From Amoebophrya sp. A120 (taxonomy: Eukaryota; Protista; Dinoflagellata), in the NCBI GenBank assembly GCA_905178155.1, contig CAJINV010000002.1, positions 7,284,743 through 7,348,742 of the forward strand: 64,000 bases of DNA, given 5' to 3'. The translations under genes and the position numbers were made by a program. Positions within the stretch are counted from its first letter, which is position 1, and every line of letters begins with the position of its first letter. Shown piece by piece: positions 1-64,000 of the stretch. The notes beneath the pieces are model-generated. The model was not told the origin of the DNA. It ran no database searches and saw only the letters and a list, made by a program, of their open reading frames with translations.

Positions 1-3000
1 TACGCTGAGCTGTGTTTCGATCATTAGTTCACATACGAGCGCGAGTTCGAGCCTCTACTTCTATGCCGCAGCGCTGCAAACAGGGGCTGAGGAGCACCAG
101 GGGGGCAGCTTTGTAGGCTACGGCCAGCTCGTCAATCATGTGATCAATAATTATCCTGGCGCGCTGAGCAAGGCCGAACCGCGCGCCGCGGGACCGGCGT
201 CCGGAATCGGCTCGATTCGCCCTCCCCCACCGACTCCGGCGGCTGGGCCGTTTCTTCTTACACACCCGCACGAACAGCCTCGCATTGCGCCGTTCCAGCT
301 CAATGCGGCATCGTCACTCGCTCGCACCTCCAGCAGCGGTGGAACTTATGTGACAACCGGGGGGACGACCACAACTACAACACGCACACCTACTCCTACA
401 CCCCGATTGATTCCCCCCCGCCGAAATAGCCTTGACACGACAAGAACACCTTTGGAGCAGGGTCGTGAAAGCTACCATGCGACGAGCAGTAGCCAACAGC
501 GTGAGGTGCTGGTCGACCACGACCAAGATGAGACCCACAGCAGCGCTGGCACCACTCCCGCGCAGCCGTTGAGGAGATTACCTCCATCTTCGGCATTGTC
601 ACCGACGCTACCACGCCCACCCGGGCCTGTTGTGCCTGTTTTTCCAACACCGGATCGCCACAATGTAGTTGTTACGGACGACGCATTATGGGCAGTGTTG
701 ACAGGCCCGATTTCACACCGGCCTGGTACGAGTGCACCGGCCGAAATGAACGCGCACCAACAGGGCCGCCACATGAGAAACAGCCCGTTTTTCAGCAACT
801 ACCCTTCCCACCCGGCCGGGGCGCAAGTGACGGACGACGAGGCTGGTACTGTTCTAGTTCTCGTGAGCATCGTGCTGAAGAGCAGACTGATTATCATGGT
901 CAAGTTCTTGCAGTACACAGAGATATAGTCATCATGTTGAAGGAAAGAGTCTAGCTTTAGAGGAGGCGAGATAAAACATGTTGCCAGCACATGCCAATGC
1001 CTCAGTACTTCATCCCTAGACCCGCCACGGCGTCGCTTTCTCGGATCTCGATCTTCTTTTTAGGGCCACGCCACTAGGCTGTCAGCCCGCTGCTTCTGGA
1101 CCAGGCCGCTCTTTGATATTTACTGTTCCTTGTTCCTGACCAGAGCACAGGAGCAGGTTGCTCCTCCTAATTCTCGGCAACAAGACTTATTATATCATAC
1201 AAGCGAAAGTAGGACCGTTTTTTTTTTTTTCAGGCTCCCGCTTTTCGGTCTCATTCCAGGTACGAACGATGCGGCGCTTTTCGGTCTTAACTCGTCGCAT
1301 GGGCGACAAAATGGCGACACACTTACGAGATTGCAGCGGATAACGGGCGACCTGATGCAGGGACGTCGCGGGCTCGGATCCTCGACCACTACGGACCATG
1401 ATTATAATGATGAAAACTCCACGACTTCTGTGGTGGAGAGTCCTCCAGCACTGTCACCAGCGAACGTGATTCCCAGTAGCAGCTCCAGCACTGTCGCCAG
1501 CACTCGCACTCCACAAGCACCAGCGGCACCACGCCACCGAGACCCACAGCAGCGAAGCCCGTCCAGCTTGATACTCGATACTGAGTTCGACCCCACGAGC
1601 TTTCGTGGGCAGCAGGACCGTCAACACAGAAGCGGCGCGGGCAGGAGAAGCCGGTGGAGCAGGCTGGCTTCGTCGACGAGAAGTAGGACCAATTACGTTT
1701 CTCCCTTTGAAATGTTTGAGGCACATCTTCAAGCGGACGAAAGCGATGAAGATCAGCACGATGAAGACATTGATATCCTGCTGGAGGGCGGCGATGATTA
1801 TGATGTAATTCTTGGCCCCCCCGCGCCGTTGGATGATATCCACGGAGATGAAGGAGCTCCATCGACCCCTCCGGGATCCGGAACATTCGCGCCCGTGACG
1901 CGGGGAGGTTGGATCAGTCCGCCTCGCGCAGAGACAAGAAGAGCTACTTCATCCTACGTCGAGCTGCACCAGCAGCAGCCACAGCGCGTTCTTGTAAGTC
2001 AACAGTTGTCGGATGCGATGCAATTTTTACCCGAGGTCGGAGCCAGCACGAGTGAACGCACGGCAGCGACCACTTCGCGAGACGCCGACATGAGCAGCTC
2101 TGCGGTCGGACATGATCAGCTTCGTGACCACCTGCTCAGCAGGCCGGGAAGTAGTAGCGACGCCGGCGCAAGAACTGCAACACATAGTACACAACTACAA
2201 CAGCTGGCTTCGGCGCCGCAAACACCGCCGCACCGAATCATCCGAGCAGGCGTCCTCGACTCGCCCCCTCCCGCACCGAAGCGACTACCACGCAGCTTGC
2301 GGCGTCAGCTCACACACACGGAAGACAGCCAAGAAGCCCGAAGCGTAAGAACTGGCGCTGCAGCAAGTACTCATGGTATGATCTTCGGTGTGGGTGATTC
2401 TCAGGCTGGTGGTGGAGTTGTAGTTGAAAATACAGTTACAACTTCTACAGGAAGAGCAGGACAACTACCTTCCCGTTCCCCCACAAACCTCACCACACCT
2501 AGTACTGGAAGTACCACAGCAGCGAGCCCGCCGCTGACTCCGATGCGTGACCAGGTTATCGAGCGCGGCTGGTGGGAGTGGGACGGGCTTCAGCGTGACC
2601 AGATTCAGAACCACCTCCCCCACAGCAGCACCAGTGAGGTTCATCGTTTTTACCCGAGGATGCTACAACCTACTCCCCGTGCTCCCCCACTGCCGCCGAG
2701 TGGTCTCCTGGCAGACTTCTTTGCGAACAACCCCTGGGACGCCGCGAATGTTGTTGCACCAGGAGCAGGAGCTACGGAAATCAGCAGGCGCCCCCCCTCG
2801 CTTAGCAGGGCTGCAGTGGCCCAAATAGTGTCCCAGATATACTCTCGAACCACGCCGGGCAACCGCGACTCGTCGGAAGAAACTGAAAGTATACAAGAGG
2901 AGACGCCACGCCCACCGATACCTAACCAGCAAACGGAAACGACGGGCGGGCGGGCGGTGTCTACCACCCATCTTCACAATGCTCCGCACCATGACAACAA

Positions 3001-6000
3001 CGCAGATCATTCGCGCGCGCCCGAGCGCGAGTTGCTCCGTCGGCAACCTTTGAAGTTTGAACAGTACTTAGCGACGGAATACGTCGGGCAGGAGGAATGG
3101 GACCTTCCGGTGGCGGTGCGGAACCTTGTGCTGCAGGCGGACGAGGATGCAGAAAAACAGTTCGAGGCGCTGCGCGGAAGTTTCTCTCGTCCGGAACAGA
3201 CTCCCGATGAAAAGACCGGCTCTACTGCCGTTGCGGTGCCCCCGAAGAGCTCCGGTGCCACTCTAACCTCTCGGCGAATGCTGCAAGACTTGCTGCAGGC
3301 TGTGGCAGACGCTTCGGGAAGGAAAAATCGGGCCCGGAGAATGATGACGAGGAGAAGTTTGCCTGCAGACGTTGCAGAGCAAGCTCCCTTGCGGCCTACT
3401 TTGAAAGTGACCTCAAATGCTGGCGCCGCAGAGGTGCATGACTCCAGCAGAACCACTAAGCGAAAACGGGAGGCCACAGACCAAGAAGCAGGTCGTGCTG
3501 ACGAGATGCAGCACGATGCTAAACGCTGTAACTATGGAGGAGGTGATGCTGACAATGGCAATGGGAAAGCTGAAATTACGGACCCCAGTGCCGGGATAAG
3601 AACCCGGTCTGCTTTCAAAGGCCGCCCTGCTCCACTTGCCAATAGTAGCATCGCTCTTGTCTCCTCCGACGAGAAAGGACTGCCCCAGGAGGAAATGAAA
3701 ACGAAATTTCCCATGGAGTCCTGCAATGTCTGCCTCGACGATATCGGGCGTTTCCGTTTCCGCGTGCTGCACGCGGCGGGTTTCGAAAATCCCGAGGCGA
3801 GCCACAATTTAAGTGAGTACTTCAAACGCAGTAAGACAAGGATGAAGTCGGGCAGTGTCCGTTGCGGAGGTTCCTTCTGCCCCTGCGTGCTCAAGTGGAT
3901 GGTCACTTCCTCGGAAAATTCAAAGTCGCCGACCTGCCCATGCTGCCGTCAGGAAGGGTGGACCATGCAGAGTGCAGCCAAAACGCCGACGGAGTACTTG
4001 CTGGAAGGACTATCTTCCTCGCAACCCACTTGGGAAAAAGGGGAAGACCACGCGGAAGACGAGGAGGCTTGGTTTTCTTGCGAGGAGCCTGAGGCTGAGG
4101 CTTGCCGGTACTGCTCGAGAGGCAGTTCTGCTCGAGAGAGGCTTGCCGGTACTGCTTCGGGAGCAAATCACTCCTCTGGGAACTACGAGCTCCAATCGGC
4201 GTCGTCTTCTGGCACTGCAGTCCGTTTCGATGGTATGATGAACTCTAGCAGCGCTGTAGCATTGTCAAGTGCACCTACTTCCTCAGCTTCCTCCGGAGCA
4301 AGAAGTTATGCGCATGAGCCTGCTCAGCCGATCGCCGCCCCGTCCGCGAGGTCTCTTACCTTCGCGGAGCCAGTAGCGCGAGTGAGCAGAACGGTGGGGA
4401 CGCAGACACCACCCGCGGTGGCGGCAGCAGCAGCGGCTTCGGCGCCACCGCGCAGAGGCATTTTGAGGCGAAACACAGACACAGGCCGTGACCACCCGGA
4501 GCTGGGCGGGGCGGCAGCAGGCGTAGTAACGAGCAATCAAAGAGAGAATGAGCGAGGACATCACACCAGTAGAGCTCCTACTCCGACGCGGTCATCACGC
4601 GATCGGAGTAGAAGCAACCCGCGTCGCGGAGGTAGAAGCGCGTTGAGCCGCACAAGCAGCACGCACATAGACGACCTATCTAGACGAGAATATGATCCTC
4701 GGGGTGAATACAGCCACACAAGTCTCATGGAGGAAGCTAATGCGCCGGGCCGTGACGATGTTGTTGACCGAAATCAAGGCCGTTTTTCGACAACGACGCG
4801 TGATATGGCTGATGCCGCACCGATCGCTTCTACTGACTTGCAGTTGCATCCTGTCCAAGTCCAACCGGTGCGCCGTACGAGGAGCGGTATACCGATAGGA
4901 GTTGCAAGAGAGGCAAAAACTTCCGGCCGCAAGGAGATGGAGCAGCACGCGCGAGGCGCTAAGAGGTCGGCGAGCGGCACGAAACACGGTGGTAAGGTTT
5001 GTAGACGCGGACCGGTCTACGATCCGGAGACAAAAACGCTGACACTTCCGCTTCTCCGGAACAAGAAGCAGATGCTCGCACACTGGAAGGTTCTGTGGGC
5101 GACGAGGGGAAAGGAGATGGCGCAGGCTGTGATGGCGGGGAGGAACAAAAGGCAGAAAAGGTCGGGTGGTGCTTTCGTCGCGCCGGGGCCCCCGAGCACG
5201 TCGACGTCCATGCAGCAGCATTCCATCGGTAGGGACAGCGAGCACCATCGTCAAGAACAAGATCATCATCGGCGTCAGGACCAGGAGGTGGTCTTCGACA
5301 GAACTTTTCCACACATCGAAGAACTTTTCCACACATCGACGTCGCACCAGCAGATCTACGCACCACGAAGTGGAGTACAAATTGTACCGTCGTCGACAGA
5401 TTCCGCACCGATGCTGCAGCGACTAAGCGAGTTAGAAGTGCAAGAAGTGGCCGAGATGAACAATGCGCGAGGAGGTCGTGGCCCGCCGACGCAGCGGTCT
5501 CTTTCGAGATTGCAGCAGCTAACACGCACAGCGGCGGACGTTGATCGCGAACTCGTATTGTGGGAAGATGAAGTTGTGGCAACGGAGCAGCCTGGTCGTG
5601 GAGGCATCGTCCAGGAGCAAAGTAGTTTTTACGGAACTCCACCCTCTAGCTCCTCTTCGTCCTCCTCCTCGTCGGGATCGATCACAAACTTCTCAGACAG
5701 TACTAGACGCAGCTATCCAGCAGCAGCGACGTCGTCCTTTTCCGCTATCACTGGGGGACCAGGAGTAGAAGATACTACTACGCAAGGTCTCCTGGCGCCG
5801 GAAAGTATTAGTGTTGGACCGCCTAGTACACGACCGCCGCAAGAGCGACCCGCTCACGATCAACGAGATCTCCAGCACGCCCAGAGCCAACAACAGCAAC
5901 TGCAACACCTTCGGCAGCAGCAGCAACGACTCCGGCAGCAGCACCCACAACAACAGCAGCAAGGCCACGCGCAGCTGCGGCAAGTGCCGAGCCCCGAAGC

Positions 6001-7552
6001 GATTCGCGCAAAGGAGCAGAAGAAAAAAGACGACGGTTTGCTCGAATTGCTGTTCCAAGACGAGGGCTTTTTCGAATATGTGCTGTCAACAGCCGAGGAG
6101 GAGAATTTCATCGAGTACCGGCGTTTTGACCTCGTGGGCTGGGACCTGATTGTGGAGATCGAGGATCTGGCGACCAAGCAGGTCAAGTGGGTAAGTCTGA
6201 AGGAACTCCTGGTCGCGATCTCTCACGTCGAGGAAAAGTTTATCAGCCAACTGTTGTTGGGATTTGGAACTGACTGCGATGGCGGCCGCTCCTACGGCGG
6301 CTATCCCCCGGAAAGCAATTCTGTGTACGACCAGATCTACTACGGGCTGCACGACGAGGATTTGACTGAGCCTGAAATTTCTCCTTTTCCTGACCCCATG
6401 GCGGCGGCAGAGCGACACGAAATTTTTATCTCTTCGACTGATGCGAAGAAAGAACAAGTGCAGAGTCTTAAAAAAGATGTCGCCCTTCAGAACGGTGGTC
6501 CTGCTCTTGAAGGCAGGAAACATCAAGCCGAAGTAGAGGAGGACGTCACACGAGCGGCTTCTGCGATGTCGGAAGAAGTAGATGAGTCGCCGTTTACTCT
6601 TCACAGCTTGAAAATGCAGAAGAACCTACAGCTTTACGAGTTGCAGAAACGGAAAGACAAGATGCAAGTGCTGAAGTACATGGTGCTGATGGGCGGGAAG
6701 GAAAAATTAGAATTCGTGCTAGAGAAAGTGTTCCACGACCAAAATTTTGGCCAGGAAATTGGAGTTGAAGAGGAGAAAACGGAAGAGACCATCGCGGAGG
6801 CGAATTATACATTGCAAAAATTATGTCTGGGTCTGGAAGGATGCAACTTGTAATGCTATTTTTGGATTCTAAAAAAATCTGTGTTGCGTGACAGGCAATT
6901 GGAGTCCAGTTTTTGCCACATGGAGAGGGCATTTCTCATGCAGGATATGGATATGCATTACGAAGCACTCAGAATATCTGTGATGCTAGGGCATACATCA
7001 CAGACGTCATGGGTCATGTCAGGCGTGCATGACAAATCTTCCAATTTTCCAGACCCAGACATTTTTGCATTTGATACGAATGGTGTCCAGGCGAAACGGG
7101 ACAAAATCGAGTCCTGGCACGTGTACGATAAAGAAGGAAAAATCGCAAAACGGATCATAGCTACACTTTCGGAACTGCCGAATAGAGTTCTTGAGGCGGA
7201 GCAAGACCAACGGATGAATAATTATTACAGTCGTGGTGGGGCCTACTACTCTGGTGCTCGGGCTCGCAACGCTAGAGCAGGTGGGCCTCCTGGCAGAGCA
7301 AGACGAGAAAGATCCGGGGCCTTTGATACCACAGCAGCCTCGGCATCATCTTCGGGTGCGGCGTCCAGTACAAGTCCAAACAGCGCCGCGAACCCTCGTA
7401 TCAACCCCGTCGGGACGTCGTCGGGAAGCACAAGTTTAGTACATTCTTCGTCTGGAAGTGGAAGATTGGAAGCACAACTGCGACAGGAGCGGTACGCCCT
7501 TAGTCGGGAAGCAGAACGGCGGCTGGCGCGCTCTCTGCGTGACGTTGACTGA
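1..7552 (+). CDS. Large low-complexity protein with RING-type zinc finger (5' partial; exons <2-845, ~1260-6805, 7082-7552)
   Basis: Frame is open from the window start. A phase-1 GT-AG intron 846-1259 joins it to the 1130..6853 ORF (acceptor choice uncertain). RING-like pattern CNVCLDD...CGGSFCPCVLKW...PTCPCCR. Removing element 6806-7076 plus one CGAAT joins ...EAN|GVQAKRDK in frame to the stop at 7552. Confidence 0.7.
6806..7076. mobile_element. TIR introner-like element, family A (271 bp, TSD CGAAT)
   Basis: TATACATTGCAAAAATTATGTCTGGGTCTGGAA...TTCCAGACCCAGACATTTTTGCATTTGATA; CGAAT at 6801-6805 and 7077-7081. Confidence 0.93.
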
Positions 7553-9010
7553 GGATGTGTTATCAGACTCTGACCCGCGGTATGGAGGTTGAGGTCGACA
7601 CCGAAATAGCTGCAGTGGAAAAACTCTACGAACTTTCATTATCTTCTGCAGGAGGTGCTTCTGATTGAGATAGTCCGGAAGTGAGGCTCGGGGAATTGTC
7701 TGAGATATATGTAGCTTGGGATGTACTTTTTTTCTGTGCATGTAGTTGCGAGTGCAACGGGAAAAATTTTACGGCAAGAGAAGCCCAACAGAAATACAAA
7801 TAGTGAAGGTCCATCTCTACTGCATCTGGAATTTTCGTGATTTGTTGTTTTTCTTCCCGCTCAGTAACCGCATAGCGTCCCTTTTAGGAGGATCGTAATC
7901 CTTACGGCCTTGCATGTGGATACTGAAATTCTGCATGTTGAGGAACAATGCGGCAATGACCTTTGTCAAAACTCTCGAAACTACAAATGTCATTTATAGT
8001 AGTCTGCCGCGACATCAAATATCTATGCCAGTGCTTTTTTCGCATGCTCTGAATTGGCAATATATAATCGAACTACTCTGATAATTTTCGCTTTCGACAA
8101 ACAATACAACGCGCACTGGTTCTTTCATGTGCGTCCTCAAAAAGATAAAGATGCCTTTCACGAAATAAAACATCACGTTTACAGTTACACACGTCTTTCA
8201 GAAAACTGACTTAAGATAGGCCTGATTTTGATGCACAAAAATTGACGACATTTTGAAGAAATATAAAATCGCATGAGTAAGTGCATTTTCCTGTAGAATA
8301 AAGAGAAAACGAAAAAGACGCAGAACGAAAGTAAGAGATTAGTAAGATCCGCTTGACTTTGCCGTGCCTGACCTCTAATTTTCACATCGAGAATAAAGAT
8401 GAATGTACACTGCAATAAGTGGTTGACGTATAACTTTTTTGGCTTTGAGAAGAATGTAAAGGGCCCCGGAGAAGATGAAGAAAGTCGATTCGACAATAAA
8501 ACTTCGGAAGAAATGATCGAGGTTGGATTCACACAGGAGCTCACTGCTTTTATTTGATCAGAACACGTAGATTGACCGACCTTCTTGGAAAAGAAGACAA
8601 ATGCTCTGCTCGTTGAGGAACTCATGGGCTCTAACCGTGGTCTCACGCTACTCTAGTGTTAGTGCGCGTGTGTAAAAATCTTTAGCACACAACACAAAAA
8701 TTGTGCAGTTTTCTTTGTGATGGTGAAGATGCATCATTAGTGAGCAGTTAGATTTCGTCAGGACGCGCCAGAGGATATAACCTAAGCTCCTTAACTCGAA
8801 TTCACAATTTGAATTTGAATTTGAAAGTGTTGTTTGGTACAGGAGTGAGGCTGAGGCAGGCACTCCCACCACCAGTCGCCCGAGTTCATCCAGTGTCGGC
8901 CTCGGCACGAGGGAGCATTTTGAGTCATAAGCGCACCTCTTCATTGCTAGATCTTCTGAAGTTAAGTACAAAGTAGAAAACCAAAACGTCGCCAGCACCA
9001 GAAACAATAA

Positions 9011-10990
9011 ATGCTCTTTTACGAAGTAGGCGTAGTAGAGGACTTCACTGTCGCTCACCCTGCTGCTCTCAAGAATCGCAATGACGTAGAAACGGGCCGC
9101 GAGGAAGGCACCATCGCAACGTATGCAGTGACAGCTCCTGCCGCGACTGAACGTCAACCCACCGGACGTGCAAGCGGAGTAAGATCTTGGATAGATTTTA
9201 CATCAGGAAGTAGATCCGCGGCAGGACGACCACTGGGCGCATCAGGTTCTTTACCATTGGCTGAGCAGCTGGGCGCTCATCCCGTGCCGGAGTATAAGAA
9301 AAAAATTTGCAAGCACTTTGCGAAGGCCGGGTTTTGCCGGTATGAGGAAGCATGCAAGTTTTTGCATGTTTTTCCCAAGAGCGAGACCGGTGCAGACTGC
9401 GAGTCTGGCGTCAAGAAAACAGGAGGCACAGACAATGATGATCCACCTACTCTCGAAAGGACGATCGAAGCGGAACAAGCACAGCCACAGGCGACTGGCG
9501 CGGAAGAGCCTCAACAACGCAGGCGCCGCCCCTGTGGGCGATTGGTGACGAGAAACGCGGGCAAGCATTTTTTACTGCGTCAGTTCATACACGAGAAGTT
9601 GCTGGCATCTAGGTTGCCTAACGGAGTGGATGACCTTGACAACCAAGAAAAAAGCACAAATACCCCAAAGAATCCGCAAGAGCCCGAGGACGCCCACGGC
9701 ACATCAACACGACGAAGCGCTAGCTCAGGTCTTCAAGTTCTCGACGTCGCTGGCGGCAAGGGGGAGCTCGCGTTTGAGCTTTTGTTGTGCAGTAAAAACG
9801 TGGAAAAAGTCTGCATCGTCGACCCACGGCCGCTGGATCTGAGAAAGTGCGAGCGAAGGTTTGCGCTCGATTTCTATTCGCGATCGGCCAGAGTTTGGGA
9901 TCATGTCGATGAGACGAAGGTAGGGATGTACTTTGCATTAGAACAAGACCACGCCGAGTCATCATCTGGATCTGCACTAAACAAGAGGACTGTCACGACA
10001 TCACAGACTGCAACTAAATACGAAGAAGCTCATGAGAGAACGCCAGGAGCCGTGCGGCAGGAAAGAAACGCGCTCGTTTTCAAGCAATTGCAAGGTCGTT
10101 TGGAGCAAAGCCGGGTGCCTCTGCTCTTGCGAAAGGAGCTTTTTCCACCTGGGCATAGAACAACTGGCACATCAGCGACCGGAGATCATTCTCGCCATCA
10201 AACAGGTTGTGAGCTACAGCCTCGGGACTTGCAGGCTTTCGAGGAGAATTTGAGGCTTTCTGTCGCATGGGATTGGAAGCGGCACGATCGAGAGCACGAG
10301 GCTAGCGAGAAAGAATCAGCAGGACACAAACCGCCGGAAGCTATTGTTGAGAACGAAACAAAAAACGACAGGCACGGTGTACTGGTATTGCAGCACGGCG
10401 GCCCCCGTACAAAACCCGGCTTTTCGCTGCAGCCATACTGTATCCCAGTCAGTGAGGTCGAGGTTGACGGTGACGACGCTCAGTTTTACTTCCCTACAAG
10501 AACCACGACCGCAACTGTTGCTAGAACAGCTGCCGAGGAGCATCAACCTCGGGAGGCAACGGTACTAGGCTCGTCAGTACTATCCGAAGCGCTCGACCAC
10601 TATCAAGAAATCATAGCCAAAACGGATTTCATTGTCGCCATGCATCCGGACCAGGCGGCCGAGGCGGTGGTCGATTTAGCGTTGCATTTAGACGTGCCTT
10701 TCTTTCTAGTACCGTGCTGTGTGTACGCAAAAGAATTCCCGAAGAGGCACATTCGAGTACCGCGGCGTCGACCAGATACCATAAGGTCAGGCTCAGATAA
10801 AGCAGCCTCGGCGGGCGCTGAGCCAGTGCCCTCGACGTCCAGTGTAGAGGGTGACAAAGAGAAACATGTTTTGAAGCAAGTGAAGTCCTATGAGGATCTT
10901 TTGCAATATTTGCAAAACAAGGACCCGGGGATACAGCGAAGCGAATTGATTGGGATAGAAGGCAAAAACGTAGTGCTGTGGAAGGTGTAG
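9011..10990 (+). CDS. CCCH zinc-finger plus SAM-dependent methyltransferase-like protein (659 aa)
   Basis: YKKKICKHFAKAGFCRYEEACKFLH (C-x8-C-x5-C-x3-H). Methyltransferase-like motifs VLDVAGGKGELAFEL, IVDPR and VAMHPDQAAEAVVDLA...VPCCVY. Confidence 0.8.
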   Translation: MLFYEVGVVEDFTVAHPAALKNRNDVETGREEGTIATYAVTAPAATERQPTGRASGVRSWIDFTSGSRSAAGRPLGASGSLPLAEQLGAHPVPEYKKKICKHFAKAGFCRYEEACKFLHVFPKSETGADCESGVKKTGGTDNDDPPTLERTIEAEQAQPQATGAEEPQQRRRRPCGRLVTRNAGKHFLLRQFIHEKLLASRLPNGVDDLDNQEKSTNTPKNPQEPEDAHGTSTRRSASSGLQVLDVAGGKGELAFELLLCSKNVEKVCIVDPRPLDLRKCERRFALDFYSRSARVWDHVDETKVGMYFALEQDHAESSSGSALNKRTVTTSQTATKYEEAHERTPGAVRQERNALVFKQLQGRLEQSRVPLLLRKELFPPGHRTTGTSATGDHSRHQTGCELQPRDLQAFEENLRLSVAWDWKRHDREHEASEKESAGHKPPEAIVENETKNDRHGVLVLQHGGPRTKPGFSLQPYCIPVSEVEVDGDDAQFYFPTRTTTATVARTAAEEHQPREATVLGSSVLSEALDHYQEIIAKTDFIVAMHPDQAAEAVVDLALHLDVPFFLVPCCVYAKEFPKRHIRVPRRRPDTIRSGSDKAASAGAEPVPSTSSVEGDKEKHVLKQVKSYEDLLQYLQNKDPGIQRSELIGIEGKNVVLWKV

Positions 10991-11875
10991 GCTGTTCATA
11001 TTTCACCTGATGATAAGTGCTTGTTGGCGGAGTGTCGCCAGCGCCACGACCTCGACATCAACCAGCAAGAACAATTATTCCTTAAAGATATCAAGCGACT
11101 ACGACACGATCACGATGACGTCTCGAAAAAAAAATAGCAACATCCTAGAGCAGCAGCTGTTGCTGTGCCATGTACCAGCTTCAAGCTGGTGCAGCGCCGC
11201 GCCGGCCTGCGTCTTCTGACAGCCGCAATACGCTGGTGTCCACGAGGTTTTCATCTACTGACTCCGGTAGTTTTCTCGTATTACATTGTACATGAGAGGC
11301 CATCTTCAGAGAAGATCCTCACTTCAAGGCGGAGGTTCTTGGCCAGAGCGACCATTCATGAGAGATGTACCAGTATCTTCGGCCTACAACTATCAGAATG
11401 CGGCCAAGCACGCTCAGATGTCGTCATCTACTGGAAGATCAAAATCGCACACTTACGCTTCGAAGTTTCCAAATCATAATATCAAAGAAGAATGTTGATC
11501 CAATAAGCCCGGTCGTGTCCAGAAAAACAAATGATCACGCACGAGTGGAAGAAATCAATGCAGGATCTGAAGAGCCTAACTGTAGCAGATTCCATTTCCT
11601 TCTAACTCAAATTTGTCAACATTGTCTCATGTTGTGCGACAATTACCTTCACCAAACGAAAACGAAATTGAAATTTTTCAGACCCCGCTGGCTTTGTAAG
11701 AAGACCGTGTAAGTATTGAAACTGTTGTTTTACTATTTTTCAGACGACACCCTCCTGACATCCACTTCCACGTGTAATTAATTTGCCACCTCCACCTAAC
11801 TCTACCTCCTGTGACACCTCCAGTATTTTCAAGAAACCGAACAACTCCAATTTCCTCGCGCAAAGCCAAAGAACT

Positions 11876-14800
11876 ATGACGAAGCGAACCCGTGACGAGA
11901 TGACTCCTGCCGCTGCCAACCTCCTGACCGCCGACGCGCCGGAACAATTGCTCCAGCTCCTAACGAGCATCACGGACACCAAGATTGTGTCCAAGCTCGA
12001 GCAGTTGAACCACTCTGCGGATGGAACGGTAGAGCCTTTCCTCTGCACGCACCATGGCGGCTTTCACTGCGACGAAGCGCTGGCGTTGGCCATGTTGAAA
12101 ATGCTCCCGGAATACGAGAAACTGCCCATAGTGCGAACAAGGGATCCGGAGATCATCAAGAAGGCGCAACTGGTCGTCGACGTGGGCGGTGTCTACTCCC
12201 ATGACTTGAATAAGTAATAATTTGGATCATGATTCTGTTTCTAGTTGCTATTGCCGTTGCTCAAGCTCAAATGCGTCCAGCAATAAACATGGGAACTACA
12301 ACAAGGTCAACTAGAACTAGTATGTAAGTACAGGGCGCGCTTCATCTGGTTGCAAGTCCGGTCCGAAACTCAAACTTATTGGTGCACTTGTTAATGCTAG
12401 ACTTAGATGGAGAGATGGAGCTCGTCAAGATGAAATCAGAAAAAAAAACTCGAATGATACTAAACTCAGATATGACCATCACATGGGTGATTTCACGACT
12501 ACCTTTTCCCCGAAGCACAAAGTCACCAAGCTTTCGTCCGCCGGTCTGGTTTACCTGCATTTCGCCAGGAAGCTGATGGCGCTTTTTATTGAGAAAAGCC
12601 ACGACAAAGACTCTTCCGGGGAAAAGCCGGAAATTACAGATATTCTGATCAACAAGCTGTACCGAAATTTTATCGAGGAAGTTGACGCAATTGACAACGG
12701 CGTGGAGATGTCCGAGCACATGAAGTACAGGATTGGAACTGGTTTGGGGTCGAGGATTAAGCGATTAAACCCAAGCTGGCGGCAAGAGAACGTCTCTAGT
12801 GAGACAGAAAACTACCAGTTCAAAAAAGCCATGATGGTCTGCGGAGAAGAGTGGTTCTACCAAGTCCAGTCACTGCTGGTTGAGTGGTAAGTACTACTGC
12901 TGGTGAAATTTTTATACCGACAACTTTTCTGCTTCTGCATAGTTTTCGCATGGTCCTTTTCGGGTTGGAAATTCTGCAGAAATTTGTGGGCTCTATACGA
13001 TGGATTTCGTCGCAGGTGCTTGCGTCGCTGGGGGGCTGTGGCCCCCCCCCTATGGGGGGGGGCGGACGATTTTCCCAGAAAATTCACCCACGAGCGGACT
13101 CGGTTGATTTTCGGGCTTTCTGGAAGGCCTTTTTGGGGTTCGTGTTATTTTCGGCGCCTTCCGGGGCCTTTTTTCTGGCCCAGGAAAACGGCCTTCGTGG
13201 CGCACCCAAAAGAGGCGCAAAACCGCTATCATACCGCCGCGAGTGAATTTCTTGGGAAAATCCAAGGACCCCCCGATTCGGCCCGCGGGGTCCGGAAGGC
13301 CATTCCGAAAAAAACCCAGACGCGGAAGTCCAACGTGGGGCCGTCGGGGGTCCGCAGGATCTGGCGCGCTGATGCCGTTGCCGCCCGGACCGGCGACGGG
13401 GGATGTTTGTGGCGCCCTTCCATGTCGCTTTGCGCCTCGGCTTTTCCGGACGGGTCCGGACCGGGGCCGCGACCTTATATCTTCGTCTGCCTCATTTAGT
13501 TGGGGGTTGGATTTTTTCGAATTTTCACAATTCCCAGAAAGTTCCGCTTAGTAAGAAATTTGTGGGCTCTATACGATGGATTTCGTCGTTGGTGTCCTCG
13601 TGTCGTTGGGATCGGAGTGGTCTATCGCAAAACCACCGGGGAAAAAGGTGAAATAATGTGGAGGATTTGAAATAGGGAAGGGCTTTGCGGGTAAATGGCA
13701 GTCGGGCCCGGTAACGCTGCGAAGCAGATTGAAATGCTCCAGCGCTCACGGGGTGACGTCTTCAAGCCCACTCGCAAAGCTGCCCTGCCCGCAGGAAAGA
13801 AACCGCGGCAGAAGGATAGCAATAGGCGGAGGCCAGGCGCTATCCAGTGCGGAGCTCTTGCATCTGTCCCGGGGGTCCAGCCAAGCGGTATCGCTTCAAG
13901 GGCTTTCTTTCACATGTGAAAAAATGGATTTTGTTTCTGGCGGCCATTCTTTCACATGTGAAAAAATGGATTTTGTTTCTGGCGGCCATTCTTTCACATG
14001 TGAAAAAATGGATTTTGTTTCTGGCGGCCATTCTTTCACATGTGAAAAAATGGATTTTGTTTCTGGCGGCCATTCTTTCACATGTGAAAGAATGGATTTT
14101 GTTTCTGGCGGCCATTCTTTCACATGTGAAGCAATGGATTTTGTTTCTGGCGGGTATTCTTTCACATGTGAAAGAATGGATTTTCTTTCTGGCGGCCATT
14201 CTTTCACATGTGAAAGAATGGATTTTCTCTCTGGCGGCCATTCTTTCACATGTGAAAAAGTGGGGCTTGTTCCTGGAGGTCATTCTTTCACACGAAAAAG
14301 AGACGTGGGCTCTATACGATGGATTTCGTCGCTGGTGTCCTCGTGTGCTTACAGCTTGGATGGCCATTAGATTTCTCTGTGGTGAATTTCGCGTGATTTT
14401 AGGGGTCTGCAAGAATTTGATAGGTGGCGCTGCGAATATTTTCTCCCGGAAATGTCGACATCCGCCCGATGGAATAATCGTAGCGACATAAGTTCCAAAA
14501 GGCTTCCGGTGGTGGCGGAATTTTTCCAGCAAAAAAAAGACCGGGATGGGGCGCCTCAGTGTGTAGCTGCATTGTCAGCGCCCCACCCCTAGGATGATGG
14601 GTTGCGAAATAGCTGCGCGCAGTTACTTTTGTTTTCTGAGTGCTTCGGATGGCTTGTCGGGCTCGGGCGCCTGATCTGTCAGACGTCTTCTGCTGCGGCA
14701 AGTCATAGCAATTCAATGCCTCGCCTGCCCTTGTGGCGTGCTGTGCATTTTGTTGGTTTTGTATTTGTGCGTGAATGCGCCAAATGTTTCGCATTTTCTG

Positions 14801-15707
14801 AAGCAAATGCGCGGTGATCGTTTCGAATGTGGTTTTCCGACTCGGGGGTCCAGCCAAGCGGTATCGCTTCAAGGGCTTTCTTTCACATGTGACAAAATGG
14901 ATTCTGTTTCTGGCGGCCAGTCTTTCACATGTGAAAAAATGGATTTTCTTTCTGGCGGCCATTCTTTCACATGTGAAAAAATGAAATTTGTTTCTGGCCG
15001 CCATTCTTTCACATGTGAAAAAGTGGGGCTTGTTCCTGGAGGTCATTCTTTCACATGTGAAAAAGTGGGGCTTGTTCCTGGAGGTCATTCTTTCACACGA
15101 AAAAGAGACGTGGGCTCTATACGATGGATTTCGTCGCTGGTGTCCTCGTGTGCTCATGTTGCTTCTCAAGTGATCGACTCCGGCATTCAATAAATTTACA
15201 CATTGCATTCCGAAACCAAAAACTTTTAACTCAAGGTACCCTGCCCGCAAGATCGTTGCTGATGCTTGTGCGTCCGCTTGTCCGGAGTACTACACCAGCA
15301 GCCACCCAGCCGGCACGCAGAACGGCCACCTGAAACTGGACGCGGATAGCCGAACGCTGATCCTCCCGCGGTGTTGCCCCTGGCAGGAGCATTTGCTGGA
15401 TATCGAACACGAGTTGAACATCGCGTCCGATAAGGACAAGCAGATTCTCTATTGCATTTTCCCCGATTCCCGGTCCGGGTCGTTCCGGATCCAGGCGGTG
15501 CCGAAAATCCGAGGGTCGTTCGAAAACCGAAAGCCGCTGCCGAAGCCCTGGCGCGGGGTCCGCGACGACGAGCTGTCCGGGGTGGCGGGCATCCCCGGGT
15601 GCGTTTTTACCCACGCCAGTGGGTTTATCGGCGGAAACCAAACCTTGGAAGGCGCCAAGGAAATGGCGCGGAAAGCCGTCGAGTTTCCGATGGAGCAGAA
15701 CTTATAG
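11876..15707 (+). CDS. MYG1: MYG1 family exonuclease (UPF0160); exons 11876-12213, 12470-12886, 15236-15707
   Basis: Motifs [69 protein letters not shown] and [10 protein letters not shown]. Two GT-AG introns (12214-12469, 12887-15235) join the exons in frame. Confidence 0.95.
13907..14297. repeat. 42-bp minisatellite, 9 full units plus a partial unit, in MYG1 intron 2
   Basis: Unit CTTTCACATGTGAAAAAATGGATTTTGTTTCTGGCGGCCATT starting at 13907, 13949, ... 14243, with a partial unit at 14285. Contains the palindrome TTTCACATGTGAAA. Confidence 0.97.
14880..15102. repeat. Second array of the same 42-bp minisatellite, 5 full units plus a partial unit
   Basis: Units at 14880, 14922, 14964, 15006 and 15048, partial at 15090. 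Same 5' and 3' flanks as the first array. Confidence 0.97.
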
Positions 15708-18700
15708 CGATTGCGGTTCTTGTTCACCTGCTTGCAAACAAGCTCATTTTTGCAGCAGATGTTAAGGATCTAGTAGTCGATTCGGAGGATCATGATAGTG
15801 CGGGAATGCTTGTCCATCATCCGACGACTTGCACTTCTGCGAAGAACATCTTGCTTCTAGAAGCTGAAGCTCCGCTAGCACTGGCGTCGTGTGATAAACC
15901 TCCTATGCAGAAATGTGCCCGGTATGCTAATCAAAATCAAGTAATCCATGTGACAAAAATCAATTGGCTCGACAGTGTGGGCGCGCAAGAGCTTTTTTGT
16001 GCCCGAAAAAACATCCGAGGCTTGAGGCCACACTTCTGCTTGGTCACGGTGACGGTGAGTCAGTGGCACGACGTGTTCCGATTTTTCCGAAGAAAGAGAT
16101 CAAAAATTCACGTGCGTTTTGTTGATGTAGGTGACGATCTTCTAGCAATGCTATTTCGCGGGTGCGACGACCCATCCTCGCTTCATCGGCATTCGTGCAC
16201 TCGTAATTTTTATACGTTGCATGTTGACACAAGAACGGTCTAGCTCTAAGCAAGTATGCGACTGTACAAACATGACGAGCCTGAAGATGTTGAAGGCGAC
16301 CCGCCACATGGTAAGAAGATCTATTTCATCTACAACTTAAGCTAGTTATCATGTCGCACACGCAAAGCACGATGCGCAAGTCCTAGTGAAAGACAACAGC
16401 ATCGCCGACGTGTCGTATGATAGGATCTCACTTTACTACCAACACCCTAGCCCGTCTGGCAAGCTTGGCAGCCTTCAAGGTTGCCCATGGTTCCGTAAAG
16501 AATCTCGTTGTAATTATTCGCTGTATTAAAGTTAATTGAGTACATTGTCGGCTTGTATACGATGTAGATTTCCCTGATTACTGTGCTATCGATTTCGATG
16601 GGTCTCCCATCAAGGGTAATTTAAATGTGCCTGCCTGACTTCACTTCTACAAAAAAACTACAGGGACGCCTGGTTGTTCGACTTCTACGACACAAGATTA
16701 ATAAACGCCAGAAAAAAGCTCCTAAGCGCTTCTCTAAGTCCGCCCCAGAATAATATTCTGCCCACAGTGTGAAGTATAGATTTTAGTTCCTTTTCTAGCC
16801 GACATTATCATCTACTATCCACTACCGATGTTTTCTTCAGAGCAGAGACTACAGAGTGCTATAGTACAACTGTCTGATATTGCAGGGGCGGCGCAATACA
16901 GATAGGATACACATACAGATACCAGAAGTAAATTACGTACTTAATAATTTTCGTTGCTTCTTCTGCATCAGAACTTTTTCACTGATGTCGAAGAAGCCAG
17001 AAAAATATCATCTCGAACTACCTGAGCGAAAGATTAGACATTACCCTCACGAACGAACAACGCTCCTGATATTTAGTCAAGACGCTGCTGTTTCGCTAGC
17101 GCAGGCAAAACCAGTGCGAGGGGACCTGGTCCTAGGGGCACCTCAGACAAGAGGGTTCTACTTTTGGGAGCCGCAAAGAAAAGCATTATACCATCGAAGT
17201 AGAACCAGATCCCATCTTTCTGCGAAGAGCGAGGCGGGATCTACTACCATATTTGACAGGAGCTGGCGCTATTTTTTCAGAAGGAATCGCACAAGTCACT
17301 GCGTGAAGCACAGGACGGTACGTATAAACGTATGCTAGTAGCTATAGCTTCGTCATCAAGGAGGAAACAAAGCCTGCTCCTAGTAGAGCGGAACAATAGT
17401 TGTCAAAGCCTCGCCACATCAAAGAGAAAACCCCTTTTAGCACCATCATCCACGACTTGTGATTTGTAAAATCGCTGATTTTGGGGCATAAATTGCTTCT
17501 TAGAACCAGACTTACACTTCACATTTTTCAGAACTCCACTCCTCGTCAAAAAGTTGTGCCGGACACATACTAGTCACAGAAACTAGCCCAGCTAGAGTGG
17601 ACCTTCTACTCTTCAGCTCACAGACTATATCTGGCTACATTCGTGAGATTTAGCACTGGAGATGTAACTTGTATATTCAAAGTTTTTTTTTCTACCCACG
17701 ACTTCGGACTTCCCTTGGGCGAAATTACTATGCCGATTTCGCCTAAGTAGAGGTGCGGGCTGGAAGAAGTATAGTGAACATTACTAATTTCACCTCTACT
17801 ACTTGCCAGTATAAAAACCAGCACTAGTGATCGAAGCGCTTTCGCTCGGCTTGTTGCATGGCAGGTCGGGAGAAGATAGACGCGTGCGATTCCTCAGGCG
17901 GTGAAAAATAAATACAAGACCAGGAAAGGAAATGACATAGACGCGACCTCCACCAACACCACACTATTACAATTTTCGCCCGCAGCCGCACACAAGTGGA
18001 GGACCCTTAGCCTGCGCTGGTTGTAACCGTCACATTCACCACCGGCCATTCCGATTTTTTTAGCTCTCAAGCTACTGCAGCCAGTAACTGCTTCTGCCTA
18101 CCTGCATTCCAGAAAATTTCTACTCTTTGTACGATGATACCGCGCATAAGTGCGAACGAAGCTGCCGCGTCATGCTATACCATAAACTCGCGCACACCAA
18201 AAAAAAACATAAAAAAAAGCTGTAGTGATAAATAGTTTATTTCTGTTCATGTGACAGTAGCATCGCATAGACAACAATTCTTGCAAGGCATGATATCTTG
18301 AGTAACCACTTCAATACATATGTCGATTCTGCAGTAAAGCATATTTACTACTTTGTGATTACGTTTTAGTTTTTCCCACCAATTACATCTCGTTTATTCA
18401 TCATTTAAGCTATCACAAACAGACACAGACTTTTTTTTGTTTGCATCCATCCATATCCAAACGTCTTGCGCATGAGCAAGGAGTAAATTCCGATTCAACG
18501 AGCTAGTCTATGGTCCCGGACAGCTCCCTTTTCGTTTTATCGAAACACTGATGTTGCCGCTTTTCTAGGTCGTGTAAAATACTTGTAGGCAGTTCAACAT
18601 AGAAAAATAAGTTTCTCGAATCGAAAACGGGAGCAAAGAGAAATATGGGCGTCGTCCTCGTGACCTGCTAGTAGTGTCACTCTTAGCTAGCACGCGTACG

Positions 18701-18994
18701 ACGATAGGCGCATAGCAGAAGTGCATTGCCATTGCTCTCGGGTGGGCGACCACACGTCACAGTTGTAAAGACGTACGGAGGATCGTCCACCAGCAGGTCA
18801 GTCTGTGCCTGATCTCATCTTCATCCGCCCGGGAAAACTGCCACAGCCGGAGACCGACACCGAACAAGAGGAGTAAAGATATACGACTGGAGTAGTTAAG
18901 TTTACACTGCTCTGTAGACAACACGAACACACACAGTTGCATCTTCTACATATAATAATTCCCGCGTCACCAGAAGTCCTCCTCCAGAGACGAG

Positions 18995-21900
18995 ATGGAG
19001 GAGCAGGATTTGATGGCGCGGAGGCTCCGACGGGTCCGCGCCCGGCAGATGCAGTACGAGGCACAGTACTCCTCGAGCAGCGCGACGCCGCCGCACGGCG
19101 AGAGGCGTCCAGCCGGGGAGCAGTCCTCCTCGATGATGTCGCCGAGTACAAGTGGCGAAGCAGCAGATGTTGGCCGATCATACGCGTCACCTCGACCTCC
19201 CACAAGAAGTGGGGAGAGTAGTAAACACTGTTCCACCAGCAGCGCCAGGAGTGCAGCTGCCAGCAGCAAGAGCATCTCATGCGGCAGAAGTAGTGCGGCG
19301 AACGCCAACAACGAGAACGCCTCCAGTGTGGGGCAGGAATCCAGAGACTCCTACGGAAACTTCACAACGAGCTCCCGCAGCACAACAAGAGCAGGAGGTG
19401 CTCGACGGTCACCGCGGAGAAATTTGATTAACGCCGCACACCGTCGCGAGAACGCAGCCGAAGATCATCCCGGGCGTAGAACGGTCTCTTCGGAGCAGGA
19501 TTCTCACTCTGCTGATGTGGACCTCAAATTATACGCAGCGGGCGAGCAACATGATCCATGTCCATCTCACACTCGTCTGCCTCTCGGGAGTACGGATTCT
19601 TCCAGAACTCTCGGCAGCTCAAGTTATAACAACAGCAGCAGCCCACCGGGCAGCACCAGCAGCCAGAAACACAGTGGTCGCCGCGGGGGTGAAGATGATG
19701 TTCATCATCTTCACACGCACAGGAACAAAGTCGAACCTGCTACCCCTGGAGGCTGGAGCACGAGCTTACCCAGCACGAGTAACGGCACGAGATCGTCAAC
19801 GTCACACCCGTCGCAAAGTCCGACGCATTTGACCGACGACTCGTCACTGCTGAGCAGTCCCGCGGACCTTCGGAGCGGCGGATTGCCGCCCGTGGCAGTC
19901 GTTGAGCTTTTGCAGAGCCAACCACCGCCTGTGCTGGTGCCTACCGCCACCAGCGCAGCCGTTGCGAGAGCAGGAGGCGTTAGTGGAATGAACACACCAG
20001 CAGGTGGTGCCCCCACATCTGCGTCGGTGCATGCAACCTCATCGGCATATCCTCGGGGACAGGGTCTGCCCTTACTGCAGCATAACCGACGCGCGAATTA
20101 TGGAAATGCGCGGGAGACGGATCTTAACTTGAGAAGACAAGCGCGTCAACACGAGGACCAAACCAGCGCACGGGGCTCAGTGCATCTCTCGACATCGAGT
20201 AACAGTGAGGTAAGCAACAATAGCAGCACGAATTCCCCGGAGCAGCACTTTTTGGACGGCGGGCGGGAATCGATGCAGTCGGATCAGCAATTCGATATCG
20301 GAGAAGCCTTGGGAGAAGTAGATCTCCAAGACGAGGATTTGTTTGAGCAGCGGCCTTCCCAGATTCAGCCGAGGAAGGAAAATCCAATCATCAACGGCAT
20401 CGCAAACAACTTTCCGGCCTACGCGTCACCAGGAATATTGGGAGCTCTCATCGCCTGTCGCTACACCGCGAAAAGCATGTAAGGATGCTTCATGTGTCTT
20501 TCTAATAGCTATTTGTTGGCCCAGGTCCTGCCATGACGATCTTTTAACTCTCTTTTCCTTCTGATTCTTTTGCTTTTCTGCACGAAAAATTTCTTGCTTG
20601 CAATGTTAAGACACAATAAACAACTTTTTCAGTGTCGAAGCGGGCGTGAACGCCGCCGACCTGAGTCAAGCCGAACCGTCAAAGATGCTTACCTTTGCGA
20701 GTGCGTCCAAGCAGTTCCTGGGGAGGGCGCCGTTTCAACTGCAATCAGAGCAGGTGATCTCGTCTGCAGGTGCAGGAGGAGCCGAATCAAGCTCCGTAGT
20801 CGCGGGAGGACCTGCAGCAAGTGGTGTAACTCTTGCAAGCGGAGGTGCGTCGTCTTCTGTCGCAAGCGTCACAGGAGCTGCTGTCGAGTACCCGGGCAGC
20901 GGCGCCGATATTTCGTATTTCACGGACAACCACCCGAACCCGGCCACGTCGCTGGACGAAGCGTACAGAGCGCTCGGAGCCGGGTACTGCGTTTCGCAAA
21001 ACAAAATGAAGACCTAGTACCATGGCGGTGTATGCATGTAGTCGTGTCGCATGTGCATCATACTGCCACCTGTGTTTCTGTGTCTCGTGTAGCTATTTCT
21101 ATATGTTCTATTACTAGCGGCAGGGACACGACACCTATTTCTATACCAATGGGCCTCACTTGATGAGATGGCAGATGTAACTTCATACTAATCAAATCTA
21201 CCACAGCTCCACCGCCCGTCTTAACGCTCAACTCCGCATGGAGATGCTTCAGAGACCGCATCATTTAGCGCCGCAAAACACGACGCCGACAGCTGCAGCT
21301 GCGCACACGGGAGCGGGCCCGCCCGCGCCAGATCTGTCGCCAAGCCACGAGCTGCACCACTTTGACGAGCATGTGATGGACGAGGCCGTGGGTGGCACGA
21401 CTGCACCACCCCCAAGCACTTCTGCGCATCAACCCCTCACCACCGCTCGTCCTCCACCGTTTGTGCCAACTGCGGCCTTGACAAACAACTACGGGAGCGC
21501 GACACTTGGTCAGGAGTATGTGACCAACAGCGCGAACAATGCTGAGTCGTCTGCGAACAACTTCGGCGTGGCGAATCTGAACGCGCAACAAGTCCATCAC
21601 GTACTGAATAACATGCAGCAGGCGCAACAGACGGAGTTTGCCACCGCAATGCGAGAAATGGTCACCGCAAGGGAATACGCTGACGCCACGGCGAACTTGG
21701 CAACTGGCGCGAATGGAGGAGCCATTTGTATTTAAAATATAATTAAAACGCCTGCTGCCTACTTACAACTTTTTGTACCCCTTCGGCCTGATGATTTATC
21801 TGTTGGTTTACTTGATGTCTCGTGTTCGAGTTTTTCTTTGGCTGTGCGTGATGCAGCAGCACTCACACCCAGCCAAAGCAGCCTCCAGGAAATAAATCTT

Positions 21901-24900
21901 TGAACTTATCATGAGTCATAAGTTATGATCACAGCCTTCCAAGACATGCTGCGACAACCCGGCCTGGATATCCTTACGCGACAACCGGGCGGTATGCAAG
22001 CCGTGTATGAAGCCCAGCGAAATGCTCCCTCAACGGCTTACTCCTACACGAACAACACGGGCAACAGTGCGGCTTCAGCCTCCGGGGCGTCGGCGCACCA
22101 CAACTTCAACGCAGCAATGAATGCGGGCACCACACCAGGCACAGCATCCGCGTCCCCGCCGCCCCCTCTGGCGTCGATGGAAGCTTTGTCCCTGCAGAGC
22201 TACCAAAACGAATCGCAGCGGCTGAACGACACTCTGCGGAACTACTACAACTCACAACTGGGAAGGAGCAACTGGGTATCAAAAGGAAAAATCCCCCCTC
22301 CCCACATCGAAAAGGTATGTTTCTGAAAATTTGTGTTGCTGATTTGAGGTCACAAATCACGTCTGTCTTGCAAGAAGACAGGCGCAGAGGCTTCCGCGCC
22401 ATTATGGAAGCGATTTGGCATGCTGTTGCGCCTAGGGGGCACCCGTTTGCAATGCTAAGCAACTAGACCTATACGCCCCTACCTAGGCCGAGGATCTGGC
22501 TGCGATGCCTTACTGCAAGACCAATCCGATTTGTGTACCCAAATCCTGCATCACAGATTTCCATTTCGATATGGGGAGGGGGGATTTTTCCTTTTAATAC
22601 TGGGTCGGGCCGGATGGCAGGGTGCACAGCTACTGGGATTTGCGGCATCCGTACCTGAATGACCACAGTCTGCCGGTGCAAAACAACCCGCTACCAATGC
22701 CTGACATGGTGGGCGGGGAAGGAGGTAGATGAAGACAGCAAGTTTCTTGTTCTTAGAACGCATGCGCAGCACCAAGCAGTATTTTTTGGGATTGGGGCGC
22801 GACACCTTTCGGTGTTGTATTATCCTTTCCGGTTTGGGTATGTTCACATAGTATTTTTAGGTTCAGAACATGCGTTTTGCGCGCTTTCTCTGATCGGGCC
22901 GTCCTACGCCCCACCGCCACATCTTCTTCCCTACGATTCTATGTCCTGTTTCCGCCCCTGTCCGACACCAGCGTCGATAGGGTTTTGAGGGTCTTAGGGT
23001 TTAGGATATTTGATCTTAGAACGCATGCGCAGCTCAACAATCAGACATGAATATGAACAAATTAACTGCCTCTGACGCAGCGGAGTAGGAGTCTTTTATG
23101 CATTAGACGGAAATTCAGCACAACATTTTCAATCAAGGTCCTCCCATCCCGCCTCCTCCGGGTCTGGACAACAGCGGCAACGCGCCGAATCCATTGGTAA
23201 ACGACCATTACTCTGCTTCAGACGACCAGCCCCCACCACCCCCACCACCAGAACCCCCCGCGGCTGGTGCAGCAGCAGTGGGCGCCGCCGGAGACAAGTT
23301 GCCCCTGCAGAGCACAGCGGGCCTCGACAACTCCAACCCCGGTCCGGATGGCGGATCCCTAGGCGCAGCGGGCTTGTTGCAAGCGGTGCCCTGGCAGGGC
23401 GCGGCGCACGGAGCCGAAGTCGCGTTGTGTGTCGCGACTGTGATTGAGGCTTTCGGATACTTGCTGGAGCATGGGGTATTGCTATCATGTCAGGAAGGAT
23501 GTAGCTGCTCATTTTGTTGTTGTAGTAACGCTAGCGCCAGCGGCGAAAATTTATAGTACAACAGGAAAGTGTGTTTACTAATAGTTTCCGTAACGTCCAA
23601 CATCAGGACTCCAACGTCGCCCTGGAACGGCTGCAGCAACGATGCAAATACGCGATGTCTCGGGGCGCGGCAGTCGGCGCTCTGTACCAAGCCTGCGGTC
23701 AATTTGCCTGTCCGCTCGCCACGGTAACGGGCATAGTTGCCGCGGGAGAGGCGATAGCCGGCTACAAAAACGCACAGTACGACCGATCCGCGCACGCAGC
23801 GGTGAGAGGGGGCGCGACTTTTGCGGCTAGTTCAGCAGCGATCACCGGAGCCAAAAGTGTATCAAGCGTTCTCGCATTCAGCGGCGGGGCCGCAGTCGTA
23901 GGACCAGCTGGGGCGGGTATAGATGTTCGTTTCAGAAGGCGCCGCATTGAAAACGATTCACAACAAGTGTGAAAATCTATTACTGTGTACGCGAAAGAAG
24001 TACTTGAAACCAATTTCAAGATACGCATATATGCAACTACATCAACAGCATGGCCAACATAATCTTCAACTTCTTATTTCTAGGTGTCTTGACTGCACTG
24101 GCCTCCGCCTACTGCGCATTTATGATCGGCGGCATGGCGGGAGAAATGGGAAAAGAGTTCCTGGCAACGCGGTATGCACTGCAAAAGTATCGTACTAGTA
24201 TAAATCGCATTACAAATTTTCCCAAGAACAAAAATGCAACTTGTCATGCTATTTCAGGTAGAAACTTGGACTTGTCATGCATATCTGCAATTAGTACGAG
24301 CACGATACTTTTGCACAGGATACGCGGGCAGAAAGAACGAAAGTGGAGAAGGCCTTCAAAACCATTTTTGGCGACGACGTCTCCTTTGAACCAAACACAA
24401 CGCTGAACAAAGCTATGCTAAGGAAAGCGTATTGCTTTTCTTTTTCAAAATCGTTTTTGTTTACCCTTTTGTACGATAGAAGTCACGTGCATGATACTCT
24501 AAGACAGGGCCTCTCGCGCTCCCGGAAAAGTTCATGATAGATGTTGTAATGTAGCGCCGGAGCAGCCTGGCTCTGGATCCTCGTATTGCCTCCAGGCAGG
24601 ATAGTAAAGGTACTATCCACGATGACTCTACAAGCAGATTTTTGTAGTGCAAAAAGAAAAATGAAATCGATGAAAATGAGAGTTAAGCAAAAATTCAAAC
24701 AGCTACTACACCACTAGCCGTGCCTTCCACCCGGACAAGGGCGGCAGTCGCGAGAAGTTTGTCGAGCTGGCGGAAGCTTATCAGATCCTGATCCAGCATC
24801 TGAATAAACAAACGCGCGAGTTGAATGAGCAAACGTGGTTTCACCTGCTCTCTGCCGGCTACTTTGTGAACAACGGGGAGAATAACACCGGCACAAATCC

Positions 24901-27900
24901 CTACAGCCACCAATTCTGCCACGAAAACTTTGACCCCACGAAGCGCGTCAGGCCGTGGTGGCACATAGCGCCGTGCGCGAGATTCTTGTCGACGGTAAAG
25001 CAGCTGGTGGGGAGTAAAGCGAGGGCAGCGATCGAAAGTGCAGCAGCGGGTGGCTCCTGCGGAATGTTGAACACGGTCACTGATTCTGAAGACTACGATC
25101 TACACGGCGGTAAAGATGGTGATGTAAATTCATCTCGAAGACGTCGCAGCTCGTTGCAGAGGAGCAGGCACGACCAGATTCAAACGGCTGGAGCCGCAGT
25201 GTTGGCTGGCTTAAGTTGCAACTACTACATGCGGAACAGGCTGAGCGAAAGAAGTGGGAGTGATTCGGAGGATTTGTACGATGACAACACAGCAGAGAGA
25301 CTCTCGATCGAGGATGGTAAAGTTTGTGAAGATGAGAACAACCCTTCAGCACCAGAACATCAAGGACATCACCCTAAACCCTTGCACAGCAGCAGAAGTT
25401 GCGCCACCAGTACGACAACGCAGATCGCCACAGCTGGTGCAGAACCAGCGGCAGAAGAGGATTCGGCGAGGGTCAGCGAACAGTCTACCGCGGAAGTTAT
25501 CGACGACGGAGCATTTTCGTCGACGAAAAATGGTGGAAACGAGACGGCGAACGAGGACACAACGTGCCCCACGACGTCGACGACCAAGTCCAGTTCCTCG
25601 GACTTGGACACGTGCTCTCACGACGACGACGAAATTATCGGCGACCGAAAATCAGTCTCGTCAACCGGGTCAAGCCTGCGCTCCGCGGAAGACATCCACG
25701 CCATGGTGCGCCCGGAAGCGACGACGGACGACGAGCAGTCTCTATTCGGCAACACATTACTTGCTTCCGGTGCAGTTCCTGCTGCGATTTCCGACAATCT
25801 TCCCGATGTGACAGCGTCTACTCCTGAGGGGGGACGAGCAACAAGGAGCAATAGCAAGAGCACGGCTTTGACCGAAGCGCAACTCCAGGTCGTCCAGGAG
25901 CAACTGAATAATGGGAGGCAAGGACTGCAAGTTGGCGCGGTTTCTTGTTTTAACAGCAACAATTACGAAGATCCGATGAACAATAACAATCACCCGCAAT
26001 CCTGTGCGCCCCAGAGACACGATCCCGCGTTTGTGTCCGAGATGATGCGCGGCGGTGAGAACAGAATACAAACTACCGCAAGTAGGACGAACTGCCTCTT
26101 CTCCTCTGCTTCCCAAGTCGGTCGAACCAGGAGTGCGTCGAGTAAGAGGTCGAAGTACACAAACAAGTTCGGCATCACAATTGGCGGTGTTGACCATGCA
26201 GCAGTCGGCTCTTCTCGCGCCGCTGGCAATGGAGATGGTACAACTGTCGTAGGAGTGCAAATAAATTCATCTTCAAGGAAAAACAAAACGCCCGCCTGGG
26301 CGACCCCTACGAACCGGAGTTCCTATGTACCCAAAATCATGCCGTATCGGTACAGCAGGAGTGCGTCAGGGAGTAAGAGCTCCTCGAAGAGCAACACGCC
26401 AAAGAGCTTCACTGCGCAGCGACAGACGAGCGGCGGTTGTTCAAATTCGACCATAATGGGCGGGGGCAGCACAGAAGCTAGACAGCCTGAAAACCAGAGT
26501 TCTTCCTGGACGTCTTCGCTTTGGAGCAAGTTTTCGTCGCAGTTTGCAGCTACAACGAAGGAAAACACAACACAACATGAATCTGCAGACGTCATCACGA
26601 CCACATTCGACCAATACGCAACGGACAGTACGAAGGCGCCGACAACGGTGTTCAGTTCGAGCGGTAGCTCCTCCAGCAGCAGCTCCAGCTCTGTCAACCG
26701 AGGTGCCTTGGTTTCTCGAGGACAGTACAAGGCCCACCACCGGTCCCGACCCGCGAACAAGTTCGAACACCAGTTCGCCACCTCCACCTCTATGCTCCAC
26801 TACTTCAAGCAGCAGGTGATCGGGCGCGACAGCAGCTCCAGCGGTCGCGACTCCTGGTCCAGTAGCACCAGCAGCCAAGAGAGCTGTACTGCGCATCAAA
26901 ACCGAAAACGCGCGGATGGCCAGGCCTTCGCTCCTGGGGGCCCCTCGGAATTCGACCCACCGTCGTCCTCTGCTTCATCCTCTTCCAGCAGCTCGAGTTC
27001 TTGCGCGTCAAACAGCTCCAATGCGGAAGAGATGCAGCAGTTGACTGGGAATGAGGAAACGGAGATCGACGAACACGAGCTGTTCACTCCCAGAACCGCC
27101 GCGAGGTTCCGGGGCCGAGTGCGGGAGAAGGCAAATCAACTTGGCGGAAACAAGAAACAGAAAACCGTGGGAGCGATGGTGGGAAACGTGGTCCGTTTCA
27201 CGCCGCACTGCGGCAGGGTATTAAGTGACACCTCGACCTCCTCTACGGAAAGTTGCGCTGCAGGAGGAGAGCATCGAAGTACCAAGGACGCCGGGGTACT
27301 AAAGAATGCTGATTGTTCAGGAGCAGGAGGACGGGGAATATTAATGCCGAGTGGTCGCGCTGCAGCGTACGGAGAGGGCGACCCCGCAGACGACGAAGCT
27401 GAGGACGAGGCGGGCAAGATGCAAAGCAAACCGCCCACGGTGGAGAGCCTGACGCCGCGCATCAAGAACATTTCGGAGTCGCGAAGACAGCAGCTGCAGG
27501 AAATCATCAAGGCAGGGCAAAGCTTGAAGGAACTGAAGAAACGAAATCATGGAAACGAAACTTCCAGCACTGCGCTGAAAGGAGGCTATAGTACTCTTGG
27601 TACGACCATGACTGGAGCCTCTCCCACCTCCGGAAGAGGCGGCGCAGCGGGTCGTGATAGTTCTGAAATGGGGGTCATGCACCAGCATGGAAATACAAGT
27701 AGCGCTAATGGTAATGCCACAACACCTCATATGCCGCGCACGAAGACTCTGAGCACAGACGGTGATCGGTCCTGCAGGAACAAGAACAGCATTTCGCTTT
27801 CGGGTCTCCAGATGACACCGAAATCGTCTATGAAAGAGTCCGACTCGGTGAGTTGCCATCATTCGAACAGTTCGTCGCACCAATATATCAAATGTAAAAA

Positions 27901-30900
27901 TGTCTGGGTCTGGAAGATTGCCAGGTTTGTCATGTACATTTTGCATGACTCCTCAAGTCTGTGACGCATGCCCTAGCATCACAGATTTTCAGAGGACTTC
28001 CTGAAGCCTATTCCGCATGACAAACGCTCTTTCCGTGTTGCAAAATTTGGACTCTCTGTGCTGCTCATGCAATACAGATTTTTTTAGAATCCAAAATCAG
28101 CATGACAAGTTGGATTCTTCCAGACCCAGACATTTTTACAGTTGATACAATACAAGGACTTCTCAAATGGAGGCTCCACCTCCACTTCTCCTCGGTACAC
28201 CATGTCGAACCGGACCATATGAACTGCAAAAGTATCGTATTCGTAGTATTGCAATACAAATTAGCTCAGCATGACAAATGATATTTCTCATGCTGATTTA
28301 GCTTGAAGCTGAAATGTGTCTTGCATGACTGCGATTAGTACGAGTACGATACTTTTGCACTGCATAGACCAACAGCAACTGCAATACCAACAGCACCAGC
28401 GGGTCCACAACCGAGGTCGTAGTGATCCGACAAAACCCAGACGGTACCACACAGCAAGAGGTCGTTACGCAGCCGCGGGTGAAGAAGATCCAGATGTTGG
28501 CCGGAGCATCTTCTCCATCAGGTTGCACGCAGGACCTCCGGCAGGAGGAGCGCAATGCTGTCGCCGTTTCAGCACAGGAGCTGAACCCTGTCGGCAGGAA
28601 GCCCGGCGCCACGAACAGTAAGCACGAAGATGCGAGCACAGAACCCACCAGGACACCACGGAGTAACAGCACGGCCCGGTTCCGAGATCTGGAGAGCTCT
28701 AGCAGCTGCTCCAGTGTGCAGGATCAAACACCGGTGAACAGCCAGATTGCCGTCTACACGACAGGTCTGGGGTGTGCTGGTGTAGCCGGGGGGCTGCAGC
28801 ATCCAGGAATGGGTATGATGGTGAACAATAGTACCCATGTAGAAGTTGCGCCAGGGATGCAGATGGTGCACCAAATGCACAACTTGCATATGCATCACTC
28901 CAGTGCTGGCATGAACTTCGGAATGAACGCAGGTGTTGGCAGCAGCTCTCAACATCCACATCCTCACGGCCATGGTCAACAACACCAACATCAGCATCAT
29001 TCACACAGCGACTACCTGGACGAAAGCCCGATGTCGGTGCTGAGCCAGCAGAGCAATCGGCCACCTCACGTCGTCGAGCACTTCGTCAAGAAGGCGTCAT
29101 CTTTTTTTGGGGTGAATGCGCCTGCGACCATGTTGACAAGCGCTGCAGGGGGAGGGAGCAGAACTACTGGCACGTCGCACATGCAGCAGCAAGTAGTAGA
29201 TCCTCTGCCAACTAGCAATAGTGTCGATGAAACAAGAAGTGCAGGTCCGGACCTGCTGAGGACGCCGACTCCAGTGTCCAAAAAATCCAACTTGTCCAGC
29301 CGGGTTCAGCAGCAGGAGAGCGTCGAGCTTTTCGACCGACCCAGCCCGCAGACGGCGCGGCCAGCGAAGCAGGTACGAGGTTCTGGCAAGGGAATAAATA
29401 GTTGCTGCTCAACATCGCCAAAAAGTGGTGCAAAAAGCATAAGCAACGGATCAACGTCGGGCGTTCGGAGGGTGCTGTTGAGCAACGAGCACCAGCATGA
29501 TACCGAAAGACATCACAACAGCGTTCCTCTTAAACAAGCGCCGACCCCGCAGCAGCTCAGTGCAGAAAACATTCGGCAGTGGGAAAGCATAAACAAGAGC
29601 CAGACTGTCCACCAGCAGCAAATGCAATTGCAAAAGAACCATCAAAACGCCAACTCTTCAGTTACCCGAAAGCTCACCTCGCGGTCGCTGCAGAACTTGA
29701 ATCTGCAACAGGGCGGGACGCGTGCCATCGGCTTGAACCATGCCCGAATTGCGATGGCCGTCGACCGCGCGGACAAGACCACCGCAGCTCAGCTGAATAT
29801 GAACCCTAGAGGAATGTTGATGAACGCAGCTGGCGGTAGTACAACAAGTGCTCCTAACTGCGGCGCAGGTGCTGGTGCCACCGGCTCCTCCACCTGTGGG
29901 ATGAACAGGTTTCAACAATGCGGATCCTCCAGCGGAAGTCAATCCTGCCCGCACCACCGCAGCGCCACGTTGGGTCGGCACATCAATCCAACACACGGTG
30001 CTCACCAGCTGCACAACAGAAACGATTTTCGGAACCGCCAGCAGCTTTTGTCCAGCATCAACGAATATCAAATGCAAAAATGTCTGGGTCTGGATGATTG
30101 CAACTTGTCATGCTAAATCTGAATCAGGCAAAAACTTGTGTTGCATGATTGCCAAAAGTTGTGCACTTTTGACCTAATCGAGAGGCAGTTTCTCATGCAG
30201 GATAGGCATTCGAAAGGTCTCGCAGAATCTGTCATGCTAAGTCCTACATGCCAGACCTCATGGGTCATGGAAGACCTGCATGACAAATCAGGCAATCTTC
30301 CAGACCCAGACATTTTTACACTTGATAACGAAGACGACTACAGCTCGTCCGACGATTTCAGCAAGCAGGGGGAGAACACAACCTGCTCCCAAAAACTCCA
30401 AGCGAAGAGCCCCAACAGCTTGCGCAAGCAGTGTCGCAGCCAGACAGCCGGCGCTTGCTGCCCAGGCGGAGGTTCTGGAAGCAGCAGTTCCACATCAGGG
30501 AAGAACGGCAAGAGCAATGCGAATGGCGCGAAACCAGGCAGCTCCTCTGCGAGCTGCAATCCGCATGACAGCACGACGACCCGTCGGGGCTCCCGGGCTG
30601 CGTCGAGAAGCAGTTCTGAGCGGAGCTCCTTTGCGGTGTGCTTTTCCGATAGCAGTCACCGAGACTCGCTCTTGCGCGACTTAGATGAGGTGGACAGCAG
30701 GCGGTCGGGCGAGACTGGAAGGGATAATTTGCTAGTACACCATGGCAATCAACAGAACATGGCAAACTGCGCGCTGCCGCCTCCGAAAATCATTTCCTCA
30801 GCGGCAAATTCCAAGGAAAATAACGCCGGTAATCATGGTGCGACAACGTCGTCGTCGAAGCGGATCCACCACCTCGGGGGCCACAAGCATGAAAGCAAGA

Positions 30901-31196
30901 AGCACCGAAGCGATCTTCCGAAAGGAACTACACCCCCCTCTTGCCGCGGGGTCGCGCCGGCTTTGTGCAGTAGTGCGAATTTAGGCACCAAAATGCGTGT
31001 GGGCGGAATGAGCTTTGTTCCACCTCCGCGCGGCCGCAGTGGGCTAGTGGCGGACGATGGGGGCGGGCACCACGAGATGATGCAAATGATCTCTACGACG
31101 ACTACCAGCACGAGCCACCACGGTTTTCCAAGAGGAGTAGTCCCTTCTGGAGTGAAGCAAAAAGGCTCGGCGGCAACGGAATTCCTTTTTGTTTGA
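18995..31196 (+). CDS. Very large (~3,167 aa) protein with hydrophobic segments followed by a DnaJ (J) domain, flanked by low-complexity regions; 13 exons
   Basis: Exons 18995-20478, 20633-20983, 21207-21727, 21935-22276, 22605-22724, 23138-23475, 23565-23916, 24084-24172, 24328-24428, 24703-27885, 28153-28217, 28372-30065 and 30333-31196 sum to 9504 nt in one frame. The model uses 7 GT-AG introns and 5 TIR elements. J-domain motif LRKAYYTTSRAFHPDKGGSREKFVELAEAYQIL spans intron 24429-24702. Confidence 0.75.
22277..22599. mobile_element. TIR introner-like element, family C (323 bp, TSD CTGGG)
   Basis: TATCAAAAGGAAAAATCCCCCCTCCCCACATCGAAA...TTTCGATATGGGGAGGGGGGATTTTTCCTTTTAATA; CTGGG at 22272-22276 and 22600-22604. 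Removal gives SNWVGPDGRVHSYW in frame. Confidence 0.93.
22751..23033. repeat. 20-bp direct repeat flanking a 243-bp intronic insert with degenerate TTTAGGG-like repeats
   Basis: TCTTAGAACGCATGCGCAGC at 22751-22770 and 23014-23033; AGGGTTTTGAGGGTCTTAGGGTTTAGG at 22979-23005. Confidence 0.8.
24173..24322. mobile_element. TIR introner-like element, family B (150 bp, TSD CGCGG)
   Basis: TATGCACTGCAAAAGTATCGTACT...AGCACGATACTTTTGCACAGGATA; CGCGG at 24168-24172 and 24323-24327. Removal gives LATR|AERTKVEK. Confidence 0.93.
27886..28147. mobile_element. TIR introner-like element, family A (262 bp, TSD CAATA)
   Basis: TATCAAATGTAAAAATGTCTGGGTCTGGAAGA...TCTTCCAGACCCAGACATTTTTACAGTTGATA; CAATA at 27881-27885 and 28148-28152. 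Confidence 0.95.
28218..28366. mobile_element. TIR introner-like element, family B (149 bp, TSD GACCA)
   Basis: TATGAACTGCAAAAGTATCGTA...TACGATACTTTTGCACTGCATA; GACCA at 28213-28217 and 28367-28371. Confidence 0.93.
30066..30327. mobile_element. TIR introner-like element, family A (262 bp, TSD ACGAA)
   Basis: TATCAAATGCAAAAATGTCTGGGTCTGGA...TCCAGACCCAGACATTTTTACACTTGATA; ACGAA at 30061-30065 and 30328-30332. Removal gives SINE|DDYSS. Confidence 0.95.
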
Positions 31197-34100
31197 TGAG
31201 AGAGAGGAAATATCACCGCACCCTCCGGAGGGGCAGCCCCAGGCTGTGACTTCTAGTAAAAAAGTAGTGCTACGCTTAGCATGATCTGCCGAGCATACGT
31301 AAAACCACTGTCAATACATGTCAACTTGTCACAAGGGCGCGGTGCGTCAAGAGCGAAGCTGCTTTAAGCCCGAACGACCCGACCACGTTTTAGATGATTT
31401 ATGAAAACTTTCGATGCAAAGCATGTCAATACGAGGCCTCGACGCAGCAAGCTATCGAGGTCGTCGTTTAATACTTGTCAAAGACTATGCGCCATTAATA
31501 TTCGAGATGAGCAAGCTCAAGAAGATTTATCACGAGGTCGCGTCTCCTGGAAGCGATTTTCCATCGAGAGTCGCTCTCTGGCATGATGATGATCAAGGAA
31601 ACTCGTAAAACAAAGGTAGTACTAGAATTGTTCTTCTTACAAGCAATAGCAAAGATTTTTTTCCATGAATGACTATGCGATGACTCAACCAAAACTTATA
31701 AGAAAGTAGATACAACTTAAGATGTTTTCCATGAGACGGCCGCCAGTGTCGTGTGCAACTTCTTTTGGTACCTGGTTAAATACCTGTCCAACCGCCGTTG
31801 CTGAATCGTGCGCTGGCGGCTTCTAAACAAGGAAAAGCTGAGCCAACGAAGTGTAGATACCGTTTGAAGCTAAAAGGTGCCGCATTGCTTTATATTTTTT
31901 TTCCAAACTCTTCTATTGCAGGACGATGATAGATCCACCTAATGCCGACCTTGGTGCTCCGCCGTGGCAGAGGCCGAGACTCGGATAGGGAAGACTACAT
32001 CATTTTTTTCTTATTCTGTATACAGTATGCAAACCACTTATAACAAATGTAGTTCTTTATCTTTTCAAAAAAACACAACTGTCAAACGCGCATCAAGAAT
32101 TCTGATTATATGTTTATGATTCCAGCACCACCATAAACAACACGGAAGACGAGAAAGTTTTTGTAGTTTTTCATCGAGGATCGTTTTTTTCTGGCAGTCA
32201 CATGAGTTTCTTGCCATAATACACTAAGTGTACTACTTTCTCAACGCCGTGTGTTTAGTTTTCGAAGATCAGGCTCCTCGCTCTGCGAGCGAGCCCGATC
32301 AGATTTTTAAATGACTACAACGCTTCAGAAATTGAAATGCTGCATATGCACCACTTGTATTTATTTTCTAAATACTTTTTTATTTTTTTTTGCCGGCTTA
32401 GCTTCCACTATTCGAGGTTCTGTCCGCTCCTTTTCTTCATCGCTATAGAAACTTTACTATCTAAATGTCAATACTCAGAAAAGATTTTGCAATCGTCTGA
32501 GCCTTCAGAAGGCAAGAAAATCTATCCGCGGAAACATGTTGAGCAGGGATGGTCGCCAAAACGACTGTCTCTATGAAGATTTTTCATACGCAGACCATAT
32601 TGACTCGTCATTTCTGAACAAACCGAGCCCGTTCTAGTCAGCGACTACTTCTCTTTCAATGCGCAAGAACAAGAAGCCTGAGTTTCGCTATTCCGTTACA
32701 TTTATTGCGGCCGCTAATTGAAATAGGGATGACGGCGCTTCTTTCGAACTACCTGTGAGCAAGCTTGTTGACGAGAATATTTTATTCGCCAGTCGCGGCC
32801 ATTGCGTACTACGCAGCAGCCGCTATCATATTTTGTCTCAAAGAGGAACTTGCTTACGGTAGATCATGCGCGAGAAAAGAGTCACAACGATCCACCCTCT
32901 TTCTAGAATCGGTGGGGGTTGAAGTGATGTTCATGGTCAACATTGTGCTTTTTCTATCCGGATTGTGAAATCTCGATTGAAAAATTGCGGCGAGAAAACA
33001 AGAACAGGCGTAAAGGCCCCCGCTTGAACTAGAATTTTTCGGAAAACTCTTCACCGCCAGCGGGTGGCGTTTTCAAAAACCTCTTCTTCCGCAAGCGAGG
33101 ATTGACAGCACAATCGGAAACGACAAGGTACATATTGAGAATGAACACTGGTGCGCTGACTAGGGCTAGAACAAGGGCATTTATGCAAAAATGCACGCAC
33201 CGCTATAGCAACACTAAATTATTTTTTCAGACGTTGCGACGAAGGTTATTGCTCCGCCTGAAGCAGTAACTCTTTAGAAATTTTAAATTACTAGAACGCA
33301 TAAAGCATGCGCACTTCTCCTCAACAGCTTTGCAGCTGCCAAACACGACCCAAAATGTCAATACGTAGCTGATATACAGCTACTAGGACAAATTTTCAAA
33401 CTTAAATGCAAATGCATTTCTTTGATAATTTTTTCGAACTTCATATTCATTTTCTCCTGGATATAATATTTTTCCACGCCACTTTGCAGTGCACAATTGA
33501 TGCAGTGCGGGGAACTGCAGCAATTCATACCTGGAATTAGAAGGCCCATAACAATCTACCGCGCAAGGTTGTGAGGAGAAAATGCTCTGCTTTGAAGAAA
33601 AAACATGTGAAGATTTTCCTGGTCTCTAACTCTATCCATCATAGTGGTTCTCTACCATCAGTGCCCTTTTTTGCCATGCTTCTCTACCAACATTAACGCC
33701 TGCTAGTCATCCACACAATCAACAACGAAAACGAAAGAAACTGCTTTGTGCAATGCCTGGAAAAAATTTCTGAGCCGAGTTTTCGCCGTTTTTGTTCTCT
33801 GCCTCCCAGTATATCAGTCCGCGGCGTTAGCGTGATCGTCATCGTACTACCCTCATAAAGATAATCGCTTCGATCGTGGGTCTTGCCTTATCGTTGTCCC
33901 TCAGATAATGACGTCGGTGCACAAATAGGCCGCTACCTCAGGTCTTTCGGTTGTGATCGTAGTCACATTGAAGTCCTCGGTCTTCGTCATGGTTGTGGCA
34001 CATAATCTGGTGGAAAAAGTCGTTGTTGTTAAGCATGTATGTGGAAGTTGCTCTACGCAGCAATATGTAGAAAATTGCACAACAAGGATCAGATTCTGCA

Positions 34101-34427
34101 CATCAGTTGCAACTCGTTTTTCAGTTGTGTCGTGTCGATAATTCGAATTTTGCAGATGATTGCATATTGTCGTGTTCATATCGTCCGAGTAATACAATAA
34201 ATGTATCTATTGTAGTTAAGCATCTGAAGATCCGTGGAAGTATTCATCGGAAGGGGCAGGAAACCTTAGCATTTCCTTTTTCGCGAATGCCTTTGTCTTG
34301 CGTTTCCCTCCAGTCGTCGATTGAAAGTTAGTTTTTGCCTGACCTTCTATGTGTTTTTTTTCAAAGCGGAATCTAAAAGTGAACCTCTAACTAGAGCTGG
34401 ACCACCAAGTAAAGCACCTACATCTAC

Positions 34428-37400
34428 ATGTTTTTTTCAAATGGCAATTACCGTTCGCGCGCTGCCACCGAGTATGCTGGGCGCTACGGTGGAGGCGTGC
34501 TATCAGCTGCAAGTGCAGGTAGCGGCTCGTCGAGTTCGTCTTCTTCACCCAATGCACGGCTCGTGGCGGCGAGCGCCATGGTACCAGCAGGGAAACCAAC
34601 AATTGGACCAGCCACCACGTCGCACGACCAGTGGTCAGAACGTCGGCGCGGCCTCGGCCGCTACTCCCCGGAGCGACAGCGGAACATTGACGAGAGAAAC
34701 GAGGCGGCAAGCAAGCGGTACGAGTCCGACGAGGCCTTTCTGCAAAGGATAAACCGAGGTGGCTCTTCGACATCTGCTGCGAAGAAGAAAACCACAACGC
34801 ACGATATGACGTTTCAGGATGGCGATCACCAAGCTCACCCGACGAGGAATCTGCCTGGGTCAACACCTTATTCGCAACCAAGCAGAGCAACGGCGGAACA
34901 GAAAGTCAGAAGCCTCAAAGACGCGGCCAAGAGGTTCCGTTCCCCGTTCTGGGAGCTGAAAGACAAGTTTAGCGACTTTCCGACTTCCGCCTCGGACTTG
35001 ACGGTACCGCACAAGAATTTGCTGCAGCAGATCGTCCGCGTTTTGTACCCGCGCAAATTCTACTACAAGTCCAGCTTCAATTTGAACGTGAACGTTTTGT
35101 ATCGGAGATTGAAGCTGCAGAAAAAAAAGCTCGAGGATTTGCATCTGCTGTCGGGAAGGACCACAGGAGTTTCGGTGGTTTTACCAGGACATGTTGACGA
35201 ACGCGGAACAGATGCCGGAGGAGGAGGTAAAGCGCAAATGCAAAAGACGGCAGAAGATGAGCAGCTGAAGAAGCTAGCTGGCCAGGAGAAAGAGATGAGG
35301 AAAAGAATCAACATAGCGGAGGAAAGGATCGCGGAATTGCGAGACCAGATCAGAGAGAAGGAGCAGCACCGGTTTCTGAACACAGCGAGTACAAAAATCA
35401 GCGACACGGAACTGATGCTGCTGAAGTATTCGCCAGTGGATACGGAAAGATTGCTGCGGCGATTTTTGACCAGAATTTTGATCCAGAATTTGGGTAGTGG
35501 GGGAGACAGTGGACCACGCGGTGAGGCTGGAGGACCCGGCGTGGGAAATGTTGGCGCTAGTAGCACCACTACTGGCACTACTTCTAGCACTTTGAGGAAG
35601 CTGTTTTCTATTTACTTGCGAGACCACGGAGAGGACCAGACACGAAGTGACACAGACGTGCAGGGAACAAAAGATCGTCGTGCCAGTACCACCGACAGCG
35701 AAACCGACGGCCTGTTGCGTAGCTCCTCCTCTGGCGAGGAGGAAAAATCGGTCGGGGACCACAAAATGGGGGAAATAACCCGTGCAGGAACCATCGACTT
35801 GCGTTCTGGTGCGTTTACGTTCAGCGACTTGCTGAAACTGCAGTTTGTGTTGCAGGACTGGAAGCAACGAGGGACGTTGCGCAACATCGTGACTGACCTA
35901 GTAGAGGAGGCAGATGCCCCCGGCAAGGAGACTGAGACCTCCGAACCTGCTCCTGCTCCTGCAGAGCCAGGACCATCACTTCGCATTATGGATTTTTTTG
36001 AGCCAAACGAGCTGAAAGCACTTTTCCTCGCGGTTGACCTCCTTGTTGCTTACCATAAATCGAAACGGAAACCGTTTGAAATCAAGGTGCCAAATGAGAT
36101 TTTTGGCGATGCAACAGCAAAAGAGCGAGAGGAAGAGCTGCGGCGACTGGTTCCTTTTGGAAAAAGCAGTGGAGCTTTGTCTTCCTCCAGCTCTTCTGCT
36201 TCCTCTGGGCGGAATTTTCTCGCGAATTTTTGCGGACGCGAGTCGAAGGAACGGCGGGTTTTGCTAGATAAGGAAATGGACTTGATTGTGCTCGCGGTCA
36301 ACGATTGCCCAGTTGGTATCGACGAGGAAAACGTTGCGAGGACTGCGATGAAAGTTGCTGCAGACGACGAGAGCACAAACGCAGCTGCGCTTCCGTTCGC
36401 GAAGCAGCTGTCGCCGAATGCAGTCGTGGCTCCGCAGCTGCAACCAGCAGCTTCGGAAGATCTTGAAGTTGAAGGTCCGTCAAACAGCAAGAAGCGGGTG
36501 ACGTTTGAAGGCGATACAAAAACCGCCGACACGACTACTGTCAAGGCCGGTGCTCGTGCTCCTTCCAAACCGAAAAGCCCACCGTTTTCCCTTGGATCGT
36601 TCGCGGCCGCTGCCGCAGCTGCCAAGCAAACCAGGACAAGGCTGGCGGAACAAAGAAAGGAAGAGACCTTCCTGCTGATAGCCTTGGAGGATTTCGAGCA
36701 GGACATCGGGGATGGCGCAGAGTCCTCCGATGCGGATGGCATTCTGTCCGAGAGTTCATCTTCGGAGGGTTCGCCAGAGGATTCGGAAAACGAAGAATTT
36801 GCAAGGGTGCCTCACTCGTCAGAGGAGGAGGAGGGAGAGGAGCAGACGCACTTGAGTGCTGGAACCAGGACAGCTAGGTCGAGGTCTACTAGTTCTTTTC
36901 ACCGCAACAGCGCTGCTTCTGCAGCTTCTTTGCGGTCATTCTTGGCTGCGACTGCCACTCGCGGGATTGCGACGCGGGCAGTGGTCACGCGAGGGAGTAA
37001 TGGGAGAGGGAGTGCAGGAGTAGGAGATGAGCGTCATCACGTACATCTTCATGCCGACACCAAGCTCGCAAACAGGCAGCGCGCCATGGAGGGGAACAGT
37101 GCTGCCGTTGATGATCATGAACACCAATTTTCCCCACACAGTCGACGACCGCATGCTCATCTCCACAGGAGAGAAAACAGCCAAAACGAGCACGCGGACG
37201 CGAAGACGCGGCGTCGGTCGCCCAATGGAACTGCGGTAACATCAAAGCCACGACCTGGAACTACGACTTTGAGCAGTTCAACAGGAGCACAACTAGAACT
37301 ACAAGCACCACATGCAGCGGATCACTCTGCTTTTCCTGAAGCAGGTGCAACTGCTCAAATGAGTCACAATGATCAAGAGCATCGAGAGCAGCATGACCCT

Positions 37401-39722
37401 CATCTCCCGCTCAACCAGCTTTTATCCAACTACCTGCAAAAAGCAGGGACGAGTTACAAGCGAAAGGCGGATCGCAAGGTTTCGATTGTGGAGCTAGAGC
37501 ACTTGACACCGATTATCGTCCACGGTATGAAGTACTTCGAAAAAAAGTCGCAGAATACGGAGAGGTTGTTGATCCAAACGCTTCGGGAGTTGAATTTCCG
37601 ACGCGAAGTGGAGGCGGAGAAAAATGAAAGGCAATGGCTCAGCCCGACTGCTTTTGGAAACAAGACGAGAGCCAGCGCAGGAACCAATCCGTCTGTTTTT
37701 TCGCAAAATGCAGCTCGACAAGGTGCGAGTGGCGCGGCGGCGACAGCACCGACTCTCTTCAGTACCAGATACAACAACAACAGCAATGTTGCCTCATCTA
37801 CAACAACGCCGAATGCGAACGCATTCGCGAGCAGATACACCAGACAAAGCGAGCGCGATTCGGAGGAGTTGTTGATGCTGCGGGAAATGGCGAGGGCTGT
37901 GCAGGAAATGCGACGCGACCAGCAATTGGAAAAGCTTGGGACGGTAGTTCGAGAGGAGCACAACAAGAAAATAAACGTAGCCCGGGAACAAACCCAAGGA
38001 GCGGTGGGGACTTCGGATGAAGATGATCTTCACGACGAAGAAGGTCATACTACTTCGCGACAACAAACATTCTCGGATGTTGTTGGCGACGCTGAGACCG
38101 TAAACGTGGCGCGTAACTTTCACCCCGGTAATGAAGAGCAGAGAATGCGAAGACTGCTGGACGAGATGGGGACGGAATTTTCGATCTTTCCGAAGAAGAA
38201 AGTCCCGGACTTTTTCCCAATGCTGCCCGATCCAGGACGAGGAAAGCAAATACATAGCGGGCAAGAGCCAGTCGTGGCAGAATATGCCAGTACGCGTAAC
38301 GGCGACCCGCCTCCGCGACACGAACAGCAGCATCATAAAGGTCATCACTTGCCGCGCTCCACCTCCACTGCTGGAAGGGCGCAGCATAAGAAGGCCGAGC
38401 TTGGCCGCCGTCCTGCACGGTCGCCCGGCCACTCTCACAGGGCCCATGCGCCAGGTGGGTCCTCTGCGCATCATCAGCAGACGCAAGCGGTGCATCACCA
38501 TGCGCCAATTAGCGACGCAGATCAGCACTTCTACAATCATCATGGTCCTGCTCGTCACCAGGAGGACGCGCCACAGCCTACAACGGCAATTTCTCACTTG
38601 CCCCAGCACCACCACAAGCGTCACCTTGCGGGCGTGGCTGGTGAAGCCGATGCACATGGAACTAAAGAGGCGCATGAGAAACCAGCTGTCCTCTGGCGCA
38701 GCACTGTGGAGTACTCCACTGAGGAGATGATGAAGCGGCTGAAGCGGGATACCCGGTTCGCTGTAAAGCTACCGTATGAAAGAAACCTTGTCTCATCAAC
38801 CGCCAGAAGTCGTGCTAGAAAGCCTCAGAAGAATGCTCATGCGCACCACAACGACCACGTTGACGACAATTATCCTGCCCTGGGCCTCGGTCACGACATT
38901 GGAAAATTTGAAGCAAGAAGCAAAGCGAGCGCAGCTTTAGGACGAGCAGAGACAGCCACGCTGGAGCACCACAAGGAGAAATCGACGCCGCCCTCTCCTA
39001 TGCAGCAGGATCATCGGCACGAGGTCGAGGACGGAGAAAAAAACCACAGCGGCACACCGACGGACCGGTCGCGGTTCCACCATACGTTGACAGCGGCAGA
39101 AGATCGTGCGGGGCATCGACAGGTCGAGCATCTACGTCCTGGTGGGAAGCACCATCATAGCCACGTTCACGCAAGGCCACACACTAAGATCACGAGGCTC
39201 AATACAGACAAGAAAGTTGTTGTATCACATGAAAGTCAACATCAAGATGGCGACCGTGGCGCGCTGTCGCAACAAGGGACGACAAACGAGAATCAGCATA
39301 GCCGCGACGATCGTGAAGGAGTGCACGACCTCCATGCTGCCAAACCTGCGGCGCCGGTCCCGAAAAGAACGGCTGCTCCCTTGCAGTTTTATCTAGAAGA
39401 GGTTGAGGACCACGAGAACGATCCAATTTTGGCCTCCGAAGTTGTGCCGAAAACGGACTCGAAGCCCAGCAACAGAAACTTGTCTATCGGTGCGGCGATG
39501 GAATTGCTTTGCGGAAACAGCAACAGATCCACTTCGAAGACGTCATGGTCTAGTGATAGTTGCAGCAGAAAATCTTCAAAAGCAAAGCCGCAATCGGAAC
39601 AAAGCTCTTCGAAGGACATGAACAAGAACTTCGTCATTCCACATTCCGATCTTGATGTAGAACAGCAGAGCGAAGCATGCCAAGAAATAACGGACGAACT
39701 CCTTTTTGCCACATCGACATAA
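34428..39722 (+). CDS. Hypothetical protein (1764 aa; coiled-coil and His/Ser-rich low-complexity segments)
   Basis: Uninterrupted 5.3-kb ORF; no family recognised; start codon uncertain. Confidence 0.75.
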   Translation: MFFSNGNYRSRAATEYAGRYGGGVLSAASAGSGSSSSSSSPNARLVAASAMVPAGKPTIGPATTSHDQWSERRRGLGRYSPERQRNIDERNEAASKRYESDEAFLQRINRGGSSTSAAKKKTTTHDMTFQDGDHQAHPTRNLPGSTPYSQPSRATAEQKVRSLKDAAKRFRSPFWELKDKFSDFPTSASDLTVPHKNLLQQIVRVLYPRKFYYKSSFNLNVNVLYRRLKLQKKKLEDLHLLSGRTTGVSVVLPGHVDERGTDAGGGGKAQMQKTAEDEQLKKLAGQEKEMRKRINIAEERIAELRDQIREKEQHRFLNTASTKISDTELMLLKYSPVDTERLLRRFLTRILIQNLGSGGDSGPRGEAGGPGVGNVGASSTTTGTTSSTLRKLFSIYLRDHGEDQTRSDTDVQGTKDRRASTTDSETDGLLRSSSSGEEEKSVGDHKMGEITRAGTIDLRSGAFTFSDLLKLQFVLQDWKQRGTLRNIVTDLVEEADAPGKETETSEPAPAPAEPGPSLRIMDFFEPNELKALFLAVDLLVAYHKSKRKPFEIKVPNEIFGDATAKEREEELRRLVPFGKSSGALSSSSSSASSGRNFLANFCGRESKERRVLLDKEMDLIVLAVNDCPVGIDEENVARTAMKVAADDESTNAAALPFAKQLSPNAVVAPQLQPAASEDLEVEGPSNSKKRVTFEGDTKTADTTTVKAGARAPSKPKSPPFSLGSFAAAAAAAKQTRTRLAEQRKEETFLLIALEDFEQDIGDGAESSDADGILSESSSSEGSPEDSENEEFARVPHSSEEEEGEEQTHLSAGTRTARSRSTSSFHRNSAASAASLRSFLAATATRGIATRAVVTRGSNGRGSAGVGDERHHVHLHADTKLANRQRAMEGNSAAVDDHEHQFSPHSRRPHAHLHRRENSQNEHADAKTRRRSPNGTAVTSKPRPGTTTLSSSTGAQLELQAPHAADHSAFPEAGATAQMSHNDQEHREQHDPHLPLNQLLSNYLQKAGTSYKRKADRKVSIVELEHLTPIIVHGMKYFEKKSQNTERLLIQTLRELNFRREVEAEKNERQWLSPTAFGNKTRASAGTNPSVFSQNAARQGASGAAATAPTLFSTRYNNNSNVASSTTTPNANAFASRYTRQSERDSEELLMLREMARAVQEMRRDQQLEKLGTVVREEHNKKINVAREQTQGAVGTSDEDDLHDEEGHTTSRQQTFSDVVGDAETVNVARNFHPGNEEQRMRRLLDEMGTEFSIFPKKKVPDFFPMLPDPGRGKQIHSGQEPVVAEYASTRNGDPPPRHEQQHHKGHHLPRSTSTAGRAQHKKAELGRRPARSPGHSHRAHAPGGSSAHHQQTQAVHHHAPISDADQHFYNHHGPARHQEDAPQPTTAISHLPQHHHKRHLAGVAGEADAHGTKEAHEKPAVLWRSTVEYSTEEMMKRLKRDTRFAVKLPYERNLVSSTARSRARKPQKNAHAHHNDHVDDNYPALGLGHDIGKFEARSKASAALGRAETATLEHHKEKSTPPSPMQQDHRHEVEDGEKNHSGTPTDRSRFHHTLTAAEDRAGHRQVEHLRPGGKHHHSHVHARPHTKITRLNTDKKVVVSHESQHQDGDRGALSQQGTTNENQHSRDDREGVHDLHAAKPAAPVPKRTAAPLQFYLEEVEDHENDPILASEVVPKTDSKPSNRNLSIGAAMELLCGNSNRSTSKTSWSSDSCSRKSSKAKPQSEQSSSKDMNKNFVIPHSDLDVEQQSEACQEITDELLFATST

Positions 39723-40410
39723 AGCACTGCTTTAGAAGCCGCGGGGCGACGAGTGACAGAAAATTTTTGACTTCATCTATTTGTTTCCTTGACGCCTTTG
39801 TCACAAGAAATTTCAATTTGTGCATTGCGTCCGCGGCGCATGCACTGTCCACTTTTTTAGATTCGTCCTGAGATAAGATAGAATTCGGTTTCTGGCTATG
39901 TCATTTGAATCGGTCTCTCCTCGTCCTTCCATGGCGCCGTCCGTTCAACACGCATTTACCTTCGGTTTCTGCTAGACCGGCGTCTGCTGCATTATTGCCG
40001 TGAACCTGCTGCAGAAAGTTCGGTAGTGCTCGTGCCTGTGTATGTATGTGCTGAATAAAGAGCTCGTCCTCGGTTTTCATCGTGCAGCACCAACATCTGA
40101 AAGGTCATGTCTTAGTCACTATCGTGCAACTGCTGTAAATACTTCCGCGAATTCGTTTTTCGTTCATGTCGTTTGCGTCCCGTCCCCTAGTCCACTAGTG
40201 GTGGTACGTCGTCTCAAGTCTTCAAACACTTCTAACACCCGCTATTCATAAATTTAACAGGACATTTGTAGGCTCCTATCTTCAAATCAAATACCACTAC
40301 ACATTAGCTATTTCCCCTTCCTCCAACATTGTCACCAGCCCGAAGTCGAACCCGGCACGATTTTTTCTCTTCTTCAGTAAAACGTCTATGACTATCTGTA
40401 AACCAGCACC

Positions 40411-43400
40411 ATGAATAAATCCAGCCGGGACATAAACGTCGATGACCTGATCACGCAAGTAAACGACATGGTCTTGTCCCGCAACCTCGACCTCACCGCT
40501 AACAGAAATATCATCTCCCCGTCCCGCCAAAGTATCCGTGTGTTTCCGCCCGCGGCACGTGAGCCATCTTCCGCAGTAGAACAAGCAGCTTCTAGCGTCT
40601 TTCTCTTCGCGACAGAGGCGGCCGTGCGCGGATCGAAAAACATGCTGACGAAGGCCGCTGCGACTGCGAAGGGCAGTGCTTCAGGATCCGCGTCTGCCGT
40701 GGCCAAAATGAAGGCGGCGGCGGCCAAAGCGACGGAGGGAAAAGCGAGATCTTCTGCGTCGACCGGAAACGCATTGACAAAAGCGGCCTCAGCCTTGGCG
40801 TCAACTGCGAAGCGGGGACCGCCAGGAGGGGGCGGGAAAAGCAACTCTGGGGCGCCCCCACCATCCACGAGTTTGAATTTGAAGAGCTTGACAGGTAGTG
40901 CTGGAAAAGTATCCTCCCCGCCGGCGGGCTCGAGAGGTACTACTACATCAGGGGAAAATAAAGACGCCAAAGCTCCTGCTGCAGCTCCGCCTACCAGTTC
41001 TTCTAAAGCCGCGCCGGCAACTGCAACGAGCACGCTTTTCCTCGCTCCAGCAGCCCCAGTAGCAAAGGCAAAGTCCTCTCCTCCGGCGGCCAGTACCAGT
41101 GGTACAACAACCTCTACTAGCGCCAATAAACCCGCTCAACAGCAACCTACCGGCAGAACCTCCTTCGCCCAGAACGCGTTTTCTAACCAGGCGGACCCAC
41201 AAAGTAACTACCTCCGCGAGCCCAGAACACCCCCCTTCCCCGAAGTCGATTTGCAGCAGAAAATTGACGACACGAACGCGGTGCTTGTCGCGGAGACGTT
41301 GCGACTTCAACTCGTCGAGGTCAGACAAGGGTACGACTTGGCGAAGAGGCAATTCCAGGACGACATGGAACGGCAGAAGAAAAAGTTCGAAGTCGGCCTG
41401 ACCCGAATGTCGGCACAATTGGAATCAACGATCGAATATCCATTGCAAAAGTATCGTACTCGTATAAATGCATTACAAATTCCCTCGGCATGAGGAATAA
41501 AATTTGTCATGCGGATTTACCTCAAGAAAAAAATTTGTAATGCATGACTGCAATTACTACGAGTACGATACTTTTGCACAGGATATCGAATTCCTCCAAC
41601 TCGACCACGAGGAGATGGTGCAGGAGATGAAGCAACAATTCGAATTAGAGAAGAAGCAAGCATATCAAATGTAAAAGTGTCTGGGTCTGGAAGGATGCAA
41701 GGTTTGTCATGCACATTTTGCGTGACTCCTGAATGTCTGCGATGCATGCCCTAGCATCACAGATATTGTGAGGGCGTTCTGATGCCTATACCGCATGAGA
41801 AATGCTCTCTCGCCGTGGCCAAAACCAGGCCTCTTTTGCTGTTCATGCAATACAGATTTGTGGATAATGCAGACGCAGCATCAACACAAGTTGCATTCTT
41901 CCAGAACCAGACATTTTTACATTTGATAAAGCGATGTCGGAATTGTCGAACAAGTTGGAACTCAAATCAAAGCTGGACCTGGACCAACTGAAGCAAAATT
42001 TAGAGGACGGAAGTGCGAACACCTTCACGGATTTGGAGGAAAAGTATGAGAATGAGAGGAAAGAGTTCGAAAAGCAGTTGATCGCGAAGTTCGACAAGGA
42101 GAAGCAGTTGATCAAAAAGCAGTTCGAGTCCGAACGGGACTTCAACTTCGCCAAGAAGGAGCAGGAACTGATGGCAAAGCTGGATGAGGAATCCAGGGAG
42201 TACAAGGAGCAACTGGATGCGAAACTGCAGAAGGAGAAGCAAGTGCTAGAAATGTCACTCAACCGCCGGATCAACTACGAGTACAAGCAGAAGTTTGAGC
42301 AGGCGTTTTCGGAGATAGAAAACCTCGAAAAGGAGTTGGAAGAGAACTTGGACAAGATCTCCAAAAATCCAGAAAACTTCATCGATATTGACGAAGTGTT
42401 GGAGAAGGAGTTTTCGAACTACGAGAAGAAGCCCGAAGAGTTTTTCGACAAACACCCCGTCGTGTTCAACTACCTGCAGACAAACAAAAACAACGTCCTT
42501 GCCGCTCTCAGCGAGAAGACCATCAAGATAAACTCGACGCCGTATGGGAACAAGGCCCAAATCCCGATTACGATGCGAACTTCGAATGGGAACGAGATGA
42601 AGACGAAGACGAATCCGAACAAAAACAAGGACAGCTTGGTCGCGAAGTCGGTGGAGATCAAGAAAATCGTCACGGAGGGAATGCACAGCATGATGCAAAA
42701 ATACAGCTCCAGCGAAGCGGAGGAAAGCACGAAGAGCAGCAATGACCGCGGTGGTCGTGGTGGGGCCGCTGGTGATGTTGCAGCTCGAGGAGGGAGGTTG
42801 TCGCAATTCAAGGAAAACGTGAAGCGGCCGGAATCCTTGCCTCGGAACCCGGATCAGTATCTGTCAAGGAACAAGACGGAAAAAGAGGGCAGTGAGGAGG
42901 ATTTTATGGTGGAATCGGGGAAGGAAGAAGATGTTTTGACGGTCGACGTGGATGCGCAAAGCACTCCCCGAGCTGCTCCGCCGAAGACATCGTCAAACAA
43001 GAAGGAATATAGTCAAGCCCCTTCGAGACAGCAATCCCCAGCAGCTGCTGTGCCTCAGCCCCCAATCACGTCGACCCCAATTTCCCGGCAGGATTCCATT
43101 CCCTCCTTCCCGAAGCTCCAGCAGCAATTCGACGCGGGAATCATCACCGCAGACGAGTTTTACGACCTGGTAAATCAGCAAGTGAACAAGAAGAGAGCGC
43201 TGTTTTCCATCAAGAAAATGGACAGCAAGAGCTTGATGAGACGAAACAGAAACGCCGGGAGACGCAGGTCCAGCAGTGACAGCGGAAGATCTCGGAGTGG
43301 GTCCGGAAGTAGCAGCTCTTCGTCCTCTGGGAGTAGCAGTGGCAGTTCGTCTGGGACTAGCAGCGGCAGCGAGTCGCTCGACGACGCAAGGAACAAAGCC

Positions 43401-44763
43401 CTGAAGTCGCCGACGTCGAGCAGTCCGGCCCTGGACATGGACGATTACTTAGAGAAAATCGTGGCAAAACAGCTGAAAAGACCGATTTCCAAGAACGCGG
43501 CTCTGTACGAGATCGACGACGAGGGGATGAATGCAGAGAACCACCATCACCACCACCACCATCACCACACTAAAGGAGACAGCACTGGTGCAAGTCGCTC
43601 ACTCTCCCTACCACCAATGCTGTCGCATGAAGGCCGAACGATGGTGATGGAGAACGCGATTCAAGTGTACGAAATTTCCCGCCAGCCAGAAAAAGCGGTG
43701 TTGCTGTTCCCACCCCCCAGACGAAACATCGATCGAGGTTTCGACCACGACGACGGCAGGGCGCTGTTTTCCTCCTCCAGTACTCGAAAAATCGAGTTTG
43801 ACGGACGAAATTTGCGGAACCGGGCGAGCTCTTTGAAGAGGCAGTACGTGCGGGCCACGCAGGTTACGCCGGACACGGTGCTGCACGAAAGGCAAATGCT
43901 GCGGGAAGAAGCGGGATTGGAATCCAGCAGGCAGCACGTGGTACTAGCCTTTGTTCTTCGGAATTTTCTTGCTTCGAATTATTTTGTTTTTTGTGCTGTG
44001 TAAATCTAAATTTGTATTTTCTCTTTGCCTGTTTTGCAATAACCGACGTGGTAAACACGACACTTTAGACCCTCCTTAGGCATGAAGATGATGATGATCG
44101 ACTTCAAAATTACAAACACAGAACGCCAAGTCTCCGCTCCTCGACCCGGCTGGAACGAGATTTAGCACGCCAAAGATCCGCGGGATTGTGCCTTCTGAAC
44201 TGCACCAGGATCATCATGGACACCATCACCACCACTCGTCCCACGGGCACCACCATCATCACCCTCACATCAGCCAGACACACCAAGCTCACCTAGAAGG
44301 ACTCGGGCATGATAGTCCTCCTCATGCGCACGAGAACCACACACATCGTGGTCCTCATACTAGTGCTACTCATCATCATAGCCAGCACATGCCACACCTT
44401 CACTTGAATCAACAATCCGCACACCACCATCACCAGCATCACTACCACCCGCATCTGCGAATCCCGGAATCCTTGAAGCAGACCGTCCAGCCGTCGAGCT
44501 TAGTCCACGATTTGACCAAAGATTTCTCAGACGTTTTGAACAGAGTTACGAAGTACAATTCCAAATCCACCTGGCCCCAATCCGAAGAGCCGAGATTTGA
44601 AGCCGCCCAGGGAACAGTGAATAACCCGACTTTGCCAACCTACGTGAAAGTGCGCGACGCGGACAGTCCGGGGGCGTCGCACCGAATGATGCTCGGCCTA
44701 ACCCCGAAGACGGCGGACGTGTTTCGGCCGAGGAGGTACTCGATTGGGTCAGAACAAGCGTAG
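40411..44763 (+). CDS. Coiled-coil protein with Ala/Ser-rich N-terminus and His-rich C-terminus; exons 40411-41436, 41591-41662, 41934-43940, ~44122-44763
   Basis: Removing the two TIR elements joins STIE|FLQLDHEEMVQEMKQQFELEKKQA|MSELSNK into a continuous E/K-rich coil. The last junction is a putative phase-0 GT-AG intron 43941-44121 (less certain). Confidence 0.75.
41437..41585. mobile_element. TIR introner-like element, family B (149 bp, TSD TCGAA)
   Basis: TATCCATTGCAAAAGTATCGTACTCGTA...TACGAGTACGATACTTTTGCACAGGATA; TCGAA at 41432-41436 and 41586-41590. Confidence 0.95.
41663..41928. mobile_element. TIR introner-like element, family A (266 bp, TSD AAGCA/AAGCG)
   Basis: TATCAAATGTAAAAGTGTCTGGGTCTGGAAG...CTTCCAGAACCAGACATTTTTACATTTGATA; TSD has one mismatch. 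Confidence 0.93.
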
Positions 44764-45667
44764 TAGATCAAGTAGAACAAGCTACTTGTGTCTTCATTGT
44801 GCAACTCGAGTTGTGCTAGCCTCTCACACATCACGTAGTTTGTTTTTCATTTTCCATGTTGTGTTGTTCGAAATCGAACTGCACCACACATGAGCCGGCA
44901 AAGATTACAAGCTAGTTTTGCCACTCACGACCTTGAATTTTGGGTTTTTTAACGCACTACCAGCATTGTCCCTGTCAGTCAGATTTAGATTCAGATTGAG
45001 ATTCTCTATTGAATGCATTACCCTTTAAATTGTATCCACATTGCCCGTAGCGTGAAGAAATTTTCTCCCCGCTGTTTGCACAGCAGTCTAGAGCTCATTC
45101 CTGGAGCATTTTCAATGAACGATCATGGTTTGAGCCTGCCGAACGATCTTTTCCCATTGCTTCCTGACCCATAGTTTTCGTAAAATTATTTACGCCCGTT
45201 GCCGGACGGACGGTCGGGTCACACGACGACCGCGCTCCTTTACTAACAGCACTAGGTTCTATTTCTCCTTGTTGTTCATCTGTCCAAAGTAGTTCTTGTG
45301 TGCGCTACTCGAATTTCAATTTCAAAGTGGCGTTTACCGTCAGTCGTTATCGTTTCGAAAAATGTCGTCGAGAAAAGCAAAATTATGTTTTCGTGGAGGT
45401 TTAGAGGGCATGAAGCTGGCGCGAAAAGCAACACAATAGCGAGAGTGGCGAGCTGCAAAATTCGTTGCAAAGGAGTTGTTGTAGTTGAGAGGAGCAATCA
45501 AATGAAAATTTCGCAGTTCGTAGTTCGTAGTTGGAACTTCGGACGAAGAAGCGGGTCATCATTCTAGATTTCAGTATAGATGAAATAGAGCAAGAGGTAG
45601 AACGGTATAGCAAAAGTGAAACTGAGCAAGGAGTGAAATCAAGGACTGTCGCGGCTCGGGAAGGAAG

Positions 45668-47521
45668 ATGGAAGACACGACCTCAAGCCCTTCAAGAACC
45701 GCAGTGGCGTCGCAGTCCTGGGGCTCCTGGCTGTTCCAAAAGCTTTTCGGCTTTCCAAGCTTCGCAACAACCTGCTCCGGTGGAGGCTGTAGCAGTACAA
45801 TTTCTGGCACGACCACAGATTCATCATCGGGAGCTGCCAACGCACTAACTTCCTGCCCGGGTGGAAGTAGAAACAAACTCTCGATCTTTTCCTGCCGAAA
45901 AACCAATGGCGATGCTCAGGATGAAGAACTGTACGTTACCGATTTAGTCTCTTCAACGACCGGAGCGTCCCCGGTTTTCCCCTACGCCCCGGCTGCGTAC
46001 GCCCCGGCTAGTACTCTCTCCGGAGATGCACCGTCGGCCACGGGTGTTGTAGGAGGCGGAGGTCTTCTTGTTCCTCCTAACATGAATTTTATCCCAACGG
46101 TCGGAACGACATCAAGTCAATTTCAGCAGAACAACTCTGACAACAGTTATTCCCGCAGTGCCAGCAGTTCTAAGTCGAGCGTTGCCGCCACTACCACCTC
46201 CTTCACCTCCGGCTTTCGCTCGCCGGTGTTCCCGATGCCGCCGAACCTGAAAAACCCAAACACTTTCAACTTCCACCAAAGGCAGTCTTTCGGCCAGCAC
46301 AACCGCGCCTCCGCACCGCTTCCGCCGAAAGCGAAGCATCTCCTGGACGACTTGCGGCTGCCGAAGAAGACGCCGACCAGGATTCCGGTCGGAGTTTTAG
46401 ACGCGAGAATCAACGTGAACAGTAGCATGGAGGAGAAGGGGGAGGCACTGTTGGCCTTGTACAGGGAGTTCGTGGGCGACATGATGTTCGGCGGCGGTAT
46501 GGAGATGGAGCGGGTTTCCACCGTGTTACGCCACGGTGGCCACCAGTATCGCGGTGGCAATCTGAACAAGATGTTTCGCACGAGCGGGAATGGGGCCACG
46601 GGTTTTCAATTCGAGAAATTCGACCGGAAGGAGGTGCATCTCCAGCTGGACCTGAACGACACGAGCTCTTTGAAGATCAACGAATTGGACGGTCGCGTGG
46701 TCGAGTTTCCCTTGGCTGCGGTCAAGCGGGTATCGCGGATGCAGGGCACGAACAATTCGACGAATGAGGTCGACAGTCCGACGGGAAACCGACGACACAC
46801 TTCAGCAGCAGGAGAGCACTTCGTTCTTATCGAATTCCACAAGAAAAAGCTTGCCTTTGCGGTAAAATCGCTGTTCGAGAGCCAGAAATTTGTCCTCTGC
46901 ATGGATCTGCTAGTGAGCCAGGTGCAGGAGAAGACGGCTGCTAGTGCTGGCGGGTTTCCCACAACCACGACCACGAACGACAACTACGGCCGGAGTTTCG
47001 CAGCTTCTTCAGGCGCATTTATCGGGCCAAACAAAGTCCCCATAAACCTCTTCGATAAAGGAACCGCTACCGAGCAGATCAAACGCGGCTTCCAGAACTT
47101 TCTGCACGTCGTCACTAGTCCAAGTTCGATGTTCCGAGAAACGGCGCAGGCAGACAGTAATTCGTCATTGTACAAAGCAAAAACGCGGCCGCCAGGAACT
47201 ACTGCAACTACAACACAGTATCTGCTCGAAGTCGAGCAGCCTGACTTTCCTCCGAAATTCGAGATGCAGGTACTATCGAATGTGGACGAGGTTGCGGGCA
47301 TGAAATCCGGGAAAAAGCTACCGTCGTTCCTCGCAAATTCCCCCAATAGCACCGCCATCGGTGGGAGAAATAGTCCGTTCAAACGGAGCCCGGGCGCGTC
47401 CCGCGGGACCATTCCGAAACCAAATCGCGGGTCGGCTGGGTTACCTCCCAAGCCGTTTTCACTCCCGGGAGCGGAATCGAAGTCAACTGCGGCTTCAAGT
47501 GCGAAGTCGCCGGTCGTGTGA
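45668..47521 (+). CDS. Hypothetical protein (617 aa) with a possible central PH-like (ISP-like) domain
   Basis: Single ORF. The globular-looking core YREFVGDMMFGGG...VHLQLDLNDTSSLKIN...VVEFPLAAVKRV...FVLIEFHKKKLAFAVKSLFESQKFVLCMDLL has a beta-strand plus C-terminal helix pattern typical of PH folds. The domain call is tentative. Confidence 0.65.
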   Translation: MEDTTSSPSRTAVASQSWGSWLFQKLFGFPSFATTCSGGGCSSTISGTTTDSSSGAANALTSCPGGSRNKLSIFSCRKTNGDAQDEELYVTDLVSSTTGASPVFPYAPAAYAPASTLSGDAPSATGVVGGGGLLVPPNMNFIPTVGTTSSQFQQNNSDNSYSRSASSSKSSVAATTTSFTSGFRSPVFPMPPNLKNPNTFNFHQRQSFGQHNRASAPLPPKAKHLLDDLRLPKKTPTRIPVGVLDARINVNSSMEEKGEALLALYREFVGDMMFGGGMEMERVSTVLRHGGHQYRGGNLNKMFRTSGNGATGFQFEKFDRKEVHLQLDLNDTSSLKINELDGRVVEFPLAAVKRVSRMQGTNNSTNEVDSPTGNRRHTSAAGEHFVLIEFHKKKLAFAVKSLFESQKFVLCMDLLVSQVQEKTAASAGGFPTTTTTNDNYGRSFAASSGAFIGPNKVPINLFDKGTATEQIKRGFQNFLHVVTSPSSMFRETAQADSNSSLYKAKTRPPGTTATTTQYLLEVEQPDFPPKFEMQVLSNVDEVAGMKSGKKLPSFLANSPNSTAIGGRNSPFKRSPGASRGTIPKPNRGSAGLPPKPFSLPGAESKSTAASSAKSPVV

Positions 47522-48283
47522 GACACAGTGCAGATCTCAGCACGAACAGGTAGCGCGGCCGCGGCTCCATAATGGAAATTACCAAATATTTAAATGATGA
47601 AAATTACACTTACAACACACGACATAAACCAAAAAGTGAATGTTTCGCATACGAACTAAACACGTTGCTGGGTTGCACGTCCTCAAGCATAGCATTCTGT
47701 CTCCGTGCTCGCTGGCTAGTATTCGTTTCTTGAGAATAAAGGAAAACCAAAGAGACATATCTGGTCGCAACTTGACAACTTTTTTTCACGCACTAAAATT
47801 TAGAGGGCGAGGGCGGGATGTGGCCGCCCGCGCCCCCTCCGATGTGCTACAATCTGGGAGCGGACACGTTAGTTGGTTCCGAGACCAGCACTCGACGTTT
47901 TCGTCATTTCGATGCCCTGTCCCTGGTTGTCATCGTCACCGAGTGAGTGAGTTTAGCGGGTTGTTTGACGGCGAGGTTTTCTGAGGATTCCAAACAGATG
48001 AAGCACCAGTAAGCGAGTCCAAGAGGGTACGGTGCGGCCGAAGAGGAAGATCAATCTGTTGTCGCGAATCGTGCTTAGAAGAATACGCGGCCTGCGCACG
48101 AGCACGTCCTACGAAGTCGTACGATCAGGATCATGCCTGCTATGGCACCAGCTATGAGTAGAAGACACGAATAAAACATATCAAGAGCAGGGCTGTAGTA
48201 GACGACCCTTTGGATTTAGAGAATACAGAAAATTTGTTGTTCACGATTCTATCACCAAGTTTATTGTTTCATCTTTCTCAAAC

Positions 48284-51200
48284 ATGCGTCGCTCCGTCTC
48301 CCACGGCCGGCCCATTTCTCCGGATAAGGCTACCCAAGTCCACCAGGGCCGGTCGGGTTGGAGAAAAGTGGCGAAAACGCCGGAAGACCTGCTCTACGAA
48401 GCACGGATACACTACCTGAAGGAGAGGATTGACGAGGGGCTGCTGCACTACAGTTCTGCGGCGACACAGGAGCGGGGATGGAAAATTTTGCACGCGCTGG
48501 CGGAGGACCATTTGACCGGTACAGAAGAGAAAATGATCCCTTTGCAGCTTGTTAGTGTCTTCCTCCTCGTGTAATTTTTTGCCATGCTAGAAGCTTGCCA
48601 TCATGAATTGTCTGGTTTTTTTATCATGATTATGTGAGAAGCTTGCCAATGAAATAACAAGGTGACACGGTGTGGACGTTTCTGGAGCTGGTTTTCCTGA
48701 GTCGTGAGCAACAGAAGAAGAAGCTCGCGAAACTGCAACTTCGGGAGAAGTACGAGCGGCACCTGGCCGCGTTGGACGAGATCCACATCCGGAAGTATCA
48801 AATGCAAAAATGTCTGGGTCTGGAAGAATGCAAGACTTGTCATGCATATTTCTCCTGACCCATGAAGCCTGTAATGCATGACCTAGCATCGCAGACTTTT
48901 AAAGGGCTTCCTGATGCACCTTCCGCATGAGAAATGCCCTGTCCGTTTAGCACAAATTGCACCCCTCTTGCTGGTCATGCAATGCAATTTTTTTTTTTTT
49001 TAGAGTCCAAAAACAGCATGACAAGTTGCAATCTTCCAGACCCAGACACTTTTGCACTTGATAGAAAGGAGTTGAAAATCACGGAAAAGCGGTCCTTAAG
49101 CCTGCTCTGGCTCTTCCCGGTAATTTGCGAGCAATGCTGCTACGAGCTGATTGGAGGCATCACCGACGTCGCGAACCCGATGGGTTTGCAGCTGATGGAG
49201 TCCTCGGGGAAGATCATGTCGAAGCCCAACACGCTCGCGATTTCCAGTAAACCAGACTCCTTTCACAGGTTACTGTTGGACGGATTCTTAACCGACCCGG
49301 ACGGGACCCTTGCTGCGCGAATTTTGGTCGAGGGCTACGTGATTCTCAATCGGGTGTGGACCACGCAGGGGAAGCCGCCGATTCTGTCCGGGCCCTGGAA
49401 GCGCAGTCAGAGGAACGTTGGCACGTTTGAACACGTACAGCTGATCGACCAGAAAAACAGCTGGAATTTGCAGATCTACAACCGGTTCGTGAAACCCATT
49501 TTCCAAGCCATTGCCATGCAGACGCAGGAGCTGCTGAGCGGCAACTGCGAAATAGATTTCGGCGGCGGCAATTTCTCAAACAGCCGATCAAATAGCTCTG
49601 CGAATCTCCTGCAAAGTAGTAGGCCGAAGACAAGTAGCGTCTATCGGTCGAGTCGAAACAACTCGACGACGTCGTTACAACAAAACAATCGCACGAGACC
49701 GTCCTCCCGAATGTCGCCTATACGAATGCGGAATCTCCCCTCGCCACGCGGCGAAGAGTTCAACGACACGAGAACACCGAAAAGGCTGCATCATGAGCAA
49801 TTGGAACTCCAGTGCTGGAACGGATCCTTGACGTTGATCTGCCTCACTCGGGAACTACTTTTCCAGTACAAGGCGGACGTCACAAGGACGCAACAACTCC
49901 GGGACTTGCTGATGGAGCACGCCAGCGCGGTGTTTGAGAATTTGACAATAGTTTCCGACGCGTTCAAGTGTTCTATCGCGAAAGGCACGATTTTGGACGA
50001 AGCGGAGCGACTCGGTGTGCCCGTCGACAACGCGATGCTGGACCCGAGCGACCGGAAGGCCTTGCTGGTGAACGACATCGCGAACTCCAGCCACTTTCTC
50101 GCACAGGAGAACGGTCGTGGTCGTGGGAATAAGAACAACAATGCCCCCTCTCCGCCGAAGTACCTGGGAAAGCGGAATTCCATCGGCCGCGCGCAGACCG
50201 CGAAACGGGAGAAACAGTGGAGGGAAAAGATGCACGCGATTGCGCAGCTGGGGTTTTTGCACTGCGTCGGACAGTACCTGGCGGTCTACCTCTGGCCCCG
50301 GCGGTTTTTGCTGCAGGTCGCGGCGATTTGCGTGCATTTGCTCCGGAACGCGCACAAAGTGTCTTCTACGAGGGATCTGTGCGTCGTCGCCTGTGTTTGC
50401 TTGACGCACATCGGGTCCTTCCTGCTGCTGCAAGCCGCGACGCCACCGGAGGAGGAGAAGGAAGAGGAAGACTCTGACGATGATGGTACAACTTCTACCC
50501 AGCCTGGTTCTAGGAATAGAAAATCGTCACGGCAGAAAGCCCAAATGGCGGGGGAGCAGCTGGCGCAGAACGGATTTGCCGACTACGATCAGAACGATCC
50601 GCGGTTGTTGAGAACGGACTTGGAGAACGCCGACGGCACCACCTGTCCCTCGAGTTACTGGGACGTCGTCAACCCAAATTGCCCACGAGATGAAGATGAG
50701 TACGACGATGATGAAAATGCTGAACAGTATGAAAGCTTCGATATTAACGATGAAAACAGAAACAACGTTGAAACGCATCTCATGAACGACGACGCCTTTG
50801 ACGACATTGACCCCTACCAGCCGCCAAAACCGCCAGTGAGAAAGAAGAAGAAAAAACCGAAGAAGAAACAATCGAAACCCAAGCAATTGGAAAACGAGGA
50901 CGCAACGCTATTGCTCCAGCTCGCGCCGGTGATTCAGTCCTTGATGAAGCCGGAAACTAACCCGGAACTGTTCCAGCACATGCGCGGGGAGGCGGATGGT
51001 AGACTCCGGAAGTGCGTGGACAGTTGCTACGGCGCTTGGAAGCTGTTGGAGCAGGAGAGGCAGAAGAGAAGGGCGCTGCTGCGGAAGAAGTTTTCGGCGG
51101 ATTATGATTCCAGAGGTACTTCTAGCGTTGACCACAATAAACCGGATCCAAAACTGCTGAAGGACGACGACCCCGACCACCCGGATTTTCCCCCGCAACC

Positions 51201-53445
51201 CGCGACCTCCGGGAACGCGAATGTATCGAAGGAACGGAACAGCAGCGGGCTCTTCGCTTTCACGAAGAACGGAAATTCGCCGATGAACCAGCGGAAAAAG
51301 CACGATCGAACGCGGTCGGACAGATTTGAAAAGAAGATGACCAATGAGAACTACTCGCTCCGAACCGCCATGGACAACCTGATCGCGGAATGCGAGCCAG
51401 TAAACCCGGTTCCGGACATGCTCGGCGATCCAGATTTGCTGGTGACGGATCAAAATGGACTGGATGAGGACAACGACTTCCAAGCGACGCAGCGACGACC
51501 GCTGCCGGCGACAGCGTCGAGCAGTCTGTTCCTGGACGCAGAGGGACGGATAATGAATGACGAGGAGCTACTTCAGGACGAAACGGAAGCGCAGCAAGTT
51601 GCGAGCGGTATTCGGAACGTCCGCACGCGTCCCACCGTGTTGCAGCAAGCAACTGCGCAGGGCGATTTCATGGCAGCAGGAGGCGGAAACAACTTCTCTC
51701 GCGGTGGAACAAGTCGCCGCGCTAGTGAAATAAACGCACCGGCACCTCCTCCGCTGGGGACGACGACGAACAGCGCGTTTCGGAACAGCACAGCGACCAG
51801 GCGCCACAGCGATTTGTCCAACAGCGCGAGTGCGAAAACGTTACGGTTCGCAGACGAGAATGAGAATGATGACGCTGTGGATATTTTTCAGCTCCCCAGC
51901 TCCACGCCCAATTCCAATGCGACGATCGCGCCGATTCCCAACCGCGGCCCGGTCTCCTCCTACGCGCAGAAGAAGCAGATGCTGTTGGACTATCAAATGT
52001 AAAAGTGTCTGGGTCTGGAAGAATGCAACTAGTCATGCTAAATCTGAAGCATGCAAAAATCTGTGTTGCATGATTACCAAAAGTCGTCCAGTTTTGACAA
52101 AGTCGGGAGGGAGTTTCTCATGCAGGATAGGCATGAGAGGGATCGCGCACAATTTGTCATGCTAGGTCCTGCATTCCAGACCTCATGGGTCACGGAAAAG
52201 CTGCATGACAAATCTCGCATTCTTGCAGACCCAGACATTTTTGCATTTGATATGGACCCGCTTGACCCGATTCAAGACTCCCCGAGAAGCCCCGGCAGGA
52301 GGAAGAAACTGAACGAGGAGCTCTTCAAGCGAAACAAACTCGAGGGCACCCCGATCCCAAACCCGCCGGAGGAGTTAGAGAATAGTGAATCGCGGAGACA
52401 AATCCGGCCACTGTCCCCGCAACTGGTGAAGTCAAATACGCAAAGTGCGCTGAAGGTGAAACAGGACGGCAGCTACATGTCGCCGCAGCAGCTCGGGAAA
52501 AAGAAGAGACTGGATGAGAAAGACAGTAAGAACATCGCGGATTTCAAAACGCCGTTTGAAAAAGTGCAAGACTGCATCCGCGGGGGGGTCTTGGATGAAG
52601 CGTTTTTGCTTGTCCTGCAGTACGGCCACGAGGAAATGCTGTTTCAGTTTTTGGAAGAGCTGGACCTGACGGAGAAGCTCTTGGAAAATGACAACGGCTT
52701 TCCCAACGACGACGATGTGAATCCCAACCCGAACAACGCTGGCTCTTCCGGATTCAACCGGAATTCCAGCGAAGTGCTCCAAGGATTGAGCATAATGGAC
52801 CCGTTGCAAACCGACGCGGACGAGGAGGAGTTTTCCACGAGGAATAACTACAGGACAAGAAGCAAAACGGGGTCGTTCGTCACGGGGTTGTCTGCGAAGG
52901 AATGGAATAAGCAAAGCAGGACCAACGCAGCAAAGCAAAAAACCGACACAACCGAGGACGAAAACGGCATCAACACGAAAGTGCGGGAAAAGAAATTCTA
53001 CCCCCTCTCGGAGAACCAGAAGCGGCAAATCGGCAACATGCTCGCGCAGATCCTGCGGCGCGAAGTAAACAAGTTTTGCGCCAAGCTGAGCCGCACCCGG
53101 TCTGCGGGAAGTTTGATGTCGAACAATAGCGGCAACGCGTCGCGAACAAGACACGGGTTCCGCACGACGAAATTAGACAACACGTTTGCGGTGACAAAAC
53201 AAGACTTTGAAACCAGGAAGAAGCTCGATTTGTCCTGTCGCTTTCTCCCCAAGTACTTGGCGTTGTCTGGAATGAATACTGCGAAAACTATACCGACCTA
53301 CGCGACGGACGGGCCGATCATCACGTCGGCGCAGGACACATCAACGCTCCAGCTGGTCCGGGAGACGTGCTTGAAAGGCTGCGAGATCGTGGACTTGCGG
53401 GATACGTTGGGCGTCTTGTATCGGAGCATTACGCCACACTACTGA
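48284..53445 (+). CDS. TORTIFOLIA1/SPIRAL2-like (HEAT-type) microtubule-associated protein, ~1,492 aa; exons 48284-48518, 48662-48795, 49069-51990, 52258-53445
   Basis: One GT-AG intron plus two family A elements give a single 4479-nt frame. N-terminal LKERIDEGLLHYSSAATQERGWKILHALAEDHLTGDTVWTFLEL and C-terminal FEKVQDCIRGGVLDEAFLLVLQYGHEEMLFQFL resemble the two conserved TOR1/SPR2 blocks (recognised by eye). Confidence 0.6.
48796..49063. mobile_element. TIR introner-like element, family A (268 bp, TSD GGAAG/GAAAG)
   Basis: TATCAAATGCAAAAATGTCTGGGTCTGGAAGA...TCTTCCAGACCCAGACACTTTTGCACTTGATA. Removal gives IHIRK|ELKIT. Confidence 0.93.
51991..52252. mobile_element. TIR introner-like element, family A (262 bp, TSD TGGAC)
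   Basis: TATCAAATGTAAAAGTGTCTGGGTCTGGAAGA...CAGACCCAGACATTTTTGCATTTGATA; TGGAC at 51986-51990 and 52253-52257. Confidence 0.95.
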
Positions 53446-54342
53446 TGACGCAGCCAAAAATGATCCTCGGAGTCGTTATTGCATTTTTGTTGTGCGTGTG
53501 GCGCCGCAAGCGCAAACTACAAGTGCAACGTAGTACACTCACACGACGGCCTTCGAGCCTCGCTTGAGGAAGCGCCGGATGACGTTGATGGCGGCTGACG
53601 CAAGTAGATTAATGACCTGCACCGCAATGATTAATTTCAGCACATGATGCGGTCTTTGCAAAGATCTTGGAGTGAGAAGCAGAGCTGACGCCAGAAAAGG
53701 CGGCCAACTCGCTTCATGTCCAGGTTCCTCTCGTCGTCGTCTGTTCTCATAACGTCCTCTGTCGTCTGTTGCCACGTCGTAATGGCCTTTCTAGTCGTGC
53801 TGAAATATGAAGATGAAGTCCACCCATCGGTAGCTGGTACATCAAGAACTCGGTCGTCGTGATGTCACTATTTCGGTCGGTTGTAGTATTGAGCCAGAGC
53901 CTCTGACGGCAGCATTCTGATTCTCGGTCGTGCTTGCGTACTGGCTGAAGTTGTTGGGTTTTTACCTTGAGTACTTTTCAGCGGCTGAGTCGGTGTGCGT
54001 CTCTCCATGTCAACTTATCGGTGATGTCACTTCCGACATAATTCGGCTCCGGTACCATGTACATGTCAGCGGTGCGATTCTACTCTCTACGACGTGCGTG
54101 ATACTTGGCCATGATCAGGAATTCGAATAATTACTTCTCAATTGCAATCCCTACGTCGCCAACTCAATTAGCAGGATGATGAAGTCGTGACCAAGAACGA
54201 GAAAGAAACCCTTTCCTGGATTTGGACTATTTGGCGTTCGAAATAATCATATCTTTTCCTGAAGAAGCACGACGTGGTACGTCCTCTCTGACTAGGTTCT
54301 AGTGTTCATCCACACATCAATCTCCTAGCATCAAGCGAAATC

Positions 54343-55350
54343 ATGGGTCTTCCCCCGCAGATGCAGGGTGCCATTGGGTTGGCTTCCCCCGGAGTCGACC
54401 CCTGGGGTAAGATGAAGCCGCCGCGCAAGAGCACCGGCTCGGGCCCGGATATGGACCAGCCGGCCTCCGCATTAAATTCCTTTCTGTCCCCCGCCCAGAT
54501 CGCCAGCCGCGCGCCGATGGACTTTGACACGCACAATGTCCTGCGCGGCCCGAACAATTTGTCCACCACATCCGAGTACCGCATTTGGGAGGTGAAAGGC
54601 ACGGCCTTTGACTACGGGGGCTCCTTGATCCCCGCCCACACCTACAACATGATCGACTCGGAAACCGGGAAGCTGATCGCGATGAAGCATAGGCAGTCGA
54701 ATACGGACTTGTCGACCATTCCGGAGAGGAAATTTGAATCCGAGGAGGACGAAATGATGTTTTTGGAAAAAATTCTCGCTTTGAAAAAGCTCGCGGTCGT
54801 GAAAATTCTGGAGCGCGACATGAACCTCTGTCGGGGCTTCGTGGAGCACAGCCGGGACCTGCGCCGGATGATTGAGCGCAGCAAGGTGTTCCAATATGTC
54901 GACACGGATCCGATCCACGAGCTGAAACTCCCCGAGGACCCTCGGAAAGACGTGCTCAGCCCCTTGAGCAAGCAAGAGCCGACCTTTCTGGACCAGTCTA
55001 ATGCAGCGGAAGAGAACACCGCAATCACGGGCGGCACGGTCGCAAACGTTGTCCGCGTGGCCCGACCGGACCAGTACGCGCCGGCCAGCATGCGAAAGAA
55101 CCAGGCGATCCGGAAGGCTAAAGACCGCGCGCAGCGGGGTGTGACGCAAGAAGCGGTCACCGGGATCAATGAGTTAGCGAACGCCGGCGGCATGTCGCGA
55201 CCCCCGCAAAACGCGGCGGAATTGGTAGCCTGGCACCAGCAAATGAAGCGAGAAAAGGAGTTGCGGGAGGGATTCACTTTTGCGGATGGCGCAGACGAAC
55301 AGAATAAACCGGACAACTTTCGTTTCGGAGACTCGAAGGTTATGTTGTGA
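54343..55350 (+). CDS. Hypothetical protein (335 aa)
   Basis: ATG-initiated ORF with GC3-rich codon usage like the neighbouring genes; no family recognised. Confidence 0.75.
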   Translation: MGLPPQMQGAIGLASPGVDPWGKMKPPRKSTGSGPDMDQPASALNSFLSPAQIASRAPMDFDTHNVLRGPNNLSTTSEYRIWEVKGTAFDYGGSLIPAHTYNMIDSETGKLIAMKHRQSNTDLSTIPERKFESEEDEMMFLEKILALKKLAVVKILERDMNLCRGFVEHSRDLRRMIERSKVFQYVDTDPIHELKLPEDPRKDVLSPLSKQEPTFLDQSNAAEENTAITGGTVANVVRVARPDQYAPASMRKNQAIRKAKDRAQRGVTQEAVTGINELANAGGMSRPPQNAAELVAWHQQMKREKELREGFTFADGADEQNKPDNFRFGDSKVML

Positions 55351-55992
55351 AATTCAAATTAATTAAGTGCGAAATCATATATGTCGCTTAAAGTTTCTAG
55401 ATACGTAAATGCGAATTCCAGAGGCAGAGCCTCGTGAAATTCAAGAGTCCTCAATCAAATCCCATTCCTCGCGATCGTAACTTACCTTCCCATTCCCGTT
55501 GTATTTGCCAGCCTTCTATCTTCTTCTATCTACTTCCCAAAAACCACACGCGATCAGTAATTAGCAGAGTAAGTATCTATGAATTTGATACCGCAAGAAC
55601 ATCATATGACGAGCAAACGACCCAAATAGTAACGCAACAGAACCAAAGAAGTTTTTGACGCTGCCTAATAAGAAAGGAAACTACAAGAAACAAAGATCAT
55701 CAACCGCCTGGTATTACTCACCTTTGTACTTCTCAGCAAAGGAGGACGAAGCTGACGACCACTCGACACAACTAGCCTTCTCACCTGACTCTGTTGACAC
55801 AGGCAGCTCCATCAAAGATGCGAATCATGCGAAGAATTCGCAGTAAGTCTGAGTTTGTGTTCTCAACACTCTCAGACTCGCGTAGTTCCGCTCCGCGCAT
55901 TCCTTCCTGTGCAGGTCGAACATGATGAAGTCTTACTGCCGCGGGGGCATTTGTCGTGCGGGTGGTTGTCGTGATAGTACTCTCAAATAAGC

Positions 55993-58393
55993 ATGATGTG
56001 CAAGCTCCTTTCATCCTCCACCCCTGTTTTGGGTGGCTTGCTCCTCTGGACGATGGTTTCGCCCGCAGCTGCGGCTTCCAACGCTGTGGCGTGGGACCAG
56101 CTGTTCCAGAACTCCGCCAATCGCAAACTGGATGCGGCCGTCAACGATACCATCACCTTCAACTGGGGAGCAAGCGCGAATGATGTCATGAAGTTGGACG
56201 CCTGCGATGGTAAGTACTTCATTATGCACTACATGGTGGTCATGGTCCTGATCCTCTGCATCCTCGACGAGAGGTGAACTACGTAAGTAGACACATACAC
56301 ATTTCCATTGTCCTCGTCGGTCGTCACTTTTCATGGATCACAACTGTGACTTTGTTTATCGCTTGGTTGCAGCGCTGTCTAAACCTTTTCCTTTCCAGGT
56401 ACCTTCTATGTGTATCCAGAGCCGGACGACGCCAGTGCTCTGTGCGTGAATACAACGGGGACGGTTGTCGCGACGCAAACGCAAAGCGGGTACGTCTACA
56501 CGGTTTCTGCCGCGGACAATGATGAATTTCTCTGCTTCATCGCCTAAGCAAAGCCAACAAAGTTGAGCTCCTTCACCTCAGTTCGGCAAGCCGGTTGCCC
56601 TTCGTGAAGTGAAGCGCCTCAACTCAGGCCATTTTTGTAAAAAAACCCGCCCCCGACTGCGAGGCGGCTCGAGGAGAGACAAACGACACGGCCCCACGTG
56701 GCTACCAGCATAGGCAGGCTCCTCCAGCTTCGGCCTCTGGGGCAGGTAGGTCTGCAAGGGTTGAGCGGCCTCAGCTCAGAAGGGGGTGATGGGTTTTGCC
56801 TTCAAAGCTGCGCCTCGGCTCTGGCCATTTAGAAGAAAGCAGCGGGAGGGCCGGGACCGTTTCCGGGTTGGGACGAGGGGCGCCTGGGTTCCGAAGAATG
56901 TGGCGTAGGTTTGGAAGGAGGGGGTCCGGGCTCCAGATGAGGACACTTGGGCTGTGGAAGAAGTGGTCTGGGTTCCGCGTGAAGGGGGCCGGGGCCCACA
57001 GGAGAAGACCTGGCTCAGGGGGGAGGCGGCTGAACTTGTAGAGGAGGTGGTCTGGGTTGGGAAGGAGAAGGCTCGGGCTCCGGGGGAGGTAGGGGGGTTT
57101 GGGGGAGGAGGTAGTTGGGGTTTCTGCTGGTGCTAGTGCAAACTGTTGGGGATGAATCGTTTTCGTTTTGGATTTGCGTTCGACTCTTCCGGCTACACCT
57201 TGCAATGAGTCCAGGCAGGGACTCCTTGCAAGGACTCCTTCCAAGGAGTCCAATAAAATTACGCACTTGAATTTATTGCCATCGGGGGAAGCGAAAAAAA
57301 GAGTCCTTCTGGGGACTCTTTTCGAGGACTCTTATTCGAGAACTTTAAACTTACGCACATGGTCTCACACATGAATTTCCCAGAGTTCTGAAAGGAAGCG
57401 TGCGCGCTTCTTTCTGAATTCCAGAAATTCACTTCTCAGCAATTGGCTTCCTTTCTGCCGAACGTCTCTCGCCAACGTTTCGGATTGTGTTGTCGAGTCA
57501 AATCCCCATGAGGCGTCTCGCCTTCAGGGCGAGCTGCCTTCTGCGGGTCCGATCTTGGAAACCCAGCGCTCCGGAACTTCTTGGCTTCAGAAGCTTCGGA
57601 GCCCCGTCGCCCACTCAGCGCAATAGACAAGCGAGCCAGCTCCGGCATTCGGGGATCACCCGGCTCCGGATCGGGGGCCGGCTTGTTCGAGGTCGACACA
57701 CGTGAATTTCTCAGGCTCTGAAAGAAAAACGGCGTTTTTCTTTCAGGGCCTGAGAAATTCACGTGCGTCGAATTTGTTAGCTTCAGAAGCTCAAAGCCCT
57801 GGTGGCCAACTCATGGTCTAGGCAATGGAGCTAACCCCGGCTTTCGGGGATCACGCGGCTCCGGATCGGGGGCCGGCTTGTTCGAAGTCCACAAAAGAGA
57901 AGCTCCAGAGTTCTGGAAGAAAAACGGCGCGCATCTTTCAGAGTTCTAGAAGCCCCCTTTTCGGGGCCTTGTTGACTTTGATAGCTGAATGGGGTTCGCC
58001 GGGGCCGGGCTTTGGGCGCGTGTTATGAGATTCGCAGAGGGTTTCGAAGTTTGAGAATTTTTTTTTTTCAGAGATGGACTCTCACATGAATTTCCGAGAG
58101 CCTATAGGTACGTCTACACGGTTTCTGCCGCGGACAAGGATGAATTTCTCTGCTTCATCACTACGAAAGGAGCCAGCACCTACCGTTCCCACTGCCAGAA
58201 CGGGCAGCACCTGACCGTGAAAGTGGGCAGCCCGACCATGCCGGTGACCACCACTACGACCACTACTGCCACGCCGGCGGCACCCAGCAGTGGTGGTGTT
58301 GGAAAGTATTCACGACCCATCGCGTTTAGTACGATGGGTAGCTGCATTGCCATGGTGATGATCGCGATGTCCCATATGCTTTTTTTGTCGTAG
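55993..58393 (+). CDS. Secreted, probably GPI-anchored cupredoxin/phytocyanin-like protein (197 aa); exons 55993-56209, 56399-56489, 58108-58393
   Basis: Signal-peptide-like N-terminus; VNDTITFNW...NDVMKL..CD; HCQNGQHLTVKV; Thr/Pro-rich linker and hydrophobic C-terminal tail. Two GT-AG introns give a 594-nt frame. Confidence 0.75.
56542..58106. mobile_element. 1,565-bp repeat/palindrome-rich insertion flanked by a 53-bp direct repeat of exon sequence
   Basis: 56489-56541 and 58107-58159 are identical except for one base. The interior has a degenerate 21-bp minisatellite, duplicated blocks and a 79-bp palindrome. No transposase or reverse transcriptase is evident. Confidence 0.7.
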
Positions 58394-59438
58394 GTCTCGC
58401 GGGTTATCATGTAAATGATAAAAATTGGGATTATAGTAGTTGTGTATGTGTTGGTGTTGCCGGTGAAAGACGCAAAAAGAAAAACCAAAAAAGGCTGGGA
58501 AATAAAAGCCTAAGCCAGCGCTGTCCATAATGGCGAAATACGATTTTTGAAAACCAAGAACAGAGTGCAAAACCTCTTCGTCTGATCATTTGCACAAGAG
58601 CTTCTAATTCTATGCCTATCGAGTGCATGACAGCGGACTCGGAAACGTTGATCCTATTCGTGTTCGCAAATTTTTTTCTGCTTGTTCTATAAAATAACTG
58701 ATGATCTTCAAAAGAATCTGATCCGCGTTTCTTGTTCTCTGTATTGCAGGAGTAGACTGTATGCATGCATAATTACATCTGTTCCTTCCACCATGTGCCA
58801 TCGAAGCCACTGCTTCATCTACAAGAACTTCTTGCCCAGAAAGATCCCCTGGTTCCTGTTCGGATCTTTTCTTTTTTCGCCCATCGAAATCACGATCGTT
58901 CTCTGTTCGCATGACACAGATCTTGTGCACCGGAGCGAAGTTTCAAATGATCATGAAAAAACGAACCCGTTTGAAGAAAATCAGATGAAGTGAGAGGTCC
59001 TGTGGGTGGTAAGATCTATCATAAACCGATGGCTGCCGATGGTAAAATCATATCTATCATGAGCGCAGCTTGACCTCGTGCCTACGAAGGCACAACAAAT
59101 AAAGATATTGTAATGGTCTTTTCATGGTCATCTCCGTCTGCGACTACGACAACTGTATACATGTCCTTGTTATTCTTATTTCGCTTCGTTCAGGTTTTTC
59201 TTTTTGCTGATGTGGTTGAGTGCGCCGCCACCTTCCACCGATTTCATCTTTACCGCTAGAGTTTTTCTCTTTTTGTTGTAAATCACTTTAGTGCAGCGAT
59301 TATATCGCATTTTTTTGATATTGCGAAATAGAACCAAGTACGTTGAAATTAATCGTACAAAACTTGTTTATGTTTACGTACTTTTTTGTATAGCGACGCA
59401 ATTTTTCTAGCAAATTTTCACTTTTTTCCAAGCGAACC

Positions 59439-62400
59439 ATGAACGGCGCACACATGGAGGCTGCTCATCCGGCTGTTGGCCCCCCTGGTCAACCGGGAAC
59501 TACGCCCGGTGTGCCACCAGGTCAGCATCGGATTGAACACCACACCAGTATGACGTTCAAAAAAACAAACGAAGACCCCAGCAGGTACCATTTCCACCTT
59601 CTGATGAAAAAGAACCTCGACATTCACTGGAAAAACGGGAAATGGAAGCAGTTTCTGTGCATTTTCATCATGGTCCTGTGGTTCGGCGGGGCTGATCGAT
59701 TTTTCGAGATTCTCCGGACCAAAAAGTATGACACAGTAAAGCCCGGCGCGTTAAATGGATTCGATATTATACTTGATGAGGACACGCCTCTTGACGCGAA
59801 CTACGTTCATGTCAGCCGTTTCGCGGATCCTAACACACCCATCGCTGGCGAGAAGTTTCCGGGCTTGACCATGTTCTTTGCCTGCATCGGCGCACTGATA
59901 GGCATGTACACGGCAGTGTTCCTCCCGCTCACTTTTGTCTACCGGGTTTTCGGGTCGCAGATTTTCGGGGAGAAGGAAACCAAGTTGATGGAGATGCAGT
60001 TTGTCTACGGACTCAGCAAGGGCAAATATTGGCTCGCCAACCTGGTCTTCTTCACGATCGTGCTCGGGAGCACGTTTCTGATCGCGCACAATTTTCTGTT
60101 CACCATCTTTCTGACCATCGGCACGCAGGGCAATCTGCCGAAGTTTTGGACCAGCGGGGAACTCCTCTCTCTCGGGTACTTTCTACAGCCGCTCTTTCCG
60201 GTCGTCGCGGCGCTGCTGCTCGGCTCCACGCTCGCGGTCTCCTTCGAGAAGAAGGAGGCCTTCGAGGGGCTGTTGAACTCGCTCTCGGGCCTCGGCGCCC
60301 TGGCCTGCCTGGGTTTGTGGGCGTTGATGGAACTGTTTTTCCCCACGCGGACCTCCTTTTTCGCCACCGCCGCGAAGGGTTTGTTCTACGGCGATGAGGC
60401 CAGTGACGCGCCGACCGACTGTCCGGACTACAGTCTGAGCTCCCTGAATCTGCTCGGGTCCCTCCTCCTCGGCATCGTGATCCCGGGATTCAGTTACGCC
60501 CGGATTCTCCTGCGGGGCCTGCAGCTCAAAGTCGTGCTCATTCTGCTCAAGACTGTCTACCCTGACGGTATTCCTGACACGGGGTACACGAACTACGCCT
60601 TCTGGGGGTGCGCGGTCCGCAACGACCCGAGACCGCCCTTCTATCCGTTGGCGCGGGTGTTCAAGCGCTTCGATCCGGTGAACAATCCCGCGTCTCAGCG
60701 AGTGCTTTTGACGAGGGAACATGAGCAGTGGCTCATCGACGAAATGAACGAGAACAGCGGAGCAACTTTCCTGGCGAAGACGCTGCCGTTTGCCGACTAC
60801 GTGCTGCCGATTCTTTTGGAATACACGGGTTTGATCCTCAACGTAATCTTCTGGGCCTTGATGCTGTATTGGCGCGAGACCGCGCGGCACAAAGCGGAAG
60901 AGGGAGAAGTCGCCGCTGCAGTTTCTTTGGCCGCTCAGCAGGGTGGAAGACCATATGGCCCTTCGGCCACGATGACATCAAGCAAGCCGGCGTTGCAGTT
61001 GATGCAACTGACGAAGACGTTCAAGCGGGGCAACTTTGGGCAACAGACGATCACCGCAAACCGCGGTCTCACCTTCGACATTCACCGCGGTGAAATTTTC
61101 GGGCTGCTCGGCCACAACGGCGCGGGCAAAACGACCTTGATCTCGCAGCTTACCGGCATGATTCCCTGTACGAGCGGAAACGCCTTCGTGAACGGGTACA
61201 GCATCCGGAACAGCGAGGACATCACGCAAGTCCGGCAAAGCATTGCTATCAAATGCAAATATGTCTGGGTCTGGAAACTTGTAATGTTGAATTGGCGAGA
61301 CTGAAATACTTTCCAATGCAGCCAAGCATGACAAGTTTGCAGAGCACTTCCTCATGCGCGGTCCGCATGAGAGACACCAGGGCTTTTGTATTACAAAAAG
61401 GGGCATCCTCTTGCTAGTAGTCATGCAATACAGATTTTACAGGAGTGTAGGACTAGCATTACAAGTTCCATAGTAGTTCCAGACCCAGACATATTTGCAA
61501 TGCATAATCGCCTTATGCCCGCAATACAACCCGATGTGGGAGGTCTACACGCTGCAGCAGCACGTGGAATTTTTCGCGCGCCTGCGCGGAATCTCTGATG
61601 CGGACATTGAGCCGACCATCGACAAGTACGCGGCGTTGCTCGGCTTGAGCGACAAACTGGACACACTGTGCGCCCAGCTGTCCGGTGGCCAGAAGCGGCG
61701 GCTCTGGGTGATGTGTGCGCTACTAGGGCATGCGCCGGTGGTAATTCTGGACGAGCCAACCTCCGGCATGGACCCCCAGGCGCGGCGGGACTTCTGGGTG
61801 CTGCTGAAGAAGATTGCGAAGGAGGAGGGGCGGTGTATCCTGTTCTCGACCCATTACCTCGAGGAGGCCGATCTCCTCGCGGACCGCAAGGCGATTCTCG
61901 CCGCGGGAAAACTGGCGGCGATCGGGACCAGCCAGCAGCTGAAGCGCGAGTTTGGCAACGGATTCTGGATCCAGGCCGTCGTCGATAAAGCAAAGTGCCA
62001 TGACCGAACTTTGGCGAGGAAGATTCTAGGCGAAGACCTGAAAAAGGTCGTGGAGAACTGCTTGACTGAGGACCACCTCCAAGTCCAAACGGGTTCTTTG
62101 GAGGGTCGACGTGGGGTTGAAGCCGTGAAGCACAGCCTTGGTACACGACCAACCGTCGAGACCAAGAATCCAAAGGTGTCCGATTTCTACCTGGCGTACA
62201 ACATTTCCTGGGCGCAAATGCACAAGATGGGCGACATTTTGGACCAGTTAAACCAGCACGTGCAACAGTCGCCGCACTTGCGAGATCTCGGCATCGAATT
62301 TTCCGTCGAGCAGACCACACTCGAGGAAGTTTTCAGCTTGGCGGGCGAAAAGGCGGAGCTTGAGGTGTTGAAGCTGGAAGCAGCCGCGGAGGAAAAAACA

Positions 62401-64000
62401 GGAAGTACATCTTCAGAACAAGTTCACAAATCTGTGGAGGAGCAGCTTGAAGCGAAGAAGTTACAGAAGAAGAAGGACGAGTTTCTTTCCAAACAGCCCC
62501 TGCGGAAGCGAACCTTGGCGTTTTTCCAGCAAGTCGCGGCGATCTACCGCTTTCGCGTCTGCGGAGAGCTGTGGAAAAAGTTCGGCAGCTATATGAGCAT
62601 CGGGATTTTTCTTACCGCGTTTCTCGTGTTATCCTATCAGGTGAAACCCGAGGTCGATAAGGACCTGCCCGGCATGTGGGTCAGCATTTTCAGCCTCTGG
62701 CTTTCCTCTATCATGGTCGCGACGCTCCCCTTCCAGTTGTTCGGAATGAATTTGACCCGGAACATTTACGACAAGGAGAACAAGGAGGGCCTGCTATCCT
62801 GAGTAAAAACGTCCCCACACCAGAGTTGTCATGCAAATCTGCATGGCAAAAGAGTTTGTCATGCGGAGCGCCATGAGAGGCATTTTATAGTCGTGCTTTG
62901 GAATTTGTGATGCTACAATCGGCATGATATACTGGATCTGTGATGCTGCTGAGCTACCTAATCAGGATTACACTACGAGGAGAAACCTGTCATGCCAAAC
63001 GACCAAAGCTGGGCGATTTGTCTAGCAGATTCCCCATCTTGACTCTGGTGTGGGGACGTTTTTACAAATGATACCTGCTCCGGCACCTCACCATGCACGG
63101 GATGAAGCGGAGTGCGTTCCATTTCGGGTCGTTTCTCTCCTTCTTCACCTTTCCAACGGGCTTCGCCTATGCAATACAAATTTCCCGTACATGTACAAAA
63201 TGCATCACAAATTTCGCCAACTTGGAGCATGCCACTTGTCATGCTGAATAGCCTTCAGCGCTAGTTTTGTCATGCGGAGCCAGCATTCGTACGTGTACGG
63301 GAAATTTACTGTGAATATCGCCTGGGTCCTGTACACGATCTTTCTGATGATGATCTTCTCCTCCGTCTTCGCATCCTCGACCGCGATCGGGACGGTGTTC
63401 GTGTTCCTGTTCGCCTTCGTCGTGCCCGTCACGAACATCCTGCTCCCGATGTTCCTGGGCCTCACCTGCAGCAACGCCCTGTGGGTGATCTACATCGTGG
63501 TCAGCTACGCGGTGGCTTTCCTGCCACAGATGATCTACGGCATCGTGCGAGGGACGAGTAACCAGGAGATGTGGAACCCCACTTTTGATTGTAGAATGAC
63601 GGAAATGTTTCTCTCCAGCCACGCCCAGGCGTATGACACCAAAAAGAGCGTAATACGTAACGGAATTTTCATTTTGCATAAAGTATTGCATATGCATCAG
63701 AATTCATTGCACAAATTTGTATTTACTCAACATGCATGGTAGAGAAAATTAAAATTTTAACTTGATCTTGCTATGCATGACTACAATGCTTCAAAACTGT
63801 TTAACGTTAGCGCTTCTTTTTTTGGTTGATAAGGCGGCTGGCTTGGATATGCTGTTCTCGTTCGGCGTGCCTGATTGGTTCAACGCGATCTGGTTTGTCC
63901 TTGGCCTGTTCTTCCCCCCGGTCGCCGCATCAAGGGCGTTTACCGCACTGTACAAACTTTGGACGTATGACAAAGCGCAGGCCGTAATCCACTTCGCGAC
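59439..64000 (+). CDS. ABC transporter, subfamily A (3' partial); exons 59439-61246, 61512-62794, 63079-63167, 63323-63631, 63837->64000
   Basis: Multi-TM domain; GEIFGLLGHNGAGKTT (Walker A), CPQ (Q-loop), LSGGQKRRL, VILDEPTSGMDP, STHYLEEAD, TTLEEVF. A second TM domain follows. Interrupted by four TIR elements. Confidence 0.95.
61247..61506. mobile_element. TIR introner-like element, family A (260 bp, TSD ATTGC/ATCGC)
   Basis: TATCAAATGCAAATATGTCTGGGTCTGGAA...TTCCAGACCCAGACATATTTGCAATGCATA. Removal restores VRQSIALCPQ. Confidence 0.95.
62795..63073. mobile_element. TIR introner-like element, family D (279 bp, TSD CCTGC)
   Basis: TATCCTGAGTAAAAACGTCCCCACACCAGAGT...ACTCTGGTGTGGGGACGTTTTTACAAATGATA; CCTGC at 62790-62794 and 63074-63078. 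Confidence 0.93.
63168..63317. mobile_element. TIR introner-like element, family E (150 bp, TSD TCGCC)
   Basis: TATGCAATACAAATTTCCCGTACATGTAC...GTACGTGTACGGGAAATTTACTGTGAATA; TCGCC at 63163-63167 and 63318-63322. Confidence 0.93.
63632..63831. mobile_element. TIR introner-like element, family F (200 bp, TSD AGGCG, degenerate TIR)
   Basis: TATGACACCAAAAAGAGCG...CGCTTCTTTTTTTGGTTGATA; AGGCG at 63627-63631 and 63832-63836. Removal gives HAQA|AGLDMLFSF. Confidence 0.85.

What the first reader, a model, noticed from the sequence alone, without database searches (positions are those of the whole stretch)
6801..63836. System of 14 transposon-like non-canonical introns (TAT...ATA ends, TIRs, 5-bp TSD) that must be excised precisely from coding exons
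Seen: 14 inserts at 6806-7076, 22277-22599, 24173-24322, 27886-28147, 28218-28366, 30066-30327, 41437-41585, 41663-41928, 48796-49063, 51991-52252, 61247-61506, 62795-63073, 63168-63317 and 63632-63831. Each starts TAT, ends ATA, has ~20-35-bp TIRs and a 5-bp flanking duplication of variable sequence. All lie in coding exons of 5 genes, and I found none in intergenic DNA. Each introduces a stop or frameshift, and deleting element plus one TSD restores the frame in 14/14 cases. No register within the TSD gives GT/GC-AG ends. Known: introner elements with inverted and short direct repeats forming non-canonical introns have been described in Amoebophrya; to my knowledge their removal mechanism is unresolved. 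Inference: the host has a non-standard excision route, either structure-guided RNA splicing or DNA-level excision like ciliate IESs, that makes exonic MITE insertions harmless.
Basis: partly seen in the sequence, partly recalled or inferred. Interest (0 to 1): 0.92.

Follow-up and report, generated by a model that had tools for sequence, protein, structure and literature searches.

The report
Known Amoebophrya introners, cut register narrowed
These 14 small transposon-like inserts match the already published non-GT-AG introns of the plankton parasite Amoebophrya A120; eight of them are missing, together with one copy of a 5-base flanking repeat, from assembled spliced transcripts, and the cut likely falls one base before the insert and four bases after it, by a machine that is still unidentified (likely a relaxed spliceosome).

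Summary
The 14 inserts are real (TAT...ATA ends, hairpin-forming inverted repeats, 5-nt direct repeats; 11 perfect, 3 with one mismatch). They match the introner elements of Amoebophrya A120 published in 2021 (IR = TAT, 7 loose bases, AAA), and the nearest named homologs of the host ABC gene are A120 proteins. Contigs that also splice GT-AG introns lack element+5 nt at 8 of 10 sites examined; contigs of one DNA-like run enter the elements at 11 of 11 displayed ends. So removal is at RNA level; IES-like DNA excision is unlikely. Corrections: six genes rather than five; one element (63632) has a GC-AG register; 'coding exons only' is not shown beyond this window. Added here: mismatched repeats bracket the cut (RNA: after repeat base 3 or 4; a conserved Rab5 alanine favours 4), giving N.UAU...AUA.NNNN; removal works in both orientations with no G or AG bias. 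A relaxed spliceosome is slightly favoured over a nuclease/ligase; neither is shown. No transposase found. This scan already reported the same system, and this register, on other DNA of this genome. Verdict: already known; mechanism open.

The parts
6806..7076 (.). Element, ~260-270-nt GTCTGGGTCTG family; repeat CGAAT at 6801-6805 and 7077-7081
   Evidence: ORF fusion 1064-7549; not covered by a read lay
22277..22599 (.). Element, 323 nt, C/G-tract TIR family; repeat CTGGG
   Evidence: read-through; one low-depth contig stops at 22270 where a precise joint would be reported, its other side not displayed
24173..24322 (.). Element, 150-nt family; repeat CGCGG; in predicted first exon of the DnaJ-domain gene
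   Evidence: no RNA joint displayed (tables cut)
27886..28147 (.). Element, 262 nt; repeat CAATA
   Evidence: skipped with 5 nt in X3 and X4 contigs, by record arithmetic
28218..28366 (.). Element, 149 nt; repeat GACCA
   Evidence: skipped with 5 nt in X3 and X4 contigs, by record arithmetic
30066..30327 (.). Element, 262 nt, opposite orientation to 27886; repeat ACGAA
   Evidence: contiguous joint 30059>30327 in X3 and X4; orientation
41437..41585 (.). Element, 149 nt; repeat TCGAA
   Evidence: skipped with 5 nt in the 4557-nt X4 contig, by record arithmetic
41663..41928 (.). Element, 266 nt; repeat AAGCA / AAGCG; RNA keeps the right-hand base 5
   Evidence: joint 41657>41929 in X4, X5; both copies confirmed in DNA-like run X1
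48796..49063 (.). Element, 268 nt; repeat GGAAG / GAAAG; RNA keeps the left-hand base 2
   Evidence: joint 48792>49066 in X4, X5; loose end in X6
51991..52252 (.). Element, 262 nt, opposite orientation to 48796; repeat TGGAC
   Evidence: joint 51985>52253 in X4, X5, X6
61247..61506 (.). Element, 260 nt, splits the ABC ATPase domain; repeat ATTGC / ATCGC; RNA keeps the left-hand base 3
   Evidence: joint 61244>61510 in X3; Pfam PF00005 positions 3-60 and 61-137 on either side
62795..63073 (.). Element, 279 nt; repeat CCTGC
63168..63317 (.). Element, 150 nt; repeat TCGCC
63632..63831 (.). Decayed element, 200 nt; repeat AGGCG; the only one with a possible GC-AG register; lacks the internal motif
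1064..7552 (+). Host frame 1 (2070 codons after removal; no Pfam family)
22011..22732 (+). Last exon region of host gene 2 (carries 22277)
   Evidence: predicted
24050..31196 (+). Host gene 3, DnaJ-domain protein; four elements plus a predicted GT-AG intron 24429-24702
40402..44763 (+). Host gene 4, coiled-coil-like; two elements and GT-AG intron 43941-44121 spliced in the same contig; poly(A) end at 45186
48197..53445 (+). Host gene 5; two elements and GT-AG intron 48519-48661 spliced in the same contig
59394..64000 (+). Host gene 6, ABCA-type transporter, runs off the window; four elements

Best explanation
The 14 inserts are copies of the published Amoebophrya A120 introner elements, which are missing from spliced transcript contigs together with one 5-base repeat, likely cut at one fixed register (one base before the UAU start, four bases after the AUA end) by what is likely a relaxed spliceosome guided by the element's own ends. 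Steps: (1) inferred: a DDE/integrase-type transposase supplied in trans binds the TIRs (and perhaps the internal GCATGACAA motif) and inserts the element in either orientation with a 5-bp duplication; (2) shown: the element stays in the DNA of the run examined and breaks the frame; (3) predicted: the transcript folds end to end into a long hairpin with a loosened tip; (4) shown at 8 sites: element plus five bases is absent from spliced contigs, restoring the original exon; (5) inferred from four mismatched repeats: intron = N.UAU...AUA.NNNN; (6) inferred: the element's invariant first bases supply U at +2 and A at +3 as in the host's own GUA donors, while +1 and the 3' dinucleotide are free and the 3' cut is measured from the hairpin end.
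For: Published definition matches: A120 IR motifs start TAT, seven looser bases, then >=3 A; 3-5-nt direct repeats; Fig. S19 legend shows 5-bp repeats; 14 of 14 here fit. Nearest named homologs of the host ABC protein are A120 (53%, 46%) and A25 (43%) proteins, and a deposited protein equals the element+5 model over 644 of 644 residues. RNA level: contigs that skip elements also skip GT-AG introns and one ends in poly(A); DNA-like contigs enter the elements at 11 of 11 displayed ends. Register: RNA keeps right base 5 (41663), left base 2 (48796), left base 3 (61247); in locus L035 a Rab5-like gene needs left base 4 to encode the Ala kept in P0122-P0125 and in the Rab5 chains shown; 9 of 9 'predominant' A120 non-canonical types in Table S4 have T second. 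The four GT-AG introns checked begin GTA. The paper reports 83 of 89 spliceosome proteins and U2, U4, U5, U6 in A120; a relaxed spliceosome is reported for Fritillaria. In 190 further elements, element+5 fits the flanking frames in 42 of 43, 60 of 64 and 84 of 100 cases at three cut-offs.
Against: Nothing here shows which machine cuts. Points that fit a spliceosome poorly: both orientations are used (19 same, 21 opposite, 6 unclear of 46) and opposite-orientation copies are removed from one contig; no excess of G at +1 (25 vs 23.2 expected of 79) or of AG at the 3' end (12 vs 8.0 phase-matched, p=0.10); no 5'/3' asymmetry in the TIR and no fixed branch-point word (34 of 79 vs 38 of 79 mirrored); the donor would lie inside a strong stem (z -2.5 to -11.7); U1 was not found in A120. 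The register assumes one rule for all sites, rests on four sites, three from majority contigs of one study and one from conservation in another assembly; Table S4 depends on how an aligner places ambiguous junctions. X3-X6 are only guessed to be RNA by the tool, and no usable raw reads were obtained (X9: 5 partial reads).
Confidence: 0.55

Rival explanations
1. Same elements, same RNA-level removal and register, but by a spliceosome-independent structure-reading endonuclease plus RNA ligase (euglenid-like outcome), which cuts 1 nt before and 4 nt after the hairpin.
For: Orientation-free removal, no G/AG or branch-point bias, symmetric ends; strong end-to-end hairpins in 14 of 14 with invariant tip bases and a poorly paired position 7 (3 of 14; 84 of 232); U1 undetected; euglenid TIR/TSD introns leave as circles, not lariats (review PMC11282704 section 6).
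Against: No such enzyme is identified and none could be searched (no genome held); the N-U-A-U start fits a relaxed GU-A donor; a near-complete spliceosome exists and splices GT-AG introns in the same transcripts; invariant tip bases are equally explained by transposase needs.
Confidence: 0.33
2. Developmental DNA-level excision (ciliate IES-like) in the transcribing nucleus, so that transcripts never contain the elements.
For: Anatomy is that of a DNA transposon; contigs cannot tell RNA removal from removal in a life stage whose DNA was not examined; only one DNA-like run was laid and its joint table was cut.
Against: In X1 unique flanks run 18-29 nt into the elements at 11 of 11 displayed ends at flat depth about 44-56, with no fork at the repeat; RNA-like runs also hold element-plus-flank contigs (table 7); the kept bases switch from left to right copy at one point relative to transcription.
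Confidence: 0.05
3. The joints are reverse-transcriptase template-switch artefacts across hairpins flanked by direct repeats, and the genes are broken or use other splice sites.
For: Hairpin plus direct repeat is the anatomy known (own knowledge, recalled) to favour template switching; all RNA-like contigs come from one study.
Against: The skipped form is the main contig at 8 of 8 resolved sites; retention would break conserved genes such as the ABC ATPase domain and Rab5; frames on both flanks stay in register with element+5 in 42 of 43 clear cases.
Confidence: 0.03
4. Removal uses a variable register anywhere inside the repeat, so both repeat copies are coding.
For: All 3 mismatches in the window are synonymous; the paper's Fig. 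3 legend calls the sites variable relative to the hairpin.
Against: In oriented loci 8 of 14 mismatches change the amino acid, including Ala/Asp at a conserved Rab5 position; each RNA contig shows one form.
Confidence: 0.08

Closest known systems
Introner elements (IEs) of Amoebophrya sp. A120 (Farhat et al. 2021, PMC7789003; also Gozashti et al. 2025, PMC12130899)
   Same: IR starting TAT + 7 loose bases + AAA, short direct repeats at the exon/intron border, hairpin, repeated families, size around 150-320 nt, no internal transposase, RNA-supported non-GT-AG junctions, same host by protein homology.
   Different: No difference in kind. The paper leaves the border position inside the repeat unknown (Fig. 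3 legend); the register, the orientation independence and the internal motif are not in the text I read (its figures S19-S25 were not visible).
Nonconventional introns of euglenids (via review PMC11282704, section 6)
   Same: TIRs pair the intron ends, TSD-like repeats at junctions, no GT-AG, probable MITE origin, mechanism unknown.
   Different: Euglenid CAG/CTG at +4..6 / -8..-6 is absent here (+4..6 would be T, C/G, A/C); unrelated lineage; circles not tested here.
Non-canonical MITE-derived introns of Fritillaria borealis (review PMC11282704; PMC13326754 abstract)
   Same: TIR and TSD, non-GT-AG ends, coexist with canonical introns.
   Different: There AG-AC/AG-AT dominate and U1 is present with divergent U2AF paralogs; here +1 and the 3' dinucleotide look free and U1 was not detected.
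IS3EU/GingerRoot and IS481EU DNA transposons (PMC10045372, passages)
   Same: TA..TA (IS3EU/GingerRoot) or TNT..AYA (IS481EU of Trichomonas) termini, short TIRs; integrase-related DDE enzymes; PMC12130899 reports integrase-like ORFs inside TIR introners of A120.
   Different: TSD here is 5 bp, not 6 bp (IS3EU/GingerRoot) nor about 4, 15 or 25 bp (IS481EU); no transposase found.
Ciliate internal eliminated sequences (recalled, not read)
   Same: Transposon-derived inserts in coding exons removed precisely with one copy of a flanking repeat.
   Different: IESs are removed from DNA; these are present in the DNA run examined and absent from spliced contigs.

Membership tests
Amoebophrya A120 introner elements | IR motif TAT + 7 less-conserved nt + at least three A | tested here: met
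   14 of 14 at both ends against the definition read
Amoebophrya A120 introner elements | 3-5-nt direct repeat at the exon/intron border | tested here: met
   5 nt in 14 of 14; exact 5-nt repeat in 191 of 299 TIR pairs in loci, exact 6 or 7 nt in none
Amoebophrya A120 introner elements | Repeated families, hairpin structure, no internal transposase | tested here: met
   13 of 14 have a 74-95% identical copy in loci L001-L154
Amoebophrya A120 introner elements | Removed from transcripts at non-GT-AG junctions | tested here: met
   8 of 10 elements in the laid stretches; the other 2 not displayed
Amoebophrya A120 introner elements | Host is Amoebophrya of the A120 lineage | tested here: met
   nearest named homologs; a locus carrying the same families encodes a named A120 Rab
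Canonical U2 introns | GT/GC...AG ends | tested here: not met
   13 of 14 have no such register; 8 of 93 in window plus loci have one in any register
Spliceosomal introns (relaxed) | Lariat with branch adenosine; dependence on U2/U6 | not testable with these tools
   no raw reads mapped; no fixed YTRAY word
IS3EU/GingerRoot | TA..TA termini | tested here: met
IS3EU/GingerRoot | 6-bp TSD | tested here: not met
   5 bp
IS3EU/GingerRoot or IS481EU | Cognate DDE transposase in an autonomous copy | tested here: inconclusive
   none in 28 window ORF pieces or in loci; whole genome not held
IS481EU | TSD of about 4, 15 or 25 bp | tested here: not met
   5 bp
Euglenid nonconventional introns | CAG at +4..6 paired with CTG at -8..-6 | tested here: not met
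   end logos; definition
Euglenid nonconventional introns | Released as full-length circles | not testable with these tools
   needs RNase R or circular RNA sequencing
Ciliate IES | Absent from the DNA of the expressed nucleus | tested here: inconclusive
   present with no fork in one DNA-like run; other life stages and rare variants not examined

The most novel reading that the evidence does not exclude
A120 removes tens of thousands of exonic transposon copies with a machine that reads only a hairpin and its invariant UAU/AUA tip, in either orientation, cutting 1 nt before and 4 nt after it with no U1, branch point or splice dinucleotide: a second, spliceosome-independent mRNA splicing system in an alveolate nucleus, convergent with euglenids.
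Probability: 0.3. Interest if true: 0.8.

Novelty: already known. Interest (0 to 1): 0.3.

Why it matters
The system itself has been in print since 2021, so the finding is a rediscovery. It still touches an open question: how a nucleus removes introns without GT-AG or a detected U1. A fixed N.UAU...AUA.NNNN register with orientation-free removal gives exact substrate ends for lariat, circle and end-chemistry tests, lets A120 gene models be placed correctly, and explains how a transposon makes its exonic insertions erasable at any target sequence.

Tried and rejected
Whole genome not held, so no genome-wide transposase, snRNA or ligase search. Viral contigs: 0 matches to the TIR pattern. Rfam: 0 matches in the window. 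No autonomous copy in 154 loci: longest single elements 457-631 nt with no frame above 118 codons; two longer pairs were composites. The idea that both repeat copies are under coding constraint (3 of 3 synonymous in the window) failed in loci: 8 of 14 non-synonymous. An apparent AG excess at repeat positions 3-4 (12 vs 5.9, p=0.015) fell to p=0.10 with phase-matched expectation. A phase-0 excess under the proposed register in loci (42/20/17) was not seen in the window (3/2/9) and is not used. Two other position-4 mismatch sites were uninformative: L037 found no homolog, L038 found only a gene call from its own contig. A first ORF-length control and an over-fitted coding model did not discriminate and were replaced. 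Literature: searches listed no paper that fixes the register or the mechanism; Roy 2023, Henriet 2019 and Guminska 2021 were not read, and figures S19-S25 of PMC7789003 could not be seen and may already show the register.
Full report
Observation. All 14 inserts are at the stated coordinates, start TAT, end ATA and are flanked by a 5-nt direct repeat, perfect in 11 and with one mismatch in 3. A scan with no motif assumption recovered 12 of 14 at exact ends with TIR scores 19-24 of 25; five block shuffles reached at most 18. Pairing the end motifs returns exactly these 14 and blastn shows no other copy in the window. All fold end to end (z -2.5 to -11.7); TIR positions 1-3 and 11-14 pair in 14 of 14, position 7 in 3 of 14. 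Each element breaks the frame, and removal with five bases gives fused frames of 2070, 1942, 1058, 1415 and 1232 codons over 12 junctions; 22277 and 24173 read through in shorter exons. Two details need correction: 63632 has a GC-AG register, and there are six predicted host genes.

Identity. The ABC gene's nearest named homologs are Amoebophrya A120 (53%, 46%) and A25 (43%) proteins. A deposited protein of this very gene equals the element+5 model over 644 of 644 residues, so four of these junctions are already annotated as introns; homologs align without gaps across three of the four and poorly across the last. Farhat et al. 2021 (PMC7789003; I read the abstract, passages, the last third of Results, section 16, and supplement legends and Tables S4, S5, S7; no figures) define A120 introner elements by an inverted repeat starting TAT, seven looser bases, then at least three A, with 3-5-nt direct repeats, and count 29,850 of them. 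That is this anatomy. The paper leaves the border position within the repeat unknown and reports no U1 and no transposase in A120.

RNA or DNA. Eleven runs were listed, none of the holders on record as RNA; six were laid. X1 has flat depth of about 44-56 over unique sequence, and its contigs run 18-29 nt into the elements at 11 of 11 displayed ends, with no fork at the repeat. It may be the source of the assembly, covers one sample, and contigs drop rare variants. X3-X6 (two samples, one study, guessed RNA) behave as spliced RNA: they skip GT-AG introns 43941-44121 and 48519-48661 in the same contigs as the elements, and one ends in poly(A). Of 10 elements in the laid stretches, 8 are absent with exactly five extra bases: 41663, 48796, 51991, 61247 as listed joints, 30066 as adjoining pieces, and 27886, 28218, 41437 by record arithmetic. 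22277 has a contig stopping at the expected base; 24173 was not displayed. Raw RNA run X9 gave 5 partial reads.

Register. Let k be the number of left-repeat bases kept. At 41663 the RNA has the right-hand base 5 (k at most 4); at 48796 the left-hand base 2; at 61247 the left-hand base 3 (k at least 3). In locus L035 a Rab5-like gene has a mismatch at base 4: left gives Ala, right gives Asp; the A120, AT5, A25 and one Logan protein all have Ala and the Rab5 chains shown mostly align there (3 of 4 alignments). One rule that fits all four is k=4, intron N.TAT...ATA.NNNN. In line with this, 9 of 9 predominant A120 non-canonical types in Table S4 have T as second base, though that depends on aligner placement. 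This is an inference from four sites under the assumption of one rule.

Wider sample. One metagenome scan (14 of 64 parts read) gave 154 loci with the same families; they carry a named A120 gene, so they are not independent evidence of wider spread. They hold 232 distinct elements passing a >=4/5 repeat filter, 202 with perfect repeats; before that filter 191 of 299 TIR pairs had an exact 5-nt repeat, most of the rest being cross-pairings of neighbours. Where both flanks score as coding, element+5 fits in 42 of 43, 60 of 64, 84 of 100 (of 190 with long enough flanks); 90 of 190 did not score as coding on both sides, 4 of 190 had low-GC flanks on both sides. Among 79 oriented elements the main family lies 19 one way, 21 the other, 6 unclear; there is no G excess at +1, no significant AG excess at the 3' end, no 5'/3' asymmetry and no fixed branch-point word.

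Mechanism. Insertion by a DDE enzyme in trans is inferred from TIRs, fixed 5-bp repeats and both orientations; the termini resemble IS3EU/GingerRoot and IS481EU but the repeat length does not match (PMC10045372 passages), and PMC12130899 (passages) reports integrase-like frames in A120 TIR introners. No transposase was found in the window or loci. For removal I put a relaxed spliceosome first (0.55): k=4 places U at +2 and A at +3 as in the host's GTA donors, the spliceosome is near complete, and there is precedent in Fritillaria (PMC11282704 section 6; PMC13326754 abstract). A structure-reading nuclease plus ligase is close behind (0.33) because removal is orientation-free and shows no dinucleotide or branch-point bias. 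DNA excision (0.05), variable register (0.08) and template-switch artefact (0.03) are disfavoured. Other Amoebophrya strains use mostly GT-AG and one has U1 (PMC12005148 passages); gene and GC bias of introner insertion is general (PMC9860276 passages).

Novelty. The class, its ends and its RNA support are published. Searches listed no paper fixing the register or the mechanism, but unseen supplementary figures and unread papers may. This scan has already reported the same system, and the same one-base-before-UAU cut, on other pieces of this genome (unreviewed notes, not counted as support; my register bracket was recorded before that look-up). Verdict: real, already known, mechanism open; interest 0.3.

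Noticed in passing
window 12887-15235: A 2.35-kb GT-AG intron in a MYG1-family gene (removal restores the frame) holds two arrays of a ~42-nt unit with a palindromic CACATGTG core (13896-14304, 14877-15109) and a 42-57-nt segment repeated four times.
   Followed up: partly
window 22780-23020: Intergenic repeat with raised depth in the DNA-like run (136-480 vs about 45), a 90% match over 114 nt in L034, and telomere-like TTTAGGG words.
   Followed up: partly
window 57574-57941: Two 78%-identical ~170-nt direct copies around a near-perfect 79-nt palindrome (57693-57771).
   Followed up: no
window 56489-56541 and 58107-58159: A 53-nt duplication that starts with a GT donor; run X6 shows GT-AG joints 56488>58107/58169 and 56208>56398, while X4 and X5 hold 54173-56518 unspliced.
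   Followed up: no
L072 561-826, L073 3329-3608, L033 5386-5713: Normal-sized TIR elements with no recognisable 5-nt repeat (0 of 5 matches); whether and how they are removed is unexplained.
   Followed up: no
elements in window and loci, TIR position 7: Position 7 is mostly unpaired (3 of 14; 84 of 232) and position 4 half paired, between the invariant TAT and AAA blocks, so the hairpin tip carries a recurrent internal loop.
   Followed up: partly
table 7 (e.g. 48796, 61247, 61507): RNA-like runs also hold contigs in which element ends are joined to flanks from other places: retained elements, unspliced RNA or DNA carry-over.
   Followed up: no
whole window: All long genes lie on the + strand with positive AT skew, fitting the unidirectional gene clusters reported for Amoebophrya.
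   Followed up: no
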